From a virus: a DNA stretch of 60,409 bases. The notes under the pieces were generated by a model, which worked only from the letters and a program-made list of their open reading frames with translations, was not told where the DNA came from and ran no database searches. Of this stretch, positions 1 to 60,409 are shown piece by piece. The stretch spans positions 1 to 60,409 of IMG/VR virus record IMGVR_UViG_3300044514_000014; one strand, given 5' to 3'. Positions within the stretch are counted from its first letter, which is position 1. Each line of letters begins with the position of its first letter. The translations under genes and the position numbers were made by a program.

Positions 1-23
1 CTTCCGCATGATCTTTTCGCCCG
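1..23. repeat. Terminal overlap: bases 1-23 are identical to 60387-60409 (circularly closed or terminally redundant contig)
   Basis: cttccgcatgatcttttcgcccg occurs at both ends. The ORF starting at 60259 runs off the end and continues in frame into 8..967. Confidence 0.9.
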
Positions 24-967
24 GCAAACAGGCGGCAGACATCGAGAAAGCATTCCGAGAAGCATACGGGGATCGCCCGCAAGAGTTGAATGTCCGGTTT
101 GCTGACGCGTCTGTAAAAGAAGTTTGGGACGCAAATTATGAGTGCTACAAGCAGGGCGGGCTTGTGGCGAAAGCTGGCACAAATGAAACCGGCGCGTACT
201 GGATTTTCTATCGTGACCCTAACACAATGGAAGTATTAGTCCGCAACAGCGCCCCTGTCGGGGAGGATGGCCGGGCATTATTCGAGAAACCGATTAACTT
301 GAATACTCCAATTTATAACATGGCAAACGGCGACCCAGCTTTGCTGGAAACTGTTGGACGCTTGCAGGTTGTAATCCCCGAAGTGGCGCACCTTGCGGTT
401 GGCTACTTTACATTTCAACCAGGCTCACCGCGCGACATTCGCAATATCAGCGCAGAGATTGCAATGTACGCAGCAATGGCTTCATCCTATGGAAACTCTA
501 TAACCGGCATTCCGTTCGTGCTGGGTCGGCGCAAAGAAGAAGTAACCAAAAACATCAACGGGAAACTCTCCAAAGGCACATCCTGGCCCGTGCACCTTAC
601 GGCTGGCGGTGTGTGGGGCAAACAAGCCATCGAAATGATCGAGCGCCTTGCATTGCCTGAATACATCGAAGGTGAAGTTAAAGACGTTACAGCCAATGCC
701 CCTGATTCAGAAGATGCCCCCCCGGAATGGGAAGGTGATCCATTTGCACCTGAGGAAGTTCCCTCCAAAGTTTCACCCACTCCCACTGAACAAGTAGACA
801 CCCATGAACTTCACGCTGAACTGGTGAAGGAGTTCTCGAAGAAGTGGAACGCAGCACTCAAGAAAACTGATATGAAGAAACTCCCGAAGATCAATGGCAA
901 TTCAACTACCGCTCAAATCCGCGAAGCAATTGCGGGCATTGACGCAGCGGTGGCCGCCTCCGCCTAA
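8..967 (+). CDS. Early protein of unknown function; C-terminal continuation of the junction-spanning ORF that starts at 60259
   Basis: Long ORF in the same frame as 60259..60409 once the 23-nt overlap is removed. No family recognised with confidence. Confidence 0.6.
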   Translation: MIFSPGKQAADIEKAFREAYGDRPQELNVRFADASVKEVWDANYECYKQGGLVAKAGTNETGAYWIFYRDPNTMEVLVRNSAPVGEDGRALFEKPINLNTPIYNMANGDPALLETVGRLQVVIPEVAHLAVGYFTFQPGSPRDIRNISAEIAMYAAMASSYGNSITGIPFVLGRRKEEVTKNINGKLSKGTSWPVHLTAGGVWGKQAIEMIERLALPEYIEGEVKDVTANAPDSEDAPPEWEGDPFAPEEVPSKVSPTPTEQVDTHELHAELVKEFSKKWNAALKKTDMKKLPKINGNSTTAQIREAIAGIDAAVAASA

Positions 968-1020
968 CCCTCCCCCGCTCCGCTGGTGCGTTGGATTGGC
1001 TCGAACGCACCGTCGGGGCA
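965..1020 (+). repeat. GC-rich hairpin element R1 (paralogue of 1818..1872)
   Basis: Begins at the TAA of the upstream ORF. Stem GGTGCGTT/AACGCACC with outer CCCCG/CGGGG; the loop contains TTGGCTCGAA. Confidence 0.7.
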
Positions 1021-1070
1021 CCCTCATCAGGTTTCCTGTTCCAGCCTCAAACAGGGAGAAAGGTTTTGTC

Positions 1071-1820
1071 ATGCGCAATCCGAAATACATCATAATCAAC
1101 GGCAAGCAACTATCGGAGATTTTGGAAGCACATAGAAAATGGGTGCTTGGAGATGATGGTGGAGAACGCGCCGATCTGAGTGCCGCCAATCTGAGTGCCG
1201 CCAATCTGCGTGCCGCCGATCTGAGTGCCGCCAATCTGAGTGCCGCCAATCTGCGTGCCGCCGATCTGAGTGCCGCCAATCTGCGTGACGCCGATCTGCG
1301 TGCCGCCGATCTGAGTGACGCCAATCTGCGTGCCGCCAATCTGCGTGCCGCCGATCTGAGTGCCGCCAATCTGAGTGCCGCCAATCTGCGTGCCGCCGAT
1401 CTGAGTGCCGCCAATCTGAGTGACGCCGATCTGAGTGACGCCGATCTGCGTGCCGCCGATCTGAGTGACGCCAATCTGCGTGCCGCCAAAAATAAAGAAA
1501 TGGCGGAGGCCGTTACTTGTATTATCCCTGACGGCGACATCATCGGCTGGAAAAAGTGCAAGGACGACGTGATTGTCAAGCTCTCAATACCCAGCACCGC
1601 AAAACGCAGCAATGCCACTGACCGCAAATGCCGCGCTGAATACGCAACGGTTATTGAGGTTTTCGGCGCGGAGTATGGTGTCACGACAAATCACGGCCCG
1701 CGCACAGAATATCATGTCGGGGAGATTGTCCGCCCTGATAAGTGGGATGCAAACCGCTGGGAAGAATGCTCAAACGGCATTCACTTTTTTATCACTCGCT
1801 GGGAAGCTGAGCACTACTAA
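1071..1820 (+). CDS. Pentapeptide-repeat protein (21 tandem A(D/N)L(S/R)x units) with a globular C-terminal domain ending GIHFFITRWEAEHY
   Basis: ATG 1071 follows GGGAGAAAGG. Translation shows ADLSA/ANLSA/ANLRA units. The C-terminal region resembles the DUF5758-type domain often fused to phage pentapeptide proteins (from memory). Confidence 0.85.
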   Translation: MRNPKYIIINGKQLSEILEAHRKWVLGDDGGERADLSAANLSAANLRAADLSAANLSAANLRAADLSAANLRDADLRAADLSDANLRAANLRAADLSAANLSAANLRAADLSAANLSDADLSDADLRAADLSDANLRAAKNKEMAEAVTCIIPDGDIIGWKKCKDDVIVKLSIPSTAKRSNATDRKCRAEYATVIEVFGAEYGVTTNHGPRTEYHVGEIVRPDKWDANRWEECSNGIHFFITRWEAEHY

Positions 1821-1872
1821 CCTCCCCCGCTCAGCTAGTGCGCTGGCTTGGCTCGGACGCACTAGCGGGGCA
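1818..1872 (+). repeat. GC-rich hairpin element R2 (paralogue of 965..1020)
   Basis: Starts at the TAA of the pentapeptide gene. Stem CTAGTGCG/CGCACTAG carries compensatory changes relative to R1; the loop contains TTGGCTCGGA. Confidence 0.7.
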
Positions 1873-1876
1873 ACCT

Positions 1877-1961
1877 GGGCAGAAGTTGTGATGGGTGACA
1901 CAATCTGACTGTAAATCAGACGGGCCGTGCGTCCTTGAGAGTTCAAATCTCTCTCTGCCCA
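1877..1961 (+). tRNA. tRNA-Tyr (anticodon GTA), class II with long variable arm
   Basis: Cloverleaf read by eye: acceptor GGGCAGA/TCTGCCC, anticodon stem TCTGA/TCAGA with loop CTGTAAA, variable arm GGGC..GTCC, T-arm GAGAG-TTCAAAT-CTCTC, discriminator A. Confidence 0.8.
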
Positions 1962-2082
1962 CTACATTTATTTGCTGAAGCCTGCTCATCCTATGACCTC
2001 AAGCGCAAACGCGCATGGACGAGACGGACGGTCGGCCAGCCGTCCGGGGCAGGCATCAGCAAATAAACGAAAGGATTTGATT

Positions 2083-2295
2083 ATGACAGACTCAACGATC
2101 AAAAGCAGTCTGCTCGCCCTGGGCCTCAACGAACTCCAAGCCGCAGAAGCGGCAGAAGCAGCCGCCAGCGACGCATTCCACGACAGCAACCTTTCGTCTG
2201 ACCGGGAAGCGTGGCTCGCCGCCTTCAATCGGGCGCAAGAGTTGCGGCGTCTGTACAAGCTGGGCGATGCCCTGATACTCTCGAGAGGATTTTGA
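2083..2295 (+). CDS. Hypothetical small protein
   Basis: ATG 2083 follows AAAGGA. The upstream part of track ORF 1972.. lacks an RBS. Confidence 0.5.
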   Translation: MTDSTIKSSLLALGLNELQAAEAAEAAASDAFHDSNLSSDREAWLAAFNRAQELRRLYKLGDALILSRGF

Positions 2296-2296
2296 C

Positions 2297-2524
2297 ATGA
2301 GCGCAATTGACAAATTAATCGCAGTTTGCAAGAGTGACCTGGATGACGAAATGCTGGATCTGGCGCTTGAGGCAGAGCGCGAACTAGCCAGCCTCCGGGC
2401 AATCGAGAAGGCGGGGGGTGGACTGGTTGTTTATCGCCGCCGCGTCGGGCCGCTCAACTTCCAACTAGAAAAGGCTGACTATTTCATTGATGAAATTCGT
2501 AACGCGTTCGGGGGTGAGGGATGA
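2297..2524 (+). CDS. Hypothetical protein
   Basis: ORF tightly packed with its neighbours (ATGA overlap at 2521). Confidence 0.55.
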   Translation: MSAIDKLIAVCKSDLDDEMLDLALEAERELASLRAIEKAGGGLVVYRRRVGPLNFQLEKADYFIDEIRNAFGGEG

Positions 2525-2769
2525 GCAAACACACCCCTACCCCTTGGAAGGTATTTGTACACGGAAGGGTAACCGAAGTCCATGACAAGGACAGTAAGGC
2601 GATAGTGTCGTGGATGGGATTTGATGAACCAGACCGCACGCTGGCGACGCACCGAGCAAACGCCCGCCTGATCGTCAAAGCCGTAAACGCTTACGCCGCG
2701 AAGACCGCAGAAGCGGAGAAGCGGAAGCGGAGAAGCGGAAGCGTAGGGCAGTCGTCATGGAACAAATGA
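2521..2769 (+). CDS. Hypothetical protein (HTPTPW ... NARLIV motif common in small phage proteins)
   Basis: ORF with a start overlapping the upstream stop. The 3' end carries a GAAGCGGA microsatellite. Confidence 0.55.
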   Translation: MSKHTPTPWKVFVHGRVTEVHDKDSKAIVSWMGFDEPDRTLATHRANARLIVKAVNAYAAKTAEAEKRKRRSGSVGQSSWNK

Positions 2770-2791
2770 GCTATGTGTGGTAATATTGTAG

Positions 2792-2909
2792 TGCGAGGCG
2801 AAATTGAACGGTAACGGAAAGACGTTTTCTTTTAACCTGATATACTCTACTGGTTCCCCAGCGATACCGTTTCGCCTCGCAACGATTCGGCTTTCCTCGC
2901 TGGGGAACC
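2792..2909 (+). other. Interleaved inverted repeats (pseudoknot-like topology) in a 170-nt intergenic leader
   Basis: A TGCGAGGCGAAA(..)CGGTA at 2792-2815 pairs with TACCGTTTCGCCTCGCA at 2865-2881. B GGTTCCCCAGCGA at 2852-2864 pairs with TCGCTGGGGAACC at 2897-2909. Confidence 0.6.
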
Positions 2910-2940
2910 GCTATTTAAGCCGAGACCCGGTAAAGGTGGA

Positions 2941-3180
2941 ATGATGATAGCAACACAAAGACAAACCCAAACACTGACCCCCGAATTCTTCTGCAAGATT
3001 TTCGACGAGATCGGACGCGCCGCGAACCGGCTCTATAACCGGGCTTTGGCAGGGGAGCCGATGACCTCCCGTGATGTGGCAATGGCGGCGGAGTATCTAC
3101 AAACATACATTGATATTTTGGAAATAATGGAAGATGCACCGGTGGTGTTCAGCGGGGCCGGGCGCGTGAGTTTCGAGTGA
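2941..3180 (+). CDS. Hypothetical protein
   Basis: ORF preceded by AAAGGTGGA. Confidence 0.55.
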   Translation: MMIATQRQTQTLTPEFFCKIFDEIGRAANRLYNRALAGEPMTSRDVAMAAEYLQTYIDILEIMEDAPVVFSGAGRVSFE

Positions 3181-3184
3181 GGGA

Positions 3185-4069
3185 ATGATGAGCAAAACAA
3201 TACTCTCAGAAATTGACGGCTTTACGCCGTTGCCCGATTTGCTTGTAAAGAGATATGGGCTTTTTACTGCCGCTGTGTTTGGGCGTATGTGGCGATATTG
3301 CCAGATGCAGGATGGAATTTGTAGGGCAACCCTGGATACATTAGCCAGCGAACTAAACATCAGTAAAATGACGATCATCCGCCATATTGAAACCCTAGTA
3401 TACGACGACTTCCTAAAAGACACAACTCCAGACCGAAAGAACAAACCGCACGTTTACGCCGATACTGGAAAAGTGGCAATGTACAACAAATTCGGCATGG
3501 CCCTCACGGTAACAGAAAGTAAGAGCGAAAAACCCACTCTAACAGAAAGTGACTCTGCGTTAACTTTAAGTGACTCTCAGAGTCACACAGAGTTACTTGA
3601 AGATAGTAAGAAGAGAGAATCTAAGAAATCCCTTCCGCTTGAATGGAAAATCGCCCACGGCGAACCCATCACGGAAGAAGACGTAACACAACCCGCTTTA
3701 GAGAATAACGCACTAATTGAATTCGAGAAGGCTTTAGGTTTTGGTACTTTGCCCTGGGACTCAAACACTGTATGGACTTCCTTCAAGAAGTTTGTCGTCA
3801 AGGTACACACCGCCAATTCTAAAGTTTTTGCCGACTATAAGGAATGGCGCGACGGTGACGGAAAATACAAGGCTTTCAGCAACCGGAAGATCCGCGAAAA
3901 TCCAAAGATGTTTATGGACACCGGCTACCCCGAATACGAAGCCAGCAAGATGTATCACCGCACAGACGAAACCCGCCCCGAGTATCAGCCCGTTCCTGAT
4001 ACGCCAGTTGTCCGCACTCCCCGCCCGGCGAATGTTCCCCGCCCGAATATCAATTTGAGAGGTGTTTGA
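3185..4069 (+). CDS. Replication initiator / replisome organiser-like protein (N-terminal winged HTH)
   Basis: N-terminus LASELNISKMTIIRHIETL is HTH-like. The gene sits directly upstream of, and overlaps, the DnaB helicase gene. Iterons lie in the central linker. Confidence 0.6.
   Translation: MMSKTILSEIDGFTPLPDLLVKRYGLFTAAVFGRMWRYCQMQDGICRATLDTLASELNISKMTIIRHIETLVYDDFLKDTTPDRKNKPHVYADTGKVAMYNKFGMALTVTESKSEKPTLTESDSALTLSDSQSHTELLEDSKKRESKKSLPLEWKIAHGEPITEEDVTQPALENNALIEFEKALGFGTLPWDSNTVWTSFKKFVVKVHTANSKVFADYKEWRDGDGKYKAFSNRKIRENPKMFMDTGYPEYEASKMYHRTDETRPEYQPVPDTPVVRTPRPANVPRPNINLRGV
3510..3586. repeat. Iteron cluster inside the initiator gene (candidate origin)
   Basis: TAACAGAAAGT occurs twice (3510, 3540) and AAGTGACTCT twice (3547, 3568). 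Perfect palindrome GTGACTCTcAGAGTCAC at 3570-3586, followed by an A/G-rich tract. Confidence 0.5.
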
Positions 4070-5364
4070 TGTCACAAAACAAAGATAACGAAACCGGTCT
4101 ACTCGGCGCGGTTATGCGTGACCCGGCTCAATACGAATCGATACGCGAACTGGTAACGGCGAATGATTTTAGCTGGCAGTGCTATGGCTGGGCCTGGGAA
4201 ATATTCGAGAAGCTGCACACCAACGGAATGGTGATCGATGTCATCACCGTTGGCGATGAACTCGAGCGGATAGGCAAGTTGGATGAGTTCGCCCTGGAAG
4301 GCGGACAATTCCGCGCCCGCGCTGCCCTCTCCCATATCCGGGCAGATGGCAACCCGCGCGCCGTGGAAACTTATGCAGCAAATATCCTTGACTACTCTGC
4401 TAAGCGTCAGATCGTCCCGCTGATGAATGACGGCGTGACCTGGGCCGCCAACGGGCGTCGGGGTGCGGACATTATCACCGACCTGACGCAGCGGCTATCG
4501 AAGATCAAGACATTTGACAGCAAGGCAAGCCAACACGCGCTGACGTTGGCTGAGGCGGTATCCCAGGCATACGATTACACCGACCGCGCGGCGCGCGGTG
4601 AGATCAAGACGGTCAAGACCGGATTTATTGACCTTGACCGAATTCTGAAAGGCTTGTACGGCGGGGATGTGTATTACATCGCAAGCAGGCCGGGGCAGGG
4701 CAAGACAGCATGGCTCGGGTCACTCGTCAAGAACGTGGCTGAGACCGGCAAGCGCGTCGCCGTGTTTGAGCTCGAGATGACCAACCAGGCAATAGCCATG
4801 CGGTTACTCGCGCAACAGAGCGGCGTGTCAGTGGACAAGCAACGCAGCGGCGAAATGGAAGAATACGATTGGCCGAAATATACCCAAGCCGTTGAGACGC
4901 TGGCCGAGTATCCGGTATTCCTCAACGACCTCCCCTCCATTTCCCCTGCTCGCATCAGGCAGGAACTTCGCCGCATTGGTGTGGTGGATCTGGTTGTTAT
5001 AGATTACATCCAACTTGCATCGGCGGACGCCCGCGAAGATAAGCGTTACATGGAATTGGCGAATATCGCCCGCGGCTTGAAGGCGATTGCAAAAGAATTC
5101 GACGTGCCGGTGATTACCGCCGCGCAGTTATCCCGGGCTGTGGAAATGCGAGCCGAGAAAAAGCCGATCCTGTCCGACTTGAAAGAATCTGGCGGGCTGG
5201 AAGAAAACGCCGATGTCGTAATGTTTATCTACCGCCCTGACCAGGACGAACAAAACAAAGCCGAAATTATTGTAGCGAAGCACCGTAACGGGCGCGTTGG
5301 AATGTGTGAATTGATATATATCCCCCACTTGACCCGATTTGATAATCTAGCGAAAGGATATTAG
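4066..5364 (+). CDS. dnaB: Replicative DNA helicase DnaB
   Basis: Walker A SRPGQGKTA; IDYIQL; AAQLSR; LKESGGLEENADVV; AKHRNG. A typical DnaB C-terminal domain. Confidence 0.95.
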   Translation: MMSQNKDNETGLLGAVMRDPAQYESIRELVTANDFSWQCYGWAWEIFEKLHTNGMVIDVITVGDELERIGKLDEFALEGGQFRARAALSHIRADGNPRAVETYAANILDYSAKRQIVPLMNDGVTWAANGRRGADIITDLTQRLSKIKTFDSKASQHALTLAEAVSQAYDYTDRAARGEIKTVKTGFIDLDRILKGLYGGDVYYIASRPGQGKTAWLGSLVKNVAETGKRVAVFELEMTNQAIAMRLLAQQSGVSVDKQRSGEMEEYDWPKYTQAVETLAEYPVFLNDLPSISPARIRQELRRIGVVDLVVIDYIQLASADAREDKRYMELANIARGLKAIAKEFDVPVITAAQLSRAVEMRAEKKPILSDLKESGGLEENADVVMFIYRPDQDEQNKAEIIVAKHRNGRVGMCELIYIPHLTRFDNLAKGY

Positions 5365-5365
5365 C

Positions 5366-5734
5366 ATGAGAAGGCCATACCGACAGGACGGAAAGACCGT
5401 GCCCCAGGTGGCGCTTGAGATCGTCCGTTCCCACCCCGAGGGCGTGACAGCGCATTACCTGTCAAAGAACCTGGGATGCTTGTTGAAGTCCGCATACGCC
5501 GTCATCGACGGGCTGGTGCGGAACGGTCTTGCGCGCAAGGAGTACCGGGACGGGCGGACGCGGCGCGATTTCGTGGTGACGGCGAAGCATGTTTGTTACG
5601 TGTCACCGGCTTATGGCGGCGGGTGCTTCAAATGCCGCTTCGAGCAACGGAAAGAGTATTACAAGAGCGAACCATTTCCAATCTACGGCAAAAGCGGGCG
5701 CTATATGCCCCACGCCGACAAAGCGAAACATTGA
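5366..5734 (+). CDS. Winged-helix (MarR-like) DNA-binding protein, hypothetical
   Basis: N-terminal segment VTAHYLSKNLGCLLKSAYAVIDGLVRNGLARK resembles a wHTH. Confidence 0.45.
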   Translation: MRRPYRQDGKTVPQVALEIVRSHPEGVTAHYLSKNLGCLLKSAYAVIDGLVRNGLARKEYRDGRTRRDFVVTAKHVCYVSPAYGGGCFKCRFEQRKEYYKSEPFPIYGKSGRYMPHADKAKH

Positions 5735-5747
5735 AAGGATAAATACC

Positions 5748-5945
5748 ATGAGTACGCGTCCGATTATCTACTGTGTCAATTACCAAAGCTGTCACAATTT
5801 TGTTGACTTCTCCGGTTCCCTGTGCGACGATTGCAAGGACGCCGCAAGCAAGCTGACGCACGCGGTTTTGCAGGATTACAACCCCGACTCACTGAGCAAA
5901 AACGAAGGGTTAAGAAGGCACCTGAAAAGAGGCAAGAAGAGATGA
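5748..5945 (+). CDS. Small Cys-containing hypothetical protein
   Basis: ATG 5748 follows AAAGGA. It overlaps the next start by ATGA. Confidence 0.5.
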   Translation: MSTRPIIYCVNYQSCHNFVDFSGSLCDDCKDAASKLTHAVLQDYNPDSLSKNEGLRRHLKRGKKR

Positions 5946-6238
5946 CACCAAAACGAATACAAAGGCGTAGAACAAAAGGCTGGAAGATGCCGCCTGGCAC
6001 GGTCTATGTTGGCCGCCCTACAAAGTACGGTAATCCTTTCAAAATTGGCGATCCTCATCCTGTGTTTAGCGTCCCGATGGATGCTGAGGATGTTTGCAAA
6101 ATGTACGAATGGGGTATGGTAAACGTCAAGCCTGATTTGTCAGAGTTGCGCGGCAAAAACCTTGCCTGCTGGTGCAAAGAAGGTGATCCGTGTCATGCCG
6201 ATGTCCTTCTGCGGCTTGCGAATGAGGCGAAGCCATGA
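5942..6238 (+). CDS. DUF4326-like protein
   Basis: KGWKMP..YVGRPTKYGNPF..LACWC..PCHADVL matches the DUF4326 pattern as I recall it. Confidence 0.65.
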   Translation: MTPKRIQRRRTKGWKMPPGTVYVGRPTKYGNPFKIGDPHPVFSVPMDAEDVCKMYEWGMVNVKPDLSELRGKNLACWCKEGDPCHADVLLRLANEAKP

Positions 6239-6657
6239 CCACCGCCACGCGCAAGGAAATTACCACACATATTGAAAAGTGTGGTATTTCCCTTGTGCTC
6301 CCTTGGCCTGACCTTCGCCTGTCGCCAAACTCACGAAAGCCTCACCGCTGGCTTACGAATGTCCGAAGCATCGCGCGCAATACCGGATTCTTCGCGGCGA
6401 AAGAAGCCGGGTGGTCTATACCTGATAGAACGCCGCTGCACCTGTATTTGACCTTCTGCCCGCCTGACCATCGGCGGCGGGATGACGATAACCTTATTGG
6501 CGCTTTTAAGTCGTACCGTGACGGGATCTTCAAGGCGCTGTGTGTTGACGATTCAAACGTAAAACTCACCACCTATGGCATCGGGAAGAAAACCGAAGGC
6601 GGGGCGGTGATAGTAAAAGTTGTGGTCATTAGACCGGAAAGGATAGGAACGAAATGA
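6235..6657 (+). CDS. rusA: RusA-family Holliday junction resolvase
   Basis: LPWP, PDHRRRDDDNL and DDSNV align with E. coli RusA motifs (LPWPP, PDRRRRDLDNL, DDAQV). Confidence 0.85.
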   Translation: MTTATRKEITTHIEKCGISLVLPWPDLRLSPNSRKPHRWLTNVRSIARNTGFFAAKEAGWSIPDRTPLHLYLTFCPPDHRRRDDDNLIGAFKSYRDGIFKALCVDDSNVKLTTYGIGKKTEGGAVIVKVVVIRPERIGTK

Positions 6658-6773
6658 TAATTATCTTGGAAGCATTGGCCGGAATGGGTTTGGCTCTCCT
6701 GCTGGTTTGGTTTCTGCTGATCGCTATAGGCCTGGGCGCGATGGTAGACCACAAGAACTCGGAGGACGAATGA
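6654..6773 (+). CDS. 39-aa single-pass membrane peptide
   Basis: Below the track cutoff. ATGA overlaps at both ends. Hydrophobic core GMGLALLLVWFLLIAIGLGA. Confidence 0.4.
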   Translation: MIIILEALAGMGLALLLVWFLLIAIGLGAMVDHKNSEDE

Positions 6774-6901
6774 ACCGCTTTATTCGCTGGCTCGAAGCCA
6801 AGCCTGCCCGGGCCTGGTACATCAGCCTGGCGGGTTGGCTGGTGTTTACGGCTCTGTGCACGCTGGCATTGGCGGCGGCCACAGCGGGGCTGCAGCCATG
6901 A
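6770..6901 (+). CDS. Small membrane protein
   Basis: ATG 6770 overlaps the upstream stop. One TM segment (WYISLAGWLVFTALCTLALAAA). Confidence 0.45.
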   Translation: MNRFIRWLEAKPARAWYISLAGWLVFTALCTLALAAATAGLQP

Positions 6902-7053
6902 ACGGCTGGCTGCTCTGCACCATCGCAGCCGTTGCGCTTGTGCTGCTCTTTGCGGGCGCGTGTATGCTGGCGCAGGTGCGTAATGCCCGGCGTGTGGACG
7001 ATGACACGCCGACCGCCGGGCAGATCAAGTATGCATTCAAGAAAAGAGGATGA
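6898..7053 (+). CDS. Small membrane protein
   Basis: ATGA-coupled start at 6898. TM segment LLCTIAAVALVLLFAGACML. Confidence 0.45.
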   Translation: MNGWLLCTIAAVALVLLFAGACMLAQVRNARRVDDDTPTAGQIKYAFKKRG

Positions 7054-7054
7054 T

Positions 7055-7312
7055 ATGAGTATCAAAAGTTTTCTGCAAACGTGGCAAGTCATCAAACACG
7101 ACACGCCGCCCGGCAAGAAGTACGGCCCCATCCCTGGCACAAATCTGGTCCGCGCCCCGTCCGGCGAAGAGGCGCTGCGGCTCGCCGGGATGGATGGCAG
7201 GACGCAAGCCGGTAACAAGTTCACAGTCGCCAACCACAAAGGCAACGGCGTGTACGAGATCAAGGCTGAGGACTGGCCGCAGCAGCCCCCTGCCCCGGCT
7301 CATATCGGATAA
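7055..7312 (+). CDS. Hypothetical protein
   Basis: ATG 7055 lies 1 nt after the upstream stop and follows AGAGGA. Confidence 0.5.
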   Translation: MSIKSFLQTWQVIKHDTPPGKKYGPIPGTNLVRAPSGEEALRLAGMDGRTQAGNKFTVANHKGNGVYEIKAEDWPQQPPAPAHIG

Positions 7313-7348
7313 TATACGCGGAATGTGTATTGTCCGATATCTGTTGCA

Positions 7349-7376
7349 GCCGGGAGCGGACGGGCGCAGGGGGCGG
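7349..7376 (+). repeat. GC-rich direct repeat, copy 1 (GCCGGGAGCGG(A)CGGGCGCAGGGGGCGG)
   Basis: Near-identical copy at 7584-7608. The two copies flank the Zn-ribbon ORF. Confidence 0.7.
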
Positions 7377-7393
7377 GCACAAGTAGGATAAAT

Positions 7394-7579
7394 ATGAAAA
7401 TAAAACCTGAAGCCTATGAAATAGCTTACGAATGTATGAACTGCCATACTGTTAATTTTATTTCTTACCCTATGGGTGAACACGCACCGAGCGACCCCGA
7501 ATTGACGTGCCGCTATTGCGGATGCGGCGAGTTCTACCCCCCACGCAAGCCAACGTCCAAAGATTACACGGGCAAGTAA
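7394..7579 (+). CDS. Zn-ribbon protein (CxxC...CxxC)
   Basis: CMNC and CRYCGC pairs. ATG 7394 follows GTAGGA. Confidence 0.5.
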   Translation: MKIKPEAYEIAYECMNCHTVNFISYPMGEHAPSDPELTCRYCGCGEFYPPRKPTSKDYTGK

Positions 7580-7583
7580 CCGC

Positions 7584-7608
7584 GCCGGGAGCGGGCGCAG
7601 GGGGGCGG
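7584..7608 (+). repeat. GC-rich direct repeat, copy 2
   Basis: GCCGGGAGCGGGCGCAGGGGGGCGG, located immediately upstream of a consensus promoter. Confidence 0.7.
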
Positions 7609-7614
7609 TGAGGG

Positions 7615-7643
7615 TTGACATATTCTTTCCCTGGGCGTAAAAT
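7615..7643 (+). promoter_or_regulatory. Sigma70-type promoter TTGACA-17-TAAAAT
   Basis: TTGACA at 7615-7620 and TAAAAT at 7638-7643, with a 17-nt spacer, about 25 nt upstream of ATG 7668. Confidence 0.65.
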
Positions 7644-7667
7644 AAAATAAAAAGAAAGAGATAACGA

Positions 7668-7871
7668 ATGGATACATCTACACCGTTGAACCAGTTGGAA
7701 GCAGGCCGCGCAAAAACAGAGGCGGAATACAAGCTAGGCAAGAAGCTCAAATACCGTGAGCTTTACGGTTATACACCCGAGCAAATCGGAGCCCGTTTTG
7801 GAATACGCCCGCGAGAAGTCGCGGAGATGGCAGGGCGGGAGAATGGCGAACCGAAAGGAACAAGATCATGA
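7668..7871 (+). CDS. Small HTH-like protein
   Basis: YTPEQIGARFGIRPREVAEM looks like a helix-turn-helix. It is the first gene after the promoter. Confidence 0.5.
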   Translation: MDTSTPLNQLEAGRAKTEAEYKLGKKLKYRELYGYTPEQIGARFGIRPREVAEMAGRENGEPKGTRS

Positions 7872-8608
7872 AACTATCACCAAAAAGAATTGCCGGGTTT
7901 GCGGCTAAGGCTGTAATCGGCGCGGTTGTATTGGCCTTCCTGGGTCTGCACAGCATTAATTTTTTTATGTTCACCTTCCCTGTTGAACAGTCGTATTACG
8001 CATGGCTGGGTTTTGGGTTGACCGGCGGCGGGCTAGTTGGGTATTTAATCGTTTTTCTCTGGGAGGCAGATACCGCCCTGAAAAACTTTGTTTCCTTCGC
8101 CATGGTGATTATCTGTGGGATCGGCGAAGTTCTCGCAGCCCTTTTTGGGATGCAAATTGAATCGTGGAAGAAGGCCGGGTTTGCTCTAACCGAGCAGGAT
8201 TTCAACACAATGCTTTTAGTGGTTGGGATTTTGGCGTTTATACACTTCTTCGCCCTGGTCGCCTACCTTGCCGGTGAAAAGGTCATCGTCTTATTCGGCG
8301 ATGAAGACGGGGACGGCATAAAGAATTACCGCGATAAGGATTACAAGAAGAACAAAGGCACCGCGCCCGCGCCCGTCTATGCTCAGACTTCCCAACAGCC
8401 CGCGCCGCAGCACTCGCTCGATGAGTTCCTGCAAGTGGCCGGATTGACCCGCGAACAGGCCCGCGCCCAGTACGCAGATCGGGATGCGTTCATGGGTTTT
8501 GCCAGCGGCAAATTTGATTACATCTCGGGCGGCAACATGAAGCGCATCCACGGCGAGTTGATGGGAACGGGGAACGGTGCAAACCCTCAGGTGGGGCAGC
8601 GCCGCTAA
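7868..8608 (+). CDS. Integral membrane protein (4-5 TM) with a soluble C-terminal tail
   Basis: Several hydrophobic segments in the N-terminal 150 aa. ATGA-coupled start. Confidence 0.6.
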   Translation: MKLSPKRIAGFAAKAVIGAVVLAFLGLHSINFFMFTFPVEQSYYAWLGFGLTGGGLVGYLIVFLWEADTALKNFVSFAMVIICGIGEVLAALFGMQIESWKKAGFALTEQDFNTMLLVVGILAFIHFFALVAYLAGEKVIVLFGDEDGDGIKNYRDKDYKKNKGTAPAPVYAQTSQQPAPQHSLDEFLQVAGLTREQARAQYADRDAFMGFASGKFDYISGGNMKRIHGELMGTGNGANPQVGQRR

Positions 8609-8643
8609 AGGATGTTGCCCCTGACAATGAGCCAACAGCCCTG

Positions 8644-9024
8644 TTGGTACTTGATGAGGCAGAGGAAGAAAGTGCCCACGAGGAGCCAACAGCAAAGCTG
8701 GATGCCAACAGCAGGTTTGAATGGCGTAACGACCGCGACCCTTGGGCAGTTGTAATCAGGCACAGGGGCGGCGGCAGAAAACGAAAGACGATATACACAA
8801 TCTCGAAAGGTGGCAGATATGCTAAACAGTGGACAGAATGGGAAAGTGCCAGAGAAAACTACATTGCCAACAGAAGCCAACAAGCCAACAAACGAGCCAA
8901 CACAGGAAGAAGTGACGGAAATGGAGTTGGTAGTATTGAATTCGTTGTTGGCAAAGTACCAGTCACGGAAACTTATCTCAATCTCTCATCGGCTTCTGAA
9001 CGGAAAACAAACCTACTCCATTAA
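8644..9024 (+). CDS. Hypothetical ORF (TTG start, no RBS); frame conflict with 8810..9133
   Basis: The N-terminal part (FEWRNDRDPWAVVIRH) looks protein-like. The distal part is low-complexity sequence encoded by the heptamer repeats. Confidence 0.3.
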   Translation: MVLDEAEEESAHEEPTAKLDANSRFEWRNDRDPWAVVIRHRGGGRKRKTIYTISKGGRYAKQWTEWESARENYIANRSQQANKRANTGRSDGNGVGSIEFVVGKVPVTETYLNLSSASERKTNLLH

Positions 9025-9133
9025 CTTCCCTGTTGGCACATGGGAAATGGAGCGAGGAAAGTTCCAACTCAATGAGCCAACGAGCCAACAGGTGAGCCAA
9101 CAAACAAGCCAACAGGCGGAAATTACAGTATGA
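8810..9133 (+). CDS. Hypothetical ORF overlapping 8644..9024 in another frame
   Basis: The central part (ELVVLNSLLAKYQSRKLISISHRLLNGKQTYSINFPVGTW) looks protein-like. The ends are repeat-encoded. Confidence 0.35.
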   Translation: MADMLNSGQNGKVPEKTTLPTEANKPTNEPTQEEVTEMELVVLNSLLAKYQSRKLISISHRLLNGKQTYSINFPVGTWEMERGKFQLNEPTSQQVSQQTSQQAEITV

Positions 9134-9507
9134 ATTTGAAGTTGGCTTTACTGGTTTTAGTGTTGGCATCTCTCGCGTGCGGACAACAGGTCACCACCCC
9201 GACCGCCTCGCCCTCGCCGCTCCCCTCCCCCACTGTGACGGATACCCTCCCTCATGCGACGGAAACAATCCCGGCACCTGCGGCGGCTGAGACTGAGTGG
9301 ATCGGATTTGTCAGACAACCAGTCGTGAATATCCATGAGACGCCGGGCGGAGTTGTTAGAACAGATGTTTGGTTGTCGGCTGGTGCTGTGGTCAAAATCC
9401 TCCGCTGCGTTGACGAGTGGTGCGAGATCCAAGAACCGGCCGGCTGGATTTGGCGGGGGTGTTTAGAAGGGGCGCAAAGCAGCCTGGGGTGTGAGGCGGA
9501 TAAGTAA
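9130..9507 (+). CDS. Lipoprotein with SH3-like domain
   Basis: Signal peptide plus lipobox LASLAC, a Pro/Thr linker, then an SH3b-like segment (WIGFVRQPVVNIHETPGG..VKILRCVDEWCEIQ). Confidence 0.6.
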   Translation: MNLKLALLVLVLASLACGQQVTTPTASPSPLPSPTVTDTLPHATETIPAPAAAETEWIGFVRQPVVNIHETPGGVVRTDVWLSAGAVVKILRCVDEWCEIQEPAGWIWRGCLEGAQSSLGCEADK

Positions 9508-9516
9508 GGAGTTGAA

Positions 9517-9744
9517 ATGATTAAGTCGAACATTGTCACGATTACAAGAGTTGGAACTGATTGGGTTGATTACTCGGCCGGCCGCGGCGAAAGGTATTCA
9601 ATCAGCAATCAGAAATTCCCCGGAGCGGAAGTGGGGCAAACGTGGGAAGTGATAACTGACCATTCAGGCCAATACCCCACAGGGAAAGTCATCTCTGCGG
9701 TCTTGCGAAGGGGCGCAAAGCAGCCTAGGGTGCGAAGCAGATAG
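9517..9744 (+). CDS. Hypothetical protein
   Basis: RBS AAGGAG. The N-terminus MIKSN resembles that of the next ORF. Its 3' end lies in the 39-nt direct repeat. Confidence 0.55.
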   Translation: MIKSNIVTITRVGTDWVDYSAGRGERYSISNQKFPGAEVGQTWEVITDHSGQYPTGKVISAVLRRGAKQPRVRSR

Positions 9745-9753
9745 GAGATAAAA

Positions 9754-9999
9754 ATGTTCAAATCAAACACTGTAAATAGTTGGCAATGTGAACGATGTAA
9801 TCAGATTACCCAGGTGGGTTTAGTTCATGTGTGCCCGAAGTGGGATGGCGGCCAAGTGACTCAATCCGACACTCACGTTATATGGATAGGGCCTGAGCAA
9901 CAAGATGCACAGATGATGATTGCAATCCATACAAGAACCGTCATTCGAGCACACACGCTGGCGGGAAGCGCCGCTGAACAGAAAGGAAATGAGCCATGA
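9754..9999 (+). CDS. Hypothetical Cys-containing protein
   Basis: RBS AGGAGA. N-terminus MFKSN. Confidence 0.5.
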   Translation: MFKSNTVNSWQCERCNQITQVGLVHVCPKWDGGQVTQSDTHVIWIGPEQQDAQMMIAIHTRTVIRAHTLAGSAAEQKGNEP

Positions 10000-10169
10000 A
10001 GAAAAGCGCAAAGCAAGAGATTGCCGTAAGAGTTTTAGAACGCGAAGAACTACGCAAGGCAGCGGGAGTACAAACCTGCTCGCGTTGTCATGGATCGGGA
10101 TGGACAATGGGCAAACCAACCCGCACTTGTCCACATTGCAAAGGGACAGGGAAAGCGGGCTTTGAATGA
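9996..10169 (+). CDS. 57-aa DnaJ-type zinc-finger mini-protein (CxxCxGxG x2)
   Basis: Below the track cutoff. CSRCHGSG and CPHCKGTG motifs. ATGA overlaps at both ends. Confidence 0.5.
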   Translation: MKKSAKQEIAVRVLEREELRKAAGVQTCSRCHGSGWTMGKPTRTCPHCKGTGKAGFE

Positions 10170-10327
10170 GACGACCATCTGACAAACGCTCTGGCGACAA
10201 AGCGGCTAAAGCTATCAAACCGCCGAAGAAAAAGGCGGACGCTGAAGCCTGCCGGAACTGCGGCGAGAACGATTGGAAGCAATGTATGCACGGCGAATTT
10301 TGTGCATACTGTCAGGCGGCGCGCTAG
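10166..10327 (+). CDS. 53-aa basic Cys-rich protein
   Basis: Below the track cutoff. CRNCG..C..CAYC. ATGA-coupled. Confidence 0.4.
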   Translation: MRRPSDKRSGDKAAKAIKPPKKKADAEACRNCGENDWKQCMHGEFCAYCQAAR

Positions 10328-10385
10328 AACTGGTGTTCTAGTGCATCCACCTTTGAAGCCTACCCTATGGTAGAAAGGATGTTCT

Positions 10386-10571
10386 ATGAGAAGAGACCAT
10401 CAAAAACCAATGTACCACATCGAAGAAAAAGAAGGGCATCATTACGTTTATTATCTGCAATATACGCCGGTCGAAACTCTGTTCGATGTAACAAAAACAC
10501 GCGAACAGGCAGAGCAGGCAATCAAGGATCATAAAGACGGTAAACATCCGACGCAGGCGAAATTTGGCTAA
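10386..10571 (+). CDS. Hypothetical protein
   Basis: ORF with RBS GAAAGGA. Confidence 0.5.
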   Translation: MRRDHQKPMYHIEEKEGHHYVYYLQYTPVETLFDVTKTREQAEQAIKDHKDGKHPTQAKFG

Positions 10572-10677
10572 TTAATCGCACGAACTTTCAATGTTGTAAT
10601 TGATACCTTTTTAGCATTTGCAAGTCTTGTAATACACATCATCGATAGGGCGGAGGCTGTGCCGCCACGGAGCACTT

Positions 10678-10947
10678 ATGCAAAGTGAACTTGAGCTCAT
10701 GGCAGGGGCGGACGATCCGCACGGATCAACCAGCCGGATTAAGAAGGCGATGGCGCAACTGATCCGCGAAATCAGTCTTGTAGAAAAGCTGGATGTTTCC
10801 GCTGATATTGCACAGCGGGTTTGGGAGCGGGCGCAGAAGATTGATGCTAATACAAGCAGGACGGAAAGCTTCCTGCACTCGCTTGCCAATGTGTTCAAGT
10901 TTAGCGCCGGTGAAGCTGAAAGGGTATACCCAAGCAAGAAGAAGTGA
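10678..10947 (+). CDS. Hypothetical protein
   Basis: ORF with RBS GGAG. It is the last ORF before the long untranslated region. Confidence 0.5.
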   Translation: MQSELELMAGADDPHGSTSRIKKAMAQLIREISLVEKLDVSADIAQRVWERAQKIDANTSRTESFLHSLANVFKFSAGEAERVYPSKKK

Positions 10948-11215
10948 TATAATACAAGCATTGTTCGGGCGGCGGCGTGGAATGCACAGGTACAACCAAT
11001 GGCATATTCCAGCGGTTATTGGCCTTAGGACACGCGCTAGTTGCACAGGAAATCCGGAGCTACGATGATAAGATCGCCTGAAATATAGCCTCTGTTAGTA
11101 TCTGTGAGGGCGCTGGGTAGAGCCAGCTAGCAGGAGTAGCGACCTGCCCGCCTGAACGAAAACAATTCACACTCTTTCCGGTACGCCGGATTGAGAACAT
11201 GCAGCAAGTACGCTT

Positions 11216-11260
11216 GCCGCTTCCTAGGTCTCCATAAGGAGATTGGAAGCGGCTTTTTTT
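11216..11260 (+). terminator. Rho-independent terminator
   Basis: GCCGCTTCC..TCTCC-ATAA-GGAGA..GGAAGCGGC followed by T7. Confidence 0.85.
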
Positions 11261-11291
11261 GTTTGTAAACATAAACAAGGAGATTGTAAAC

Positions 11292-11492
11292 ATGTTAGAT
11301 CCTATCGTTTTGGCTGCGCTTGTCGCACTCGTGAAAGTGATTGCAGATACCTACTTTCCACAGTTCCCGATAAGTGAGGAATTGATCTATGCCCTGATCG
11401 CGGCCTTGCTTGGCTTGTTCGGCCTGGAAGTGGTCAAAGTCGGTGTACAACGCTTCGCGCCAACGAAGCGAGGACTGTTCAAGAAATCGTAG
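11292..11492 (+). CDS. Holin-like two-TM protein
   Basis: ATG 11292 follows AAGGAG. 66 aa with two hydrophobic helices and a basic C-terminus. It lies upstream of the endolysin. Confidence 0.5.
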   Translation: MLDPIVLAALVALVKVIADTYFPQFPISEELIYALIAALLGLFGLEVVKVGVQRFAPTKRGLFKKS

Positions 11493-11632
11493 CGGGGGAT
11501 ATGAATAATCCGCTCCGCCCGCCCGCCGCAAAAGCTCTTTTCTCGGTCTTGGCCGACGCCAAAGACTCGCGTCCTTCATTGGTCGGCGGATTGCGGCGGG
11601 GCGGATATTAGATATCTTAGCAGGGATATGCC

Positions 11633-11785
11633 ATGACAGAAACCGAAGGTTATAAAAAGCGTAGCGGGATCTCGGGCAACCCCAGGCGTCCGAGTATTGT
11701 GGGGTGGCTTCATGCCGCCCGCGCTGGAGGCGGGTTGATCGCCGTCAAAGGTTGCGAGAGTAACGCGACTCGCTGGCAGAAATAA
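11633..11785 (+). CDS. 50-aa hypothetical ORF
   Basis: Below the track cutoff. Its stop overlaps the next ATG (TAATG). Weak support. Confidence 0.25.
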   Translation: MTETEGYKKRSGISGNPRRPSIVGWLHAARAGGGLIAVKGCESNATRWQK

Positions 11786-12282
11786 TGACACCTGAACAAT
11801 TATTCGTTATCCAAATCCTGTTGTTATTTGTTCAATTTGGAGGCGCTTTCTCCCTGTTCTTTCTCTCGATGCGGAAAAATAAATCAGAGATAAAAGTCAA
11901 CCTATCCCAGGAAAAAAATAACCTTGCTGATGCCGCCGAAACAGCGGCAAGCGCATTGATAGAGGCGCTGAAGTTTGCAGAATCGGAGCGTAAGTTATTT
12001 GAGCAACGGATTGATGAACTGGAAGCTCGCAAAGGGGAACGGGATAAGCAGATCGCAGACCTACAGGCACAGACGAAGGATTTACTGGACAGTATCGCCG
12101 CTGACACGAAACTAACAGAAGAATTACGAGTCCGAATTGCGGAGATGGAAGAAAAATACAACCGGATGAAGCGTGTCAATGAAAAACTAGTCAAAGCGTT
12201 GAATGAAGCTGGTGTACCTATGCCTGATTTCAATGGCGACATAAGCGATAGTGTCAGGGGGTTGAGGTGGCCTGCCAAATGA
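11785..12282 (+). CDS. N-terminally membrane-anchored coiled-coil protein (lysis accessory / spanin-like?)
   Basis: TM segment FVIQILLLFVQFGGAFSLFFL followed by a long heptad-rich segment. Located in the lysis block. Confidence 0.5.
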   Translation: MTPEQLFVIQILLLFVQFGGAFSLFFLSMRKNKSEIKVNLSQEKNNLADAAETAASALIEALKFAESERKLFEQRIDELEARKGERDKQIADLQAQTKDLLDSIAADTKLTEELRVRIAEMEEKYNRMKRVNEKLVKALNEAGVPMPDFNGDISDSVRGLRWPAK

Positions 12283-12446
12283 AACTCTACCTCCGCCCCT
12301 TGTCCCGCATCGAGCGCCTGATGCAGGAATGGCGCGCACGCCTGGCCGCGTACGACACGAAGCGCCTGGTGGATGTGTGCCTGCTGGGAGTCACATTTGT
12401 GTGGTTTGTGTACGTGGTAATTTTCAAGCCGGTGGTGATGCCGTGA
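12279..12446 (+). CDS. 55-aa tail-anchored membrane protein
   Basis: Below the track cutoff. ATGA overlap with the upstream gene and GTGA overlap with the endolysin start. TM segment VCLLGVTFVWFVYVVIF. Confidence 0.45.
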   Translation: MKLYLRPLSRIERLMQEWRARLAAYDTKRLVDVCLLGVTFVWFVYVVIFKPVVMP

Positions 12447-13600
12447 TCCTGAATAAGCAATACCTCACGAATAATCTGTGGTTTGGCGATAACGAGCGGG
12501 CGCATAACCTGCGCGAGCATGAGAAAGTATTGCTCAAGACCCGCGACTTGCGTCTTGCTACGTTGACCTGGGCAGAGCCAAGCCCGTCTCACGAGTGGGG
12601 TGTGGATGTATCCGGGCGCTGGGATGGCAATGTCGATTTCACTGTGACGGCCGCGGCGGGCGCTTCTTTTGCGATCATAAAATGTATGGATGGGAGAGTC
12701 CCGACTCGCCTATGGCTTGAGAACCGCAATCGGGCAATAGCCGCTGGGCTGATCGTGGGGGAGTATGGCTGGCTGTACCCTCACAAGTACGTGGATTGCA
12801 AAGCGCAAGCGCGGGATATGTTCGAGCGAGTGCGGACAGTCCAGAAGCAATTACCACTGACAATTGATTTTGAGTGGACGAAATACAACGGAGTACAAGC
12901 CAACCCGACCTACTCAGACCTGGATATTTGGGTTACTGAGTTTATCCGCAATTCCGGCTACAAGCCCATGCTTTACACGGCGGCGGGGTATTGTAATCCG
13001 CTGGGCAGGATGCCCGCCGAACTCAAAGCCAAGTTTTGCGCGTTGTGGATCGCGAATTATGGCGTGTTGTTTCCATTACTGCCTTCCGGCTGGTCGTACT
13101 GGCAATTCCATCAGTTCGCGGCGAGTGGGGAAGCGAAGCGGATTGCGCCGAACGATACGGGGAAATTAGAGGTTGACCTGGATTATTGGATAGATGATTT
13201 GGAATCATTACAGAGATTCGCGAGTGTGCCAGTCACGCCGCCCGGAAACGGAGAACCTATGACGCAGATTATTATCAAAGGTGATGTGTTGACGACACTA
13301 AACATCCGGGCCGGGGCCGGGACTGAGCATCAGGTCGTTGGCTCACTCAAAGCCGGTGACAAGATCGAAGCTACCGAGAACATATATCAATGGCTGCACC
13401 TGTCTACGGCCAACGGCGCGCCGGTAGTGGGGCAGTGGGCGAGTGCTGGGTCGCAGAAGCAGTACATCAAATGGGATTGGTTCACGGTAGATGAGCCTCC
13501 GCCTCCGCCGCCTGCATTCAACTTCCCGCCGCGCTTTGAGGCGCAGTACACCGATGCCGCCGGGAATGTGATCGCGAATCAGTTTTATGTGCCTGAGTAG
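12443..13600 (+). CDS. Endolysin: GH25 muramidase + SH3 domain + Pro-rich C-terminal region
   Basis: GVDVS..DF..FAIIK..GEYGW..DFEW..WIANYG..WQFHQF..LEVDLDYW fit the GH25 pattern. SH3-like segment IIIKGDVLTTLNIRAGAG. GTG 12443 is preferred over the track ATG 12329. Confidence 0.8.
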   Translation: MILNKQYLTNNLWFGDNERAHNLREHEKVLLKTRDLRLATLTWAEPSPSHEWGVDVSGRWDGNVDFTVTAAAGASFAIIKCMDGRVPTRLWLENRNRAIAAGLIVGEYGWLYPHKYVDCKAQARDMFERVRTVQKQLPLTIDFEWTKYNGVQANPTYSDLDIWVTEFIRNSGYKPMLYTAAGYCNPLGRMPAELKAKFCALWIANYGVLFPLLPSGWSYWQFHQFAASGEAKRIAPNDTGKLEVDLDYWIDDLESLQRFASVPVTPPGNGEPMTQIIIKGDVLTTLNIRAGAGTEHQVVGSLKAGDKIEATENIYQWLHLSTANGAPVVGQWASAGSQKQYIKWDWFTVDEPPPPPPAFNFPPRFEAQYTDAAGNVIANQFYVPE

Positions 13601-13611
13601 AAAGGATTGAA

Positions 13612-13815
13612 ATGCACGAACATACCGATAAACCCTGCAAGCACGATTTGAAAGAATGTACCGAGTGCGGCAATGTGTACTGCTCGAAGTGCAGCCAGGA
13701 ATGGCTCAAAGAAAAGAACGGGATTTATACCATTCCTGCTTCTTGGCCTTACTCTGTTACTGGAATCACGTTTACCACTGCCGACTCTGTGAATACGCCT
13801 CATACGCACCAATGA
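13612..13815 (+). CDS. Cys-rich 67-aa protein, paralogue A
   Basis: Clearly paralogous, with few substitutions, to 18344..18547 (MHEHTDKPCKHDLKECTECGN..). Confidence 0.6.
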   Translation: MHEHTDKPCKHDLKECTECGNVYCSKCSQEWLKEKNGIYTIPASWPYSVTGITFTTADSVNTPHTHQ

Positions 13816-14462
13816 CCTTCCCTGACACCCTTGTTATCCCGCCGAATGTGCGCTATGTGCCGGAGCAAGACCCGGTGATCGAGCCGCCTGTGCCGACACT
13901 CTGGCGCGTGCTTCATGATGTGGAAACCGCTGCGGGAAACTGGCGGCCTGGCAAGCCTGAGGTACACAGACTCATGCCTGACCATCATGTAGTGCTGACC
14001 GAAGAAATACAGTGGCTATGGCGGAGCATGAATCCGCACATGACCGATGTGAAGTTTTGCAAAATGTTCGGGAACAAACTTGCTTTTACTAACGGCTCAG
14101 GCTTCCCTGGCCATGCGAATTACATCCTGGGCGAAGAATTGGAAAAGCCGGATCCCCGCTTTGACCAGGCGCGCACCTGCGGCGGAGCGTTGAAAATAGG
14201 GCAGATGGTAGGCGATTATCTCTATCTGGAAACGATTGATACCCGCCGCCCAATCCCTTCTGCTGAGTATGTCCTGGCGCGGCGCTGGTTATTCTTCGAT
14301 GCAGTGTTATCCGGCGACGTTATCAGGATGTTCCCGCAAGGAGATGGCCTCCCTGTCTTTGTGCCGCTGCTTACTGCGACCGATGGCGTAAAGCTGCCGA
14401 TGTGGAAGTTGCAGAAGTGGACGGGGCCGGGATTGCCGTCGCCGTACCAAATATACACGTAG
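13812..14462 (+). CDS. Hypothetical protein (216 aa)
   Basis: ATGA-coupled start at 13812 inside the longer track ORF 13656... Confidence 0.55.
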   Translation: MTFPDTLVIPPNVRYVPEQDPVIEPPVPTLWRVLHDVETAAGNWRPGKPEVHRLMPDHHVVLTEEIQWLWRSMNPHMTDVKFCKMFGNKLAFTNGSGFPGHANYILGEELEKPDPRFDQARTCGGALKIGQMVGDYLYLETIDTRRPIPSAEYVLARRWLFFDAVLSGDVIRMFPQGDGLPVFVPLLTATDGVKLPMWKLQKWTGPGLPSPYQIYT

Positions 14463-14483
14463 AAAGGTAATGAACCTTAACAA

Positions 14484-15743
14484 ATGAGTTCTCTTATATG
14501 TGAACATTGCGGATCTAACAACGTTCAAAGCAGAGGTCACGCAGTTTATTGTAAAGACTGCGGGAAGTATCAGAAGAAAGAGAAGATCCGGGAAGCGTTC
14601 ACAGAAAACAGAAAGAATAATACCGCTGAGGTAAGCGCCGAAATCCCGCGCATTATGAGCGACGACGAACTGCTTAAGTTTTTGAAGGTTGACCGCTCAC
14701 AGTGGACGATAACCAAAGTCGTCTACGGTAAGAGCGAAGGATACCGGAAGGACAGACAAGTCGAATGGGATGTGCGGGATGGAAAAGTCACGTATGGCAG
14801 AGTAAGAGACACCGGGAAGCTGCTTATCAAACCGCTTTTTAGTGTCAAGGTATATCTTGAGAAGAAAGTCAACGAGATAGCGGCAAGGAACGAAACCGAG
14901 TGGATTAAGAAAGAGGCGACCGCCTACGCACCTAAATACAAATTAATCAAGCGACCCAAACAGAAAGATGCTTATCTTTATGAAATCCTTATGCCTGATT
15001 TGCAACTTGGCAGGTTGGTACTCGAGGAAGAAGCGGGCGCGGCGTCCAGCCCGGACTTGTATATCAAAAAGGCAGAGAAAGCGATTGGAGAATTACTGGC
15101 AATACCTTATCCGATAGAGCGTATCCTGTTCCCGATTGGAAATGATTTTTTCAATAGCAATACAGCCGAAGGCATGACGGTACACGGTACGCCACAACGG
15201 GACGATGTGAGATGGCAAAGAACGTATATGCTGGCAAAACACATGATGATTAACGCAGTTGAGAGCATGACAACTATTGCGCCGGTTGACATCCTGATTA
15301 TCAAAGGCAACCATGACGAGGAACGCATATTCTACTTTGGAGATACGCTTGCATCGTGGTTTCACAAAAACCCGAATGTCACGATAGACAACAGGCCGAT
15401 AGGACGAAAATATTACAGTTACGGAAAAGTTTTACTCGGGCTGGCACATGGATATTACGAGAGAGACACAAAACTTGATGCGCTTATGGCGCACAAAGTT
15501 CCCGACCTGTGGGCTAAGTCTGTATACAGGGAATGGCACTTGGGCGACAAGCACCACAAGAAGGACACACTTATCAAGACAGATGAGTTTGAGAATGGAG
15601 TAATGGTGAGAATTTTCAGAAGTCTTGCAGATCCGAGTGTTTGGGAGTTTGACAAAGGTTTTGACGGGTCACTGAGAGCCGCCGAGGGCCTTTTGTGGCA
15701 CAAAGAGCGCGGGTTGAAGGCTCAGTTCCCGGTGAGTATGTAG
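14484..15743 (+). CDS. Zn-ribbon + calcineurin-like metallophosphoesterase-like protein (partly degenerate motifs)
   Basis: N-terminal CEHC..CKDC. PDLQLG, IGNDFF, IKGNHDEE and LAHGY match the positions of phosphoesterase motifs I-IV. Confidence 0.5.
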   Translation: MSSLICEHCGSNNVQSRGHAVYCKDCGKYQKKEKIREAFTENRKNNTAEVSAEIPRIMSDDELLKFLKVDRSQWTITKVVYGKSEGYRKDRQVEWDVRDGKVTYGRVRDTGKLLIKPLFSVKVYLEKKVNEIAARNETEWIKKEATAYAPKYKLIKRPKQKDAYLYEILMPDLQLGRLVLEEEAGAASSPDLYIKKAEKAIGELLAIPYPIERILFPIGNDFFNSNTAEGMTVHGTPQRDDVRWQRTYMLAKHMMINAVESMTTIAPVDILIIKGNHDEERIFYFGDTLASWFHKNPNVTIDNRPIGRKYYSYGKVLLGLAHGYYERDTKLDALMAHKVPDLWAKSVYREWHLGDKHHKKDTLIKTDEFENGVMVRIFRSLADPSVWEFDKGFDGSLRAAEGLLWHKERGLKAQFPVSM

Positions 15744-15789
15744 CGGTCACGCGGTGGAGGCGTGGCGGCTGAAAAAGAAAGGAACGTAA

Positions 15790-15978
15790 ATGCTAATACA
15801 GCTTACCAATGACAGATGGGAAAAGTTTTACGTGAATACTGAGTTGATTGAAGCGATATTTGTCAGAACAGGAAATACTTCTGAAATCAAGCTCACTACA
15901 GGCAGGTATGTTACCTGTATTGAGTCACCTGAGTATGTGGCTAAGGCTATAAATGGTGACGTGGAGAAAGGAACGTAA
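15790..15978 (+). CDS. FlbD/SwrD-like small protein
   Basis: MLIQLTN..KFYVNTELIEAI....IKLTTGRYVTCIESPEYVAKAI follows the FlbD family pattern (MIxLTxLNGxxFxLNxxLIExIE..ItLxxGkKyxVxES.eEV..KI) as I recall it. Confidence 0.5.
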   Translation: MLIQLTNDRWEKFYVNTELIEAIFVRTGNTSEIKLTTGRYVTCIESPEYVAKAINGDVEKGT

Positions 15979-16179
15979 ATGTCAAAAGAAACAGTCGAAA
16001 TCTCCGGGTTGATGCTTCGGACGCTGGGCCAGTACATTGTTGTGGAACTAGAGATTAACGGCAAATGGCACATAGTCGCTAGAGATTATCAAGGCCCGAC
16101 CGAAACGTCTATCTCGCACATTATCGAGCCTGCCGGAATTCTCACAGCAATTCAGAGCGGCACGCCGGATCAAGGATGA
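15979..16179 (+). CDS. Hypothetical protein
   Basis: ORF directly abutting the previous stop. Confidence 0.5.
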   Translation: MSKETVEISGLMLRTLGQYIVVELEINGKWHIVARDYQGPTETSISHIIEPAGILTAIQSGTPDQG

Positions 16180-16186
16180 GATTGAT

Positions 16187-16408
16187 ATGACCTGGAAAGA
16201 GTGGTTTATCCATTTTGCGAGTTGGTTACACACGTTTCCGAAGAAACACATAGACGAACATCTTTGGGTTTCGGTCGCTGGCGAGAAAGACCATACGTGC
16301 ATGATATGCGACGGGTACGGAGTGGAGGAAGAAACCACGGTGATGACCCGGAAGGAAAAACCAGTACGCCGCGCAGATAAAGCGAAACCAAGAAAGGCAA
16401 AGCGATGA
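16187..16408 (+). CDS. Hypothetical protein with a basic C-terminus
   Basis: ORF that is ATGA-coupled to the next small ORF. Confidence 0.5.
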   Translation: MTWKEWFIHFASWLHTFPKKHIDEHLWVSVAGEKDHTCMICDGYGVEEETTVMTRKEKPVRRADKAKPRKAKR

Positions 16409-16557
16409 GATTTATCCGCCTGATCCTGATGCGCCTGGGAACCTATCCGCTGATTACAGATGGATGGATTTTCCGGTGTGCGTGGTGCGCGAAATGTGGC
16501 GGGCATGTGGTCGTAATGCGTCCGGGTGACTTCCGGTGCGCGAGGTGTGAGAATTGA
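16405..16557 (+). CDS. 50-aa Zn-ribbon protein
   Basis: Below the track cutoff. CAWCAKC...CARC. Confidence 0.4.
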   Translation: MRFIRLILMRLGTYPLITDGWIFRCAWCAKCGGHVVVMRPGDFRCARCEN

Positions 16558-16623
16558 AAGGAATATAGTCGTGACTATGATAATCCTGACTATAAAATTG
16601 ACTGTGCTTATTTGGAAAGGCAA

Positions 16624-16935
16624 ATGAGTATGAACGTGGATTATCCAACAGACGAACAGTTAGAGAAGATAAAGACATGGGACTATAAAGATTTGCGCGG
16701 ACTCATGGATTACATACAAGGTTTGTGGGAGTTCGCGGAACGTGGCTGGATACAGGAAGGCAACATATACACATTAATTACAAGTGGGTGGAGCGGCAAT
16801 GAGTCTATTGTCGGCGCACTTTCCGATAATACTATGGTTTGGGCGTTGTATTGGCAATCATCCACCCGTGGCGGTAGGCATGTTTTTATGCCGCTGACTT
16901 CCGAGAATATGGATAAGCTCGATGGACGTGGATAA
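16624..16935 (+). CDS. Hypothetical protein
   Basis: The track ORF starts at TTG 16612. ATG 16624/16630 follows GGAAAGG. Confidence 0.5.
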   Translation: MSMNVDYPTDEQLEKIKTWDYKDLRGLMDYIQGLWEFAERGWIQEGNIYTLITSGWSGNESIVGALSDNTMVWALYWQSSTRGGRHVFMPLTSENMDKLDGRG

Positions 16936-17116
16936 CGATAATCTCCCGCGCTGGTGGGTCGTGCTGGCCCTGGTGATACTGTTCCTGCTGGCGTACGCGC
17001 TGACCGCGCCGGTCGTGCCGTGGTGGTGAGATGAGATACCTGCTGATCGTCATCTTCCACTATCTGCCGTTCCCGAGCATATTCCGGGCGCTGGTGCGGC
17101 CGCGGGGCAGGGCGCG

Positions 17117-17428
17117 ATGAGAATATACGTAGCAGGACCGTACACAAAAGGCGACGTAGCAGAAAACGTCCGCAATGCAATTATGGCCGGAGACACTCTG
17201 CGGGCACTAGGACACACGCCGTTTATTCCACACCTGACACACTTCTGGCATTTTCTTAGACCGCATGGCATTGATTACTGGTATTCCTACGATTTAGAGT
17301 GGTTGGAAATGTGTGACGCTCTTTTCCGGCTACCCGGTGAAAGTCACGGAGCCGACGCAGAAGAATTGAGAGCTAAGGAACTGGGGAAGCCTGTATTTTA
17401 TACGTATGAAGGATTACGAACGCGATGA
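17117..17428 (+). CDS. Nucleoside 2-deoxyribosyltransferase-like (DUF1937/DUF4406-type) protein
   Basis: MRIYVAGPYTKGD..N...A......LG..PFIPH...CDALFRLPG.S.GA..E fits the family pattern as I recall it. Confidence 0.55.
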   Translation: MRIYVAGPYTKGDVAENVRNAIMAGDTLRALGHTPFIPHLTHFWHFLRPHGIDYWYSYDLEWLEMCDALFRLPGESHGADAEELRAKELGKPVFYTYEGLRTR

Positions 17429-17601
17429 TCTTTCGCATTATGCCGTCTGACCCGGAGTATGAAGTGTTCGCCTTTCTCTCGCACGCAATCGCCGCGCTGA
17501 CAAATCCGCATGTGCATTTCGACCTGCGCGGTATGCCGGATACGGAGCGGCTGGCAGACTTGGCGTACTACACGGCGCAATTCGAGGAGCTCACACATTG
17601 A
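17425..17601 (+). CDS. 58-aa hypothetical protein
   Basis: Below the track cutoff. ATGA-coupled. Confidence 0.4.
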   Translation: MIFRIMPSDPEYEVFAFLSHAIAALTNPHVHFDLRGMPDTERLADLAYYTAQFEELTH

Positions 17602-17645
17602 GCAATAAACTGATATATCAACGGCGATATATTGCATGAGGCGAT

Positions 17646-17915
17646 ATGAGTAGCAGACGGGAGATAGGGGACGGGCGACGGGATCACCGGGAAGCAGACA
17701 CGGTTAGAACGTCCATCGTAAAAGAGACGGCTCAGTTTTTGGCGCGAATGGTTGCGCTCCACATGGACCCGGTGCCATACGACCATGTGCATACAGTAGA
17801 CGGTCGCAGATTTCGTGTAACAGTCAAGGGCTACGCTGGCGATGAGATCGACGTGCGGCTGAGTAAGTACGCCGGGAAGCTGGGATTATACGGCGAGCGG
17901 GACCAACTGGATTGA
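17646..17915 (+). CDS. Hypothetical protein
   Basis: ORF on the coding strand. Confidence 0.5.
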   Translation: MSSRREIGDGRRDHREADTVRTSIVKETAQFLARMVALHMDPVPYDHVHTVDGRRFRVTVKGYAGDEIDVRLSKYAGKLGLYGERDQLD

Positions 17916-17925
17916 TGGAGATGCA

Positions 17926-18120
17926 ATGCGCGGTGATTGGGTGCAATGTACATCATGCGGTGAGGAAAGCATATTCGTTTGGCGAGATCCAGCCGATTTC
18001 GTCTGTTCTGTCTGCGGAGGCAATGCGGTGATTGAATTCAGTTATACGCAAGGTTTACCGCCGTTTCGGGCTTTTGGCATTGTTGATGATAATGATATTT
18101 GTCGTAAGCATAAAATATGA
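17926..18120 (+). CDS. Zn-ribbon protein
   Basis: CTSCG...CSVCGG. Confidence 0.5.
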   Translation: MRGDWVQCTSCGEESIFVWRDPADFVCSVCGGNAVIEFSYTQGLPPFRAFGIVDDNDICRKHKI

Positions 18121-18323
18121 AAATCCTAACCTACTCCCTCCTCTCCGTCCTCATCTCCCTCCTCATGTTCGCCCTGCTTCCGCTGATCCTGGTGGCGTGG
18201 CTGATGTGGCGCGCGCATAAGCGCAAGGTTCTGACGCTTGTGCCACATGCCAGATATGTCAACGAGTGGATCGATGACCTGGAGCGCGTCCTGTGCGATA
18301 GCGGCCAGCCGGGGGCAAGATGA
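18117..18323 (+). CDS. Small membrane protein
   Basis: TM segment LLSVLISLLMFALLPLILVAWLMW. ATGA-coupled. Confidence 0.5.
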   Translation: MKILTYSLLSVLISLLMFALLPLILVAWLMWRAHKRKVLTLVPHARYVNEWIDDLERVLCDSGQPGAR

Positions 18324-18343
18324 AAGAAGGAAAGGAATTGAAT

Positions 18344-18547
18344 ATGCACAAACATACTGACAAACCCTGCAAGCACGATTTGAAAGAATGTACCGAGTGC
18401 GGCAATATATATTGCTCGAAGTGCAGCCGAGAATGGCTCAAGGAAAAGAACTGGATTTATACCATTCCTGCTTCTTGGTCTTACTCTGGTACTGGAATCA
18501 CATACACCACTGCCGACTCTGTGTCTACACCTCATACACACCCATGA
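18344..18547 (+). CDS. Cys-rich 67-aa protein, paralogue B
   Basis: MHKHTDKPCKHDLKECTECGN.. is a paralogue of 13612..13815. The DNA similarity extends into the RBS. Confidence 0.6.
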   Translation: MHKHTDKPCKHDLKECTECGNIYCSKCSREWLKEKNWIYTIPASWSYSGTGITYTTADSVSTPHTHP

Positions 18548-18753
18548 CCCACACGATGATTTACACCGGCGAGCACGCTGGCGGCGAGTACGATGGCGCG
18601 GAGGAATGGCGCTGCCCTGTCTGCGGCCGGGATATGCTGTTTGAGTACGACCCGCCTGGAATGATCGTGCTCGAGCCGGGCGACGCGAACGCCGGGCACA
18701 ATGGGAGCCGGGGCGGGCTGGTGATCGTGGGCCGCGTGGATGTGGAGCAGTGA
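18544..18753 (+). CDS. Small Zn-ribbon-like protein
   Basis: ATGA-coupled start. CPVCG motif. Confidence 0.5.
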   Translation: MTHTMIYTGEHAGGEYDGAEEWRCPVCGRDMLFEYDPPGMIVLEPGDANAGHNGSRGGLVIVGRVDVEQ

Positions 18754-19931
18754 TGAAGCCGTTTACCAACAACCCACGCCAGCTATCGAAGTCCCAGGCA
18801 AAGCGGCTGAAGGAAACCATGCAGGAATTCGGAGACCTGTCCGGTATTGTCCATGACCTTGATACGGATGAGGTAATCGGCGGGAATCAACGCTCGAACG
18901 TCGCCGCGCTGATGCAGACGGAGCCGGTCATTACCGAGCGATTCTCCCCTGCCCTATCGGACGGGACGGCGTTACTCGGCTACTTCGAGTTCCAGGGCAG
19001 GCGCTTCGCTTACCGGGCTGTGACGGGCTGGGATGCGGATAAGAGACAAAAGGCGAATCTTGTCGCCAATGCTGGGGGCGGTGCTTGGGACACCGATCTA
19101 TTATCGTCCATCGATACTAGCGTCCTAACCGGCGTCGGCTTCGATACCGAGATGCTACTGAACACTCGCTCATTCGGGAGCGCGCTGGACGCGATGCTCA
19201 AGAGCGAGGAACCGCACGCGGACGCGGAGCCGGGTGTGGATAGAGCAGAAGAATTGCAAACGAAATGGAAATGCGAACGCGGGCAAACATGGAGACTTGG
19301 AAATATTGGATTTTTGTATTGTGGAGATTCTGCAAGTGCAAAAATTAAATGTGATTTTGCGATTTATGATCCCCCTTATGAATGGGAAACTAGACAGCAG
19401 GAAAACGCGCTAATGTGGGCTGACTGGAAAAACTTATTATTGATGGGGCTTAAAAATGCTATGCCTTTGGTTTTGCGCTCTGATTTTAACCACTGGTGGA
19501 TTTGGGATACTGGCATGGCTAGGTTTGGGGGCAAGGGTTACAAGCCGATGAGTGGTTGCGCCGTCATGATTAATTTTGGTGATAAAAGAAGGTGGAATGA
19601 CGGCGCGGTTTCTGTATTGGAACGACATGGAATAGAACATTTTCAGTATCCGATTCAAGTTGTGCATATACAAGATCATCTTGGTGGGATGGACAGGCAG
19701 CGGGATGAAAAACCGCAATCGCTATGTGAATACATAATCGCATTGTATAGTTTAGAAGGTGATGTTGTTGGTGATTTGTTTGCTGGTTGCGGGAGTTTCC
19801 TGGTTGCCGCGGTTGCCATGAAGCGCCAATATCGCGGCTCAGAAATACTCCCTGAGAATTGCGCCGTGATATTGGAAAAATTTTATGTCTTGACTGGCGT
19901 TTTACCTAATTTGGTTAATGATGCTGAGTGA
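18750..19931 (+). CDS. ParB-like N-terminal domain fused to DNA N6-adenine/N4-cytosine methyltransferase (beta class)
   Basis: DPPY (FAIYDPPYEW) precedes the FxGxG-like motif (VVGDLFAGCGSF). The N-terminus resembles a ParB nuclease-like domain (GGNQRSNVAA). Confidence 0.8.
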   Translation: MMKPFTNNPRQLSKSQAKRLKETMQEFGDLSGIVHDLDTDEVIGGNQRSNVAALMQTEPVITERFSPALSDGTALLGYFEFQGRRFAYRAVTGWDADKRQKANLVANAGGGAWDTDLLSSIDTSVLTGVGFDTEMLLNTRSFGSALDAMLKSEEPHADAEPGVDRAEELQTKWKCERGQTWRLGNIGFLYCGDSASAKIKCDFAIYDPPYEWETRQQENALMWADWKNLLLMGLKNAMPLVLRSDFNHWWIWDTGMARFGGKGYKPMSGCAVMINFGDKRRWNDGAVSVLERHGIEHFQYPIQVVHIQDHLGGMDRQRDEKPQSLCEYIIALYSLEGDVVGDLFAGCGSFLVAAVAMKRQYRGSEILPENCAVILEKFYVLTGVLPNLVNDAE

Positions 19932-20769
19932 TGTATTTTGGATTGTAGTACCCAGCAGGTAAATATGGTTGAAGATCATGTTTGATGTAATGCTTGTTTC
20001 CAAGTTTCTGCAAAAGGTCAACCATCCGGTGTGTGTATTCTTCCCAATCGGTTGTGTATGTCATGGGCAGGTAATTAGCGCGCCCGACTTTGTACAAGTC
20101 AATGAATCCATGTGTTTCTCTCACGATTTGCAGGCTAGATTCCGTGTTGAGAGTCGGCTCAAGACTGACCCATGTAAAGATACCGCGCTCATGAAATTTT
20201 TTGAGCGTGTCAATCCTTTCATCCGGCAAAGCCGCGCCACGCTCCCATTTGAGAGAGAAATCCTGGTCCAGGCTGGTGAGTGTGCTGGCGAAGGCGTCGC
20301 GATTGGGGCGAAACAAACCTATGAACGGCAGCGCCCGCGCGCCGCCTTTGGTAAGTGTGCAGAACGCCATACCATACTTGATAATTGTTTCGATGGTTGG
20401 ACGCGTGAGGCTTGTGTCAAAAGGGTTGAACGGGTCGGTGGTGAACGAAAGCATAACCTGTTCCGTAATCCCCTCCAATTGGTATTTCTTGGCGTCTTTG
20501 TGGAGATTTTCGAGAAATTTCGGTCGCGGTTCTGCTCCGTTGTCGAATTCGGCGCGGGACATTTTGAGAACATCAGGGACATAGCAATACGCACACTTAT
20601 GACCACACCCCCGGTATGGATTGGCTGCAAGTTTGGAATACTCCCCTGCTTGACCACGAGGAGCATATATGTATGAGCATCCTTTGACAGAGTACCCATC
20701 TGGATTTAATTCAAAAAATGGGCGTGAGGATCGTCCATCATCTGAGAACATGGAAATTTGGTTGTCCAT
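19915..20769 (-). CDS. Radical SAM enzyme, SPL/COG1533-like (DNA-photoproduct-lyase-like)
   Basis: CGHKCAYCY is a CxxxCxxC cluster. The downstream pattern (SLD..LKWERGAALPDERIDTLKKFHERGIFTWVSLEP) resembles SplB-like proteins. ATG 20769 chosen because it follows the upstream stop. Confidence 0.7.
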   Translation of the reverse strand: MDNQISMFSDDGRSSRPFFELNPDGYSVKGCSYIYAPRGQAGEYSKLAANPYRGCGHKCAYCYVPDVLKMSRAEFDNGAEPRPKFLENLHKDAKKYQLEGITEQVMLSFTTDPFNPFDTSLTRPTIETIIKYGMAFCTLTKGGARALPFIGLFRPNRDAFASTLTSLDQDFSLKWERGAALPDERIDTLKKFHERGIFTWVSLEPTLNTESSLQIVRETHGFIDLYKVGRANYLPMTYTTDWEEYTHRMVDLLQKLGNKHYIKHDLQPYLPAGYYNPKYITQHH

Positions 20770-20779
20770 ATTTACGCGC

Positions 20780-21148
20780 CTAACTATTGCAGAACGCAGT
20801 CCACGTATCAAGGCGGATGTTGTGCTGATCGTCATGCTCGCGCATGTCGTTGGCCTCGTAAATGATATTTACTGTGCCGTAGCCACGGGAATGCAGGTAT
20901 GCTTTAGCAAACTTCACATATTCGGTCAACGTTTCCTCCGTCGCGCCAAATCCGTAATGCTCGAGGTCTGTGTAAACAACAAAATCAATATTTTCCATTT
21001 CAAAATCTCCTTTTTTCAAAGTATTGGAAAAAAACGCAACAGACATTTCAATGGCGGATGTTTGATTTGCGCCAGAAATAGTCTGTATATCGTGCAGGTT
21101 TTTGAGTGCCTGCTGACTCGGACGAAAGTTAATCTGCTTTTGCTTCAT
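20780..21148 (-). CDS. Hypothetical protein with RHH-like N-terminus (possible autoregulator)
   Basis: KQINFRPSQQALKNLHDI resembles a ribbon-helix-helix strand-helix start. AT-rich. First gene of the reverse island. Confidence 0.5.
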   Translation of the reverse strand: MKQKQINFRPSQQALKNLHDIQTISGANQTSAIEMSVAFFSNTLKKGDFEMENIDFVVYTDLEHYGFGATEETLTEYVKFAKAYLHSRGYGTVNIIYEANDMREHDDQHNIRLDTWTAFCNS

Positions 21149-21154
21149 GGTTAC

Positions 21155-21183
21155 AGTATAGCATATTGCTATACTGGCGTCAA
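21155..21183 (-). promoter_or_regulatory. Promoter TTGACG-17-TATACT overlapped by the palindrome AGTATAGCA-N3-TGCTATACT; predicted leaderless transcript
   Basis: On the minus strand: TTGACGccagtatagcaatatgcTATACTgtaaccATG. Only 6 nt separate the -10 from the ATG. Confidence 0.6.
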
Positions 21184-21234
21184 TAGTAAATACCTCTCAA
21201 TCACCAAAACAGAGTAATTCTCGGAATATTCAGA

Positions 21235-21681
21235 ATGGCAAAGCAACCAACCAAGATACGCAAGGCGCAACTACTCAAGGCAATCCCTGGCTCGGGTGGG
21301 ATTATGTCCACCATCGCGGCGCGCCTTGATGTGGACTGGAACACCGCCCGCCGTGCGATTGAGATATACCCCGAAGCGCAAGCCGCCTACGATGCGGAGT
21401 GTGAGGGCAAACTGGACATTGCCGAGAGTGTGGTTATAAAAAACGTTGAGATAGCGGCGCTGAGGCAGAAGGAACAGATAGACAGACGGAACGCGCAACC
21501 CAAAGACGAGAGGCCGCTTGAGATTTCACAGGTTGATTCCGCTGATGCCAAGTGGCTGTTGTCCAAGCGCGGCAAGCGGCGTGGGTACGGAGATAGCGTT
21601 GAAATCGGCGGGCCGCTTGGTACGCCGTTGACGATCAAAATAGTAAAGGCGAGCGATGCAACAGGAAATAGTAATAAATGA
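21235..21681 (+). CDS. terS: Terminase small subunit (HTH)
   Basis: Lies immediately upstream of, and overlapping, TerL. N-terminal HTH-like segment GGIMSTIAARLDVDWNTARRAI. Confidence 0.65.
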   Translation: MAKQPTKIRKAQLLKAIPGSGGIMSTIAARLDVDWNTARRAIEIYPEAQAAYDAECEGKLDIAESVVIKNVEIAALRQKEQIDRRNAQPKDERPLEISQVDSADAKWLLSKRGKRRGYGDSVEIGGPLGTPLTIKIVKASDATGNSNK

Positions 21682-22879
21682 TGTCTACATTCCTTACCTG
21701 GACGACTTCTCCAGAACGCAAATATTCTACGGTGGCTCATCCAGCGGCAAATCGTGGTTCCTTGCGCAGCGTTGTATCACTGATGTTTTGGCGGGCGGAA
21801 GGAATTATCTGGTATGCCGGCAGGTTGCCCGCACGATCCGCTCGTCCGTGTTTCAGCAGGTCGAGCGCGTCATTCGGGAGGCCGGCTTGTTAGGCTATTT
21901 CACGATCAACAAGAGCGATGCACTCATTACCTGTAAGAACGGGTATCAGATCATTTTCGCGGGCCTGGATGACGTGGAAAAGATAAAGTCCATCGTCCCG
22001 GCCATTGGCGTGATAACTGACATCTGGATAGAGGAAGCGACCGAGACTGACCGCGGAGCCGTGAAAGACCTGTACAAGCGGCAACGCGGCGGCGACGAGA
22101 ACACGCGTAAGCGCATGACACTATCCTTCAATCCGATCTTGCAGAGTCATTGGATTTATGAGGAGTTTTTCAAGTCGATAGCGTGGGCCGACGGCCAGAA
22201 GGAATATATGAGCGATGAGTTATCCATCCAAAAGACAACATACCTGGATAACCGCTTCCTGACCACACAAGACCACCATGACCTGGAAAACGAGACTGAC
22301 AAATACCGCTACAACGTTTATTCACTCGGCAATTGGGGGATATTGGGCCACGTCATCTTTACCAACTGGCGGGTTGAGGATTTATCGGGAATGATGGCGC
22401 AATTCACGAACCATCGCAATGGGCTGGATTTCGGTTTCTCAGCCGACCCTGCTGCGCTGTGGGTATCACACTACGACGCGAAGCATAAGCGGATATATCT
22501 CTTTGACGAGTTATACGAGCGTGGCCTGACCAACGACCTGCTGGCCGTGGAAGTAAAGAACAGGATCGGCACGGATTACGTAGTTTGTGACAGCGCCGAG
22601 CCGAAGTCAATCGCCGAATTACAGCAGTACGGCGTTTCGGCTCTTGCAGCGGTCAAAGGCAAGGACTCGGTTCTATTTGGTATCCAATGGCTGCAACAGC
22701 AGGAAATTATTATTGACAGTAAATGCGTCAACGCAAAGAACGAGATTTCTACTTTCCATTGGCAGGAAGATGCGAACGGTAACGCCATACGCAGGCCGGT
22801 CGAGAAGAACGATCATCTGATAGCGGCGGGCAGGTACGCACACGAGGGCGACATGATTGATACATGGCTGGTTTCATGA
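21656..22879 (+). CDS. terL: Terminase large subunit (PBSX/Terminase_3-like)
   Basis: Walker A YGGSSSGKSWF, Walker B-like IWIEEATE and a C-terminal nuclease region. Confidence 0.9.
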   Translation: MQQEIVINDVYIPYLDDFSRTQIFYGGSSSGKSWFLAQRCITDVLAGGRNYLVCRQVARTIRSSVFQQVERVIREAGLLGYFTINKSDALITCKNGYQIIFAGLDDVEKIKSIVPAIGVITDIWIEEATETDRGAVKDLYKRQRGGDENTRKRMTLSFNPILQSHWIYEEFFKSIAWADGQKEYMSDELSIQKTTYLDNRFLTTQDHHDLENETDKYRYNVYSLGNWGILGHVIFTNWRVEDLSGMMAQFTNHRNGLDFGFSADPAALWVSHYDAKHKRIYLFDELYERGLTNDLLAVEVKNRIGTDYVVCDSAEPKSIAELQQYGVSALAAVKGKDSVLFGIQWLQQQEIIIDSKCVNAKNEISTFHWQEDANGNAIRRPVEKNDHLIAAGRYAHEGDMIDTWLVS

Positions 22880-22886
22880 GGTAACT

Positions 22887-23057
22887 ATGGACATAAAAGC
22901 AATATTACTAAAGGTGATTTTGAGTGGGCTATATTTCTTGATGACAATTTTATCTCTATACGCCGCGGTTACGTGGTGGTATCCGCTTCTAGGGTTCACG
23001 ATAAGTTTTTCCGTCATGATAATCGCTGTTTGGTTTATGAGGATTGAAACGCTATGA
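22887..23057 (+). CDS. Small two-TM membrane protein
   Basis: ATG 22887 follows GAGG. Two hydrophobic helices. Confidence 0.45.
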   Translation: MDIKAILLKVILSGLYFLMTILSLYAAVTWWYPLLGFTISFSVMIIAVWFMRIETL

Positions 23058-25009
23058 CAACACAAACACCATTTATATATGTACAGAAGCACGCCATGAA
23101 GGGCTTCGACTTTTCGCCGTGGGGCGGGATTGAGGGTTTCCTGGAAGCGTCCAAGACCGGGCAGACGGGTAACGCCACGTCGCTCAAGAAGTTCGTCCCT
23201 GACCTGGCGCACGCGGTAGACATGACCGCCGTCGCGATCTCATCCCTGCCGTTCAATGTGCTCGATAAAAATGACGATATATACGACACGTCTGAAAACT
23301 GGAAGAACAACCTGGGCGGGCTGCCGAACCCACAGAAATTGATCTACCTGATCGCCTCCTCACTGTGTGGCGGCTCGGCGTACCTCATCCCCTGGCGCAC
23401 CACCAAACTGATTGTTGATTTGCAATACTGCGCGCCGGGCACCATAACACCCCAAATCGACATGAATGGATTGCAGTGGTTTGACCGTACGGCGCAACGG
23501 GGAAAGGCGGAGAGGATATTCCCGAACAAGCTCATTTATTTCTGGCTGCCGGATAGTGATGTGGAAATTGGTCCTGCCGAGAATCACCCGCTTGGAAACG
23601 CAACGCTCGACGCACAAGTCGTCTGGAATATGAAGAACACCATGCGGATGTATGGGGAGCGAGGCTTTGTTCCGATAACCCTACTCGGCGCTAAGGGGAT
23701 GGTGAACCAGGGGGAAAGGGAGAAGGCGGAGGGCTTCTTTGACCGCTTGCTGCGCGGCGGATTCAACGTCCTGGCGAAGATCGTGAATAGCGACGCGCTT
23801 AGCCTGATACGCGTCGGCGCGGGGATGGACGAACTGAAACAGTCGTATATCGAATTACGCCGGGATGCAAAGGAAAGCATTGCCGATAGCTTCGGCATTC
23901 CGACTGCCTTGTTTATGAGTGACAACGCTTTTGCGTCCGAGTTCGACGCGCTGCGTAAGCAGTGGTATACGGCGTCCCGTTTCGTTGGGATCTATCAGAC
24001 GATTGCGGAAACATTCAGTGACCAGTTGTTCGCGAAGTACGGCTATAAGATGCGTTTCAACTTGGAGGCGCTTGAGATATTCCAGGAGGATGAAAGCGCG
24101 CGGGCAACGTCGCTCGGTTCGCTTGTATCTTCCATCGCGGATAACCCGGATGTAGCGCAGTTGGGGATGTCAATACTCGGCTACGATCTCGACAAGGCGC
24201 AGCAAGGGCAATTGGAGAAACTCATCGCGGCGAAAGAGGAAGCGCGGCAAAAAGTGACAGAGCAGATTAAGCCGGCCGGGGTGGAGCCGGAAGATGCGAA
24301 ACAGCCAGAGCCGAAATCCCTTGACCTCACCGCCGACGAAATCAAGGATCTGGCGCTATGGTACGACCGCGCGAGGCAGTGGTACGTGAAAGGCAAGGGG
24401 ACGGCGGTAGATTGGGAATGTAAGCACCTACGCGAGACTATCGCCGCGCCGATCCGCCTGAGGCTGGCAGACGCACAGAGTGAGACAGATATTGCAGCGG
24501 CGTTTGTGGTTGGCGAGACGACCACGCCCGCGCCGGTATATCAGTCTGGCAATACCGAAGCAATCAAGGCGCTGGCGCTGACTATTGAGCGGGCGATCAT
24601 CGCCGCGAAGGTAGAGCCAACGGGCGCACATGGGAGAGATGAAATGCAAATCACGATTAACAATCCTCAAAGTGTAGATATGACCAGCAAAGAAACGGTT
24701 GAAGCGGTCAAGGCAATGACAGCAAATCTAGCGGCAATGAAGCAGGTGGTTGAGAATCCACCCCCGCCGAATGTGACATTTGCGCCGGTTATCCAGCCGT
24801 CGCAGGTGGCATTTGCGCCTGTCATCCAGCCGAGTGAGGTGATAAATCAAAACACAATCAACGTGGCGCCTACGCCCATTGAGAACAACATAACGAATGA
24901 GGTCCAACCCGCTCCGGTCACCGTGATCCAGAAGGAAGGCAAACGCAAGGCGGTCGTCAAAGACGCGTCCGGCAAAGTTACGAGAACTATTGAGTTAGAA
25001 GGTAAGTAA
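23054..25009 (+). CDS. Portal protein with a long C-terminal extension
   Basis: Follows TerL. The size and central region are typical of HK97-family portals. The C-terminus contains a 33-nt tandem duplication ([10 protein letters not shown] x2). Confidence 0.7.
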
Positions 25010-25034
25010 TGCCAACCCCGGAGGAGGACGCATA

Positions 25035-27260
25035 ATGTCAATTACTCATACCTTTGTTAGTGCTGTTCCAGACAGCGGCGATGTCACTTTAGTACAGCCG
25101 TCCAACTGGAATGCTACACATACCCTGGGCGCGGCTCTGGGTGCTGTTGACAGCCTGACGCCTGCCGCCGATAAACTCGGCTACTTCACAGGCGCGACCA
25201 CTGCGGCGCTGACCGACCTGTCTGCCTTTGCCCGCACAATCCTTGATGATGCGGACGCGGCGACGGTGAGGGCGACCATCGGGCTTGGGACGCTTGCCGT
25301 AGTCACACCAACAGGAACGCCGGATGGCACAAAGTTCCTGCGCGATGATTATTCATGGCAGACTTCAAGCGGCGGCTCTGCCCCATTCATCGACTCCACG
25401 GCGATCATCAAAGGCTCGGCTGACGCTACGAAACTATGGCGCGTTGAAGTAGACGGATTCACGACCGGGCAGACACGGGTATTCACCCCGCCTGACGCAG
25501 ACCTAACCATCACCGGAGGCGGCACATTTGCGCTTGGCGGCTTCACCCTGACCGTACCGGCCACAGGCACGGCGGCTCTATTGGCGACGGCGAATGTGTT
25601 TACAGCCGCGCAGAAGATCAACGTCAATTCAACCACCGCCTTTTTTGTGGAGCAGGACGGGGTATACGATGACGTGTTCATCGTCAACACCACCAACTCT
25701 CGCACGTCGCAGAAATCGGCGTCCGCTGACGAGACAGGCACACTAGGCGCTGAGTTCCTATCTGGAGGGACGTGGACTTCTACGGGCTGGACTGGTTCAC
25801 ACCCATTCACACATACAGTTGGCAACACAACAGCACTCAGTTATTCAAAAGCGGCCGTGGTTGCAACATATTACTATATTACCTGGACAGTGACCGGCAG
25901 GACAGCCGGGACATTTACCGTAACGTTTGGTGGGACAAGTTCGTTTGGGAATTCGGCCAGTGGAAACGTGGGACTCAAGGCGACCACAACAGCCAATCTT
26001 GTCTGTACTCCCACAACTGATTTTGATGGGACGATCACATTCTCCATTAAAACACCATCAAACTCAACCGCCACCTATATCTTATATGATAGTGCGGGAA
26101 CTGGTTCCTATGAAATCAGGAATAGCCTATCCACTGCAATGAATGTTTTTATTGGCACTAATGCGGGAGCATCGAATCAATCAGGTACGAGTAACGTTGG
26201 ATTAGGTAATCTGGCTCTCAATAAAAATATTTCAGGGACACATAATCTGGCGATTGGCGAAAGTAGTTTAACAGCTAACGCTAATGGATCACGTAATGCA
26301 GGGATTGGGTCAAGGAGTTTATTCGCAAACACAGCCGGAACGGATAATGTTTCTATCGGGTATTTTACTTTATTGGCAAATACGACAGGGATTGGAAATG
26401 TTGCCATAGGGGTACAGGCATTACAAGCTACTGTCTCGGTTACAGGCTCAACAGCCATTGGGTATCAATCGCTTATCTCTAGCACCGTTGCCGCCAATAC
26501 TGCTATTGGTTATCAGTCTGGGTACAACCTAACAACCGGCTCGGCAGGCAATGGCTCAAATACTATGATAGGCTACTTGGCCGGAAAGCACGCATCGCAA
26601 CTAGTGACGGCTGTAAACTCAACAGCCATTGGCGCGAATACATACACCACATTATCCAATACAATTGTTCTTGGAGATACGGCTATTACAGGCGTCGGGG
26701 TTGGGAACTTTGCTCCCGCGGCGCTTTTGCATCTCACAGCACGCACCACGACCACGAACGCGGTCAAGGAAGTGGGACGGCTTGAAGCGATTGTATCCAC
26801 TGCGGCAACAGGCAGCGCGAACGGTTTCGGTACGGGTTTTTCATGGTACGCCGAAACCGCCACGGACGGCACGAACCAACTGCAAGGAACTATCAATACC
26901 TCATGGATCGACGCCACCAACGCAAGTCGCAAGGCGAAGATGTCCCTCTCTGCCTACGACACGGCGGCGCGCCTGGGGATCGAGATCGAAGCCTCAGGGA
27001 CGGCGGCAATGATTGCGTTTTACGGCGGCACGACCGTCGTACGCGGCGCGGCGTTGACTACGCAACTGACCACAATCACCCACACGTCGCCCGGTACGCC
27101 AGATTACGCAATTCAAGATATGACGATTGTTACACCGTTTGGCTTCGTGACACAAGACGAAGCCAATACGGTATTGAGTGTAATTCGCAACCTGCAAATC
27201 AGAGTTGCGGAACTGGAAGCCCGGCTGGGTTCAGCAACGGGCGTAAATATCTTTGCATAG
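25035..27260 (+). CDS. Tail-fibre-like protein with YadA-head-like NxxAIG repeats and a C-terminal coiled coil
   Basis: N-terminus [13 protein letters not shown]; repeated N(L/V/T)AIG(Y/E)xxL motifs; C-terminus [16 protein letters not shown]. Confidence 0.6.
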
Positions 27261-27268
27261 GAAACAAC

Positions 27269-28645
27269 ATGAACCGCCGTGACTTTCTCAAACTATCAGG
27301 AGCCGGAATATCAGCACTTGGCTTATCCCGGTTTATGGGAGTAATAACTATGCCATATAAAACAAACGCAATCGCGCCGATATGGACGAAGATCGGCAAC
27401 AAGGCCGGATTTATCCCGCTTGGGACTGTTGTTGAGGTCGGCGGAAGCAGAACCATCAAAGGCCGTTTAGTAGCGGAGATAACATCGCCTAACTATTCAG
27501 GAAAGTTTGTCGAGCCGCACTACCTGGGCGAATACAATGTCTCTCCTCCTCCCGTTCCACCACCGCAACTTGATAACGGGCTTGTTATTGACAACGCGCA
27601 GGATTTGAAAAACGTTCTGGCTATGCCGTCGCCGCCTCGGACACAGATATACATCAGGGGCGGAACTTATGAATTGGCGGAGCAATTACATTGCGTCTGG
27701 AAGGAACCTGCCACAATTTCAGGCTTCCGAAACGAGACGGTAATTATCAAGCCGGTAGCTCCTGCCTACTTTGCCCTGCTGATTGAAGGCTCTGGAACAA
27801 CGTGGAAAAATATTGTCGTTGATGGAACAAACGTTCAAAATGCCACTGTCAAAATCACAATGGCAAGCAATATTGTTTTTAGAGACATCGAAGTAGTACA
27901 CGGCGGCGGGGTATTGGTCACGCATTGCAAAAACATTGCTATCCAGAACTGCCATATCCACGACAACGGCACGAATAAATATGTGCATGGGGTCTACCTT
28001 TCAGATGATAACGATGTGACTGTTGCAGGTTGCGATATACACCACAATTCAGGGCATGGTGTCCACACCTTTGTCGGAGCAAATGACCAGAGATATACAA
28101 TTGAGCGCAATTACATCCACGATCATGGAGATCGGGGCATTGGTGTTTATTATGGCGTGGCGACTGTCCGAAATAACATACTGCGCCGATGTGGGACTGG
28201 CATTGCAATCGCTTACGATATTGTGACTGCGTACATCCATAACAATACCGTCACGGGCAGCCAGAATTGGGGAGGTGGTATCGCGTATTTCACCCTAAAC
28301 GCTCCCGCTAAACCCGTTTCGGTAGACGTGTCCAATAATATCCTGGATACCTGCTCGAGTGGTTTCAACGCGATCAATACGAAGGCATATCCAAACACCG
28401 TAATACTATCTAATAACCTGTTTTCAAAGTGCAGTGTTCCCATTATCAAATTAGACGCGCCAGAGAATATCACGCAGGCAAACAATATTACAGCAGACGC
28501 AATGGTGAACGACGATGGGGTAGAGAAGTTTATCCCTATGCCGAACAGTCCGGCGCGCAAGGCGGGACTTCCGCTTACTGATGTATACGATGATTATATA
28601 GGACATTTGCGAATTGCTCCCCCAACTATTGGGGCATGGGAATAA
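27269..28645 (+). CDS. Tat-signal-bearing right-handed beta-helix protein (polysaccharide lyase/depolymerase-like)
   Basis: MNRRDFLKLSGAGISALGLS is a canonical twin-arginine signal. PbH1-like repeats (NIVFRDIEVVHG, IQNCHIHDNG, VAGCDIHHNSGHGV, NYIHDHGDRGI). Confidence 0.7.
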   Translation: MNRRDFLKLSGAGISALGLSRFMGVITMPYKTNAIAPIWTKIGNKAGFIPLGTVVEVGGSRTIKGRLVAEITSPNYSGKFVEPHYLGEYNVSPPPVPPPQLDNGLVIDNAQDLKNVLAMPSPPRTQIYIRGGTYELAEQLHCVWKEPATISGFRNETVIIKPVAPAYFALLIEGSGTTWKNIVVDGTNVQNATVKITMASNIVFRDIEVVHGGGVLVTHCKNIAIQNCHIHDNGTNKYVHGVYLSDDNDVTVAGCDIHHNSGHGVHTFVGANDQRYTIERNYIHDHGDRGIGVYYGVATVRNNILRRCGTGIAIAYDIVTAYIHNNTVTGSQNWGGGIAYFTLNAPAKPVSVDVSNNILDTCSSGFNAINTKAYPNTVILSNNLFSKCSVPIIKLDAPENITQANNITADAMVNDDGVEKFIPMPNSPARKAGLPLTDVYDDYIGHLRIAPPTIGAWE

Positions 28646-28722
28646 CCCAGAAAGGTAGATAATGGCAAAAGGAAACACAGTACCCGCCCCGGCGGTGACG
28701 CATATACACAGAAAGGATACGA

Positions 28723-29040
28723 ATGAAAATTGATTTTACCCAACCCCTCAGCGGCTTGGATGATGAGCCGATTAAAGACGAAACCAGCAAGGATGTTTTG
28801 TTATCTACGCCATGTATAAACTCGCTGCTTGCCACGTCCCAAAATGAGCAGACAGAGCCGGTTGAGAAGCTCGCCCGCTGGGTACTGGCGCAGAAGATCA
28901 CGAAGGCGACTGCGCCGATTGATCTAACCATCGAAGAGGTTGCCAAGATCAAAGACTTGACCGGAAAGTACATGCCGATCCTCATAATGGGCAGCGTGTG
29001 GCAGATACTTGAGGGCAACGGCAAGCCGAAAGAGGAATAG
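28723..29040 (+). CDS. Hypothetical protein
   Basis: ORF on the coding strand. Confidence 0.5.
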   Translation: MKIDFTQPLSGLDDEPIKDETSKDVLLSTPCINSLLATSQNEQTEPVEKLARWVLAQKITKATAPIDLTIEEVAKIKDLTGKYMPILIMGSVWQILEGNGKPKEE

Positions 29041-29225
29041 TGGCGGTAACTGATTGCGGTTTTCAGTCCGATGGGTTCCAAAATGATGGCTTCCAGGTGT
29101 GCGTTACCGGGGAGGACGCAGCTGGCTGGCTTCTCATGCACGCGCCGGTGCGCCGCCGACCTCTCCCGGATGACGACGAAGATGAATTACTCGCCTGGTA
29201 CTTCCTTGAGGTGATGGATGACTAA
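29040..29225 (+). CDS. Hypothetical acidic protein (GTG start)
   Basis: GTG overlaps the upstream TAG. GFQ(S/N)DGFQ repeat. Confidence 0.4.
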   Translation: MAVTDCGFQSDGFQNDGFQVCVTGEDAAGWLLMHAPVRRRPLPDDDEDELLAWYFLEVMDD

Positions 29226-29916
29226 CGACCTGACCAAGATCGTACTCGATACCGTATCGACAATTCCTGAGATATTGCTTTACCTGTCCAACGACGCGCG
29301 GCTGTTCGTGAAGTTACACTCCGCGCTCAAAGCAGTCGGCGATTACACCAGCATCCGGGCCGAGATGAGCGGCGGGATCCACGACGCTGTATACGATTAC
29401 CTGACCGGCTCAGGCAATGTCACGACCTACCGGGCGGCGATGGCGCTGGCTATCTCACAGGCGTATGTCGCCGCGGCGGATATTGGATACCAGGACGCGG
29501 GGGCGGAATTGCCTCTTGACGCAGAGACGGCAGCCTGGGCCCGGGCGGAACTGGATTCGCAATTGGCTTACGTGGATGATTTGTTTGAAACCCTGAAAGA
29601 GTTACGTAAGCAAGATGATGTAAATGCAGCGGCAGAAGCACTCAGACGAGCAAATGGTTACGCCAGCTCTCTAGATGCTTTATATGCTGGCGCAAAGATG
29701 CGCGGCAGCGAGAATATTACTTTGGAGTTCGGCGGAACGGATGGCAAAGAATCATGTTCTGATTGCAAGCGGTTAGTCGGCAAGCGACACAAAATATCCT
29801 ATATCCTTGCACATAACTTGATACCAGCACCCGGGAATGATACATTTGAGTGCAAGGGGTATGAGTGTAATCACTATTGGTTTAACCCAAAAACAGGAGA
29901 AAGATTCACGGCATGA
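29218..29916 (+). CDS. Possible head-morphogenesis/minor head protein (Cys-rich C-terminus)
   Basis: Position between the portal region and the capsid. The C-terminus CSDCKRL...FECKGYECNHYW is loosely reminiscent of gp7/MuF-type tails. Confidence 0.3.
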   Translation: MTNDLTKIVLDTVSTIPEILLYLSNDARLFVKLHSALKAVGDYTSIRAEMSGGIHDAVYDYLTGSGNVTTYRAAMALAISQAYVAAADIGYQDAGAELPLDAETAAWARAELDSQLAYVDDLFETLKELRKQDDVNAAAEALRRANGYASSLDALYAGAKMRGSENITLEFGGTDGKESCSDCKRLVGKRHKISYILAHNLIPAPGNDTFECKGYECNHYWFNPKTGERFTA

Positions 29917-29985
29917 TAAAGACGGAAATGAGTTTACGATATGAGTCTCAGGTGTTAAAATTGAAGTATAGAGAAAGGCAACACG

Positions 29986-30180
29986 ATGACCCCTGACGAA
30001 ATCCGAAGGATGTACAAGCATTTTATAAATCTGCTTGCGAAGATAACTGAAAAGTATTATACGGGCGTTCAAAAAAACTCAGATGGCACATTTACCCATA
30101 CATGGGATTTTTCTAAGGCAGAAGATGAAATCGACCTGCCTGCCGAGCGGCTGGAGCTTCTAGAAAGCAAGGACGAGTGA
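29986..30180 (+). CDS. Hypothetical protein
   Basis: ORF that is GTGA-coupled to the SDR gene. Confidence 0.45.
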   Translation: MTPDEIRRMYKHFINLLAKITEKYYTGVQKNSDGTFTHTWDFSKAEDEIDLPAERLELLESKDE

Positions 30181-30869
30181 TCGCCCTTGTCACAGGCGGC
30201 TCACGCGGCATCGGCGCGGCGTGCGTCCGGGCGTTGAAGGACGCGGGGCATACTGTCGCGGTCGTGGCGCGGGGGAAAGAATCGCCGGAATGTGATTTGT
30301 ATATTCAAGCAGACTTGTCGAAAGAGGGCCGTTCTCGTATTATTCACAAAGTTATCGCGGAACTAGGCGGGCTGGATATTCTCGTCAACAATGCGGGGTG
30401 CCAGTATCACGCCCCTGTTGTGGGCTACGAACCCTTTAGATGGGATTATCAGATTGAGGTAATGCTAACCGCCCCGTTCCACTTATCGAGAGCGGCGGCT
30501 ATTCACATGCTCACCCACGGCGGCGGGCATATCGTCAACATCCTGTCTACGTCTGCCTTCCAGGGAGCGCGCAATATATCCGGCTACGTAGCCGCGAAGC
30601 ACGGGCTGCTCGGCCTCACGCGGGCGATGGCAATCGAGCTTGCGCCGCTGATACACGTCAACGCTATTGCACCCGGACTCGTGGACACGGCCATGACCGC
30701 CTCGTACATCCCCTTACAGAGGCGCGAACTGCTGGAGAGCATCACGCCCGCGGGCAGGTTCGGCAAGCCAGATGAGATCGCTGGGGCGCTGATGTACTTA
30801 ATTCAAAGCGAGTTTGTGTATGGTCAAACCATCGTGGTCGATGGAGGATGGCTGGCAAAGAATGGCTAA
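30177..30869 (+). CDS. Short-chain dehydrogenase/reductase (FabG-like ketoreductase)
   Basis: TGGSRGIG, NNAG, YVAAKHG (YxxxK), IHVNAIAPG. Confidence 0.9.
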   Translation: MIALVTGGSRGIGAACVRALKDAGHTVAVVARGKESPECDLYIQADLSKEGRSRIIHKVIAELGGLDILVNNAGCQYHAPVVGYEPFRWDYQIEVMLTAPFHLSRAAAIHMLTHGGGHIVNILSTSAFQGARNISGYVAAKHGLLGLTRAMAIELAPLIHVNAIAPGLVDTAMTASYIPLQRRELLESITPAGRFGKPDEIAGALMYLIQSEFVYGQTIVVDGGWLAKNG

Positions 30870-31086
30870 ACTAATCGGCGGGCCTCTACATAATCAGATT
30901 ATTGAGATTCACGGTATGCAGTCTGAAAAATTTATAATTCCAGTTTTCCCCAATGACCGCACACCCAAACAATGTGTACGCCACATGAATAAAGCGGTGT
31001 ACAAGCGTACCAGAATTGTGAGGGGGGGGGAAATTGTATACAGGTTTATTTATGGATATTACGATATTAGGTATTTGTATGGCTAA
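30862..31086 (+). CDS. Hypothetical protein containing a G9 homopolymer tract
   Basis: ATG 30862 overlaps the end of the SDR gene. G9 run at 31022-31030. Confidence 0.4.
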   Translation: MAKLIGGPLHNQIIEIHGMQSEKFIIPVFPNDRTPKQCVRHMNKAVYKRTRIVRGGEIVYRFIYGYYDIRYLYG

Positions 31087-32083
31087 AATTATCGAAGCTA
31101 AAGACCTGCGCGGCGAGCGGCGGGAACGTCTCATAGACGCGGTTCCCCTGCCCGCGCCGTGGACGATGTTCATTGACTGCGGGAATCCGTGTAACGCCCG
31201 ATGCGTCTATTGTCCGACAGGTGACACAGAATTACTCCGCAAGATCGGGCGCAAGAATGTATTGATGTCCTGGGAATTGTTTACTAAAGTAGTAGGTGAT
31301 ATAAAAGCCTTTCCGCGACGACTTAAGCGCGTGAACAGCTATAAAGACGGAGAACCTCTTATCCACCCCCGTTTTACCGACATGATGCGCTATCTCAAAG
31401 ACGCCGATGTCACCGAACAGATATGGACGAAAACGAATGGATTGGCACTCAAGCCAGAGATAAACGCCCGTCTCGTCACTTGCGGCTTGGATATGATTGG
31501 CGTATCAGTCCAGCACGTACACGCGCAAGGCTTCTATGATATCGCCCGCGTGCGGATTGACTATGAGGAATACCGCGCCAACGTGCTAGACCTGTACCAG
31601 CGGAGCCGGGATACCGGCGTGAAAATCAGTACCAAAATCGCCGACGTGGGATTTAGCGACGCGGACAAACAAAAGTTTCTTGATGACTTTAGCGACCGCT
31701 GCGATTTCATCGCGATAGAAGGTTTGCATGGTTGGTCTGCCAGCGATGTCAAAGATTGGCGATTGGGAACAGATAATAGTTTCGACGGCAATCTGCGAAC
31801 CAATAAAATCGCCTGTCCATTGGTGTTGTACATGCTGACGGTAAATAGCAACGGCAATATTTCAATATGCAATGATGATGCCTTCCATTGGCACAAGATC
31901 GGCAACGCGAACAATGAAACCCTGATGGATATATGGCACGGGAATAGGTTACGGGAATTTCGACTAATGCACCTTACTGGACGCAAGCATGAAAACCCGG
32001 CTTGCTCTACGTGTGATTATGTTAAAGTTTTACCCGATAGCATTGACAGCGACCGCGAAGAGTATGCAAGGCGATTGAGATGA
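31079..32083 (+). CDS. Radical SAM enzyme with a SPASM/twitch-like C-terminal Cys cluster
   Basis: CNARCVYCP (CxxxCxxC). C-terminus CPLV...ICNDD...NPACSTCDY. Confidence 0.8.
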   Translation: MAKIIEAKDLRGERRERLIDAVPLPAPWTMFIDCGNPCNARCVYCPTGDTELLRKIGRKNVLMSWELFTKVVGDIKAFPRRLKRVNSYKDGEPLIHPRFTDMMRYLKDADVTEQIWTKTNGLALKPEINARLVTCGLDMIGVSVQHVHAQGFYDIARVRIDYEEYRANVLDLYQRSRDTGVKISTKIADVGFSDADKQKFLDDFSDRCDFIAIEGLHGWSASDVKDWRLGTDNSFDGNLRTNKIACPLVLYMLTVNSNGNISICNDDAFHWHKIGNANNETLMDIWHGNRLREFRLMHLTGRKHENPACSTCDYVKVLPDSIDSDREEYARRLR

Positions 32084-32166
32084 TGTATAATACAGTGAGA
32101 CTATATAAATGCTCCTGCGACGTGTTAGCGTCCAGGAGCGTGACCAAAGTACATGGAGGTACTTCG

Positions 32167-32400
32167 ATGTCCAGAATAATACCATTAACACGGGGGAAAG
32201 CGGCGTTAGTCGATGACGCCGACTATGAATATCTAAATCAATTCAAATGGCATTGTAATACAGGCTACGCCTACCGATCGCTACTAAGGGGTAATCGTGG
32301 ACATATAGCCATGCACCGTGAACTTATGGGCGACCCTCAAGGCATGGAGGCTGCAAAGTATTACGGAGAATTTGCGCGAGTAGAGAGGATAAGGAAATGA
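32167..32400 (+). CDS. HNH-type homing endonuclease remnant (catalytic core deleted)
   Basis: N-terminus LTRGKAALVDDADYEYLNQFKWH..GYAYR..MHRELMG and C-terminus AAKYYGEFARV match the two ends of phage HNH/AP2-type endonucleases. The HNH (DHxNGxxLDNRxxNLR) segment is absent. Confidence 0.55.
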   Translation: MSRIIPLTRGKAALVDDADYEYLNQFKWHCNTGYAYRSLLRGNRGHIAMHRELMGDPQGMEAAKYYGEFARVERIRK

Positions 32401-32993
32401 AAAAGGTTATTTCTCTATTCAAGAGAGACTATAAAGGTAATCATCAAGTGTTTGATGAAATTGTTCCCGGCGCTGAATGGGTTGTGAGCGGCGAAGGCAT
32501 CGCAACTATAAAGATTGACGGGACATCCTGTCTTGTTCGTGATGGCTTTTTATTCAAGCGTTATGACGCAAAGAAGGGGCGCACGCCGCCTGCCGGATTT
32601 GAACCAGCGCAAGACCCCGACCCCATTACAGGACATTGGCCGGGGTGGGTGCCTGTTACAGACAGAAAAGAGGATAATTACCATCGCGAAGCGTTTGAGA
32701 ATTGCAAAAACCTTCCAAATGGTACTTATGAGCTAATAGGAGAAAAGATACAACGCAACCCGTACAACATAAGCGGGCATGTCTTAGTTCTTCACGGCGA
32801 ATGGCGTTTTAAGAACGACCCGCCCCGAACTTTTGATGAGTTAAAGGCGTGGTTTGAAACAAATGAAAAGTTTGAGGGGATTGTATGGCATCGCGCAGAC
32901 GGTGAAATGGTGAAAATCAAGCGGCGTGATTTTGGGCTGGCTTGGCCGCCAGCGGTTGTAGTTGCATCGCGAAACATTCGCAGAAAAGGTTGA
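32397..32993 (+). CDS. Nucleotidyltransferase of the ATP-dependent RNA/DNA ligase type (KxDG)
   Basis: IATIKIDGTSCLV (motif I KxDG), YELIGEKIQ, VLHG..., KIKRRDF (motif V-like). Confidence 0.5.
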   Translation: MKKVISLFKRDYKGNHQVFDEIVPGAEWVVSGEGIATIKIDGTSCLVRDGFLFKRYDAKKGRTPPAGFEPAQDPDPITGHWPGWVPVTDRKEDNYHREAFENCKNLPNGTYELIGEKIQRNPYNISGHVLVLHGEWRFKNDPPRTFDELKAWFETNEKFEGIVWHRADGEMVKIKRRDFGLAWPPAVVVASRNIRRKG

Positions 32994-32996
32994 AAG

Positions 32997-33191
32997 ATGG
33001 ATAAAAATCCGATGTTTGAGGCGTACGCAAAAGAAAAAGAGGGAGAATACAAAAACAACGCGATTTCAATCGCCCACGGCATGAAGATGCAATACGATGC
33101 TTTTGTTGAAGAGGGATTTACACACGAACAGGCGCTATCTTTGGTTAACTCGATAGTAGCGACCTTTATACAAAACGCATCAAGGAAATGA
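32997..33191 (+). CDS. Hypothetical protein
   Basis: ORF on the coding strand. Confidence 0.45.
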   Translation: MDKNPMFEAYAKEKEGEYKNNAISIAHGMKMQYDAFVEEGFTHEQALSLVNSIVATFIQNASRK

Positions 33192-33207
33192 CGGACAAGG
33201 AAGTAAT

Positions 33208-34239
33208 ATGAGACCCTGCCCCGTTTGTGAGAACGAAGAATTAATGATTAACGCTGGGCGCACCGAAGTGTTCCGCATGGCTTACCGCATCCCGGACGGC
33301 TGGCCGCTGCCGTCTGAGATCGTCTGGTTTACCTGCGACGCTTGCGGGATGTTTTTTGGCGACGGCGATTTCAATCAGGCCATGCTCAACGAATACTATA
33401 CCAAGTATTACGGCTACGGCGTCAACAACCCAACCAACATCGAGCGGCTAAAAATGGACGCAGTAATGATCAGTGGCCTGGCGAAGCATGAGAGGGAGGC
33501 CGTCATCGTGGACTTCGGCGGTAATGGTGACGATGGCAGGAGCATCATCGTTGATTCGTTGCACAGCAGGGGATATGTCAACGCCGAGTCGGTGGGCGCG
33601 GGCGAGGCCCTCCCCTACCCCTCTACTATCATCTACGCCTCACACGTCGTTGAGCATGTATACGACCTGCCTGAAACAATGAAGAGGATCAGCGGCGCGC
33701 TTGCGCCTGACGGTCTGCTTATCATCGATGGGCCGGATGCGACGGGATTATTGCAACGCTGGAAAATGCCGATCCTGGATTTCAATACGAAGCACATCAA
33801 CCATTTCACGCTGAGAAATTATCTTGATTTGGGACACAGGTACGGCTTTGAATTGGTTGACGTGCGGAAGTACGAGATGGAGCACGCACCCGCATACCAG
33901 CTGCATTTCAGGAGGCTTGACGTGGCGCGGGCGTCCATGAAGCATGTAACGGAAAATATATCCGTCCGCGTGGATAGGATGCGAACGCTTGCGGGGCTGC
34001 CGCTCAACGTGTGGGGAATGGGGGATATTACGTGGCATCTGCTGTCTCAGGTGGATCTCAATATTCTGGATTACATTGATAACGACCCCGCCATGCGCGG
34101 GGCGACGTATAGGGGTAAGCCGATATTGGAGCGTCCGACAAACGACAAGCCGATACTGATAATGAGTCAAGGCCAGCGGCAGCGGCTGATTGAGAATATA
34201 CGAAAGGCTGGGATTGATAATCCCTTGATAGAAACGTAA
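33208..34239 (+). CDS. SAM-dependent methyltransferase with an N-terminal Cys4 ribbon (NDP-hexose C-methyltransferase-like architecture)
   Basis: CPVC...CDAC; VIVDFGGNGDDG (motif I); a C-terminal extra domain as in TylCIII-type enzymes (from memory). Confidence 0.6.
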   Translation: MRPCPVCENEELMINAGRTEVFRMAYRIPDGWPLPSEIVWFTCDACGMFFGDGDFNQAMLNEYYTKYYGYGVNNPTNIERLKMDAVMISGLAKHEREAVIVDFGGNGDDGRSIIVDSLHSRGYVNAESVGAGEALPYPSTIIYASHVVEHVYDLPETMKRISGALAPDGLLIIDGPDATGLLQRWKMPILDFNTKHINHFTLRNYLDLGHRYGFELVDVRKYEMEHAPAYQLHFRRLDVARASMKHVTENISVRVDRMRTLAGLPLNVWGMGDITWHLLSQVDLNILDYIDNDPAMRGATYRGKPILERPTNDKPILIMSQGQRQRLIENIRKAGIDNPLIET

Positions 34240-34754
34240 TGAGAGTAGCAGATGCTATCTTTGAACGACTGAAAAGCGAAGTTGACACTGTTTTTTTCTT
34301 GCCCGGCGGTGGCTCCGGGCCGCTGGTGGATGCGCTTGGCGCGTCGGGATTGCGCGCCGTGTGCTGTCTGCACGAACAGGGAGCCGGGTTTGCAGCGGTC
34401 GGGTATGCACAATATCACGGTTTCGGCGTGTGCCTTGTGACGAGCGGGCCGGGCGTGACTAACGCCATGACCCCCTGCCTTGCTGCGTGGGTGGATAGCG
34501 TCGCTTGCCTGTTCATATCAGGGCAGGTCATGGTCAAGTGGCTGGCTCTGGATGGGATGCGCTCGCGCGGAACGCAGGAGGGGCCGACAATTGCGATGGT
34601 GAGACCGATAACAAAGTATGTGGCGCAACCACAAAGCGCGGCGGAGGCAATGGCGGAACTTGAAAAATGTATCACCATAGCAAAGGAAGGGCGAGCAGGC
34701 GGAACGTGGCTCGATATTCCGCAAGATATACAAGGGGCAAGCTATGATGTATAA
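34239..34754 (+). CDS. TPP-dependent enzyme, N-terminal (Pyr) domain fragment (ALS/YerE-like)
   Basis: VFFLPGGG..HEQGAGFAAVGYA..VCLVTSGPGVTNAMT..A..DSVACLFISGQV..WLDIPQDIQ matches the TPP_enzyme_N pattern. Confidence 0.85.
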   Translation: MRVADAIFERLKSEVDTVFFLPGGGSGPLVDALGASGLRAVCCLHEQGAGFAAVGYAQYHGFGVCLVTSGPGVTNAMTPCLAAWVDSVACLFISGQVMVKWLALDGMRSRGTQEGPTIAMVRPITKYVAQPQSAAEAMAELEKCITIAKEGRAGGTWLDIPQDIQGASYDV

Positions 34755-34833
34755 TAGAACACATAATCTAAACGTTGCTCCCGCGATGCGGATACATCCG
34801 GGAGCGTGGCCGAACCTAAACAGGAGATTCGAC

Positions 34834-35730
34834 ATGAGCATTGTAACAGAAAACACACCGGGGGAAATGAAACAGTTTGGGGTTTACTCTATAATCTTCC
34901 ATTCTAGGCGCGGTGATATGGTTTATATCGGCTCGACTGCTCAAGATTTTGAGCAGCGTCTATATGAGCATCTGTCTTATGCAAGAAGAAACAAACACGG
35001 TAATAAATACTTTCAAAACCTCTGGAATAAATATCAAACCTTCGATTTCAAGATTGTTGAAATCTGCTTAGACCGGGAGACGGTAGCCGTTCGAGAACAG
35101 TGGCATATAGAGAAAATTGACAGATCACAATTAATCAATAATCGCCCTGCTAAAAAGTCTAACAGGTTTCAAGTTATCATTTCAGAAGAAACGCGCCGAA
35201 AGCAGTCGGATGCAGCAAAAATAAGGGCGAGTAATCCTGCTGAACGCGAAAGACTGCGGTCTATAAGACTTTCTCAATGTCCAATATCAGATGAAGCCAG
35301 ACAGAAAATCTCCGAGGCGTCTAAAAGGTATATGAACTCTCCCGAGGCGAAAGAGAAATATTCGCTATTAATGAAGGGAAGGGACAGGGGTGAAGAGTTT
35401 AGGGAAAAATTACGAAAGGCAAACTCTGGCAAAGCTCCCGCCCCTCAGACAATTGAGGCGGTTCGTCGTGCTCATATTGGGAAAAAGGCGTCGGATGAAA
35501 CCAGAAGGAAGATGTCTGAATCTCACAAAAGAAGATTTGCAGAAAATCCCGAATTGCTCGCCAAGGCCTTATGTAATATCAGGGGGCGTGTGATAACCGA
35601 CGAAACAAGAGCGAAACTGAGAAAGGCGAGCACGGGCAAGCGCCATACAGAAGAGACGAAAGAAAAATTGCGTCAAGCTACACTGGCTCACTACACAAAG
35701 AAGAGAGAAGAAGAATGTATCGACCGTTGA
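34834..35730 (+). CDS. GIY-YIG homing endonuclease with NUMOD3-type repeats
   Basis: GVYSI..VYIGST..R..H...E..N is a GIY-YIG core. At least four (S/T)(D/E)ETRxK repeats. Low GC. ATG 34834 follows AGGAGA. Confidence 0.85.
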   Translation: MSIVTENTPGEMKQFGVYSIIFHSRRGDMVYIGSTAQDFEQRLYEHLSYARRNKHGNKYFQNLWNKYQTFDFKIVEICLDRETVAVREQWHIEKIDRSQLINNRPAKKSNRFQVIISEETRRKQSDAAKIRASNPAERERLRSIRLSQCPISDEARQKISEASKRYMNSPEAKEKYSLLMKGRDRGEEFREKLRKANSGKAPAPQTIEAVRRAHIGKKASDETRRKMSESHKRRFAENPELLAKALCNIRGRVITDETRAKLRKASTGKRHTEETKEKLRQATLAHYTKKREEECIDR

Positions 35731-36851
35731 TTTTGCTTGGGAACGGGGTCAGAAATAACCCAAAATTGATTGAGCATTTATGTAGCCTAAATATACCTAT
35801 CGCTACAACATGGATGGGGGCGGATTTATTGCCTGAGGATTGTCCTGTATGGATTGGCAGACCTGGTTTGTTTGGACAAAGATCGTGCAACATCGCCCAG
35901 CAGAAAGCGACGCATCTCTACTGCTTCGGTGCTCGCTTGGACGGCGAACAAGTCGCCTATGACTATGACCGCTTCGCGCCGAATGCGGAGATATATATTT
36001 ATGATATAGACCCCGCAGAGGCGCAGAAGTTCCCGAAGCATTACCACGTTTCGCAGACCCTTGACTCCAGAGACGACATTGATTTTCTTCCGGCTCTTGA
36101 CCCGCCTCATCGTGACTGGCTCAACTGGTGCAAGGCACTCTATCACCGATTCCGGCCTGAATTGGACGGAGGACAGGAGGCGGGGGACGGAGGTGACGAA
36201 TATTTCGTTGACCCATTCACGTTCACGCGGCTCCTGCATGATCACAGCCAGTCTGATGACGTATTCGCTATCGGCTCATCAGGCAACGCGCCCACGGTGT
36301 TCTTCCAGGCGTACAAGGTCAAGCAGGGGCAGCGGATCTCCAACGTCTGCACGATAGGCGCGATGGGCGCGGACATCCCCATGGCCATGGGCTCTGCGCT
36401 GGCGTCCGGGCGGCGAACCATCTGCGTGACGGGCGACGGCGGCTTTGCGATGAACGCGCAGGAACTTGAAACGATACGCAGGCTGAGACTGCCGATCATC
36501 TTTTTTGTGATGTCCAACGGCGGGTATAACTCGATCCGCGTTGGTCAGCTTGCGCGCTTCGGGCGTGTGACAGGCGCAAACCCCGCAAGCGGGCTTATCC
36601 TGCCGAGCATTGAAGCGATTGCGGAGGCGTACCGTCTCTGCTACATGCCCCTGCACGGGCGAGACCTGCCGAACTTCACCCGATGCTTCGGCGTTGCGCC
36701 GATGGTCGTGGAAGTGTTCGTAGATCCCGAATGGCAGCAATTGCCGCGCGTGATGGCAAGTGGAAACCCAATCAAGACGGATAACATGGAGAATATGTAT
36801 CCATATTTACCTGAGGATGAATTGAAAGAGATTATGGAGTGGGGCGGGTAG
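35715..36851 (+). CDS. TPP-dependent enzyme, central + C-terminal (PP) domain fragment (ALS/YerE-like)
   Basis: RPLILLGNG..; GAMGADIPMAMGSA..VTGDGGFAMNAQELETI..LPIIFFVMSNGGY is the TPP-binding GDG-N motif. Confidence 0.85.
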   Translation: MYRPLILLGNGVRNNPKLIEHLCSLNIPIATTWMGADLLPEDCPVWIGRPGLFGQRSCNIAQQKATHLYCFGARLDGEQVAYDYDRFAPNAEIYIYDIDPAEAQKFPKHYHVSQTLDSRDDIDFLPALDPPHRDWLNWCKALYHRFRPELDGGQEAGDGGDEYFVDPFTFTRLLHDHSQSDDVFAIGSSGNAPTVFFQAYKVKQGQRISNVCTIGAMGADIPMAMGSALASGRRTICVTGDGGFAMNAQELETIRRLRLPIIFFVMSNGGYNSIRVGQLARFGRVTGANPASGLILPSIEAIAEAYRLCYMPLHGRDLPNFTRCFGVAPMVVEVFVDPEWQQLPRVMASGNPIKTDNMENMYPYLPEDELKEIMEWGG

Positions 36852-36876
36852 TCGCCACGCTCTAGAAAGGTTTGAA

Positions 36877-37050
36877 ATGGCACTAACAATAGTTTTGGGT
36901 TTGATGATTTTCTTGCCTTTGGTTGTTGGTAGTTACATGCACTATGCTTTGGGCATTACATCGGGAATGGATATTGCCGCGACAATTTTGTTGTATGTCG
37001 TGGAAATGGCATCGTTTTATTCAGTGATGGTAAAGCGCCCTCAAAAGTAA
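36877..37050 (+). CDS. 57-aa two-TM membrane protein
   Basis: Below the track cutoff. Hydrophobic. RBS AAAGG. Confidence 0.4.
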   Translation: MALTIVLGLMIFLPLVVGSYMHYALGITSGMDIAATILLYVVEMASFYSVMVKRPQK

Positions 37051-37156
37051 CTATTATATTTTAGCCTTACGCGTTGTCGTAGGCAACAAAAAACTAAAAT
37101 GTATCAACCTCAGTGTATCGTTGTGTACCTGTTACTTGATAAAGGTAACGGTATAT

Positions 37157-38290
37157 ATGATGACAGTCCCTATTTCCGGGCAAGTGACCGGCAAAGAGGA
37201 AGCAGATAACGTGATGGAAGTTGCGAACTCGCAGAGTTACGGCGGCTTCATCTGGACCAATCGCTTCGAGCGCGGCTTCGCCCGCTTCATGGGTGCTCGT
37301 GAGGCGATCCTGTGTAACAGCGGCTCATCCGCAAACCTGATCGCATTGGCGGCGCTGGAACTGCCGAAGGGCTCGGAAGTCATTACCACCGCGGTGAACT
37401 TCCCTACGACGGTAAACTGCATTATTCAGCTTGGTCTAGTGCCGGTGTTCGTGGATAGTGATCCGAAAACATTGAACGCCAGCCGAATAGAGGATATTTA
37501 TGAGGCGTGGCCGACAAAAGTAAGAGCAATAATAATGGCTCATGCTCTTGGAAATCCGGTTTATATTCCGCCCTCTGATTTCCCGGTTATCGAAGATTGC
37601 TGTGATGCTGTAGGTTCTACGATCAACGGGCAGATGGTTGGTCGTCGCGGCATAATATCCACCGTCTCATTCTACCCGGCGCATCACATGACGATGGGCG
37701 AAGGTGGTGCGGTGCTGACCGATAGCCCGCAGTTGAGGAAGATTATCGAGAGCTACCGCGATTGGGGCCGAGACTGCTGGTGCGAGCCGGGGAAGGATAA
37801 TACATGCGGGACACGGTTTGATAAGGAGTACGATCATAAATACACATACTCTAGAATTGGTTACAACCTCAAAGTTTCCGACTTCCAGGCTGCTGTGGGG
37901 GTTGCTCAGTTGGACAGACTGGCTGGTTTCGTCGAAAAGCGGAGAGACAATTGGAAATATTTACGCGCTGGGTTGGATGGATTACCGCTTGATTTTATTG
38001 AGGCGACGCCAAACAGCGATCCGTCATGGTTTGGTTTTGCATTTCTCAGTCCAGAACGGAATAAACTGGCGAAATATCTGGATAGTAAAGGGGTTGGGTG
38101 CCGTCCTGTCATGGGTGGAAATTTACTCAGACAACCTGCCTATAAAGATATAGAGCACCGCGTCATTGGTAATCTGGACGGGGCTGATAGAATTCATCGA
38201 GAGGGGCTTTGGGTAGGAGTATTCCCTGGCATCACCGAAGAAATGAGAGAGTACCAGGTTGAGACTATCAGGGCATATTTCAATGGATAA
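37157..38290 (+). CDS. rfbH: CDP-4-keto-6-deoxy-D-glucose 3-dehydrase (E1; RfbH/DdhC/AscC family)
   Basis: NSGSSANL; SFYPAHHMTMGEGGAV (His in place of the PLP lysine); RDWGRDCWCEPGKDNTCGTRF Cys cluster. These are hallmarks of E1 as I recall them. Confidence 0.85.
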   Translation: MMTVPISGQVTGKEEADNVMEVANSQSYGGFIWTNRFERGFARFMGAREAILCNSGSSANLIALAALELPKGSEVITTAVNFPTTVNCIIQLGLVPVFVDSDPKTLNASRIEDIYEAWPTKVRAIIMAHALGNPVYIPPSDFPVIEDCCDAVGSTINGQMVGRRGIISTVSFYPAHHMTMGEGGAVLTDSPQLRKIIESYRDWGRDCWCEPGKDNTCGTRFDKEYDHKYTYSRIGYNLKVSDFQAAVGVAQLDRLAGFVEKRRDNWKYLRAGLDGLPLDFIEATPNSDPSWFGFAFLSPERNKLAKYLDSKGVGCRPVMGGNLLRQPAYKDIEHRVIGNLDGADRIHREGLWVGVFPGITEEMREYQVETIRAYFNG

Positions 38291-38954
38291 AGTTTTGGTC
38301 ACAGGCGGAACGGGCTTTGTCGGTCATTGGTTAAGGCAGACTAAGCCCGATAAATTTATTCATTATTGGCTTAGTCACGCCGATTACGCACTAACAAATT
38401 GGCATACTGTCAAATGGGATTACATTGTTCACCTTGCGAATATTTCTCCCGCGCTAGTTATTGAATGCGCCAAACAAACAAACGCCCGCCTGCTATACTG
38501 CTCCTCCGGCGCGGTCTACGACCAGGACACGGAGTACGCCAATGACAAACGGCGCTGGGAGCGGGAATGTCTCGACAGCGGCGTGGATGTAGTGATTGCA
38601 AGGCTGTTCACTTTCTACGGCGAGCGCCTGGATGATGGCAAGGCTTACACTCAATTCACCCGTGCGGCGAAGGCAGGCGAGCCGTTACGAGTCTGGGGCG
38701 ACGGGTCTTGTATCCGCTCATACATGTATGGCGCAGAACTTGGCCGCTGGCTATGGGCGATCCTGCTACGGGGCAAGAGCGGGCAGGCGTATGACGTAGG
38801 GAGTACGGAGCCGGTCACGATGCTGGAACTGGCGCGCAGGGTCATCCGCCATTATAAGAGCAATTCGGGGATCATTATGGAGCCAGACCACCCCGTCCCG
38901 ATGCCGTACTACATGCCGCGCGACACGGCGAAAACGCGGAGGTTATTAGAATGA
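38283..38954 (+). CDS. Short NAD-dependent epimerase/dehydratase-family (extended SDR) protein
   Basis: VLVTGGTGFVGHWL Rossmann motif; YANDKR (YxxxK-like). Confidence 0.7.
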   Translation: MDKVLVTGGTGFVGHWLRQTKPDKFIHYWLSHADYALTNWHTVKWDYIVHLANISPALVIECAKQTNARLLYCSSGAVYDQDTEYANDKRRWERECLDSGVDVVIARLFTFYGERLDDGKAYTQFTRAAKAGEPLRVWGDGSCIRSYMYGAELGRWLWAILLRGKSGQAYDVGSTEPVTMLELARRVIRHYKSNSGIIMEPDHPVPMPYYMPRDTAKTRRLLE

Positions 38955-39367
38955 TAGACTACGACTATAATGAACATGCTAGGCGATTTATGGAAGAGTC
39001 TAAGAGACTGCGGCAAGAATATGACCGCAAGGAAAAGCGCCGTATGTTGTGGCTTGGAAAATTCGCTTTTCCAAAAGTTGACACCAAGAAAACGAAATTG
39101 CTGTATGTTCCTGCTGACTATCACAGATACTATCTCCCCATCATGGAGCCGCTATCGGTTTATGATTTTAGGAATAACCCGCCTGAGTATTCTGAGTTAA
39201 AGCGCGCTGAGATAGAACTAAAAAAGTGGGGTTATAAAGGTAAACGCTGGCGGGCAATTATCCGATTTGGATACTACGAAAGAGACGACATTTTAATTGT
39301 CAACAAAGAGACGTTTGTTTATCAGAAAAGGTATACGGTTTCGGACGGTTCTGTTTGGTGGTTATAA
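38951..39367 (+). CDS. Hypothetical protein
   Basis: ATGA-coupled ORF. Confidence 0.5.
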   Translation: MIDYDYNEHARRFMEESKRLRQEYDRKEKRRMLWLGKFAFPKVDTKKTKLLYVPADYHRYYLPIMEPLSVYDFRNNPPEYSELKRAEIELKKWGYKGKRWRAIIRFGYYERDDILIVNKETFVYQKRYTVSDGSVWWL

Positions 39368-39370
39368 GGC

Positions 39371-39487
39371 ATGACCTTTATTTATCTATGCCCTGTCGCC
39401 TGGCGCATTTACGACCGTCACCGCTGGCGGGCGCTGGACAAGCATCGCCGCGAATGCAAAGAGTGTTGGAGAAAGGAAGCAGGATGA
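39371..39487 (+). CDS. 38-aa basic Cys-containing peptide
   Basis: Below the track cutoff. ATGA overlap with 39484. Weak support. Confidence 0.25.
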   Translation: MTFIYLCPVAWRIYDRHRWRALDKHRRECKECWRKEAG

Positions 39488-39684
39488 CCGTCACCATCAA
39501 AATCAAAAACGTTGCTGAGGTAAAAAGGATGCTTGAGGAAACGCGTCTGAAACTCGCCAACCAATTTAGCGTTCCTTATGAGCACTTGTATCCAAATGCG
39601 AAAATTATCGATTTGACCGCCCGCGATATTCTGCCTGAGTTACCAGCGGGCGGAGAAGAGCCGCCGAAGGAGGTTGACAGATGA
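39484..39684 (+). CDS. Hypothetical protein
   Basis: ATG 39484 follows GAAAGGAAG, inside the longer track ORF 39355... Confidence 0.45.
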   Translation: MTVTIKIKNVAEVKRMLEETRLKLANQFSVPYEHLYPNAKIIDLTARDILPELPAGGEEPPKEVDR

Positions 39685-39938
39685 GCGACGATATTGAATT
39701 TGTAAGCATGGAAGATATTACCAACGGGAAAAGAAACCTGAAGATGATGGGACTTGACAAATATCCCCTGCCAGACGATATGAGGGCGTATATGTCAACA
39801 GTAAGGATTGACGGAAAAATCTATAAATCCATTTATTGGTTTACTATCGAACTTGTAAACGACAGCGAATTTGAAAGGATTTCAAAGCTGGTTATAGTAA
39901 ATCAGGCAAGGCGGCGATTTACTGCGCCTGTCTCTTGA
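39681..39938 (+). CDS. Hypothetical protein
   Basis: ATGA-coupled ORF. Confidence 0.5.
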   Translation: MSDDIEFVSMEDITNGKRNLKMMGLDKYPLPDDMRAYMSTVRIDGKIYKSIYWFTIELVNDSEFERISKLVIVNQARRRFTAPVS

Positions 39939-39962
39939 CATGTAGAATATTTGTGCTATACT
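39935..39962 (+). promoter_or_regulatory. Promoter TTGACA-16-(TGc)TATACT upstream of the capsid gene
   Basis: TTGACA at 39935-39940 and an extended -10 TGCTATACT ending at 39962. Confidence 0.6.
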
Positions 39963-40048
39963 TTCTGGCGGGCAGAAATGCCGAAGTAAGTGCTGGCTAA
40001 GTATTCATTGTAGATCTAGCCAGACCTACTAATATAACCTTACGTGAT

Positions 40049-40096
40049 AGCCGGTTGTCCTTGCTCCGAAATGGAGCCAGGGCAACCGGCTTTTTG
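40049..40096 (+). terminator. Intrinsic terminator between the promoter and the capsid gene
   Basis: AGCCGGTTG..GCTCC-GAAAT-GGAGC..CAACCGGCT followed by T5. It ends 23 nt before ATG 40119. Confidence 0.75.
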
Positions 40097-40118
40097 CGTT
40101 ATATACGCAGAGGGTGAA

Positions 40119-42203
40119 ATGCCAAACGTTTCAGAATACGAAAATCAAGATGACTGGATGGGCGCATGTATGCCAGCCATGATGGAAGAGGGGAAAGAGC
40201 AAGACGAAGCCGCCGCCGCGTGCGCGTCCATGTGGGGAGAGAAAAAGTCATTCTACGATATGTCGATAGAAGATGCAGTCAAGCACTTCCTGAAAGTCGG
40301 CGCGCGGCACACGCGTAAAGAAGTGGATGCGTTCCAGACCGTACACGACATTATGGTAGATAACGGCGCTGAGTGTGAAATGCCAGAGAAGGAAATGTAC
40401 GGGGGTAACATGCCGATGATGGAGGGGAAATCGCTGGATGAGGAATACATCTACCCCGGCGATGCAGTCAAAGCCGTGTCACTGGACGGCGGCGCGGTCA
40501 AATTAGGGGGTTATCTGATCAGTTTCAGGGACTCTGAGAACACAGACCTGGCGGGCGATTACTTCACAAAAAAAGCCAACTACGGCGATGCGACACAGTC
40601 TGACGTATGGTTCAACCACCGTTTGCCGATCCGCATCAAGAAGCACAATGTTGAAGTGAAATATACCGAGCCGCTATCCAACAAAGCATCACTCACCATT
40701 GATGATGTAGGGGTATTTGCTGAGGTGGTGATCGAAGCGCGCAATGAATACGAAAAAACAATCGCCGAATTGGGGCTTGCGGGGAAATTAGCCTGGTCAT
40801 CTGGCACAGCTTCGCACCTTGTAGACCGCAAAGCGATCAAGAATGGCGTGTGGGAAATCACGCGCTGGCCTCTTGGGCTGGATGCGTCGCTCACCCCCAC
40901 TCCGGCAGAATACCGCAAAACCAACCAGATACTACCGATCAAATCGTTACTAACTTCCCATACGGCGTTGCCCGTTGAGGAGGATAACCAAACCAAACCT
41001 ACCAATCAACCTATTACCACACAAAGGGAGAACATCATGGAAGACGAAATCAAATACGCCGTAGATAAGGCGGTCGCCGACGCTCTGCAAGAGCGCGAAG
41101 CGAAATCCCAGGCGGAAGCGCAGAAGGCTTCAGAATTGAAGGCTGCGGAAGACGCCGGATACAAGAAGGCCGTTGAGGAATTGAAGGAGCACGGGCCGCA
41201 GACGTTCTACCACTCCACCGAAAAGGCCGACGATGACAATGACGGTATCGGCGCTTTCAAGTCCTGGCTCAAGACTGGACAGGAAAATCAAGGGCTCATC
41301 CGCCCTGACTCGTCCTTCGACAATATCAAAGCGGGCAAAGCTGCCTGGAACATCACAACCGGAGCTTCCGGTGGGTTCTTGGTTCCTGACCCCCTGTATA
41401 ACCAGATTATCGCCAAGCGTGACATCATGTCGTGGGCGCGGCAGGTTCCTTGCACGTTCTTGACGACCCCCTCCGATCACCTGTTAGTCCCGCGTGAGAA
41501 TACCAGTCTGACTGATTTCGTTCTGACGGCTGAGGCTGGAAACTACGACGAGAATGAGGGCACGGTATCACAGAAAGACCTCATCTTGTACAAGTACACC
41601 AAACTCACGAAGATGAACGAAGAATTTCTTATGTACAACGGTACGAATTGGGAAGCCTGGTTCACCAACGCACTGGGACGCGCAGTTGCGAACACTGAAA
41701 ATACTGTTTTCACCACAGGCACTGGCACGTCACAACCTGAGGGTATTGTGACCGGCGCGACGGTTGCAAATACGACCGCCACGACCGACATCATTCTACC
41801 GTCCGAACTGTCTGGCCTTATCGGTTATCTCGGAGGCGGATACAACGTCCCGAGTGAGGCCGCCATGCTCATGGCGAACGTGACTAAGTGGTATCTGAAA
41901 GGCAGTGGTGGAACGTCCGTGGTTCCATTTGCTTATGTCCAGACCCCGCAGGATGGCGATTTCTTCGGCTACAAGGCCGTCATCGACGATGACCTTGAAC
42001 CATATACCACGGCTTCGGCCAAGTGTGTCGTGTTCGGCAACTTCAGCTACTACGCAGTGGTGGAAAAGCCGGGCATGATCATACAGCGCAATCCTTACCT
42101 GTACATGGCGACCGGGCAGATCGGCATCTTTGCCAGCATCTTCCGCGGTGGCGGAGTGCTTCAGAGCGAAGCATTCTACTATCTGACCAACAAGTCCAGC
42201 TAA
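40119..42203 (+). CDS. Prohead protease/scaffold-like N-terminal region fused to an HK97-fold major capsid protein
   Basis: C-terminal half: GASGGFLVPDP...TGTGTSQPEGIVTG is typical of HK97-type MCPs. The central region is a Glu/Lys coiled coil. ATG 40119 follows GAGGGTG. Confidence 0.75.
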   Translation: MPNVSEYENQDDWMGACMPAMMEEGKEQDEAAAACASMWGEKKSFYDMSIEDAVKHFLKVGARHTRKEVDAFQTVHDIMVDNGAECEMPEKEMYGGNMPMMEGKSLDEEYIYPGDAVKAVSLDGGAVKLGGYLISFRDSENTDLAGDYFTKKANYGDATQSDVWFNHRLPIRIKKHNVEVKYTEPLSNKASLTIDDVGVFAEVVIEARNEYEKTIAELGLAGKLAWSSGTASHLVDRKAIKNGVWEITRWPLGLDASLTPTPAEYRKTNQILPIKSLLTSHTALPVEEDNQTKPTNQPITTQRENIMEDEIKYAVDKAVADALQEREAKSQAEAQKASELKAAEDAGYKKAVEELKEHGPQTFYHSTEKADDDNDGIGAFKSWLKTGQENQGLIRPDSSFDNIKAGKAAWNITTGASGGFLVPDPLYNQIIAKRDIMSWARQVPCTFLTTPSDHLLVPRENTSLTDFVLTAEAGNYDENEGTVSQKDLILYKYTKLTKMNEEFLMYNGTNWEAWFTNALGRAVANTENTVFTTGTGTSQPEGIVTGATVANTTATTDIILPSELSGLIGYLGGGYNVPSEAAMLMANVTKWYLKGSGGTSVVPFAYVQTPQDGDFFGYKAVIDDDLEPYTTASAKCVVFGNFSYYAVVEKPGMIIQRNPYLYMATGQIGIFASIFRGGGVLQSEAFYYLTNKSS

Positions 42204-42216
42204 AAGAGGTGATGAT

Positions 42217-42654
42217 ATGTCACGCAACAAAAACCCTGATACCCAGAAAGCGATGGTTGCAGTAGCAGCCAGCGCCGGGATCGTTGGTGCGCTGGTCGGA
42301 ACAAAGGTCGATGCGACCGGGTACAGCCGCGCACACTTCATTTTCAACTTTGGTAATGGAGCCGCCACAACCGCCGCACTTTCGGCGGGTATTGGTCCCT
42401 GGCAAGCGTCCACGTCCGGCGCAACTTTCGCCGCTGTTGCAAATGCGTCCCTTGCTGCCGTGACCTCCGGCGTTCTATCGAGCACCGCAGTCACTCTGGA
42501 AGTGGATATACCTATTTCAGCAGGTACGCCCTGGCTGCAAATCTCTGGTGGATCTCTGCTCTCGACAGCCGTCCCGCATTCGTGCGTGGTCGAACTGTAC
42601 AACGGCATCAACCGCCCGCCAACAGCATCCAGTATCGAAGTTGTAACCGTATAA
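42217..42654 (+). CDS. Capsid-associated (decoration-like) protein, hypothetical
   Basis: Ala/Gly/Ser/Thr-rich 145-aa ORF directly after the MCP. Confidence 0.4.
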   Translation: MSRNKNPDTQKAMVAVAASAGIVGALVGTKVDATGYSRAHFIFNFGNGAATTAALSAGIGPWQASTSGATFAAVANASLAAVTSGVLSSTAVTLEVDIPISAGTPWLQISGGSLLSTAVPHSCVVELYNGINRPPTASSIEVVTV

Positions 42655-42679
42655 CTACTGATAAGGGGGAGGCGAGCAA

Positions 42680-43462
42680 TTGTCTCCCCCGGAAAGTGCC
42701 GAGTTAATGCACATATTCCATTGGGTTCCCTCATCTGGTGCGCCGCCTCCGTGGTCGTGCGTCCACTCGTGGGTAAACCTGCTTTTGCCCGAGGGCGCAA
42801 AGCGGACATTTAGACAGAGCGGCGCGGGCTCAGTTCGCGTCATATGGAACGATATTGTGCGGGAGTTTCTCGCAACTGACGCCGAATGGATGTTCTCGAC
42901 TCACCACGACGTTGTATTTGTCCCTGAAACACTCACGCGCCTCTTGTCCTGGGGTAAGCCACTTGTGTCGGCGCTCGTGTTCATGCGACATAACCCGGTC
43001 GTCCCGCAGATTTGGAAATCCTACGACGGCAATGATGGCAATTACGTGATGCGGATAAACGATACCCGGCAGTGGTTCTACGATCACAAAGAGTGGATCA
43101 AGTTTGGGCCGTTCGTAATGGATCCCCGCCCAGACGACGCGCTTATTCCGGTCGGCTTTACCGCGACCGCCTGCACGCTGATACACCGCACCGTGTTTGA
43201 TGACATCCGCGCCAAAGTACCCGACCAGGGAGATGGCCTGTGGTTCGTCTGCGACAACGAAACTTCGGGCGGGGGGGAAGATCGGCGCTTCTACGAGTAC
43301 GCGCGAGACGTTGGTTATGAAGCGTTTGTAGACCGCTCTTGTATTGCTGGTCATGTGGCTGGCGACATTCCAACATCCAGCGCCGATTTCATCGCCTGGG
43401 ATAGCGTGAGCGATTTTCACAACACAGGAGAGCCGGTATTAAATGACAACCAAACAGGTTGA
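42680..43462 (+). CDS. GT2-like glycosyltransferase
   Basis: TDAEWMFSTHHDVVF (DxD-like region) and GGGEDRRFYEYARDVGYEAFVDRSCIAGH (EDxxF...G...vD....H) fit the GT-A pattern. TTG start follows GGGGGAGG. Confidence 0.6.
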   Translation: MSPPESAELMHIFHWVPSSGAPPPWSCVHSWVNLLLPEGAKRTFRQSGAGSVRVIWNDIVREFLATDAEWMFSTHHDVVFVPETLTRLLSWGKPLVSALVFMRHNPVVPQIWKSYDGNDGNYVMRINDTRQWFYDHKEWIKFGPFVMDPRPDDALIPVGFTATACTLIHRTVFDDIRAKVPDQGDGLWFVCDNETSGGGEDRRFYEYARDVGYEAFVDRSCIAGHVAGDIPTSSADFIAWDSVSDFHNTGEPVLNDNQTG

Positions 43463-44387
43463 AACCGCAGTTGTAGCAGGAACAGTCACGGGGACGGGGA
43501 ATGCTACCGTCACTATAACCGCGCTCGGCATGGCGAACACGCCGAAGGCCGTTTCCGTCGCCGTCACGTCAGCAGATACCGCCTCCATTGTTGGCGGGCT
43601 GATCCGTACGGCGCTTGCATTCGATACGGATGTAGCGGCGCTGTTTTTGATATCTGGCTCCGGCGCAAATGTAGTCCTGACGAAACATATCGCCGTCGCC
43701 AATGATGACACGCTGAATATCGCCATTGCTAACGGTACTTGTACCGGCCTGACCGCCGCACCAACGTCCACGAACACGACCGCCGGAACGGGGCTAACAA
43801 ACGGCTACATCACGCTGGCGCAACTCAAATCCTCCGACGTGCTGAACTTCTCGAATACGACCCATGACGAGATTTTGGAAACCATCATCGAAGCCGTATC
43901 TCGCCTGATAGACAACAAATGCGCCCGGCGCTTCTTTTGCGCATCCGAAACACGTTACTACACCGCGGACGAAGGCGACCTTGTCTTTGTGGATGACATC
44001 TCGACATCCAGCGGGCTGACGCTCGTGACAGATGAGGACGGGGATAGGACGTACGAGATTACATGGGCGACCACAGATTATGACCTGACATCGTTCAATA
44101 GCACGCTGGACGGCTGGCCGTACCAGATGATCGAAACTACGCCCGAGGGCTTGTACTCATTCCCCGGAACAAAGAAGGGCGTAAAAGTCACTGCTTCATT
44201 CGGTTGGGCGGCGGTCCCGAAAACCATTGTGCTGGCTTGCATCCTGCAAAGCAACCGAGAGTACAAGAGATTCAACACGGCGCTTGGACAGGCCGGGGCG
44301 TCTGCCGTAGGCACGATCACACTAACCATCCCGGCGCTTGACCCCGACGTTGAAAAACTCTTGTGTCCCTACGTGAGGATTACGTGA
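43443..44387 (+). CDS. Head-tail connector (gp6-like) with an N-terminal Thr/Ala-rich extension
   Basis: The C-terminal half (YITLAQLKS..HDEILETIIEAVSRLID) resembles the gp6-type head-tail connector/adaptor family. Confidence 0.5.
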   Translation: MTTKQVETAVVAGTVTGTGNATVTITALGMANTPKAVSVAVTSADTASIVGGLIRTALAFDTDVAALFLISGSGANVVLTKHIAVANDDTLNIAIANGTCTGLTAAPTSTNTTAGTGLTNGYITLAQLKSSDVLNFSNTTHDEILETIIEAVSRLIDNKCARRFFCASETRYYTADEGDLVFVDDISTSSGLTLVTDEDGDRTYEITWATTDYDLTSFNSTLDGWPYQMIETTPEGLYSFPGTKKGVKVTASFGWAAVPKTIVLACILQSNREYKRFNTALGQAGASAVGTITLTIPALDPDVEKLLCPYVRIT

Positions 44388-44815
44388 CGCAGGACTACAC
44401 CACAGCGGTAACGGAAGTTGCGGAGGTCGTGGCAGCGGTAGCAGGCATCGGAGCAGCGCCCGCGACGCCTGAGGAGAATATCAACGAACGGATTTTTGCA
44501 TTGACTTATCTTATGACCTCAATGACCGAGATCAGCGAAACCGGGACGATGCAGAACCTTTCGACGATTGCCGTTGACATCCTAACACCGCATACCAATC
44601 TCGCGCAGAACATCGCAGCACTTTTGCCAATCGTGGATCTGGTTGACGCGGCGCTCCTGACCGAAATCACGACCACGAGCCGATTCTTCGATGGCTCGAT
44701 TGATACCTTTGGGATTTTGCGATGGGAATTCCTGCCTGTGTATATCTACTCTAGCGTGGATTGCGTCGGCTACCGGGCCATGCTCGAGAACGTGAAACAG
44801 AAGATAAACCTATGA
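44384..44815 (+). CDS. Head-tail joining protein, hypothetical
   Basis: GTG 44384 follows GAGGA and overlaps the upstream stop (GTGA). The track start is 44363. Confidence 0.45.
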   Translation: MTQDYTTAVTEVAEVVAAVAGIGAAPATPEENINERIFALTYLMTSMTEISETGTMQNLSTIAVDILTPHTNLAQNIAALLPIVDLVDAALLTEITTTSRFFDGSIDTFGILRWEFLPVYIYSSVDCVGYRAMLENVKQKINL

Positions 44816-45219
44816 CCCAGCTATCCATGACGGTTGTAGGCGCGGAACTTGTCCGGCGCGGATTGCAGGACTTGTCGGCGGAGATCCCGAAGATTGGGCG
44901 CCTGCAAATCTATCAGACGGCGCAGGCGATTGTCCGCCGGATGAAAGTTTACCCGCCCCCGCCAACATACTCAACGTACGTCCGCACGGGCAGACTCGGC
45001 GCAGGCTGGATGATCACGCCGAACACGAACGGCTACACCACGCGCAACGATACGCCATACACAAAATACGTGGTTGGTAACGCCTACGGGCTCGAGCAAG
45101 CCTGGATGCACCAGGGCCGCTGGAACCTGCTGAGAGACGTGCAGGACGAAGAAGTAGCGAAACTACCGAAGGCAATCGAAGAGGAAATTACAGTAGTCGC
45201 CCGCCGGGTAGGACTGTAA
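44812..45219 (+). CDS. HK97 gp10-like tail-completion/neck protein
   Basis: ATGA-coupled. Position and the motifs ..IVRRMK..P..TG.L..GW resemble the gp10 family. Confidence 0.5.
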   Translation: MTQLSMTVVGAELVRRGLQDLSAEIPKIGRLQIYQTAQAIVRRMKVYPPPPTYSTYVRTGRLGAGWMITPNTNGYTTRNDTPYTKYVVGNAYGLEQAWMHQGRWNLLRDVQDEEVAKLPKAIEEEITVVARRVGL

Positions 45220-45228
45220 GGAGAAAAC

Positions 45229-45435
45229 ATGGCAATTAAATTGCATTACATTGGCCGGGGTGATGCGCTCATACACGTACCCGCCCGCGACCTGACGGAC
45301 GAAGATTTCGCCGAGCGCGCGGAACTCTGGAAGGAAAACAATATCACAGAGGCCGGGCTACTTGCCAGCGGCCTATATAAGAAACCGAGCGCCGAACAGC
45401 CCAAGAAGGCCAAAGCGCCAAAGGAAGGTGAGTGA
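45229..45435 (+). CDS. Hypothetical protein
   Basis: ORF with RBS AAGGAGA. Confidence 0.5.
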   Translation: MAIKLHYIGRGDALIHVPARDLTDEDFAERAELWKENNITEAGLLASGLYKKPSAEQPKKAKAPKEGE

Positions 45436-46436
45436 TGACAGGACGACGTTCTTTAAGACGACTCCAATTCTATCGTGAGGCGACAGCCGGAACAACCAGC
45501 GCCGCGACATTTACTTTTCGCGGCATTGGGACGATTTTAGACAATATCCAGGTGCAACGCGTGAGCGAGGACGTTGGTATCATCGGCGGCACGACCCGAA
45601 CCAATGTCCCGATGAAGGGCGGAAGCCTGGCGATCTCTCAGACGCCCGCGACATTCGAGAATATCCTTCACGTTTTGGAAATGGCAATTAAGACCGCGAC
45701 GCCCTCGCAGGACGGTGCGGGAACTGACTATATTTTTAGCTACGCCTTCCCCGTGACCAGTGGAAATACAATTAAAACATACAGTATCGAATCGGGCGAC
45801 GATAACGAAGCTGAGCGGATGGCGTATTGTTTCGTCAAGGATTTCACCCTATCGGGTAACGGGCGCACCGCCTACCAGTTGCAGGCGAACATCCAGGGGC
45901 GAGCCCCGGCCCTGACTACTTTCACGAGTGCTCCTGCACTGCTGGCTGTAAATAGCATGAATTTCGGGTTGACGAAAATCTATCAGGATGCAATCGGCGG
46001 CACGATTGGAACAACGATCAAATCCAATACGGTGCGCGGCGTCAATTTCAAATTTGCATCAGGGATCGAAGCCAAAGACACCGCAGATGGGCGGCTTGAT
46101 TTCTCATTCACGCAGGGTACGGATTATGTAGTTACATGCGACCTAGAATTCGAGCATGATGCAATTGCAGCCGCGCAGAAAGTCTTGTGGCGCGCTGAAA
46201 CGCCTGTGCTACTGCAAGTCAAAGTCGAAGGCACGACGGCGTTTGCTACTCCTGGCACGACCTACAGCGTACCAACGATAAAAATCAATCTCCCCGGCTA
46301 TTGGGAGAGCTTCTCGAAGATCGGAGAGGCTAATGGTAACGACGTTGTGACGGGTAAGTTTGTCTCAGCGTATAACACGACATCCGCAAGTGCGGGCAGC
46401 GTCATTGTGGCCGTGGAATTAGCAACTGTGCCTTGA
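45432..46436 (+). CDS. Major tail (tube) protein, putative
   Basis: Positioned upstream of the chaperone/tape-measure pair. Size 334 aa. Confidence 0.5.
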   Translation: MMTGRRSLRRLQFYREATAGTTSAATFTFRGIGTILDNIQVQRVSEDVGIIGGTTRTNVPMKGGSLAISQTPATFENILHVLEMAIKTATPSQDGAGTDYIFSYAFPVTSGNTIKTYSIESGDDNEAERMAYCFVKDFTLSGNGRTAYQLQANIQGRAPALTTFTSAPALLAVNSMNFGLTKIYQDAIGGTIGTTIKSNTVRGVNFKFASGIEAKDTADGRLDFSFTQGTDYVVTCDLEFEHDAIAAAQKVLWRAETPVLLQVKVEGTTAFATPGTTYSVPTIKINLPGYWESFSKIGEANGNDVVTGKFVSAYNTTSASAGSVIVAVELATVP

Positions 46437-46474
46437 TCATAGACCCGGTATACACCGGGAGAAAGTGACATAAC

Positions 46475-46804
46475 GTGATCCGATTCCTTATCAACAGAGA
46501 CAAAATCGGCTTGACCTGGGAGGAATACGAGACAATCGAACTGGCGCAAGACGGCGACGTGAAAATGCGCCGTCTGCGCCCGGTCGTCGCCCGCTTCATG
46601 GTTGATGAAAATAACCAGCCCCTGCCCAACCCGCAGGCGCTCGCCATACTCGGCAAGTTGCCGATGGAAGAAGTCAAGGACGTGTTCGAGCAGTTTGCCA
46701 ACGCCATGAGGGAGAGCGCGGTCCCAAACGCGAGCGGGAGGCCGTCGAGCTTGGATTCAGAAGCCAGTTCGACTCCTCCCTCCCCCACTGGTGCGGGACA
46801 ATAA
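46475..46804 (+). CDS. Tail assembly chaperone (G-like)
   Basis: Directly upstream of the tape measure. Contains the slippery heptamer C CCA AAC at 46723-46729. Confidence 0.65.
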   Translation: MIRFLINRDKIGLTWEEYETIELAQDGDVKMRRLRPVVARFMVDENNQPLPNPQALAILGKLPMEEVKDVFEQFANAMRESAVPNASGRPSSLDSEASSTPPSPTGAGQ

Positions 46805-46968
46805 TCATAGCGCGTGAGCTGCACATTTCGCCGTGGGAAGTGGACGGGCTACCCCTGACCCCCTGGCGGCGGCTGATGTGGCGCTATCGCATGGAGTTGT
46901 TTTTATCCGAACTCAACGCGAAGCTGGAGAGACAACAAACGGAAGTGAGACAGCATTTTGGAGATTGA
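46475..46968 (+). CDS. Tail assembly chaperone -1 frameshift product (GT-like)
   Basis: The -1 frame is open from the slippery site to TGA 46966-46968, has no start codon near its beginning, and ends 12 nt before the tape-measure start. Confidence 0.5.
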
Positions 46969-46979
46969 GGAGATAAAGC

Positions 46980-49067
46980 GTGGCGGCTGAAGTCGAAGTA
47001 ATTATCACAGGCAAGGATAATTATTCCAGCGTGCTGGGAAACTTCGGTTCCATCATTACTGGAATTGAATCGGCTGTTCATTTAGCGGCTGAAGCCTTTA
47101 ATGCTGTCCTCACGCCGGTTATAAATTTCGGAAAGGAGGCGATCCTTACCGCGGCTCGCGTTGATGAATTGAGGGTGGTTAATCAGATACTCGGAGAGAC
47201 TGCTGGAATCCCGGCGTTGTATCTTGAAAAAATAGCTACGTCAATTCGCAGTATGGGTATCGAAGCGGGAATAGCCGAAACCACAATCGCGGCATTTATT
47301 ACATCTGATTTAGACCTGGCGTACGCAACTGATATTGCCCGTATCGCCCAGGACGCAGCGGTTATATCGGGCATGAACTCATCCGAGACACTTAAGAATA
47401 TTGTATATGGGATTGAAACACTCAACCCGTTGGTGTTGAGACACGCGGGAATTGTCGTTGACTTGCAACTGTCCTATCAGGAATGGGCGGACGAGATGGA
47501 CAGGGACGTACAAACCCTGACCACCGCCGAGAAACAACAGATCGCATTAAATGAGGTATTAGAGGCAGGCGTGGACATTGCAGGGGCATACGCTGCCGCG
47601 ATGGAAGAACCGGGGAAAGTCCTTCGTTCGTTTCCACGTTATTTCGATGACATCATGGTGGCGATAGGCGAGCCGTTTCAGGATGCTTTTGGAAGCGTTA
47701 TCTTTGCCGTTGCAGATTTAGCTAAAGAGTTTGTTAAGGCGGTTTCAGAAGGCGGGACTTTACGTCCCGTTTTGGATGATATTGCAAGAATTGCATCAAT
47801 TGCAGGCGAAGCATTTGCGGAATTAGTTAATATTTTGACAACTTTATTGAGTGGCGATATTGTAAAACTATATGATCTTGGTGCAGCAATGCAATCATGG
47901 AAAGATATAAGTCCTATTTTCTACGACTTAGGAACGGCACTAAGAGTTTTTCAACAGGCTCTTGATAATGGCGACACTGTTTGGGGAGCATTGATTACTA
48001 CTGCGGATAGATTGGGTGGTTCTGATAGTCCGTTGGCTAGAGTTCTTGAATATATTATAAGTATCAAAGAAGAATTTGATAGTGGTGGTTTTACGGGAGT
48101 AATTGGTTTCGTTATTGAAAGCATACCAATGGAAGATATTGTGGCCTGGACGGATGAACTTGACGTTCAACTAGCAGAAGCAATAAAAGCGCATGATTGG
48201 ATTGCTTCCGGCGATGCGTTTGGAAATACTATTGTTGGATTATTTTCAACCAGCATAAAAAGTAAAGGATCGGAAGCCATCCCTGCCCTAGGACAGGCGA
48301 TCAGCGACTTCTTTCTTGGCGCTATGGGGGTGGTTTCCTGGGAGGAAGCCGGTACTACATTTATGGGTATTCTCAAATACATTTTTATTGAATACCCAAA
48401 TTGGGATGAAATCGCTATCGGCTTTGCGGATATGTGGAGCTACCTTGTAATGTCAACACTGGAAACTATTTCTAAAACAGGTAGTGAAATAGGTATCGGC
48501 TTTATGGATATGCTCACACATGTTTTTGTAGAAACGGTGGATTTCATTGTTGGCACTGATAGTTGGAGAGCAATAGGAATAGCTATTTATCAGGGTTGGC
48601 AAAGCGTTTTGGATTTAGAATGGTCATGGGATGCTGATGCGTGGTTCAAGGAACATGTTATCGACCCCGTAAAGAGGGCGCTTGGCATTTCGTCCCCGTC
48701 GTCCGTATTCGCTGACATCGGGCGTAATGTGATACTCGGCCTGATGTCCGGTCTGCTTGGGATGGTCGGGCCGCTCCTGAGTCTTATATCGTTTATTGTA
48801 GACCGCTTGCTCGCCCCGTTTCAGCCGATCTTGGATCTGTTCAACATCGGTGGCGGTACGGGCGGCTCGTCCGGTACAAGTGACCTGGGTGGCGGGACGG
48901 GTGGAACAGGTGGAACTGGCACAGTCGTCAATCAATACTTCGCGGGCGCTACGATCAACGTCGGGTCGTGGGACGCAATCGCCTACGACTGCATTTATCC
49001 CAACCCGTTCATATCCGCGACGGCCGGGCAGCTTGGCGGCGCGACCGGCTTATCGGGGGGAAGATAA
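46980..49067 (+). CDS. Tape measure protein
   Basis: 695-aa helical, Ala/Ile/Gly-rich protein after the chaperone. Gly-rich C-terminus. Confidence 0.75.
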   Translation: MAAEVEVIITGKDNYSSVLGNFGSIITGIESAVHLAAEAFNAVLTPVINFGKEAILTAARVDELRVVNQILGETAGIPALYLEKIATSIRSMGIEAGIAETTIAAFITSDLDLAYATDIARIAQDAAVISGMNSSETLKNIVYGIETLNPLVLRHAGIVVDLQLSYQEWADEMDRDVQTLTTAEKQQIALNEVLEAGVDIAGAYAAAMEEPGKVLRSFPRYFDDIMVAIGEPFQDAFGSVIFAVADLAKEFVKAVSEGGTLRPVLDDIARIASIAGEAFAELVNILTTLLSGDIVKLYDLGAAMQSWKDISPIFYDLGTALRVFQQALDNGDTVWGALITTADRLGGSDSPLARVLEYIISIKEEFDSGGFTGVIGFVIESIPMEDIVAWTDELDVQLAEAIKAHDWIASGDAFGNTIVGLFSTSIKSKGSEAIPALGQAISDFFLGAMGVVSWEEAGTTFMGILKYIFIEYPNWDEIAIGFADMWSYLVMSTLETISKTGSEIGIGFMDMLTHVFVETVDFIVGTDSWRAIGIAIYQGWQSVLDLEWSWDADAWFKEHVIDPVKRALGISSPSSVFADIGRNVILGLMSGLLGMVGPLLSLISFIVDRLLAPFQPILDLFNIGGGTGGSSGTSDLGGGTGGTGGTGTVVNQYFAGATINVGSWDAIAYDCIYPNPFISATAGQLGGATGLSGGR

Positions 49068-50983
49068 TGAATCTTTTACTACTGACTTGGAACGGGACAA
49101 GCATCAACAACGGCTCGCCGTTCTACGCCGATTTCCCGCCCGGCACAAAAGTAAACATACACGGCAACGTCGTTACCGTCCCGCGTGCGGATAATTACCC
49201 GTATGTAGCCGGGATTGTCGCTGATGCACAATCGCTTATTATCCGTGTCCGAATTGCAGCGGGGCAGGACATCGATACCAACCGGGAACTACTCAAGCAG
49301 TATTTCAACTTTGAAGATGGCACACGTCACAACCTGATAGCTGAGAACGGCTCAGGCGGAACGCAGTGGTACGTGACCGGCTTTGTGCGCGACGTGCGGA
49401 ATGAGGGGACAAATAGAAATTCCTTCATGGTCTTATTCCAGATCGAATACCCTTACTGGAAACTCGTCACGGCGACCGATACTACCTGGAGCGTTAGTGC
49501 TTCAGGCGCAACCCAAGCCATCACCAACGCAGGCAACCGCAAGATAGGCCCGAAGCTGACCCTCACGCCCACCAGTGCGAAAACGGGCGGGTTGAGTTAT
49601 CGGCGCTGGGTGCCAATCTACAACAACATGGACGTATCATACATTGCGCCGCTTGATATTACATCCGGCGGGCTGGATACGGCGACGCTCACCACTGCCA
49701 AGATGCAGGCAGACGGGGATGATTTCTTGGCGCTCGTAGATGGGGTCTTTGTGGACAGGTGGCTCGATAGCATGGACACGGCAGCGACGAAGTGCTGGGT
49801 AAACCTAAACCTGGGGCCGCGCCATGAAGGGACGACAAACACAAGCATTGCAGGAGCCGGGGCAATCACGACCATTACGTTATCCAAGACAAAGGCCAAC
49901 CTGGAATTCCTGCACGCGATGGCGGCGGCGGTTAATAAGGTGGTATTGATCGATTCGGAGGCGTTTATCTTTACGGGCGTAAATCTGGTGACCTACCAGC
50001 TTACAGGCGTGACACGTACCAAAAAAGATACAACCATCGCGGCGCACACGCAGCCGAAAACGGTACGCTGGATCGAACATGACATCTGGATTTTATACGG
50101 GGATAGTACCCTGACCGCGCCGGATGTGGACGACGACAATAAACCGATATTCTCACTCGCGTCCACCAACGGCGCCTGGGCCTTCACCAACTTTTACGAC
50201 GCCGACAGCGCCCGAACGGGTATGTGGAAAGGGGAAGTGTTGGCCTCACGCACCGGCCTGTCCTACGTCTACACTGCCCCGACCAACACGTTTGTGGATC
50301 CGTCTACGTCACTTGGGCTGGCGCTGATCGGGAGCGCGGACTTCCAGGTCCAGAACGAAACAGGGACGCTGGCCTGGATATTCTCACACCCCGCCACGAT
50401 CACGACTGTCTTATTTTCGGGCGACAAGTACGCCTCGGGCTCATGGCCTGCCATTGTGGGGCTGCAATACCTGCAAACAAATACCGCATGGTTTACCGCC
50501 AGCAACCAGGCCGCTCCGGCCGTTACATATTCCTGGGAAGCGTTCGGGCCTACGACCGCGGCACTATCCACCCCCTACCCCTCTGCCGTCCGCTTTGTGA
50601 TCGATGGCCTTCTGAGCAGCGCGATCAGCGAGATGGCGCTTATCCAGTTTGACACGGTGACTATTACGTTTTCAAGCGCAAACCTGCCAACCATTGCGGT
50701 AGGTGCTGAGGCTGCGGCGTACTATTTCGACGTGACGATCACCAACAATACGAGTACGGAATATATCAAGTGCGCCGTGCCATGCGTCCTGAATGACGTG
50801 GTGACGATTGACTGCGAAGTCAAGGAAGCGTATCTCTCAGACGGTCAGAGGGTCAACGTGACGCTGTCCACAGACCGCGCCGAATGGCTCGACCTTTCCG
50901 TAGGCGCGAATACGCTGCAATATGATGACGTTGGTACGAATGCCGTGACGGTGCATTGTATCCATCGTGACAGGACGCTGTAG
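49067..50983 (+). CDS. Distal tail protein (Dit-like) with a large C-terminal extension
   Basis: TAATG-coupled to the tape measure. The N-terminus LLTWNGTSINNGSPF is typical of siphovirus tail-family proteins. Confidence 0.6.
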   Translation: MNLLLLTWNGTSINNGSPFYADFPPGTKVNIHGNVVTVPRADNYPYVAGIVADAQSLIIRVRIAAGQDIDTNRELLKQYFNFEDGTRHNLIAENGSGGTQWYVTGFVRDVRNEGTNRNSFMVLFQIEYPYWKLVTATDTTWSVSASGATQAITNAGNRKIGPKLTLTPTSAKTGGLSYRRWVPIYNNMDVSYIAPLDITSGGLDTATLTTAKMQADGDDFLALVDGVFVDRWLDSMDTAATKCWVNLNLGPRHEGTTNTSIAGAGAITTITLSKTKANLEFLHAMAAAVNKVVLIDSEAFIFTGVNLVTYQLTGVTRTKKDTTIAAHTQPKTVRWIEHDIWILYGDSTLTAPDVDDDNKPIFSLASTNGAWAFTNFYDADSARTGMWKGEVLASRTGLSYVYTAPTNTFVDPSTSLGLALIGSADFQVQNETGTLAWIFSHPATITTVLFSGDKYASGSWPAIVGLQYLQTNTAWFTASNQAAPAVTYSWEAFGPTTAALSTPYPSAVRFVIDGLLSSAISEMALIQFDTVTITFSSANLPTIAVGAEAAAYYFDVTITNNTSTEYIKCAVPCVLNDVVTIDCEVKEAYLSDGQRVNVTLSTDRAEWLDLSVGANTLQYDDVGTNAVTVHCIHRDRTL

Positions 50984-50997
50984 AGATGAATGGGTAT

Positions 50998-51306
50998 TTA
51001 AGAAATAGTCAAAGATTCTTTGACTGTTGTGAATTTATTAACTTCTGTTGTTGTTTTGTCTTTGTTGTTTATCAATTGAAATATGTCGGTAACCAAGAAG
51101 TCGGAGTCGTTATATGACATTTTCCAATAAAGATTATGTTCAGGAAAAGGGAATTTGCCTAATTCAACACCGCGTCGAATTTCTTGAATTATCGATATCG
51201 AGCATTCCCCCGTATTTCGCTCGTCGTTTGGAGAATAATATTCAACAATTAGTTGATCGTCTAAATAAACCTGCTCTTTTGGATAGTGTCTGTACTGAAA
51301 AATCAT
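50998..51306 (-). CDS. Reverse-strand AT-rich moron ORF (102 aa), unknown function
   Basis: The only minus-strand ORF in the tail module. It shows a sharp drop in GC relative to its flanks. Confidence 0.55.
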   Translation of the reverse strand: MIFQYRHYPKEQVYLDDQLIVEYYSPNDERNTGECSISIIQEIRRGVELGKFPFPEHNLYWKMSYNDSDFLVTDIFQLINNKDKTTTEVNKFTTVKESLTIS

Positions 51307-51320
51307 AGTGTAATTATATC

Positions 51321-52385
51321 ATGCCCTCCACCCTGCGAATCTTCGACCACAACTCCCGCCATTTATCTTTTCTTGAAGCGCCGACAACGCCGCGCAGCTG
51401 GCTCTTGAACAGCTTCGGCAAGGCTGAGTTCTCGGTCGGCTTGCAATATCTCAAGGACAAGCTCACGCCGAAAGAAGAAACGATCATGCAGTACGGCAAC
51501 CTTGTCTTTATCGAGCACATCCCCTCAAAGGACGCCGCAGGAACGGCCAACGGCAAGCTACCGGATTGGGTCGGGATCATCCTTCCGGATCGGACATGGC
51601 CGGATAAGATCCTGAACGCGACCGCATATTCGGCGGAGGCGATATTGACCTTTCGGCCCATGCCACTGACGAAGAGCAACGGTACACCCGCATCCATGTT
51701 CAAGGAAATGCTTGGCTACGCCCGCGCAGTTACCGATGATATTGTCATACAACCAGGGATCATTGAGGACATCCCCGAAACGTTCTCGGACAATCTCGCC
51801 ACGTCTGCCTATGATCACATCAAGAAGCTGTGCGCGAATTCGGGAATGGATTGGGACGTGACCGGGCAAATCGACAGTCGCGGCAACTTGCAGCTATACG
51901 CCAACCTGTACCAGCGCAAGGGCGCAGTCACACGCCTTGAATTGACGAGAGATAACGTAGAGGGAAGCGGGCCTATCCTGACAGAGCAGGGGACGCCGTA
52001 TAACGTCATTTACGGGTATTCCAGCGCAGACACGAAGGAAAGCCGGTATTTTGCGAAGGGGATCAATCAGGCATCGGTGGATAAGTACGGGGTACTGGCG
52101 GCGAATATCGTTTTCTCTGGCGTTACTGACCAGACATCCCTTGCTAATGCCGCGCAGACGACCGCCGACAACTCGCCGCCGCTCCTGAAACTTCGGCGCG
52201 TGGCACTGGATGTAGGTAATACATTCGATAGCCTCGCAGCGGGGAACGTCGTCACCGTGAGAGATAACACGGTCGGTTTCAAGCCCGGCGGGGGTTTCGG
52301 GTTTAGCGCAGCCGCGCGGATATTGTCACTGGATTACAACGACCTGACGATAGGTAGTGCGCCGCTCAATTTGGAGATCATCTAA
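51321..52385 (+). CDS. Tail-associated (Tal/baseplate hub-like) protein
   Basis: Positioned after Dit. The N-terminus looks like a Tal N-terminal domain. Confidence 0.5.
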   Translation: MPSTLRIFDHNSRHLSFLEAPTTPRSWLLNSFGKAEFSVGLQYLKDKLTPKEETIMQYGNLVFIEHIPSKDAAGTANGKLPDWVGIILPDRTWPDKILNATAYSAEAILTFRPMPLTKSNGTPASMFKEMLGYARAVTDDIVIQPGIIEDIPETFSDNLATSAYDHIKKLCANSGMDWDVTGQIDSRGNLQLYANLYQRKGAVTRLELTRDNVEGSGPILTEQGTPYNVIYGYSSADTKESRYFAKGINQASVDKYGVLAANIVFSGVTDQTSLANAAQTTADNSPPLLKLRRVALDVGNTFDSLAAGNVVTVRDNTVGFKPGGGFGFSAAARILSLDYNDLTIGSAPLNLEII

Positions 52386-53206
52386 TGCCAGGATCAACAG
52401 GCGGACGCACCCCCGACGCACCCGACCGCGGCGTATGCGCCATTTCCCCCTCCGATTTGGTTGGCTACACCGGAAACGCCTTGAACCGCATCAAGGAGCT
52501 CGAGCAGCGGGTAGCAGAGCTTGAGGCGGGGAATGTCACCGCCAATCAATTATCGGATCTGGCGCAGCAGATCGGATGGGCGTCTGTAACCTATCTCGGT
52601 CAACCTGGCTGGACGCAAACGGAATACGGGACGCTGATACCGCCCGCCGGATGGTCGTTCTTGGGGGCCGGGATGACACTCTCGGACGGGAATGTCTATC
52701 AAGGCGTGTTTTATGATGAGGATGGGGTATTACAATTCGGCTTCAACAAGACCACCGGGACGGTAACGGGGGCTAATGTATCTGGATATAATTATTTGAT
52801 TTGTCAAGCTAATACTACTGTCTTAAGCTCTGGCAATCCAAATCTTAGTGTACTTTATAGTTCTGGATCAGGAATATTCACGCAAGAAGATATAGGCTCA
52901 GGAACAATTCACATTCTGCAAAAAGGTTTATATCGTGCCGACGCACATTCACAAGTGAATCTTCCTACAAGTTCAGGTGGTTTTGCGCTTATGAGAGTCC
53001 GTATATACAAAGAGTCTGATGATAGTTTGATTTTAGCGCATGAGGATTATGTAGGTTGGGTAACTGGCGCTAACGGAAACCAGAGTATGCAGTCACATTT
53101 TTCTTTTTATGTTTCTGTACCTGCATACATAGAATATAACTTCTTTGGCGTTACAAATTTGGCAAATGTGGACAAAAGTATTTTTTCAATTGAAAAGGTA
53201 GGTTGA
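52385..53206 (+). CDS. Tail fibre protein with coiled coil and an AT-rich C-terminal domain
   Basis: LNRIKELEQRVAELEAG. Composition shifts to AT-rich from about 52780. Confidence 0.5.
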   Translation: MPGSTGGRTPDAPDRGVCAISPSDLVGYTGNALNRIKELEQRVAELEAGNVTANQLSDLAQQIGWASVTYLGQPGWTQTEYGTLIPPAGWSFLGAGMTLSDGNVYQGVFYDEDGVLQFGFNKTTGTVTGANVSGYNYLICQANTTVLSSGNPNLSVLYSSGSGIFTQEDIGSGTIHILQKGLYRADAHSQVNLPTSSGGFALMRVRIYKESDDSLILAHEDYVGWVTGANGNQSMQSHFSFYVSVPAYIEYNFFGVTNLANVDKSIFSIEKVG

Positions 53207-53251
53207 ATCGATTAATCCACCCGTTTAGAAAACACGCGGAGAACATAAACT

Positions 53252-53974
53252 ATGCCATATCATAATCTAGCAAGGGAATACTCCACCACAACCGGCACGT
53301 CGGACGCGGTTCTTTCGGGTGCTGTCCCAGGCTGCAATACCTGGGATCTGGCCGGGGTTGCAACGGGGGAAATTGTACGCTATGGGATTATCACGTATTC
53401 AACGACCTCCAACCGCCCCACTCATTCAGAGGTGGGGGTTGGAACATATACCACCAGTACGAAAACACTAGCGCGAACAACGGTCGAGAGCAGCACGAAC
53501 GCCGGATCAAAAATCACGCTGACGGGCCTGTCTGAAGTTTATATCTGCCCGACGCGTAAGGACTCGCCGGTCTTTGCGGCATATTACGGATCGACATTTG
53601 TGGTTAATGACACAGTGGATAATGCGTTATTGGATATAGATACCGAGTGGACGGATGAACACGGCCTTGCAACACTGGCGAGTGATGTAATCACGATAAA
53701 TTATCCTTGCTGGGCGAGTATCTCGATGCACGTCACATTTGATGCGGCGGCGGCGTTCAACGGTTACGTCCATGTTGAGTGTAACCAATACGGACAAGGA
53801 ACCCGCAAAGGGTTTACTACTGCGATGGGTATCCTGGCAGATACCATTTTTCTTGGGCCGTTTTTATTCAACGTTACGACAACACAGGCGATCAGTTTTC
53901 AATTTGATAACCATCTGGGTGCCAATGCAAACACAATTATCAACGATGTGCAAATAGAGGCATATCTAAAATGA
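53252..53974 (+). CDS. Tail/baseplate protein, hypothetical
   Basis: ORF in the distal tail module. Confidence 0.45.
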   Translation: MPYHNLAREYSTTTGTSDAVLSGAVPGCNTWDLAGVATGEIVRYGIITYSTTSNRPTHSEVGVGTYTTSTKTLARTTVESSTNAGSKITLTGLSEVYICPTRKDSPVFAAYYGSTFVVNDTVDNALLDIDTEWTDEHGLATLASDVITINYPCWASISMHVTFDAAAAFNGYVHVECNQYGQGTRKGFTTAMGILADTIFLGPFLFNVTTTQAISFQFDNHLGANANTIINDVQIEAYLK

Positions 53975-54183
53975 TAGGCTTCGACGGTATTGGATTTCAC
54001 GCCATAGGTGAGATGATAACCAACCTCTCCGCACCGCTTGTCTATGAGCCCGTCAGCCGGATCGTGGCCGGGGGTTGGGGCAATGGGCGTCCGGTAGAAG
54101 TGGTGGTTCTGGGTGCGGAATTGCTTTGGGATAATGACGATTTTATTGTCTATGACAGCGGCGATCATATCAACTGGTCATAG
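53971..54183 (+). CDS. Hypothetical protein
   Basis: ATGA-coupled ORF. Confidence 0.4.
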   Translation: MIGFDGIGFHAIGEMITNLSAPLVYEPVSRIVAGGWGNGRPVEVVVLGAELLWDNDDFIVYDSGDHINWS

Positions 54184-54192
54184 GAGATTATT

Positions 54193-54735
54193 ATGGCGAA
54201 CAGATATATAAGCACCAACACAACCACTGGCGCACCCTCAGGCGAAAAAACAACGCTGGTAGGGACAGAGGTATTCCCGATTGCGGGGAACCAAGTTGCG
54301 CTCGTGTCCTCCGTCTCTACCTACACACGTACCGTCGCGGGCTGCTATGCGGTTCCCGCAGGCTTTGCCTCCGTCAATCCAGCCGATGCAACGACATATT
54401 ACTTCGGCGCGTTCCCCCATGTGGCGCTTGGGACCACCGCAGCCATTCAGAAACTTTATATTATGCGCGCCGGTACGGTAGTCGCCGCAGATATCTTTAT
54501 GGTATGCACAACCGGGACAAGTGAAGCGAGTACAATATCATTCCGGCTGAATAATACGACCGATACAACGATTTCGGCGGCCGTGGCCCTGAATGCGTCA
54601 CCGTTCCATGTGCAAAACACGGCGCTCTCAATCGCGGTTGTAGCCGGGGATTATTTCGAGATCAAATGGGTAACGCCGACCTGGGCGACTAACCCGACGA
54701 ACGTGTTGGGCTGGGTGCAGGTGTTTGTGAGGTAG
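54193..54735 (+). CDS. Tail fibre/receptor-binding candidate, hypothetical
   Basis: Last ORF of the rightward virion arm. Confidence 0.45.
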   Translation: MANRYISTNTTTGAPSGEKTTLVGTEVFPIAGNQVALVSSVSTYTRTVAGCYAVPAGFASVNPADATTYYFGAFPHVALGTTAAIQKLYIMRAGTVVAADIFMVCTTGTSEASTISFRLNNTTDTTISAAVALNASPFHVQNTALSIAVVAGDYFEIKWVTPTWATNPTNVLGWVQVFVR

Positions 54736-54753
54736 CACTACCCCACTGAAAGC

Positions 54754-54792
54754 AATTAGCCCCGACTTGGCTCGAAACCTTCAGGGCTAATT
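54754..54792 (+). other. Hairpin AATTAGCCC-N21-GGGCTAATT whose loop carries the TTGGCTCGAA motif shared with R1/R2
   Basis: Located 19 nt after the last virion gene, at the point where transcription converges. Confidence 0.55.
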
Positions 54793-54930
54793 ACGGGTAG
54801 ACGCCCGCTTTGTCGTACGGGGTGCGGGGTTTTGACGCTGCGCGCGCAACTGTCGGGCGAAGGTGCTTCATATCGTGGCAGGCGGCGGCAATCTACGAAA
54901 GAATCCTTTCGCCGCTTCCAATTGTACCAT

Positions 54931-54950
54931 CAAAATTCAGTCGCTGAATT
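54931..54950 (-). terminator. Weak intrinsic terminator for the leftward operon
   Basis: Minus strand: AATTCAG-CGA-CTGAATTTTG, downstream of the stop at 55004. Confidence 0.3.
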
Positions 54951-55003
54951 ATAGGTTTTCACCTATCCGCACCCCTGCCAGGGCGTCTGGAGAACGGCTT
55001 TCG

Positions 55004-55288
55004 TCAGCGGCGTTTTAGCCGAAGAAGAGCGCCTTTATTTTTCTTCGTATCAACGACTTGATATAATTGGCCCTCGTTGCTTTCAATTGGCAAAATCTCT
55101 AAAACTTCTTCTTCGATTATAATTACATTTGCGCCGCCGGGATCTGCGGGCGCTTGTTGGGCGGCTTCTGATTTGTAGCGGTCAAGAATCGGGGTGATGC
55201 CAGTCATGATAAAAGACGGCTTTATGAAACTACCACAAGCCTCTAGCCGTTCCTTTATTGCTTCGTATATTTCTTCCTCTAAATTCAT
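55004..55288 (-). CDS. Hypothetical protein
   Basis: ATG 55288 follows AGGAGAGAG. Motif copy (a) lies 25 nt upstream. Confidence 0.55.
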   Translation of the reverse strand: MNLEEEIYEAIKERLEACGSFIKPSFIMTGITPILDRYKSEAAQQAPADPGGANVIIIEEEVLEILPIESNEGQLYQVVDTKKNKGALLRLKRR

Positions 55289-55598
55289 AACTCTCTCCTG
55301 GGCGAGTCCGCCCAACGGTTTGCGTTACCCGCTTGCCCTATCTTCGCGGTTTACGATTCTACTGATATGCACATGAGAAACTCCAAATCTTTTTGCATAT
55401 GCATTTTGTTCCTAAAATAGAAAACTCCGCAAGTCCAAGCCGTTGATTGTTCAGGTCTACGGGGACAAGCGGAGTAATTCTTATTATAAAGCATGAAACG
55501 ACCTTTGACCGTATGACCTGAACATATTCATTTTACCACATCTTCGTCATCATTACTTGGATTCGCCACAGCCTGCCCCTTGTCCGGTTCATGCTTTG

Positions 55599-55790
55599 TT
55601 AGCCTGCTACTAAAGCAGGAAACAAAGCAACGACGCATGAAACTATTCCAAACAAGGCAATTCTATTGTTGAAGCGTACAACTTTAGGACTGACTTTGCC
55701 TTCCTTCATGAGTTCAAATAAGTACCCTGTCCTTATTCTGCTACCGACAGTAATTGCCATTCCTAAAATAACCATTCCTGCGTTTTCCAT
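55599..55790 (-). CDS. Small two-TM membrane protein
   Basis: ORF with hydrophobic helices at both ends. Confidence 0.45.
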   Translation of the reverse strand: MENAGMVILGMAITVGSRIRTGYLFELMKEGKVSPKVVRFNNRIALFGIVSCVVALFPALVAG

Positions 55791-55818
55791 TTCAAAACAT
55801 TCTTCTGCCCTGAGCTGG

Positions 55819-55962
55819 CTACGATTTGTTAGAAAGCCTTACCTTGAGACCGCAACCTTTGCAGGTTTTGAGAGTGCCTTTGATACGCCACTCTCGAACC
55901 TGCTTGCAGTTCGGGCAGAAATTCGCCGGGGCTTTCTTTACAGAGTGTTGACCAAGATACAT
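55819..55962 (-). CDS. 47-aa Zn-ribbon protein
   Basis: Below the track cutoff. CPNC...CKGCG. Flanked by the 11-nt inverted repeats GTTAGAAAGCC/GGCTTTCTAAC. Confidence 0.4.
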   Translation of the reverse strand: MYLGQHSVKKAPANFCPNCKQVREWRIKGTLKTCKGCGLKVRLSNKS

Positions 55963-55988
55963 GATTTTAGGCTTTCTAACGGTTTGCG

Positions 55989-56213
55989 TTACTTGCGGGG
56001 CGATTCGCCCTGAGCTAATATGATAAATCGCATGACAATTTGCTCAACTTCTTCTTTTTGACGGGGCGTAAGCTCCGTCAAGTGCACGCCTTGTTCGGCG
56101 GCGTTTTTGAGTTCAATTACCTTTGCTGGCAATTCCTCAATATCTGATACACCCAATTCAAGCATGATTACTTCGATGATTGCCAAGTTTCTCTCTTCAA
56201 TAGTTTTGAACAT
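55989..56213 (-). CDS. Hypothetical protein
   Basis: ATG 56213 follows AGAAAGG. Its stop TAA lies inside motif copy (b). Confidence 0.5.
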   Translation of the reverse strand: MFKTIEERNLAIIEVIMLELGVSDIEELPAKVIELKNAAEQGVHLTELTPRQKEEVEQIVMRFIILAQGESPRK

Positions 56214-56490
56214 TTTTACCTTTCTCTCGGCTGGCAAGATGCCGCCGAACGGCTTGCGTTAGCGGCGCGGCTTTATCGCGTCCGCTGCACGCCTTGTTAT
56301 CTTGCTTCACGACAAGGAACATTTCATTGTGGTCAATCTTCCACTTTAGGAGCGATACCACTTCGCGCTTTGTGCCACGCGAGCGACCCTGGATAGACTG
56401 CTGACCGTTTGTAACTTCGTAATCAAACCAGCCGCGCCAGCCATGAGCAGGACAGGGATTGATCGTAATTGTGCAACCGTTGTAATTCAT
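56197..56490 (-). CDS. Hypothetical protein
   Basis: RBS AAGGAG. Motif copy (d) lies 30 nt upstream. Confidence 0.5.
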   Translation of the reverse strand: MNYNGCTITINPCPAHGWRGWFDYEVTNGQQSIQGRSRGTKREVVSLLKWKIDHNEMFLVVKQDNKACSGRDKAAPLTQAVRRHLASREKGKNVQNY

Positions 56491-56531
56491 GTTTTTTACT
56501 CCTTATGCAATGAGCAAGCTAACGGCAAGCG

Positions 56532-56780
56532 TTACTGGCATTTGCCCGTTCCCCTGCAAGCGTAGCACACATCTTTCGACGACAAATCTGCTTGCCAAAT
56601 ACGGCCTTCGCCATCACAGCGAGGGCAAGCGTCCGTCTGCACGCTTTGTTGGGCGGCTTCACGGCACAAGGCGATTACCTCTTTTGGCAACACCGCCCCA
56701 ACCATTTCGTTTGGGCGACAATTGCCAGATGTGTAATCCACTTGATCCAAGATAGTTAGCAAAGCAGTTCTACAATCCAT
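56532..56780 (-). CDS. DnaJ-type zinc-finger protein (CxxCxGxG x2)
   Basis: CPRCDGEG and CYACRGTG. ATG 56780 follows GGAAGGA. Its stop TAA lies inside motif copy (d). Confidence 0.55.
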   Translation of the reverse strand: MDCRTALLTILDQVDYTSGNCRPNEMVGAVLPKEVIALCREAAQQSVQTDACPRCDGEGRIWQADLSSKDVCYACRGTGKCQ

Positions 56781-56862
56781 TTCAATTCCTTCCCGGGCGT
56801 GCCGCCCAACGGTTTGCGTGAGCGGCGGCGGAGTAAACCAATACCACCGCCACTCACATTGA

Positions 56863-57231
56863 TTATTTTGTGCCGGACTCTTCGCCGTCCGCTCGACGCT
56901 GTGTTGGCTGTGTTTTTGCAGGACGACCACCTAGAGCGCCGTTATCACGACTCGCCTGCGAGCGTCTCTCGCTCGGAATGGCTCGCAGTTTTGCGCCAGC
57001 GGCTGATTGATTTGCTCTGTCCATTTCAGCGGAGCATTCATCGACTGAGAGATTTTCGCCGTACTCGGATTTCAGGCGTCGGGCGATGGTTTTCCATTCA
57101 TCCGTCCCGTGATTGGCTGGTTCACATACACCATAGCGAGCGGCATACACCATAGCGGCGGCGAGCGTAAATCCGACACCAGCATTAGGGTTTTGTTTCA
57201 ACATGCGGCGGTAGTGTTGTTCGTTACGCAC
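56863..57231 (-). CDS. Hypothetical protein
   Basis: ORF overlapping the upstream stop. Confidence 0.5.
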   Translation of the reverse strand: MRNEQHYRRMLKQNPNAGVGFTLAAAMVYAARYGVCEPANHGTDEWKTIARRLKSEYGENLSVDECSAEMDRANQSAAGAKLRAIPSERRSQASRDNGALGGRPAKTQPTQRRADGEESGTK

Positions 57232-57487
57232 GGCTCACCTTGATTTCGTATCGGCGTTTCCCCCAATATGCGGCATCACCAGTGGGGGCTACAATCATTT
57301 CATCTCGCTCGAACTGCGTATCGGGCGATTGCAAAATTTCGGAGTAGTGCGCATTCTGCAACTCTGGAACACGAGCAGATAAAAAATCTCGGAATTCATC
57401 TGCTGTGGTGAATATGTGTTTCTCGTCAACTCCACCACCTATACCAGTGGTGCCAATTCTCAGAGTGATTGCCAAATTCGTTTTCAT
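57224..57487 (-). CDS. Hypothetical protein
   Basis: ATG 57487 lies 1 nt after the upstream TAG, inside the longer track ORF. Confidence 0.5.
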   Translation of the reverse strand: MKTNLAITLRIGTTGIGGGVDEKHIFTTADEFRDFLSARVPELQNAHYSEILQSPDTQFERDEMIVAPTGDAAYWGKRRYEIKVSRA

Positions 57488-57488
57488 C

Positions 57489-57833
57489 CTAGTACCCTCT
57501 ATGACTTTCAGTCCAGCGGGCGCGGTGTGCCTGATTGCGGCGGCTGAGGTAGGCATTGACGTTATCAATCGCCTTCTCTGTGCTGGAAAAATCAATTTTC
57601 CCGATCTGGTTCTCAAAACCGTACGCGCCGGTCGCTTGCGCCAGATTGCTGAGAATGACGGTCTCGCGGGCGTAGCGTGTGACCTGCTCATCGGTTGGGT
57701 TACGATTGCCGATGTATGCGAGACTCTGACGAGCCTTTTCCAGATTGAGGGCCTGACCATCGGCGGCGATAGCGTTCTGAACCAGTTCCGCTACGTTGTA
57801 TTCTGTACCTCTGATTTGTCGTTTTGCGTTCAT
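57489..57833 (-). CDS. Hypothetical protein
   Basis: RBS AGGAGA. First gene after the internal promoter. Confidence 0.55.
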   Translation of the reverse strand: MNAKRQIRGTEYNVAELVQNAIAADGQALNLEKARQSLAYIGNRNPTDEQVTRYARETVILSNLAQATGAYGFENQIGKIDFSSTEKAIDNVNAYLSRRNQAHRARWTESHRGY

Positions 57834-57862
57834 TTTTATCTCCTGTATTGATTGATAGCAGG

Positions 57863-57892
57863 ATTATAAACCCAACGTCAGGTTATTGTCAA
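57863..57892 (-). promoter_or_regulatory. Promoter TTGACA-18-TATAAT (leftward)
   Basis: Minus strand: TTGACAataacctgacgttgggttTATAAT, about 30 nt upstream of ATG 57833. Confidence 0.65.
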
Positions 57893-57955
57893 GGGTTGGA
57901 GAGAAACTCGTTTTGCTCGGTTCATGGGTCGCGGAGCGTCCGCCAAACTTTTGCG

Positions 57956-58261
57956 TTAGCGGCTTGGCGTTACACCGAATGCACACTGCGGGCAACAAAA
58001 CTGCATCTTGATTTGACACTGCGGGCATTTAGGATCAGGGAACTCTTTAGGACACATAAGGTCATGCTCACTTTCGGGCAACCCACAAAGTGGGCACGTT
58101 CCAGCCAAGTCCGCTGCACGCATTGTTGGAAGGCTTTCGGGAACTAAAAGATACCCGCCATGCCGCCGACAATATTTTTTATGATTTATGATTGCAACGG
58201 CTGGCGACGTACAATCACCTTCTTCGCAAATCTCATCGTCAATTTGGTACAAAGTTTGCAT
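57956..58261 (-). CDS. Cys-rich (multi Zn-ribbon) protein
   Basis: ATG 58261 follows GGAAGG. CPLCG, CPQCQ and CCPQC. Its stop lies inside motif copy (f). Confidence 0.5.
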   Translation of the reverse strand: MQTLYQIDDEICEEGDCTSPAVAIINHKKYCRRHGGYLLVPESLPTMRAADLAGTCPLCGLPESEHDLMCPKEFPDPKCPQCQIKMQFCCPQCAFGVTPSR

Positions 58262-58353
58262 AGAGCCTTCCAACGGTGAGCATTACCCGCAATGGGTACT
58301 ACCCACATTGATTGAAATTCGCACAGCCTACCCCCTGTCGGGTGGACGCTGTG

Positions 58354-58566
58354 TTAGGCTTCGTCAAGGTCAAAAAATCCTTCAAATGGCATTTCAACTC
58401 TGCCGCACTTGGAGCAGGTTGCATTGTAGCCAGGAAACAGACCTAGAGAATCGTTGACCATTACGCTATCATCCGCCTTGACGAAGCGGCCACACTTAGG
58501 GCAGACCGGCACAAACACCGCGCCACCTTCATAAGAGACTCTTCTAAAATTTTCGTATTCGTTCAT
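58354..58566 (-). CDS. Zn-ribbon protein
   Basis: CPKCG...CSKCG. Confidence 0.5.
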   Translation of the reverse strand: MNEYENFRRVSYEGGAVFVPVCPKCGRFVKADDSVMVNDSLGLFPGYNATCSKCGRVEMPFEGFFDLDEA

Positions 58567-58658
58567 TGTGCCTCGAAGAAACCGAACTAGTGTATGACCA
58601 GAATGGTCTGCTCATATGCAAGGCAGGTAATCTGTGAGATTAGGCCGGTACGTCATTG

Positions 58659-58820
58659 TCACGACCCCGAGAAGTCTATCTCGTCGCCGTCCGCGGGCGA
58701 CTGGGGAACGGGCGGCAGTTGCTTTACCAGCCAATCCTTCAACTCGGCCCAGGCGTCCCAGCCGTCGAAGTCCGGTTCATCTTCGATTTCTTCCATCTTG
58801 GCTATGATTTGCGCGATCAT
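58659..58820 (-). CDS. 53-aa acidic protein
   Basis: Below the track cutoff. The minus-strand ORF fits the operon direction better than the two plus-strand track ORFs here. Confidence 0.4.
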   Translation of the reverse strand: MIAQIIAKMEEIEDEPDFDGWDAWAELKDWLVKQLPPVPQSPADGDEIDFSGS

Positions 58821-58950
58821 TGTTCATCCTTTCAAAATCGTGTATAATAGCGACAGCGGCTAAAAGCCGCACCAATGGAGGACGGGCGCTCGGCCTGTGG
58901 CGATCTTGGCGGATTTCCTGACGAGTTGCTCGTTCTTGGTTTAAGTGGGG

Positions 58951-59145
58951 TCATTCGTCCGCCTGGTTGATGATCTTGTTTACGCGGGATATATCGATCT
59001 TGAAATAATCAGCAATCTCCTGCTGCTTCCAGCCCTCTTCCTGATACAGGCGACGGATCTCCAAGCGCCGTTGTCTAGCGGCGTCCTCGTAATCCGTTTT
59101 GATTGCGTCAAATACCTTGGGGGATATTCTTGGTTTGGTCATCAT
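58951..59145 (-). CDS. HTH DNA-binding protein (first gene of the leftward operon)
   Basis: The C-terminus GWKQQEIADYFKIDISRVNKIINQ is an HTH. It is adjacent to the divergent promoter region. Confidence 0.6.
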   Translation of the reverse strand: MMTKPRISPKVFDAIKTDYEDAARQRRLEIRRLYQEEGWKQQEIADYFKIDISRVNKIINQADE

Positions 59146-59151
59146 GTTTCT

Positions 59152-59180
59152 ATATTACTTGATGACTAACAACTTGTCAA
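59152..59180 (-). promoter_or_regulatory. Promoter TTGACA-17-TAATAT (leftward), predicted leaderless
   Basis: Minus strand: TTGACAagttgttagtcatcaagTAATATagaaacATG. Only 6 nt separate the -10 from the ATG. Confidence 0.65.
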
Positions 59181-59183
59181 GTA

Positions 59184-59218
59184 CCAATTCCTGTTATAAC
59201 GAAATTGCAAGGAATTGG
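59184..59218. promoter_or_regulatory. Inverted repeat CCAATTCCT-N17-AGGAATTGG between the divergent promoters (operator candidate)
   Basis: Perfect 9-bp arms at 59184-59192 and 59210-59218. Confidence 0.6.
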
Positions 59219-59221
59219 GGC

Positions 59222-59249
59222 TTGACACGTAGCAAGTTATGATTATAAT
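59222..59249 (+). promoter_or_regulatory. Promoter TTGACA-16-TATAAT (rightward early)
   Basis: Both hexamers are perfect consensus. About 80 nt upstream of the first rightward ORF. Confidence 0.7.
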
Positions 59250-59327
59250 GTTGTTACATTCTAATAAGTTTTTCGTCTAGTAATAGACAAGCTGACCCGC
59301 CAAGCAGCTAAAGAAAGAGAGCCACAG

Positions 59328-59534
59328 GTGAATAACTCATCCCCCGCCCGCACCGGGCAACCCACCCCCCCAACCGAATCTGAATACGACCGCCTTGCCG
59401 ACCTTGTTCGCGCATCGCAGCGAGCGCAAGCCGTATACAACGCTACCCCCACGAAAGCGAACTTTGACGCGTGGGGCGATGCTATACACGCGCTGATTGA
59501 TTGCCAGGACGCCATCGCAAGGGGGCAGCAATGA
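59328..59534 (+). CDS. Hypothetical protein (GTG start)
   Basis: First ORF after the rightward promoter. RBS AAAGAAAGAGAG. Confidence 0.5.
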   Translation: MNNSSPARTGQPTPPTESEYDRLADLVRASQRAQAVYNATPTKANFDAWGDAIHALIDCQDAIARGQQ

Positions 59535-59896
59535 ACGGCCGCTACCACGCACAAAGCCACATGCGCTTCAATATGGACGCCATTCTGGATCTGGCTGAAT
59601 ACGAAGCGCGCCAGAAGGCCGCCCGCGTCCGCGAAGTCGCTGCACAGCTACAGAAGCTGATGACCACCGCAGCATACGATGCGTGGTGGAACCAGGCGCC
59701 TGATGACGGCTTTCTCGTCGCGGCTGAGAAGAAGTTGGCGGAGGAACTTGTGGCGTGGGAACAGCAGGAACGCTACGCCGAGATGATCGCCAAGCGGCGC
59801 GTTGAGTTCGTGGCAGAGATACGGGAGCGCAACTCCAGCCCCTGTGAATTCGGCTCTGCGGCATGGTTCGCTGGTGTGCCGGAAGAGGAAATCTAA
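59531..59896 (+). CDS. Hypothetical protein
   Basis: ATGA-coupled start at 59531. Confidence 0.5.
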   Translation: MNGRYHAQSHMRFNMDAILDLAEYEARQKAARVREVAAQLQKLMTTAAYDAWWNQAPDDGFLVAAEKKLAEELVAWEQQERYAEMIAKRRVEFVAEIRERNSSPCEFGSAAWFAGVPEEEI

Positions 59897-60246
59897 TGAT
59901 CGAAGAAATTGCCATCATTCTTTCGGATGACGAAACCTTTGACCAGACGGAAGCGCCGCGCGTCCTGTGTGAATATGTCTGCGGTGTGTGTAATGGCGAG
60001 TTGTCAATTTTATTTGCGCGCTCTCATTGGCGTGTTTTGGTTGTCTGCCCTGAACACGGCAACGTCTCAAAATGCGGTCGAGTCATGCGCTCGACTGTCA
60101 GCATGGAAATGGAGAGGGCTTTATCTAAATTCAATACAGTAATCCGCAATCTTCCTGATTTATGGGGTGAGCTTCTGGAAAAGAGACTTCCCCCGCGTGA
60201 GGGGGAAAATCGCCGTCAACAAAATATTCGTGAACTTGGATTCTAA
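59896..60246 (+). CDS. Cys-containing hypothetical protein
   Basis: TAATG-coupled start. CGVCNG...CPEHG. Confidence 0.5.
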   Translation: MIEEIAIILSDDETFDQTEAPRVLCEYVCGVCNGELSILFARSHWRVLVVCPEHGNVSKCGRVMRSTVSMEMERALSKFNTVIRNLPDLWGELLEKRLPPREGENRRQQNIRELGF

Positions 60247-60258
60247 AAGGAGAATACT

Positions 60259-60409
60259 ATGCCTATTTCTGGCCTCACCGATGCACCGAAAGCATTTATG
60301 AAACTTGGGATGATAAAAAAAGGGGAGATGGTTGAATTCACGAAAAGAGACGGGAGTAAAGGAACAAAGCCCGTTGACCTGGATTACTTCCGCATGATCT
60401 TTTCGCCCG
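60259..60409 (+). CDS. 5' part of the junction-spanning early gene (continues at 24..967)
   Basis: ATG 60259 follows AAGGAGA. The ORF is still open at the contig end and is in frame with 8..967. Confidence 0.6.
   Translation, partial: MPISGLTDAPKAFMKLGMIKKGEMVEFTKRDGSKGTKPVDLDYFRMIFSP

Follow-up and report, generated by a model that had tools for sequence, protein, structure and literature searches.

What would a tailed phage do with the genes of a deoxysugar pathway lying between its portal and capsid genes, and where would the sugar go? The question is raised by the window, the whole 60,409-nucleotide stretch of an uncultivated phage that was analysed (IMG/VR record IMGVR_UViG_3300044514_000014). 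Family searches place terminase, portal, capsid, adaptor and tail genes around the cassette, all on the same strand. The ORFs listed in a preliminary description of this DNA all exist, with the same coordinates and on the plus strand (Table 1). That description had called the ORF at 29218-29916 head-morphogenesis-like; it has no family match and no similarity to a Mu-F-like ORF that precedes the sugar genes in relative L103, and the label finds no support in these searches. Also encoded in the head region of the window are a beta-helix protein with a TAT signal and a fibre-like protein; elsewhere the window has genes for a DNA methylase and for another radical SAM enzyme.

Table 1. Features of the sugar cassette and the head genes downstream of it.
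Feature	Positions	Strand	Basis or remark
Sugar cassette	30177-38954	+	between portal and capsid genes
Classical SDR (FabG/KduD-like)	30177-30869	+	adh_short 1.4e-42; phrog_3142 FabG-like
Radical SAM enzyme, BtrN-type twitch domain	31079-32083	+	Radical_SAM and SPASM; CNARCVYC motif
Insert specific to this genome	32080-33191	+	between radical SAM and methyltransferase genes
106-aa ORF	32080-32400	+	no family match
RNA ligase	32397-32993	+	RLIG1 1.5e-22; phrog_14301 2e-72
64-aa ORF	32997-33191	+	in insert
Three-domain SAM methyltransferase	33208-34239	+	Methyltransf_23; N-terminal Cys pairs
ThDP enzyme, N-terminal (Pyr) domain subunit	34239-34754	+	TPP_enzyme_N 7e-30
Free-standing GIY-YIG/NUMOD3 homing endonuclease	34744-35730	+	GIY-YIG 1.2e-8; NUMOD3 1.5e-10
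ThDP enzyme, middle and PP domain subunit	35715-36851	+	TPP_enzyme_M and TPP_enzyme_C; GDGG...N motif
E1-type PMP/[2Fe-2S] NDP-4-keto-6-deoxyhexose 3-dehydrase (RfbH/DdhC/AscC family)	37157-38290	+	
Compact extended SDR, 223 aa	38283-38954	+	Epimerase 1.2e-17
Three small ORFs, function unassigned	38951-39938	+	between cassette and capsid gene; no family matches
Major capsid protein, HK97-type C-terminal domain and long N-terminal region	40044-42203	+	phrog_10
Ala/Ser/Thr-rich small head-module protein, 145 aa	42217-42654	+	no family match
GT-A-fold glycosyltransferase-like protein	42707-43462	+	predicted fold
Head-tail adaptor, 115-aa Thr/Ala-rich N-terminal extension	43443-44387	+	phrog_442 at residues 116-312

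The family and fold identities of the cassette enzymes are well supported. On its sequence, the protein encoded at 37157 is a bona fide E1/RfbH 3-dehydrase. It scores 456 bits against the RfbH equivalog NCBIfam NF011936 (cut-off 423), matches the E1 structures 3BCX and 3BB8 in the PDB at 1e-106, and is about 50% identical to the Yersinia E1. Both SFYPAHHMTMGEGG and RDWGRDCWCEPGKDNTC are found in it. The E1 histidine of SFYPAHH, the EDCCD motif and the C-X-C-X7-C cluster are kept in the phage-group copies examined, barring regular-expression misses in L089 (His motif) and in L114, L118 and L120 (EDCCD). An ordinary DegT aminotransferase, which the preliminary description had considered as the alternative, is set aside since the protein retains the His of the active site and the Fe-S cysteines and passes the RfbH cut-off.

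The protein encoded at 33208, earlier described as a Cys4-ribbon SAM methyltransferase, consists of a Cys4 ribbon, a class I methyltransferase domain and a C-terminal Rossmann-like domain. Its AlphaFold2 (AF2) model (pLDDT 90.9) gives good support to a predicted fold of the NDP-4-ketosugar C-3 methyltransferases. The 18 best Foldseek matches, which span about 420 columns at 6e-15 to 1e-12, are all KijD1, TcaB9 or MtmC; the class after them comes at 4e-7, and sugar C-3 methyltransferases are the only full-length matches. The invariant H150 and H196 align with KijD1 His residues that presumably correspond to TcaB9 H181 and H225. The protein thus has its three domains arranged as in these TylC3-type enzymes, and a His at both of their catalytic His positions. 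The differences are that the sequences are only marginally similar (E about 6e-5), that Pfam gives just the generic Methyltransf_23, and that the Glu preceding the catalytic His of KijD1 is a Lys here.

The ThDP enzyme is encoded in two ORFs, as first described. The product of the first aligns to phrog_11199 positions 11-176 and has the catalytic Glu of the HEQ motif. The best PDB match is 8RPH, the YerE-like enzyme JanthE, at 6e-42, against 9e-24 or worse for acetolactate synthases; the bit scores are 147.6 for JanthE and at most 88 for acetolactate synthases. A housekeeping acetolactate synthase therefore does not fit, and the sequences give good support to a putative YerE/JanthE-like, ketone-accepting carboligase. 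ThDP homologues adjoin E1, within 10 kb, in 24 of 80 bacterial loci, and E1-like and ThDP gene pairs occur at about 50 other viral loci (dozens of IMG/VR contigs). A YerE-like enzyme was found in no deposited phage genome.

The homing endonuclease gene, not mentioned in the preliminary description, sits exactly at the junction of the ThDP ORFs and overlaps both. A second intrusion, with the RNA ligase gene and two small ORFs, separates the radical SAM and methyltransferase genes. In relatives this gap is about 0-240 nt and has no match to the inserted ORFs, the first of which looks like a degenerate HNH/AP2-type endonuclease; the insert is probably outside the sugar pathway. A split ThDP gene and a block invaded by mobile elements could mean that this genome carries a decaying or non-functional pathway. 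This is very unlikely, because the HEQ Glu, GDGG...N, the E1 His and Cys, the methyltransferase His and the radical SAM Cys residues are all intact, and the inserts are intergenic, overlapping the flanking ORFs at their extreme start or stop ends only. The ThDP gene is also split in close relatives. The endonuclease gene is absent from L002, L007, L009 and L087, where the stop of the first ORF overlaps the start of the second (GATGTATAA); in the more distant L089 the gene is unsplit. An endonuclease-free split with overlapping stop and start in several diverged relatives speaks for an enzyme that works as two subunits. The arrangement resembles that in Aeromonas phage Aeh1, whose nrdA was reportedly made a gene in pieces by a homing endonuclease and is said to have separately translated halves. 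As there, a GIY-YIG endonuclease gene lies between the halves of an enzyme, but here close relatives have the split without the endonuclease and L089 has no split.

The remaining enzymes also agree with what had been described. BtrN is the best PDB match of the radical SAM/SPASM protein, whose twitch domain has one auxiliary 4-Cys cluster with all four cysteines aligning one-to-one. C38, C42 and C45 and C246, C264, C309 and C312 are invariant in 18 homologues, and the protein is a candidate sugar dehydrogenase. The FabG-like SDR is 59-73% conserved in relatives, where its gene is seen only together with the radical SAM gene, adjoining it or separated from it by a GIY-YIG-like insert (L009); it is an accessory member of the cassette. 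The short extended SDR encoded at 38283 carries GxxGxxG (TGGTGFVG) and YxxxK (YANDK) motifs and has UXS/RmlB-type SDRs as best PDB matches. Its gene adjoins E1 in the phage relatives examined, and it is a candidate for a ketoreductase that acts at the C-4 keto position or on the acyl side chain.

Family searches of the window and its relatives found no nucleotidyltransferase or cytidylyltransferase, no 4,6-dehydratase and no E3 reductase, in line with the earlier view that the pathway has none of its own. Because these three were not found, it is fair to infer that the pathway starts from host intermediates and needs the host for substrate and reductant. The starting substrate would be a host-made NDP-4-keto-6-deoxyhexose, most likely CDP-4-keto-6-deoxy-D-glucose. 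E1 would remove the C-3 hydroxyl with reducing equivalents from a host E3 or a ferredoxin/flavodoxin reductase, and the TcaB9-like enzyme would then C-methylate beside the 4-keto group. The YerE-like enzyme could add the acyl carbanion of a 2-keto acid to C-4, giving a tertiary alcohol, and the compact SDR could reduce the remaining ketone. In the full cassette the BtrN-like dehydrogenase and the FabG-like SDR may carry out an oxidation and reduction, for example an epimerisation. The step order, the nucleotide carrier, the donor keto acid and the role of the radical SAM/SDR pair are presumptive.

In the last step, the product of the ORF at 42707 would attach the sugar to a virion protein as the head is assembled. 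This ORF had been described as GT2-like with a start at 42680, between the capsid and small head genes and the head-tail adaptor gene. The gene order is confirmed and the start is probably the ATG at 42707; the GT-A fold is modelled confidently (AF2 pLDDT 92.3), but a sequence-family match is lacking, with none in Pfam, NCBIfam or PHROG even at E≤10 and no Pfam domain in any of 179 metagenomic homologues. SxHxD, GGGEDR and a later His are invariant in the family, and the DXD position reads HxD. Foldseek matches in the PDB are the LH3 GT domain, STIV A197, Mimivirus R699, COLGALT1, ppGalNAc-T2 and SpsA. In BFVD the matches are GT-A/GT2 proteins from phages, at 1e-15 and with TMq reaching 0.68; glycosyltransferases from Gordonia phage Sixama and from Mycobacterium phage Ardmore come lower among them. 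GT-A folds are also known in nucleotidyltransferases and polysaccharide glycosyltransferases; the predicted fold is nearest to protein-glycosylating GT-A enzymes and viral glycosyltransferases.

Phage glycosyltransferases that place diverse glycans on DNA are known from the literature, as in T-even phages and viruses with glycan-modified 5hmC or 5hC, and the DNA methylase and second radical SAM enzyme of the window might be taken to fit a sugar that hypermodifies phage DNA. That use is highly improbable: neither a hydroxymethylase, a TET/5mYOX nor a thymidylate-synthase-like gene was found among the ORFs scanned, the cassette and glycosyltransferase gene belong to the head module rather than to the replication module, and the structural neighbours of the glycosyltransferase are protein and polysaccharide GT-A enzymes.

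About nine related lineages of uncultivated phages, with capsid proteins 47-94% identical, carry the cassette between portal and capsid genes, as the full six-enzyme set or reduced, mostly to E1, SDR, methyltransferase and ThDP enzyme, and in some without methyltransferase or E1. The order capsid, small protein, glycosyltransferase recurs throughout, and the adaptor gene follows wherever a relative's sequence continued and a homologue was detected. The cassette is confined to genomes with the glycosyltransferase gene (9 lineages, against none of the 4 to 6 informative relatives lacking that gene; Fisher p = 0.03 to 0.008, for few and phylogenetically related lineages). Four lineages (L094, L226, L237 and L110) have the glycosyltransferase without the cassette, so the enzyme does not need the cassette sugar. 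A near-consensus promoter-like site just 5' of the capsid gene (39935-39962) suggests that the cassette and the capsid and glycosyltransferase genes may be separate transcription units; one of the small ORFs before it, 39681-39938, is 40% conserved in L002. These four lineages, the site and the roughly 3.7 kb, including the capsid gene, between the blocks would suit a glycosyltransferase using an ordinary host sugar while the cassette product goes, for example, to a host glycosyltransferase or a small molecule. We regard such independence as unlikely, as informative loci never show the cassette alone and a nucleotide-sugar pathway would be left without a phage outlet or a transferase of its own.

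A different outlet would be the host surface. The genes could form an auxiliary metabolic (moron-type) cassette that acts during infection or lysogeny to remodel the O-antigen, capsule, S-layer or wall polysaccharide of the host, the glycosyltransferase acting on a host glycan or lipid-linked acceptor and so blocking superinfection or freeing progeny from debris. Bacterial E1 and YerE-like pairs do sit in surface-polysaccharide clusters (e.g. those for LPS yersiniose and erwiniose), the large sugar clusters of cultured cyanomyophages include 3-dehydrase homologues as well as genes of GT11 and GT25, which we take to be LPS-type families, and the TAT-signal beta-helix and fibre-like proteins are encoded in the same head region. 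This outlet is possible but rather doubtful. The cassette is inside the late head operon and not near a lysogeny module, the ORFs scanned include no integrase, and no flippase, polymerase or lipid-carrier glycosyltransferase was found among them. The glycosyltransferase is small, has no evident transmembrane helix in its model, and keeps its position even where capsid identity to that of the window is about 47-50%.

Gene position, conserved synteny and the co-occurrence of cassette and glycosyltransferase point instead to a virion protein as acceptor. We give an even chance to the reading that the phage converts host CDP-4-keto-6-deoxyglucose to a C-methyl, C-acyl branched 3,6-dideoxyhexose and that the glycosyltransferase probably attaches it to virion proteins. 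If so, the phage would coat its own virion with an unusual sugar of its own making. Candidate acceptors are the capsid protein (Phage_capsid 1e-27 at residues 443-715), the small head protein, possibly a decoration protein, whose homologues follow the capsid gene in relatives with and without the glycosyltransferase, and the adaptor, which marks the downstream border and whose counterparts in L094, L237 and L221 are about 200 aa long without the N-terminal extension.

Several known systems resemble this one in part. In actinobacteriophages, glycosyltransferase genes, sometimes accompanied by a methyltransferase, are tied to capsid or tail glycosylation (Freeman et al. 2023, cited by PMC12582341 and PMC13313380). 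Ardmore gp87 and a Gordonia phage glycosyltransferase are distant structural neighbours of the protein studied here; the host phylum here is probably another (a weak hint points to Anaerolineales), and virion glycosylation is putative in the present case. To our knowledge actinobacteriophages use host nucleotide sugars and encode no multi-step deoxysugar pathway; the glycosylated phages of Freeman et al. (2023, Cell Host Microbe) are reportedly Che8, Corndog and Myrna. Mimivirus and the chloroviruses likewise combine nucleotide-sugar synthesis with GT-A enzymes that decorate capsid or fibre proteins, and the glycosyltransferase has Mimivirus R699 and PBCV-1 proteins among its structural neighbours, but these viruses infect eukaryotes and use other sugars and far larger gene sets. 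The cyanomyophages S-CAM7 and S-H68 encode glycosyltransferases and several enzymes of nucleotide-sugar metabolism, among them 3-dehydrase homologues of the DegT family. Their 3-dehydrases are just 30-31% identical, that of S-CAM7 is encoded beside a GDP-mannose 4,6-dehydratase (a ColD-like context), no YerE-like ThDP enzyme is present, and the clusters are outside the head module. The pathway of yersiniose A (Yersinia pseudotuberculosis O:VI; DdhA-D, YerE, reductase) shares E1, a YerE-like carboligase and a reductase with the cassette. There, and in the related YerE-like clusters for erwiniose and caryophyllose, the carboligase introduces an acyl branch at the 4-keto group of a CDP-3,6-dideoxyhexose. 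The cassette differs in being phage-borne and in the virion head module, not an O-antigen cluster, in lacking DdhA, DdhB and E3, in having its ThDP enzyme in two ORFs, and in adding a C-methyltransferase of the TcaB9 type and a radical SAM enzyme that resembles BtrN. The earlier claim of novelty thus stands in part: multi-gene deoxysugar clusters with 3-dehydrase homologues were already annotated in cultured cyanomyophages, and what is new is the set of E1, YerE-like enzyme and C-methyltransferase in the head module, linked to a capsid-adjacent glycosyltransferase.

The window represents a tailed phage, either its complete genome or much of it; no terminal direct repeat was found at the window ends. 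The ORFs listed in the preliminary description are all present and their family assignments are upheld (Table). GC content of the enzyme block between the portal and capsid genes (the cassette) and of its surroundings is 0.48-0.56, inside the range of the remaining window, so the block is not a compositional island. Megablast of positions 30000-44000 against 50,697 deposited phage records detected no DNA-level similarity. A reading of ORF 29218-29916 as a Mu-F-like protein was rejected after testing. The gene for a right-handed beta-helix protein lies between the portal and head genes; its product has a weak TAT signal match, below cut-off (MNRRDFLKLSGAG...), and an exported depolymerase-like protein is odd content for a phage structural region.

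Features of the window and of related loci. Positions are those of the window; L-numbers are viral or bacterial loci recovered in the database scans.
Feature	Position or loci	Strand	Remarks
Pentapeptide-repeat protein	894-1820		20 overlapping 15-nt-register repeats (1109-1549); C-terminal DUF5758 domain
Direct repeat	13612-13817 and 18344-18549		206 nt, 90% identical, spacing 4.7 kb; early/replication region
DnaB helicase, GH25 lysin, DNA methylase	18750-19931 (DNA methylase)	+	
Second radical SAM protein	19915-20835	-	Radical_SAM 2e-9; phrog_13321 (family of unknown function); unrelated to that of the cassette; adjoins the DNA methylase gene in the replication region
Large terminase	21656-22879	+	
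Portal	23054-25009	+	
Fibre-like protein, beta-helix protein, neck and tail genes	flanking the cassette	+	
Beta-helix protein	27254-28645		Beta_helix, NosD
Classical SDR	30177-30869		
Radical SAM enzyme	31079-32083		
Insert	32080-33191	+	This genome only; 106-aa ORF (no family match), RNA ligase (RLIG1, phrog_14301), 64-aa ORF
Methyltransferase	33208-34239		
ThDP enzyme, Pyr domain	34239-34754		
GIY-YIG/NUMOD3 homing endonuclease	34744-35730	+	Exactly at the ThDP ORF junction, overlapping both neighbours
ThDP enzyme, middle and PP domains	35715-36851		
E1 3-dehydrase	37157-38290		
Extended SDR	38283-38954		223 aa
Promoter-like site	39935-39962		Near-consensus sigma-70-like, TTGACA-16-TG-TATACT, 11/12
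Major capsid protein, HK97-type	40044-42203	+	719 aa
Glycosyltransferase-like protein (GT)	42680/42707-43462		
Head-tail adaptor	43443-44387	+	
Full six-enzyme cassette	window group, L089/L212, L224, L009/L119/L225, L007		
Reduced cassette, E1+SDR+MT+ThDP	L101/L228, L103/L241, L114/L118 group		
Reduced cassette without MT	L095/L231		
Reduced cassette without E1	L121/L232		
Cassette absent, GT present	L094, L113/L237, L110, L093/L226		2-5 short ORFs between portal and capsid

The E1 product scores 456.3 bits against NF011936, the RfbH equivalog (NCBIfam; curated cut-off 423), and its residues 3-375 align end to end with the Yersinia E1 structures 3BCX and 3BB8 (3.5e-106). Its SFYPAHH segment matches that of wild-type E1, a PMP enzyme in which His replaces the PLP-binding Lys; the 3BB8 variant carries Lys at this position. 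The His is kept in 90 of the 92 viral homologues scanned. EDCCD and CWCEPGKDNTC (C-X-C-X7-C) are also present and aligned with solved E1; the [2Fe-2S] ligand motif of E1 is C-X57-C-X1-C-X7-C. Because the RfbH cut-off is passed and the His and both Cys motifs align, the protein is an E1, as first proposed, and not an ordinary, Lys-containing DegT aminotransferase. Outside phages, the closest E1 proteins come from many phyla and share just ~52% identity. No ferredoxin-reductase-type ORF that would represent a dedicated E3 (AscD/DdhD) was found in the window or its relatives, and E1 would need a host reductase partner. The 3-dehydrase SpnQ works with general reductases.

Together the two ThDP (TPP) ORFs match TPP_enzyme_N, TPP_enzyme_M and TPP_enzyme_C (Pfam), with the catalytic-Glu motif LHEQG in the first and TGDGGFAMN...SNGG in the second. 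The closest solved relative is 8RPH (6e-42, 147.6 bits), which is JanthE, a YerE-like, ketone-accepting ThDP lyase, whereas acetolactate synthases give at most 88 bits (E. coli ALS I 87.7); 5AHK, which we take to be PpYerE, gives 85.2. Scores against the NCBIfam ALS equivalogs are a small fraction of the cut-offs, all far below them. The pieces are thus YerE-like and not housekeeping acetolactate synthase; the predicted function is that of a ketone-accepting carboligase, which would transfer an acyl group to a sugar ketone. The ThDP gene adjoins E1 in the window and in the phage relatives carrying both. In 24 of the 80 best bacterial loci, too, a ThDP homologue is found no more than 10 kb from E1, a proximity that mirrors known YerE-type clusters. 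Tblastn of the C-terminal half against the 50,697 records revealed no YerE-like enzyme in deposited phages and thus no cultured phage to use as a reference; the matches were acetolactate-synthase-like only (≤30% identity) and lay mostly in unannotated fragments or bacterial records.

YerE-like enzymes are normally one chain of ~560-620 aa, whereas the window encodes 171 and 378 aa in two ORFs, with a homing endonuclease gene between them that the preliminary description does not mention. The break falls near ALS profile positions 165/202, in the linker after the Pyr domain. It is kept in close relatives, and a distant relative (L089, 1519-3111) has an unsplit enzyme of 530 aa. In four relatives (L002 8340-8440, L007 8850-8950, L009 8825-8925 and L087 2180-2270) the split is present and the endonuclease absent, and the two ORFs overlap there, stop codon of the Pyr-domain ORF on start codon of the next (…GATGTATAA…). 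An endonuclease that invaded earlier may have left the split as its scar. Some known ThDP enzymes carry their Pyr and PP domains on two different subunits (sulfopyruvate decarboxylase ComDE, split transketolases) and the catalytic motifs in the window are all intact, so a working heteromer is plausible. The intact motifs, together with the conservation of the split, also make it unlikely that the cassette is decaying in the window.

The insert between the radical SAM and methyltransferase genes has ORFs with no counterpart in the relatives, and its 106-aa ORF looks by eye like a degenerate HNH/AP2-type endonuclease. A GIY-YIG-like ORF occupies a different cassette spot in L009 (5829-6128). Mobile endonuclease genes seem to target the cassette repeatedly. 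In one relative (L095, 3322-3795) the cassette has a ferritin-like ORF immediately before E1, which may be relevant to the iron supply of Fe-S enzymes.

The methyltransferase (MT) has weak sequence matches to sugar C-3 methyltransferases in the PDB (6e-5). Only Methyltransf_23/11/12 match in Pfam and nothing matches in NCBIfam; neither the zinc-binding nor the C-terminal C-methyltransferase domain of Pfam, which we take to define the TylC3/TcaB9/KijD1/MtmC family, is matched. The AlphaFold model, built from 32 database homologues (pLDDT 90.9), aligns over ~420 columns with KijD1, TcaB9 and MtmC (6e-15 to 1e-12), which fill all 18 top Foldseek places; the next methyltransferase class (4e-7) aligns with the core domain only. 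The architecture in these alignments is a Zn-ribbon, a class I methyltransferase domain and a C-terminal domain. The Cys pairs C4/C7 and C43/C46 are conserved. H150 and H196, invariant in alignments of 11 and 32 homologues, align with two His of KijD1, presumably the catalytic H181 and H225 of TcaB9; the Glu preceding the catalytic His in KijD1 is Lys in the window's enzyme. The model supports a candidate function as an NDP-4-ketosugar C-3 methyltransferase-like enzyme.

The radical SAM enzyme has the CX3CX2C motif (CNARCVYC) and four further Cys (C246, C264, C309 and C312), all invariant among homologues. The four align one-to-one with the auxiliary-cluster Cys in residues 167-241 of BtrN, a 2-deoxy-scyllo-inosamine dehydrogenase. 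The BtrN match is confined to the C-terminal domain (1.7e-6), and NCBIfam matches are all far below cut-offs. On this one-to-one alignment the protein is best read as a single-cluster 'twitch' enzyme with a predicted dehydrogenase role, and not as a two-cluster SPASM peptide maturase. A PADLOC match to the generic viperin core is weak (39 bits), and a defence-system reading was rejected. The first SDR of the cassette is of the classical type, and the second is a compact extended SDR that keeps TGGTGFVG and YANDK.

The protein previously called a GT2-like glycosyltransferase is glycosyltransferase-like by predicted fold and not by sequence family. It has no match in Pfam, NCBIfam or PHROGs, even at E≤10; none of its 179 metagenomic homologues has a Pfam domain, and a JGI label 'GT2 family' is attached to 2 of 120. 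Its invariant motifs are SxHxD, GGGEDR, DRS and a later His: S64-x-H66-x-D68 follows strand 3, with HxD where DXD is canonical, and E191-D192 and H216 are likewise invariant. The AlphaFold model (pLDDT 92.3, pTM 0.90) has a GT-A fold. Its nearest PDB folds by Foldseek are the GT domain of LH3 (a lysyl hydroxylase), STIV A197, Mimivirus R699, COLGALT1, Mnn9, ppGalNAc-T2 and SpsA, with probability 1.00 for LH3 GT, A197, R699, SpsA and ppGalNAc-T2. In BFVD it matches many phage proteins annotated as GT-A or GT2 (1e-15, TMq up to 0.68), with the glycosyltransferases of Gordonia phage Sixama and Mycobacterium phage Ardmore lower in the list. The modelled fold supports a glycosyltransferase-like protein.

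Proteins encoded next to the GT gene were considered as candidate acceptors. The adaptor has a 115-aa Thr/Ala-rich N-terminal extension that could be a glycosylation substrate; the adaptors of L094, L237 and L221 are ~200 aa and lack it. Compared with GT presence, the extension proved confined to the group of the window, and the small head protein between capsid and GT is found both with and without GT; neither points to an acceptor. In the capsid protein, Phage_capsid covers residues 443-715 only and phrog_10 extends back to 319; residues 1-319, without a Pfam match, may represent a scaffold or a protease-like domain fused to it.

IMG/VR was scanned with E1 and with GT and capsid alignments, followed by tblastn of all window proteins. 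A single-sequence capsid scan returned close relatives only, and the alignment-based scan reached relatives without GT. The order capsid, small protein, GT is kept in at least 30 loci, down to ~40-50% protein identity, and an adaptor homologue follows GT in many of them, where detectable. The cassette site in relatives is between portal and capsid and holds a full or reduced cassette or none. Relatives without GT are also without a cassette (L220, L236, L238, L239 and probably L240 and L243). With loci collapsed to lineages, 9 that bear GT have the cassette vs 0 of 4-6 lacking GT (Fisher p = 0.03 to 0.008, from a small sample of non-independent lineages). Cassette and GT may be functionally independent, since GT-bearing phages without a cassette exist and a capsid/GT transcription unit may be set apart from the cassette by the promoter-like site, which lies ~80 nt before the capsid gene.

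As the preliminary description had noted for the window, no cytidylyltransferase, 4,6-dehydratase or E3 was found there, and no relative adds these or another nucleotidyltransferase: their unmatched ORFs encode collagen-like, Mu-F-like, ferritin-like and SDR proteins only. One 23-kb locus with full synteny and an E1 77% identical (L125, DATDRD010000639.1) is binned in an Anaerolineales MAG. It is the same phage type and the sole hint, a weak one, to an Anaerolineales host. Two diverged cassette-capsid-GT modules (L207 and L208) lie on one contig of 80,305 bp (IMGVR_UViG_3300025030_000076). Their radical SAM copies are 79% and 69% identical to that of the window, and the contig looks like two related phages joined in assembly, as a chimera or a concatenate.

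These enzymes can be arranged in a pathway. The host would supply CDP-4-keto-6-deoxy-D-glucose and a reductase, and E1 would yield the 3,6-dideoxy-4-keto sugar. The TcaB9-like MT would then add a C-methyl group beside the ketone, the YerE-like heteromer would put an acyl branch on C-4, and the compact SDR would reduce the ketone that remains. The BtrN-like radical SAM enzyme and the classical SDR could form an optional oxidation/reduction pair. Late in infection, the GT-A enzyme would move the sugar onto a head protein. Of the preliminary interpretation, the enzymology is well supported by families, folds and motifs, and gene context makes it reasonable to infer that GT places the sugar on the virion. 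The main rival is that cassette and GT remodel a host surface glycan, which agrees with what such sugars do in bacteria and with the sugar clusters of cyanophages; the fixed position in the head module fits it poorly, however, GT is small with no evident membrane helix, and no export or polymerisation gene is present. Use of the sugar for DNA glycosylation is unlikely, because no base-hydroxymethylating enzyme was found among the scanned ORFs. We advance as a tentative possibility, less likely than not, that a widespread lineage of uncultivated tailed phages starts from a host CDP-sugar intermediate, makes its own 3,6-dideoxyhexose with two branches (C-methyl and C-acyl) and coats the head with it through the capsid-adjacent GT-A enzyme, the cassette being swappable (absent, reduced or six-enzyme) and diversifying the virion glycan between related phages.

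If virion glycosylation is the outcome, no branched-chain sugar pathway encoded by a phage, and no pathway dedicated to the donor sugar of bacteriophage virion glycosylation, would precede this one, and modular gain and loss of glycan-tailoring genes would be a route to virion surface diversity. The new enzymes would include a YerE-like carboligase that is naturally in two subunits and a compact SDR, beside a distant C-methyltransferase and GT-A family, of use in making tertiary-alcohol and branched sugars. Were the product destined for the host surface, the cassette would still be, for phages, the first auxiliary pathway to a branched sugar of the YerE type.

About 50 further IMG/VR loci (L012-L080) have an E1-like gene, 37-40% identical, and a single-chain ThDP gene nearby (for example L030, 6269-8032 and 10001-11155, and L044, from the giant-virus MAG GVMAG-S-1035088-40). 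Their E1-like proteins keep the His and Cys, with a longer C-X-C...C spacing in the 9 copies inspected. The pairing of E1 with a YerE-like enzyme appears to be widespread in uncultivated viruses. In the paper library searched, nothing connects phages to YerE or to an E1 3-dehydrase. Phage virion glycosylation is associated so far with a few actinobacteriophages, which to our knowledge use host sugars. There it alters antibody recognition, which is relevant to phage therapy. The cultured cyanomyophages S-CAM7 and S-H68 also have sugar clusters with 3-dehydrase homologues, but these are only 30-31% identical. Virion glycosylation is documented in actinobacteriophages (Freeman et al. 2023, as cited in PMC12582341 and PMC13313380). 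If the phage described here builds its own rare branched dideoxy sugar for the capsid, giant-virus-style autonomous glycosylation would extend to ordinary tailed phages.

What the first reader, a model, noticed from the sequence alone, without database searches (positions are those of the whole stretch)
34239..36851. TPP-enzyme gene split into two separately translated ORFs by a free-standing GIY-YIG/NUMOD homing endonuclease gene
**Seen in the sequence.**
- ORF 34239..34754 encodes only the N-terminal Pyr domain of an ALS/YerE-like enzyme and ends ...WLDIPQDIQGASYDV.
- ORF 35715..36851 begins MYRPLILLGNG, which is the start of the central domain, and carries the TPP-binding GDG motif.
- Between them lies a low-GC GIY-YIG endonuclease gene (34834..35730).
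- The endonuclease stop overlaps the downstream start by 16 nt.
- Its RBS is preceded by the hairpin GCTCCCG...CGGGAGC.
- Only about 80 nt of non-coding sequence is available, too little for a group I intron core.

**Established knowledge.** Homing endonuclease insertion can create functional genes-in-pieces, as with the Aeromonas phage Aeh1 nrdA gene split by mobE.

**Inference.** The enzyme is probably reconstituted from two polypeptides cut at the interdomain linker. This is a recent mobile-element invasion of the sugar cluster.
Basis: partly seen in the sequence, partly recalled or inferred. Interest (0 to 1): 0.7.

Follow-up and report, generated by a model that had tools for sequence, protein, structure and literature searches.

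The report
Homing endonuclease inside already-split enzyme gene
A selfish DNA-cutting-enzyme gene sits exactly between the two genes of a phage sugar-branching enzyme, but relatives lacking it show the enzyme was already encoded in two pieces, so this is an ordinary mobile-gene insertion, not a gene-splitting event.

Summary
In detail: a 171-aa Pyr-domain ORF (34239-34754), a GIY-YIG/NUMOD3 endonuclease ORF (34834-35730) and a 378-aa M+C-domain ORF (35715-36851) lie as described, with the 16-nt overlap, the hairpin and the low GC.

The causal reading does not hold. The closest relatives lack the endonuclease (HEG) and still encode two ORFs, whose stop and start overlap in ATGTATAA. Of the 120 best-scoring protein homologues listed (50-100% identity), 118 are M+C-only. 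Of 41 informative viral loci, 36 are split at this linker, and so are some bacterial polysaccharide loci. Fused relatives carry about 35 linker residues that the whole split family lacks.

The HEG cassette (960 nt, 34755-35714) is inserted exactly at the stop/start overlap. It keeps the upstream stop, supplies a second ATGTAT as the downstream start, and ends inside the downstream gene. Its three closest homologues (52-58% identity) occupy the same position directly upstream of the M+C gene in other phages (in two of them between TPP_N and M+C), and a second GIY-YIG lineage does too. The first ~180 nt of the downstream gene look like a co-conversion tract.

No intron, intein or pseudogene is involved. 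Verdict: a new member of a known kind, a free-standing "Seg-like" endonuclease that invaded an already split gene (precedent: Aeromonas phage 25 gene 43). Interest is modest. The naturally split YerE-like ThDP enzyme family is the more notable by-product.

The parts
34239..34754 (+). Gene for the Pyr (N-terminal) subunit of a two-piece YerE-like ThDP enzyme, 171 aa, with the catalytic Glu in LHEQGAG.
   Evidence: PF02776, E 7e-30. 86% aa identity to the 169-aa N gene of L001. dN/dS 0.16-0.20.
34747..34754 (+). Retained ancestral stop/start overlap ATGTATAA. The TAA is the stop of the N gene. The ATG was the start of the M+C gene in HEG-less alleles and is now in frame with the endonuclease ORF.
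   Evidence: Junction alignment with L001/L003.
34755..35714 (+). 960-nt endonuclease cassette, an insertion relative to HEG-less alleles, bounded by ATGTAT copies at 34747-52 and 35715-20.
   Evidence: Alignment A1. Gap = 960 nt in the window against -8 nt in L001/L003. GC 0.44.
34750..34755 (+). TATAAT (-10-like hexamer) formed at the left junction. It is present just 5' of the endonuclease in every HEG-bearing allele examined. Its function is untested.
   Evidence: Promoter scan. Junction table. L053 and L016 sequences.
34777..34805 (+). Stable hairpin upstream of the endonuclease RBS (outer stem GCTCCCG/CGGGAGC, inner stem GATG/CATC).
   Evidence: -19.2 kcal/mol, z -2.45. The L005 orthologue folds at -22.6 kcal/mol, z -4.0, with a compensatory change GACG/CGTC.
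34822..34826 (+). AGGAG Shine-Dalgarno sequence of the endonuclease gene, 7 nt before ATG 34834.
   Evidence: Sequence. Conserved as AGGAGG in L005.
34834..35730 (+). Free-standing GIY-YIG/NUMOD3 homing endonuclease gene, 298 aa. A possible N-extended form starts at 34747.
   Evidence: Pfam, PHROG and NCBIfam matches. Alignment to the I-TevI catalytic domain 1mk0. Motifs invariant in 4 junction-specific homologues.
35715..36851 (+). Gene for the M (TH3) + C (PP) subunit, 378 aa, with the GDG...N ThDP-binding motif. Its start overlaps the endonuclease stop by 16 nt.
   Evidence: PF00205 and PF02775. 88% aa identity to P0002/L003. dN/dS 0.10. Invariant P4, G9, G11, R13 and P16 confirm the start at 35715.
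35715..35895 (+). Diverged, lower-GC3 tract at the 5' end of the M+C gene. It is a probable co-conversion tract acquired together with the endonuclease.
   Evidence: 52-65% nt identity to L003 here against 84-97% downstream. GC3 is 0.43 here against 0.53-0.90 downstream. An 18-nt run TTGATTGAGCATTTATGT is shared with HEG-bearing L005 but not with L001/L003.
37121..38290 (+). RfbH-like (E1-type) 3-dehydrase/aminotransferase-fold gene. This is pathway context that supports a YerE-like role.
   Evidence: NCBIfam NF011936 RfbH, 456.8 bits, above the 423-bit cut-off.

Best explanation
The window is a tailed-phage contig carrying a nucleotide-sugar cluster: SDR, radical-SAM/SPASM, methyltransferase, ThDP enzyme, RfbH-like dehydrase and a short SDR, just upstream of the capsid gene.

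In this phage group the YerE-like ThDP-dependent sugar-branching enzyme is naturally encoded by two translationally coupled genes. One encodes the Pyr subunit (~170 aa) and the other the M+PP subunit (~375 aa). They are cut at the interdomain linker, and their stop and start overlap (ATGTATAA or ATGA).

A free-standing GIY-YIG/NUMOD3 homing endonuclease gene of the T4 'Seg' type has been inserted exactly at that overlap. The 960-nt cassette leaves the upstream stop intact, provides a second ATGTAT as the start of the downstream gene, and lets the endonuclease ORF terminate 16 nt inside the downstream gene. As a result both subunits are still made, and the downstream one is probably translated by termination-reinitiation coupling to the endonuclease (inferred).

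The endonuclease most likely spreads by 'intronless homing': it cleaves HEG-less alleles of this locus during co-infection, and repair copies the cassette plus flanking DNA (inferred). The ~180-nt diverged tract at the 5' end of the M+C gene, and the mosaic ancestry of the two halves, are the footprint of this.

Shown here: the anatomy, the insertion polymorphism, the pre-existing split, recurrence at the same position, purifying selection, and the absence of an intron. Inferred: endonuclease activity, the cleavage site, translational coupling, and assembly and activity of the two-piece enzyme.
For: 1. HEG-less alleles are already split. L001/L002 (80% aa identity) and L003 (88%) have the N gene (169 aa) and the M+C gene (378 aa) in different frames, overlapping by 8 nt: GAT GTA TAA / ATG TAT AAG.

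2. The split is family-wide.
- Of the 120 best-scoring homologues listed, 118 are 332-397 aa without PF02776. Only P0113 and P0119 (40-41% identity) are full length.
- 36 of 41 informative IMG/VR loci are split at N|M.
- 19 of 80 cellular loci are split at the same linker. This was verified in L063 and L079.

3. Fused relatives have a linker-plus-helix of about 30-37 aa that is missing in all split forms (also the PDB alignments).

4. The insertion is precise. The left junction is GATGTATAA|TAGAAC and the right junction is AGAAGA|ATGTATCGA.

5. The endonuclease lineage is specific for this position.
- The three closest endonuclease homologues among 5.8 billion proteins (P0122 52%, P0123 58%, P0124 56%) all lie immediately upstream of an M+C gene. 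Two of them lie between TPP_N and M+C.
- P0125 (38%) follows a TPP_N gene and has the junction GATGTATAATAGAG.
- L016 carries a different GIY-YIG (34% identity) at the same junction.
- 27 more distant relatives in IMG/VR are not next to TPP genes.

6. The endonuclease appears intact. The GIY, YIG, R, H, E and N positions align with I-TevI and are invariant among the four homologues, and pN is about 0.3 against pS about 0.85.

7. There is a co-conversion or mosaic signature.

8. Both halves are under purifying selection, with dN/dS 0.10-0.20.

9. No Rfam intron model matches, even at E <= 10.

10. The YerE-like assignment is supported by the best PDB hit JanthE 8rph (E 8e-67) and by the RfbH-like neighbour.

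11. There is a literature precedent for a seg gene invading an already split gene, and for co-conversion (PMC2988022).
Against: - No experimental data exist. Endonuclease activity, its cleavage site and homing are inferred from family membership and distribution only.
- The co-conversion tract lies in a region that is also somewhat more variable among HEG-less alleles (L001 vs L003 is 58-70% identical over nt 31-150), and the donor lineage has not been sampled.
- The endonuclease's divergence (52-58%) roughly tracks the divergence of the host gene, so vertical descent with repeated loss cannot be separated from horizontal homing.
- In L004 the endonuclease follows a 4,6-dehydratase gene rather than TPP_N, so the cassette is tied to the M+C gene more than to the junction as such.
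- The 6-7-nt duplication at the cassette ends is not what GIY-YIG cleavage (2-nt overhangs) would be expected to produce.
Confidence: 0.85

Rival explanations
1. One reading: a contiguous TPP-enzyme gene was recently split into two pieces by insertion of this endonuclease gene (the Aeh1 nrdA/mobE type).
For: The endonuclease lies exactly between the two domain-encoding ORFs, and the ORFs are in the same frame. Fused homologues exist at 39-43% identity (L042, P0113, P0119). HEG-caused splits are documented in T4-like phages (PMC2988022).
Against: The nearest HEG-less alleles (80-88% identity) are already split, with overlapping stop and start in different frames. The split is conserved across 36 of 41 viral loci and down to 26% identity, and it occurs in bacteria. 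About 35 linker residues are missing in all split forms, whether or not they carry the endonuclease.
Confidence: 0.03
2. Deep-time version of the same idea: the family-wide fission at domain linkers was originally caused by an ancient endonuclease or other mobile-gene insertion that was later lost from most lineages, leaving overlapping stop/start scars. The present endonuclease would be a descendant or a re-invader.
For: - Two GIY-YIG lineages and five different small low-GC ORFs occupy the N|M junction.
- The M|C junction of a sister clade holds MT-A70, SpoU and Lar-like genes.
- Three fission patterns (N|MC, NM|C, N|M|C) all fall at domain linkers.
- The endonuclease lineage is old at this position, at 52-58% identity.
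Against: Bacterial polysaccharide loci have the same split with no mobile gene between the pieces. Insertion at gene boundaries is expected once a gene is already split, so the hot spot may be a consequence rather than a cause. No lineage shows an intermediate in which the endonuclease interrupts a fused gene that still has its linker.
Confidence: 0.12
3. The endonuclease is encoded in a group I intron (or an intein), and the two ORFs are exons (or exteins) joined after splicing.
For: GIY-YIG/NUMOD3 enzymes are often intron-encoded. NCBIfam's nearest model is 'group I intron endonuclease' (43.9 bits, below its 56-bit cut-off). The two ORFs are in the same frame.
Against: No Rfam intron hit appears at E <= 10 over 34000-37000. 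Only 79 nt are non-coding on the 5' side and none on the 3' side. HEG-less alleles have no intron and still encode two ORFs. Each piece keeps its own stop or start codon. There is no Hint/intein domain.
Confidence: 0.01
4. The interrupted enzyme is a decaying pseudogene, or the endonuclease is a dead remnant.
For: About 35 residues present in fused relatives are absent. No activity data exist.
Against: Both halves have dN/dS of 0.10-0.20 against several relatives. The catalytic Glu, the GDG...N motif and 70+ invariant columns are retained. The endonuclease ORF is intact, with its catalytic motifs and pN well below pS.
Confidence: 0.03

Closest known systems
Free-standing GIY-YIG 'Seg' homing endonucleases of T4-like phages (SegA-G; intronless homing)
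   Same: GIY-YIG catalytic domain plus NUMOD3 DNA-binding modules. Located between genes rather than in an intron. Present or absent among related phages at one locus. Flanking-marker co-conversion signature. Own RBS, with RNA structure nearby (PMC2988022).
   Different: Only distantly related in sequence (I-TevI domain E 0.015; SegE model below cut-off for the L016 enzyme). The host is an uncultured non-T4 phage. The insertion is exactly in a stop/start overlap, with the endonuclease ORF running into the downstream gene. Activity and cleavage site are untested.
seg43(25) at the split DNA polymerase gene 43A/43B of Aeromonas phage 25
   Same: A seg-type endonuclease gene lies between two halves of an enzyme gene that is also split in a relative without the endonuclease, so the endonuclease probably invaded an already split gene (PMC2988022).
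   Different: A different enzyme and phage group. Here the pre-existing split is documented in dozens of HEG-less relatives and in bacteria, so the order of events is much clearer.
mobE in nrdA of Aeromonas phage Aeh1, and mobA in T4 topoisomerase gene 39/60 (HEG-caused 'genes in pieces')
   Same: An endonuclease gene sits between two separately translated parts of an enzyme that must reassemble.
   Different: In those cases related phages have a contiguous gene (PMC2988022). Here the HEG-less relatives are already split, and the endonuclease is GIY-YIG rather than HNH.
YerE-like ThDP-dependent carboligases (YpYerE, ErwE, JanthE/8rph, PpYerE), which make branched-chain sugars
   Same: Best solved-structure hit is JanthE (E 8e-67; identified in PMC12188165). 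Pyr, TH3 and PP domains with the catalytic Glu and the GDG motif. Neighbour genes fit a 3,6-dideoxy-4-keto sugar pathway (RfbH-like above cut-off; pathway described in PMC12247030).
   Different: The characterised YerE-like enzymes are single polypeptides of about 570-620 aa. This one is two polypeptides lacking the ~35-aa Pyr-TH3 linker, is phage-encoded, and is only about 35-40% identical. Substrate and product are unknown.
ThDP enzymes with PYR and PP domains on separate chains (split-gene transketolases, sulfopyruvate decarboxylase ComD/E, E1 alpha/beta)
   Same: The PYR and PP domains are supplied by different polypeptides that assemble into an active oligomer. The split-gene transketolase was reconstituted as alpha2beta2 (PMC7661550 abstract).
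   Different: Those belong to other ThDP superfamilies. Here a decarboxylase-superfamily (ALS/YerE-type) enzyme is split as PYR | TH3-PP, and as PYR-TH3 | PP or in three pieces in sister clades. I found no description of this arrangement.

Membership tests
GIY-YIG homing endonuclease, free-standing (Seg-like) | GIY-YIG catalytic domain with the conserved Tyr, Tyr, Arg, His, Glu and Asn positions. | tested here: met
   PF01541, 35.6 bits (cut-off 22.6). Alignment to I-TevI 1mk0 places GVY, VYIG, R, H and RE at the catalytic positions. These positions are invariant in 4 homologues.
GIY-YIG homing endonuclease, free-standing (Seg-like) | Modular C-terminal DNA-binding region (NUMOD3 or similar). 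| tested here: met
   PF07460, 41.7 bits (cut-off 20.4). Repeated S-ETR-K-S motifs appear in the alignment.
GIY-YIG homing endonuclease, free-standing (Seg-like) | Not embedded in an intron or intein; lies between genes. | tested here: met
   No Rfam intron at E <= 10. Flanked by a retained stop and a start codon. HEG-less alleles have adjacent genes.
GIY-YIG homing endonuclease, free-standing (Seg-like) | Presence/absence polymorphism at one locus among related genomes. | tested here: met
   Window, L005, L006/L036, L004 and L053 (lineage A) and L016 (lineage B) carry an endonuclease. 28 IMG/VR loci plus L001-L003 do not.
GIY-YIG homing endonuclease, free-standing (Seg-like) | Co-conversion of flanking sequence with the endonuclease gene. 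| tested here: inconclusive
   There is a sharp identity step at about nt 180 of the M+C gene against L003 (52-65% rising to 84-97%), and the two halves have mosaic ancestry. However, the donor is unsampled and the region is somewhat variable in general.
GIY-YIG homing endonuclease, free-standing (Seg-like) | Site-specific cleavage of the HEG-less allele and super-Mendelian inheritance in mixed infection. | not testable with these tools
   Needs purified protein, or crosses of an uncultured phage.
HEG-caused 'gene in pieces' (Aeh1 nrdA-mobE type) | Relatives lacking the endonuclease have one contiguous gene. | tested here: not met
   HEG-less L001/L002/L003, and 28 IMG/VR loci with directly adjacent genes, have two ORFs.
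Group I intron-encoded endonuclease | A recognisable intron core (P1-P9) flanks the ORF, and the exons join into one reading frame. | tested here: not met
   No Rfam hit. There are 79 nt on the 5' side and 0 nt on the 3' side of the ORF. Joined ORFs would lack about 35 conserved-position residues. HEG-less alleles are two ORFs in different frames.
YerE-like ThDP-dependent enzyme (decarboxylase superfamily) | PYR domain with catalytic Glu, TH3/M domain, and PP domain with GDG-X(24-27)-N. | tested here: met
   PF02776, PF00205 and PF02775. HEQ Glu46 is invariant. D241, N268 and G270 are invariant.
YerE-like ThDP-dependent enzyme (decarboxylase superfamily) | Closest characterised relatives are YerE-like, and the genomic context supplies a 4-keto-3,6-dideoxy sugar. 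| tested here: met
   Top PDB hit is JanthE 8rph. RfbH-like neighbour is above the NCBIfam cut-off. A 4,6-dehydratase sits next to the locus in L004.
YerE-like ThDP-dependent enzyme (decarboxylase superfamily) | All three domains on a single polypeptide. | tested here: not met
   Two ORFs here and throughout the phage clade. No NCBIfam model reaches its cut-off.
YerE-like ThDP-dependent enzyme (decarboxylase superfamily) | Carboligation of a 2-keto acid donor onto a keto-sugar acceptor. | not testable with these tools
   Requires an enzyme assay of the co-expressed subunits.

The most novel reading that the evidence does not exclude
Gene fission of this phage ThDP enzyme at its domain linkers (N|MC, NM|C, N|M|C) was itself produced by ancient insertions of homing endonucleases or other selfish genes that were later lost. 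The surviving endonuclease lineage has specialised on the resulting stop/start overlap and hijacks its translational coupling: the retained ancestral ATG at 34747 is in frame with the endonuclease, and the endonuclease stop re-couples the downstream subunit. This would make mobile genes a general driver and maintainer of 'enzymes in pieces' in phages.
Probability: 0.12. Interest if true: 0.6.

Novelty: new member of a known kind. Interest (0 to 1): 0.35.

Why it matters
The finding corrects an attractive but wrong reading. This is not a new case of a homing endonuclease breaking a gene. It is a clean, well-controlled case of an endonuclease settling in the boundary of a gene that was already in two pieces, while preserving the expression signals of both neighbours. 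The comparison set (HEG-less and HEG-bearing alleles, two endonuclease lineages, and small 'moron' ORFs at the same junction) gives candidate homing-site sequences for a new GIY-YIG specificity.

The by-product may be more useful. It is a large, conserved family of YerE-like sugar-branching ThDP enzymes that work as separate Pyr and TH3-PP subunits, or in other piece combinations, in phages and some gut and rumen bacteria. That is relevant to ThDP-enzyme engineering, because it shows natural split points. It is also relevant to phage-encoded branched-sugar pathways located next to capsid genes.

Tried and rejected
- Megablast of 33200-38300 against 50,697 GenBank phage records gave no match, so there is no annotated close relative.
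- An Rfam scan at E <= 10 over 34000-37000 gave only chance lncRNA/snoRNA hits and no intron.
- A PDB sequence search with the endonuclease gave only a weak I-TevI catalytic-domain match (E 0.015). I used it only for motif register.
- The context of P0126 (35% endonuclease homologue, L054) had uninformative flanks. The ORF downstream of the endonuclease in L053 is not an M+C gene.
- An IMG/VR scan with the endonuclease profile found 27 distant relatives (<=34% identity), none next to TPP genes. That is useful as a negative control for site specificity but added no new alleles.
- I considered programmed frameshifting that would fuse N and M+C in HEG-less alleles. I rejected it because fused relatives need about 35 extra residues that are absent, and because the HEG-bearing alleles separate the ORFs by 0.7-1 kb while both remain under purifying selection.
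- I considered the TATAAT at the junction as a promoter. The scan finds no more promoter-like sites than shuffles do (5 found against 4.0 +/- 1.4 expected), so this stays an open note.
- Literature searches for a phage or split YerE-type enzyme found nothing.
- I ran no structure prediction. It would not change the verdict.

Full report
**1. The observation**

- ORF 34239-34754 (171 aa) matches only the N-terminal (Pyr) domain of ThDP enzymes (PF02776, E 7e-30).
- ORF 35715-36851 (378 aa) matches the central and C-terminal (PP) domains (PF00205, PF02775).
- ORF 34834-35730 (298 aa) matches GIY-YIG and NUMOD3 above Pfam's cut-offs and PHROG 314 'homing endonuclease'.

The other details also hold. 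The overlap between the endonuclease stop and the downstream start is 16 nt. The spacer is 79 nt. The hairpin at 34777-34805 folds at -19.2 kcal/mol with z = -2.45. An AGGAG lies 7 nt before the ATG. Endonuclease GC is 0.436, against 0.515 for the window and about 0.6 in the flanks.

**2. What the joined enzyme lacks**

I joined the two halves and searched the PDB. The best hits are JanthE (8rph, E 8e-67) and 5ahk, an entry deposited as acetolactate synthase II large subunit that, from my own recollection, is the YerE homologue PpYerE. In both, the alignment jumps over about 33 residues between '...DIPxDIQ' and 'RPxIxxGNG'. Aligning with fused relatives (L042, P0113, P0119, and the N+M-fused L043/L049) shows a linker plus the first helix of the M domain, about 30-37 aa, that is encoded nowhere in the window. 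It is a deletion-type break, not a simple cut.

**3. The split predates the endonuclease**

A search of 5.8 billion proteins with the joined sequence returned 120 listed hits. Of these, 118 (50-100% identity) are 332-397 aa and carry only the M and C domains. Only two, at 40-41% identity, are full length.

Contigs encoding the nearest relatives (P0004 at 80% and P0002 at 88%; loci L001-L003) carry the same cluster: SDR, radical-SAM/SPASM, methyltransferase, TPP_N, TPP_M+C, DegT-like, epimerase, capsid. They have no endonuclease, and the enzyme is still two ORFs, in different frames, overlapping by 8 nt...GAT GTA TAA / ATG TAT AAG....

A profile scan of IMG/VR gave 46 loci.

| Class | Number of loci |
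|---|---|
| N gene directly abutting the next piece (4- or 8-nt ATGA or ATGnATAA overlaps in most), down to 26% identity | 28 |
| Endonuclease at the junction | 2 |
| Small low-GC ORF (54-97 aa) at the junction | 6 |
| N fused to M (one fully fused; four split instead between M and C) | 5 |
| Lacking upstream DNA (uninformative) | 5 |

One of the 28 (L045) is in three pieces.

In cellular genomes the best matches are <=35% identical. Of those, 58 are fused, but 19 are split at the same linker. I verified this by ORF inspection in a Saccharofermentans MAG and a Bacteroidales MAG, where the genes sit in polysaccharide loci. The two-piece architecture is therefore an old, widespread natural form of this enzyme family and was not caused by the endonuclease in the window.

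**4. Anatomy of the insertion**

The left junction in the window keeps the ancestral GATGTATAA (34746-34754). This retains the stop of the N gene and, within it, the former start codon of the M+C gene. The cassette then begins TAGAAC... The right junction reads ...AGAAGA|ATGTATCGACCG, so a second ATGTAT supplies the start of the M+C gene. The insert is 960 nt (34755-35714).

The endonuclease ORF has no stop of its own inside the cassette. It terminates at an out-of-frame TGA 16 nt into the M+C gene. The same design is seen in every other HEG-bearing allele, with overlaps of 10 nt (L005, where the true M+C start is ATG 6345 and not the called 6510), 29 nt (L006, L004) and 8 nt (L016). The ancestral N-to-M+C coupling thus seems to be replaced by endonuclease-to-M+C coupling. 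This is an inference from the geometry.

**5. An endonuclease lineage tied to this position**

The three closest homologues of the endonuclease (52-58% identity) all lie directly upstream of an M+C gene. In L005 and L006 they lie between TPP_N and M+C. In L004 the endonuclease follows a 4,6-dehydratase gene. P0125 (38% identity) follows a TPP_N gene and has the same GATGTATAATAGA junction. L016 has a different GIY-YIG/NUMOD3 enzyme (34% identity) at the same junction.

The 27 more distant relatives in IMG/VR are not next to TPP genes.

HEG-bearing alleles are scattered among HEG-less ones. The nearest M+C relative of each is HEG-less or tied with one.

The catalytic motifs are invariant among the four lineage members and align with those of I-TevI. 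Non-synonymous divergence (about 0.3) is far below synonymous divergence (about 0.85, saturated). The enzyme is therefore probably active.

**6. Footprints of mobility**

Against L003, the window's M+C gene is 52-65% identical over its first ~180 nt and 84-97% identical afterwards. GC3 drops to 0.43 in that tract, and it shares an 18-nt run with HEG-bearing L005 that HEG-less L001/L003 lack. The N gene is closest to L001 (86% aa), while the M+C gene is closest to L003 (88% aa). These breakpoints around the cassette are what co-conversion during endonuclease-driven repair would produce (mechanism as reviewed in PMC2988022). The donor is unsampled and the region is moderately variable anyway, so I rate this as suggestive.

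**7. Alternatives excluded**

- *Intron.* No Rfam model hits at E <= 10. There is no room for an intron core. HEG-less alleles have no intron and are two ORFs.
- *Intein.* There is no Hint domain, and the stop and start codons are retained.
- *Pseudogene.* dN/dS is 0.10-0.20 for both halves, with the catalytic Glu and the GDG...N motif conserved.
- *Frameshift fusion.* It could not supply the missing linker, and it is impossible in the HEG-bearing alleles.

**8. What the enzyme probably does**

The best solved relative is JanthE, a YerE-like ketone-accepting carboligase. YerE-type enzymes branch CDP-4-keto-3,6-dideoxyglucose (PMC12247030). The neighbouring gene at 37121-38290 passes NCBI's curated RfbH cut-off, and RfbH is the 3-dehydrase that makes such 3,6-dideoxy-4-keto sugars (established knowledge). 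The cluster therefore probably builds a C-branched deoxysugar.

ThDP active sites form between a PYR domain and a PP domain of different chains, so a PYR subunit plus a TH3-PP subunit can in principle assemble. A reconstituted split-gene transketolase is a precedent (PMC7661550 abstract).

**9. Comparison and novelty**

The element works like, and passes the testable criteria for, a free-standing Seg-like GIY-YIG homing endonuclease. It fails the defining criterion of an HEG-caused 'gene in pieces', because its relatives without the endonuclease are not contiguous. The closest precedent is seg43 of Aeromonas phage 25, for which the review notes that the endonuclease may have invaded an already split gene. 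I file it as a new member of a known kind.

I found no description of a split PYR | TH3-PP arrangement in a decarboxylase-superfamily enzyme, nor of its variants (PYR-TH3 | PP, or three pieces), in the literature searched.

**10. Open points**

- The origin of the 6-7-nt duplication at the cassette ends.
- The TATAAT that precedes the endonuclease in every HEG-bearing allele, even in L004.
- The stop-free, in-frame link from the ancestral ATG to the endonuclease ORF in the window, L005 and L053.
- The function of the hairpin, which is conserved with one compensatory pair in L005.

Noticed in passing
window 30177-38954 and 40044-42203: The sugar cluster (SDR, radical-SAM/SPASM, methyltransferase, two-piece YerE-like enzyme, RfbH-like dehydrase above the NCBIfam cut-off, short SDR) sits directly upstream of the capsid gene. 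The Phage_capsid domain occupies only residues 443-715 of that 719-aa product. This suggests a phage-encoded pathway for a C-branched 3,6-dideoxy sugar. Its target (capsid, DNA or host surface) is unknown.
   Followed up: partly
L043, L044, L046, L049, L050 (N+M | C) and L045 (N | M | C): A low-GC phage clade splits the same enzyme at the second linker (between M and C), or at both linkers. Unrelated genes lie between the M and C pieces: MT-A70 methyltransferase (L043), SpoU methylase (L050), and a Lar-like protein plus others (L046).
   Followed up: partly
L021/L022, L024, L032, L033, L034 (N|MC junction): Five different small low-GC ORFs (54-97 aa, no Pfam match for the two tested) are inserted at the same junction that the endonuclease uses. 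Each ends overlapping the M+C start. The junction is a general hot spot for 'moron'-like inserts.
   Followed up: partly
L063 2490-4089; L079 2419-4089 (bacterial MAGs): Saccharofermentans, other Clostridia and Bacteroidales genomes carry an N (177-179 aa) | M+C (370 aa) split of a related ThDP enzyme in polysaccharide loci, with no mobile gene between the pieces.
   Followed up: partly
L004 2-1473: In this contig the lineage-A endonuclease follows a GDP-mannose/dTDP-glucose 4,6-dehydratase-like gene instead of TPP_N, yet it keeps TATAAT just upstream and still overlaps the M+C start. The TPP_N gene must be elsewhere or lost.
   Followed up: no
window 32397-32993: An ORF with an RNA ligase 1 (RLIG1)-like domain lies between the radical-SAM and methyltransferase genes, where L001 has only a 68-aa ORF and L003 has nothing. 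This is another variable insert in the cluster.
   Followed up: no
window 35715-35813: The public gene call for the M+C gene (P0001, 345 aa) starts at Met34 and omits invariant residues P4, G9, G11, R13 and P16. The overlap with the endonuclease ORF probably misled the gene caller. The L005 M+C gene is likewise under-called (322 aa instead of about 377 aa).
   Followed up: yes
L008 and L010 (IMGVR_UViG_3300025030_000076, 80,305 nt): One viral contig holds two diverged copies of the whole locus (88% and 80% identical to the window's M+C). This is probably a chimeric or concatenated assembly of two related phages.
   Followed up: no
window 34747-34833; L005 5396-5482; L053 262-279: The retained ancestral ATG is in frame with the endonuclease ORF with no stop (29, 29 and 5 codons), and the spacer length is identical (87 nt) in the window and L005. 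An N-extended endonuclease made by coupling to the N gene cannot be excluded.
   Followed up: partly
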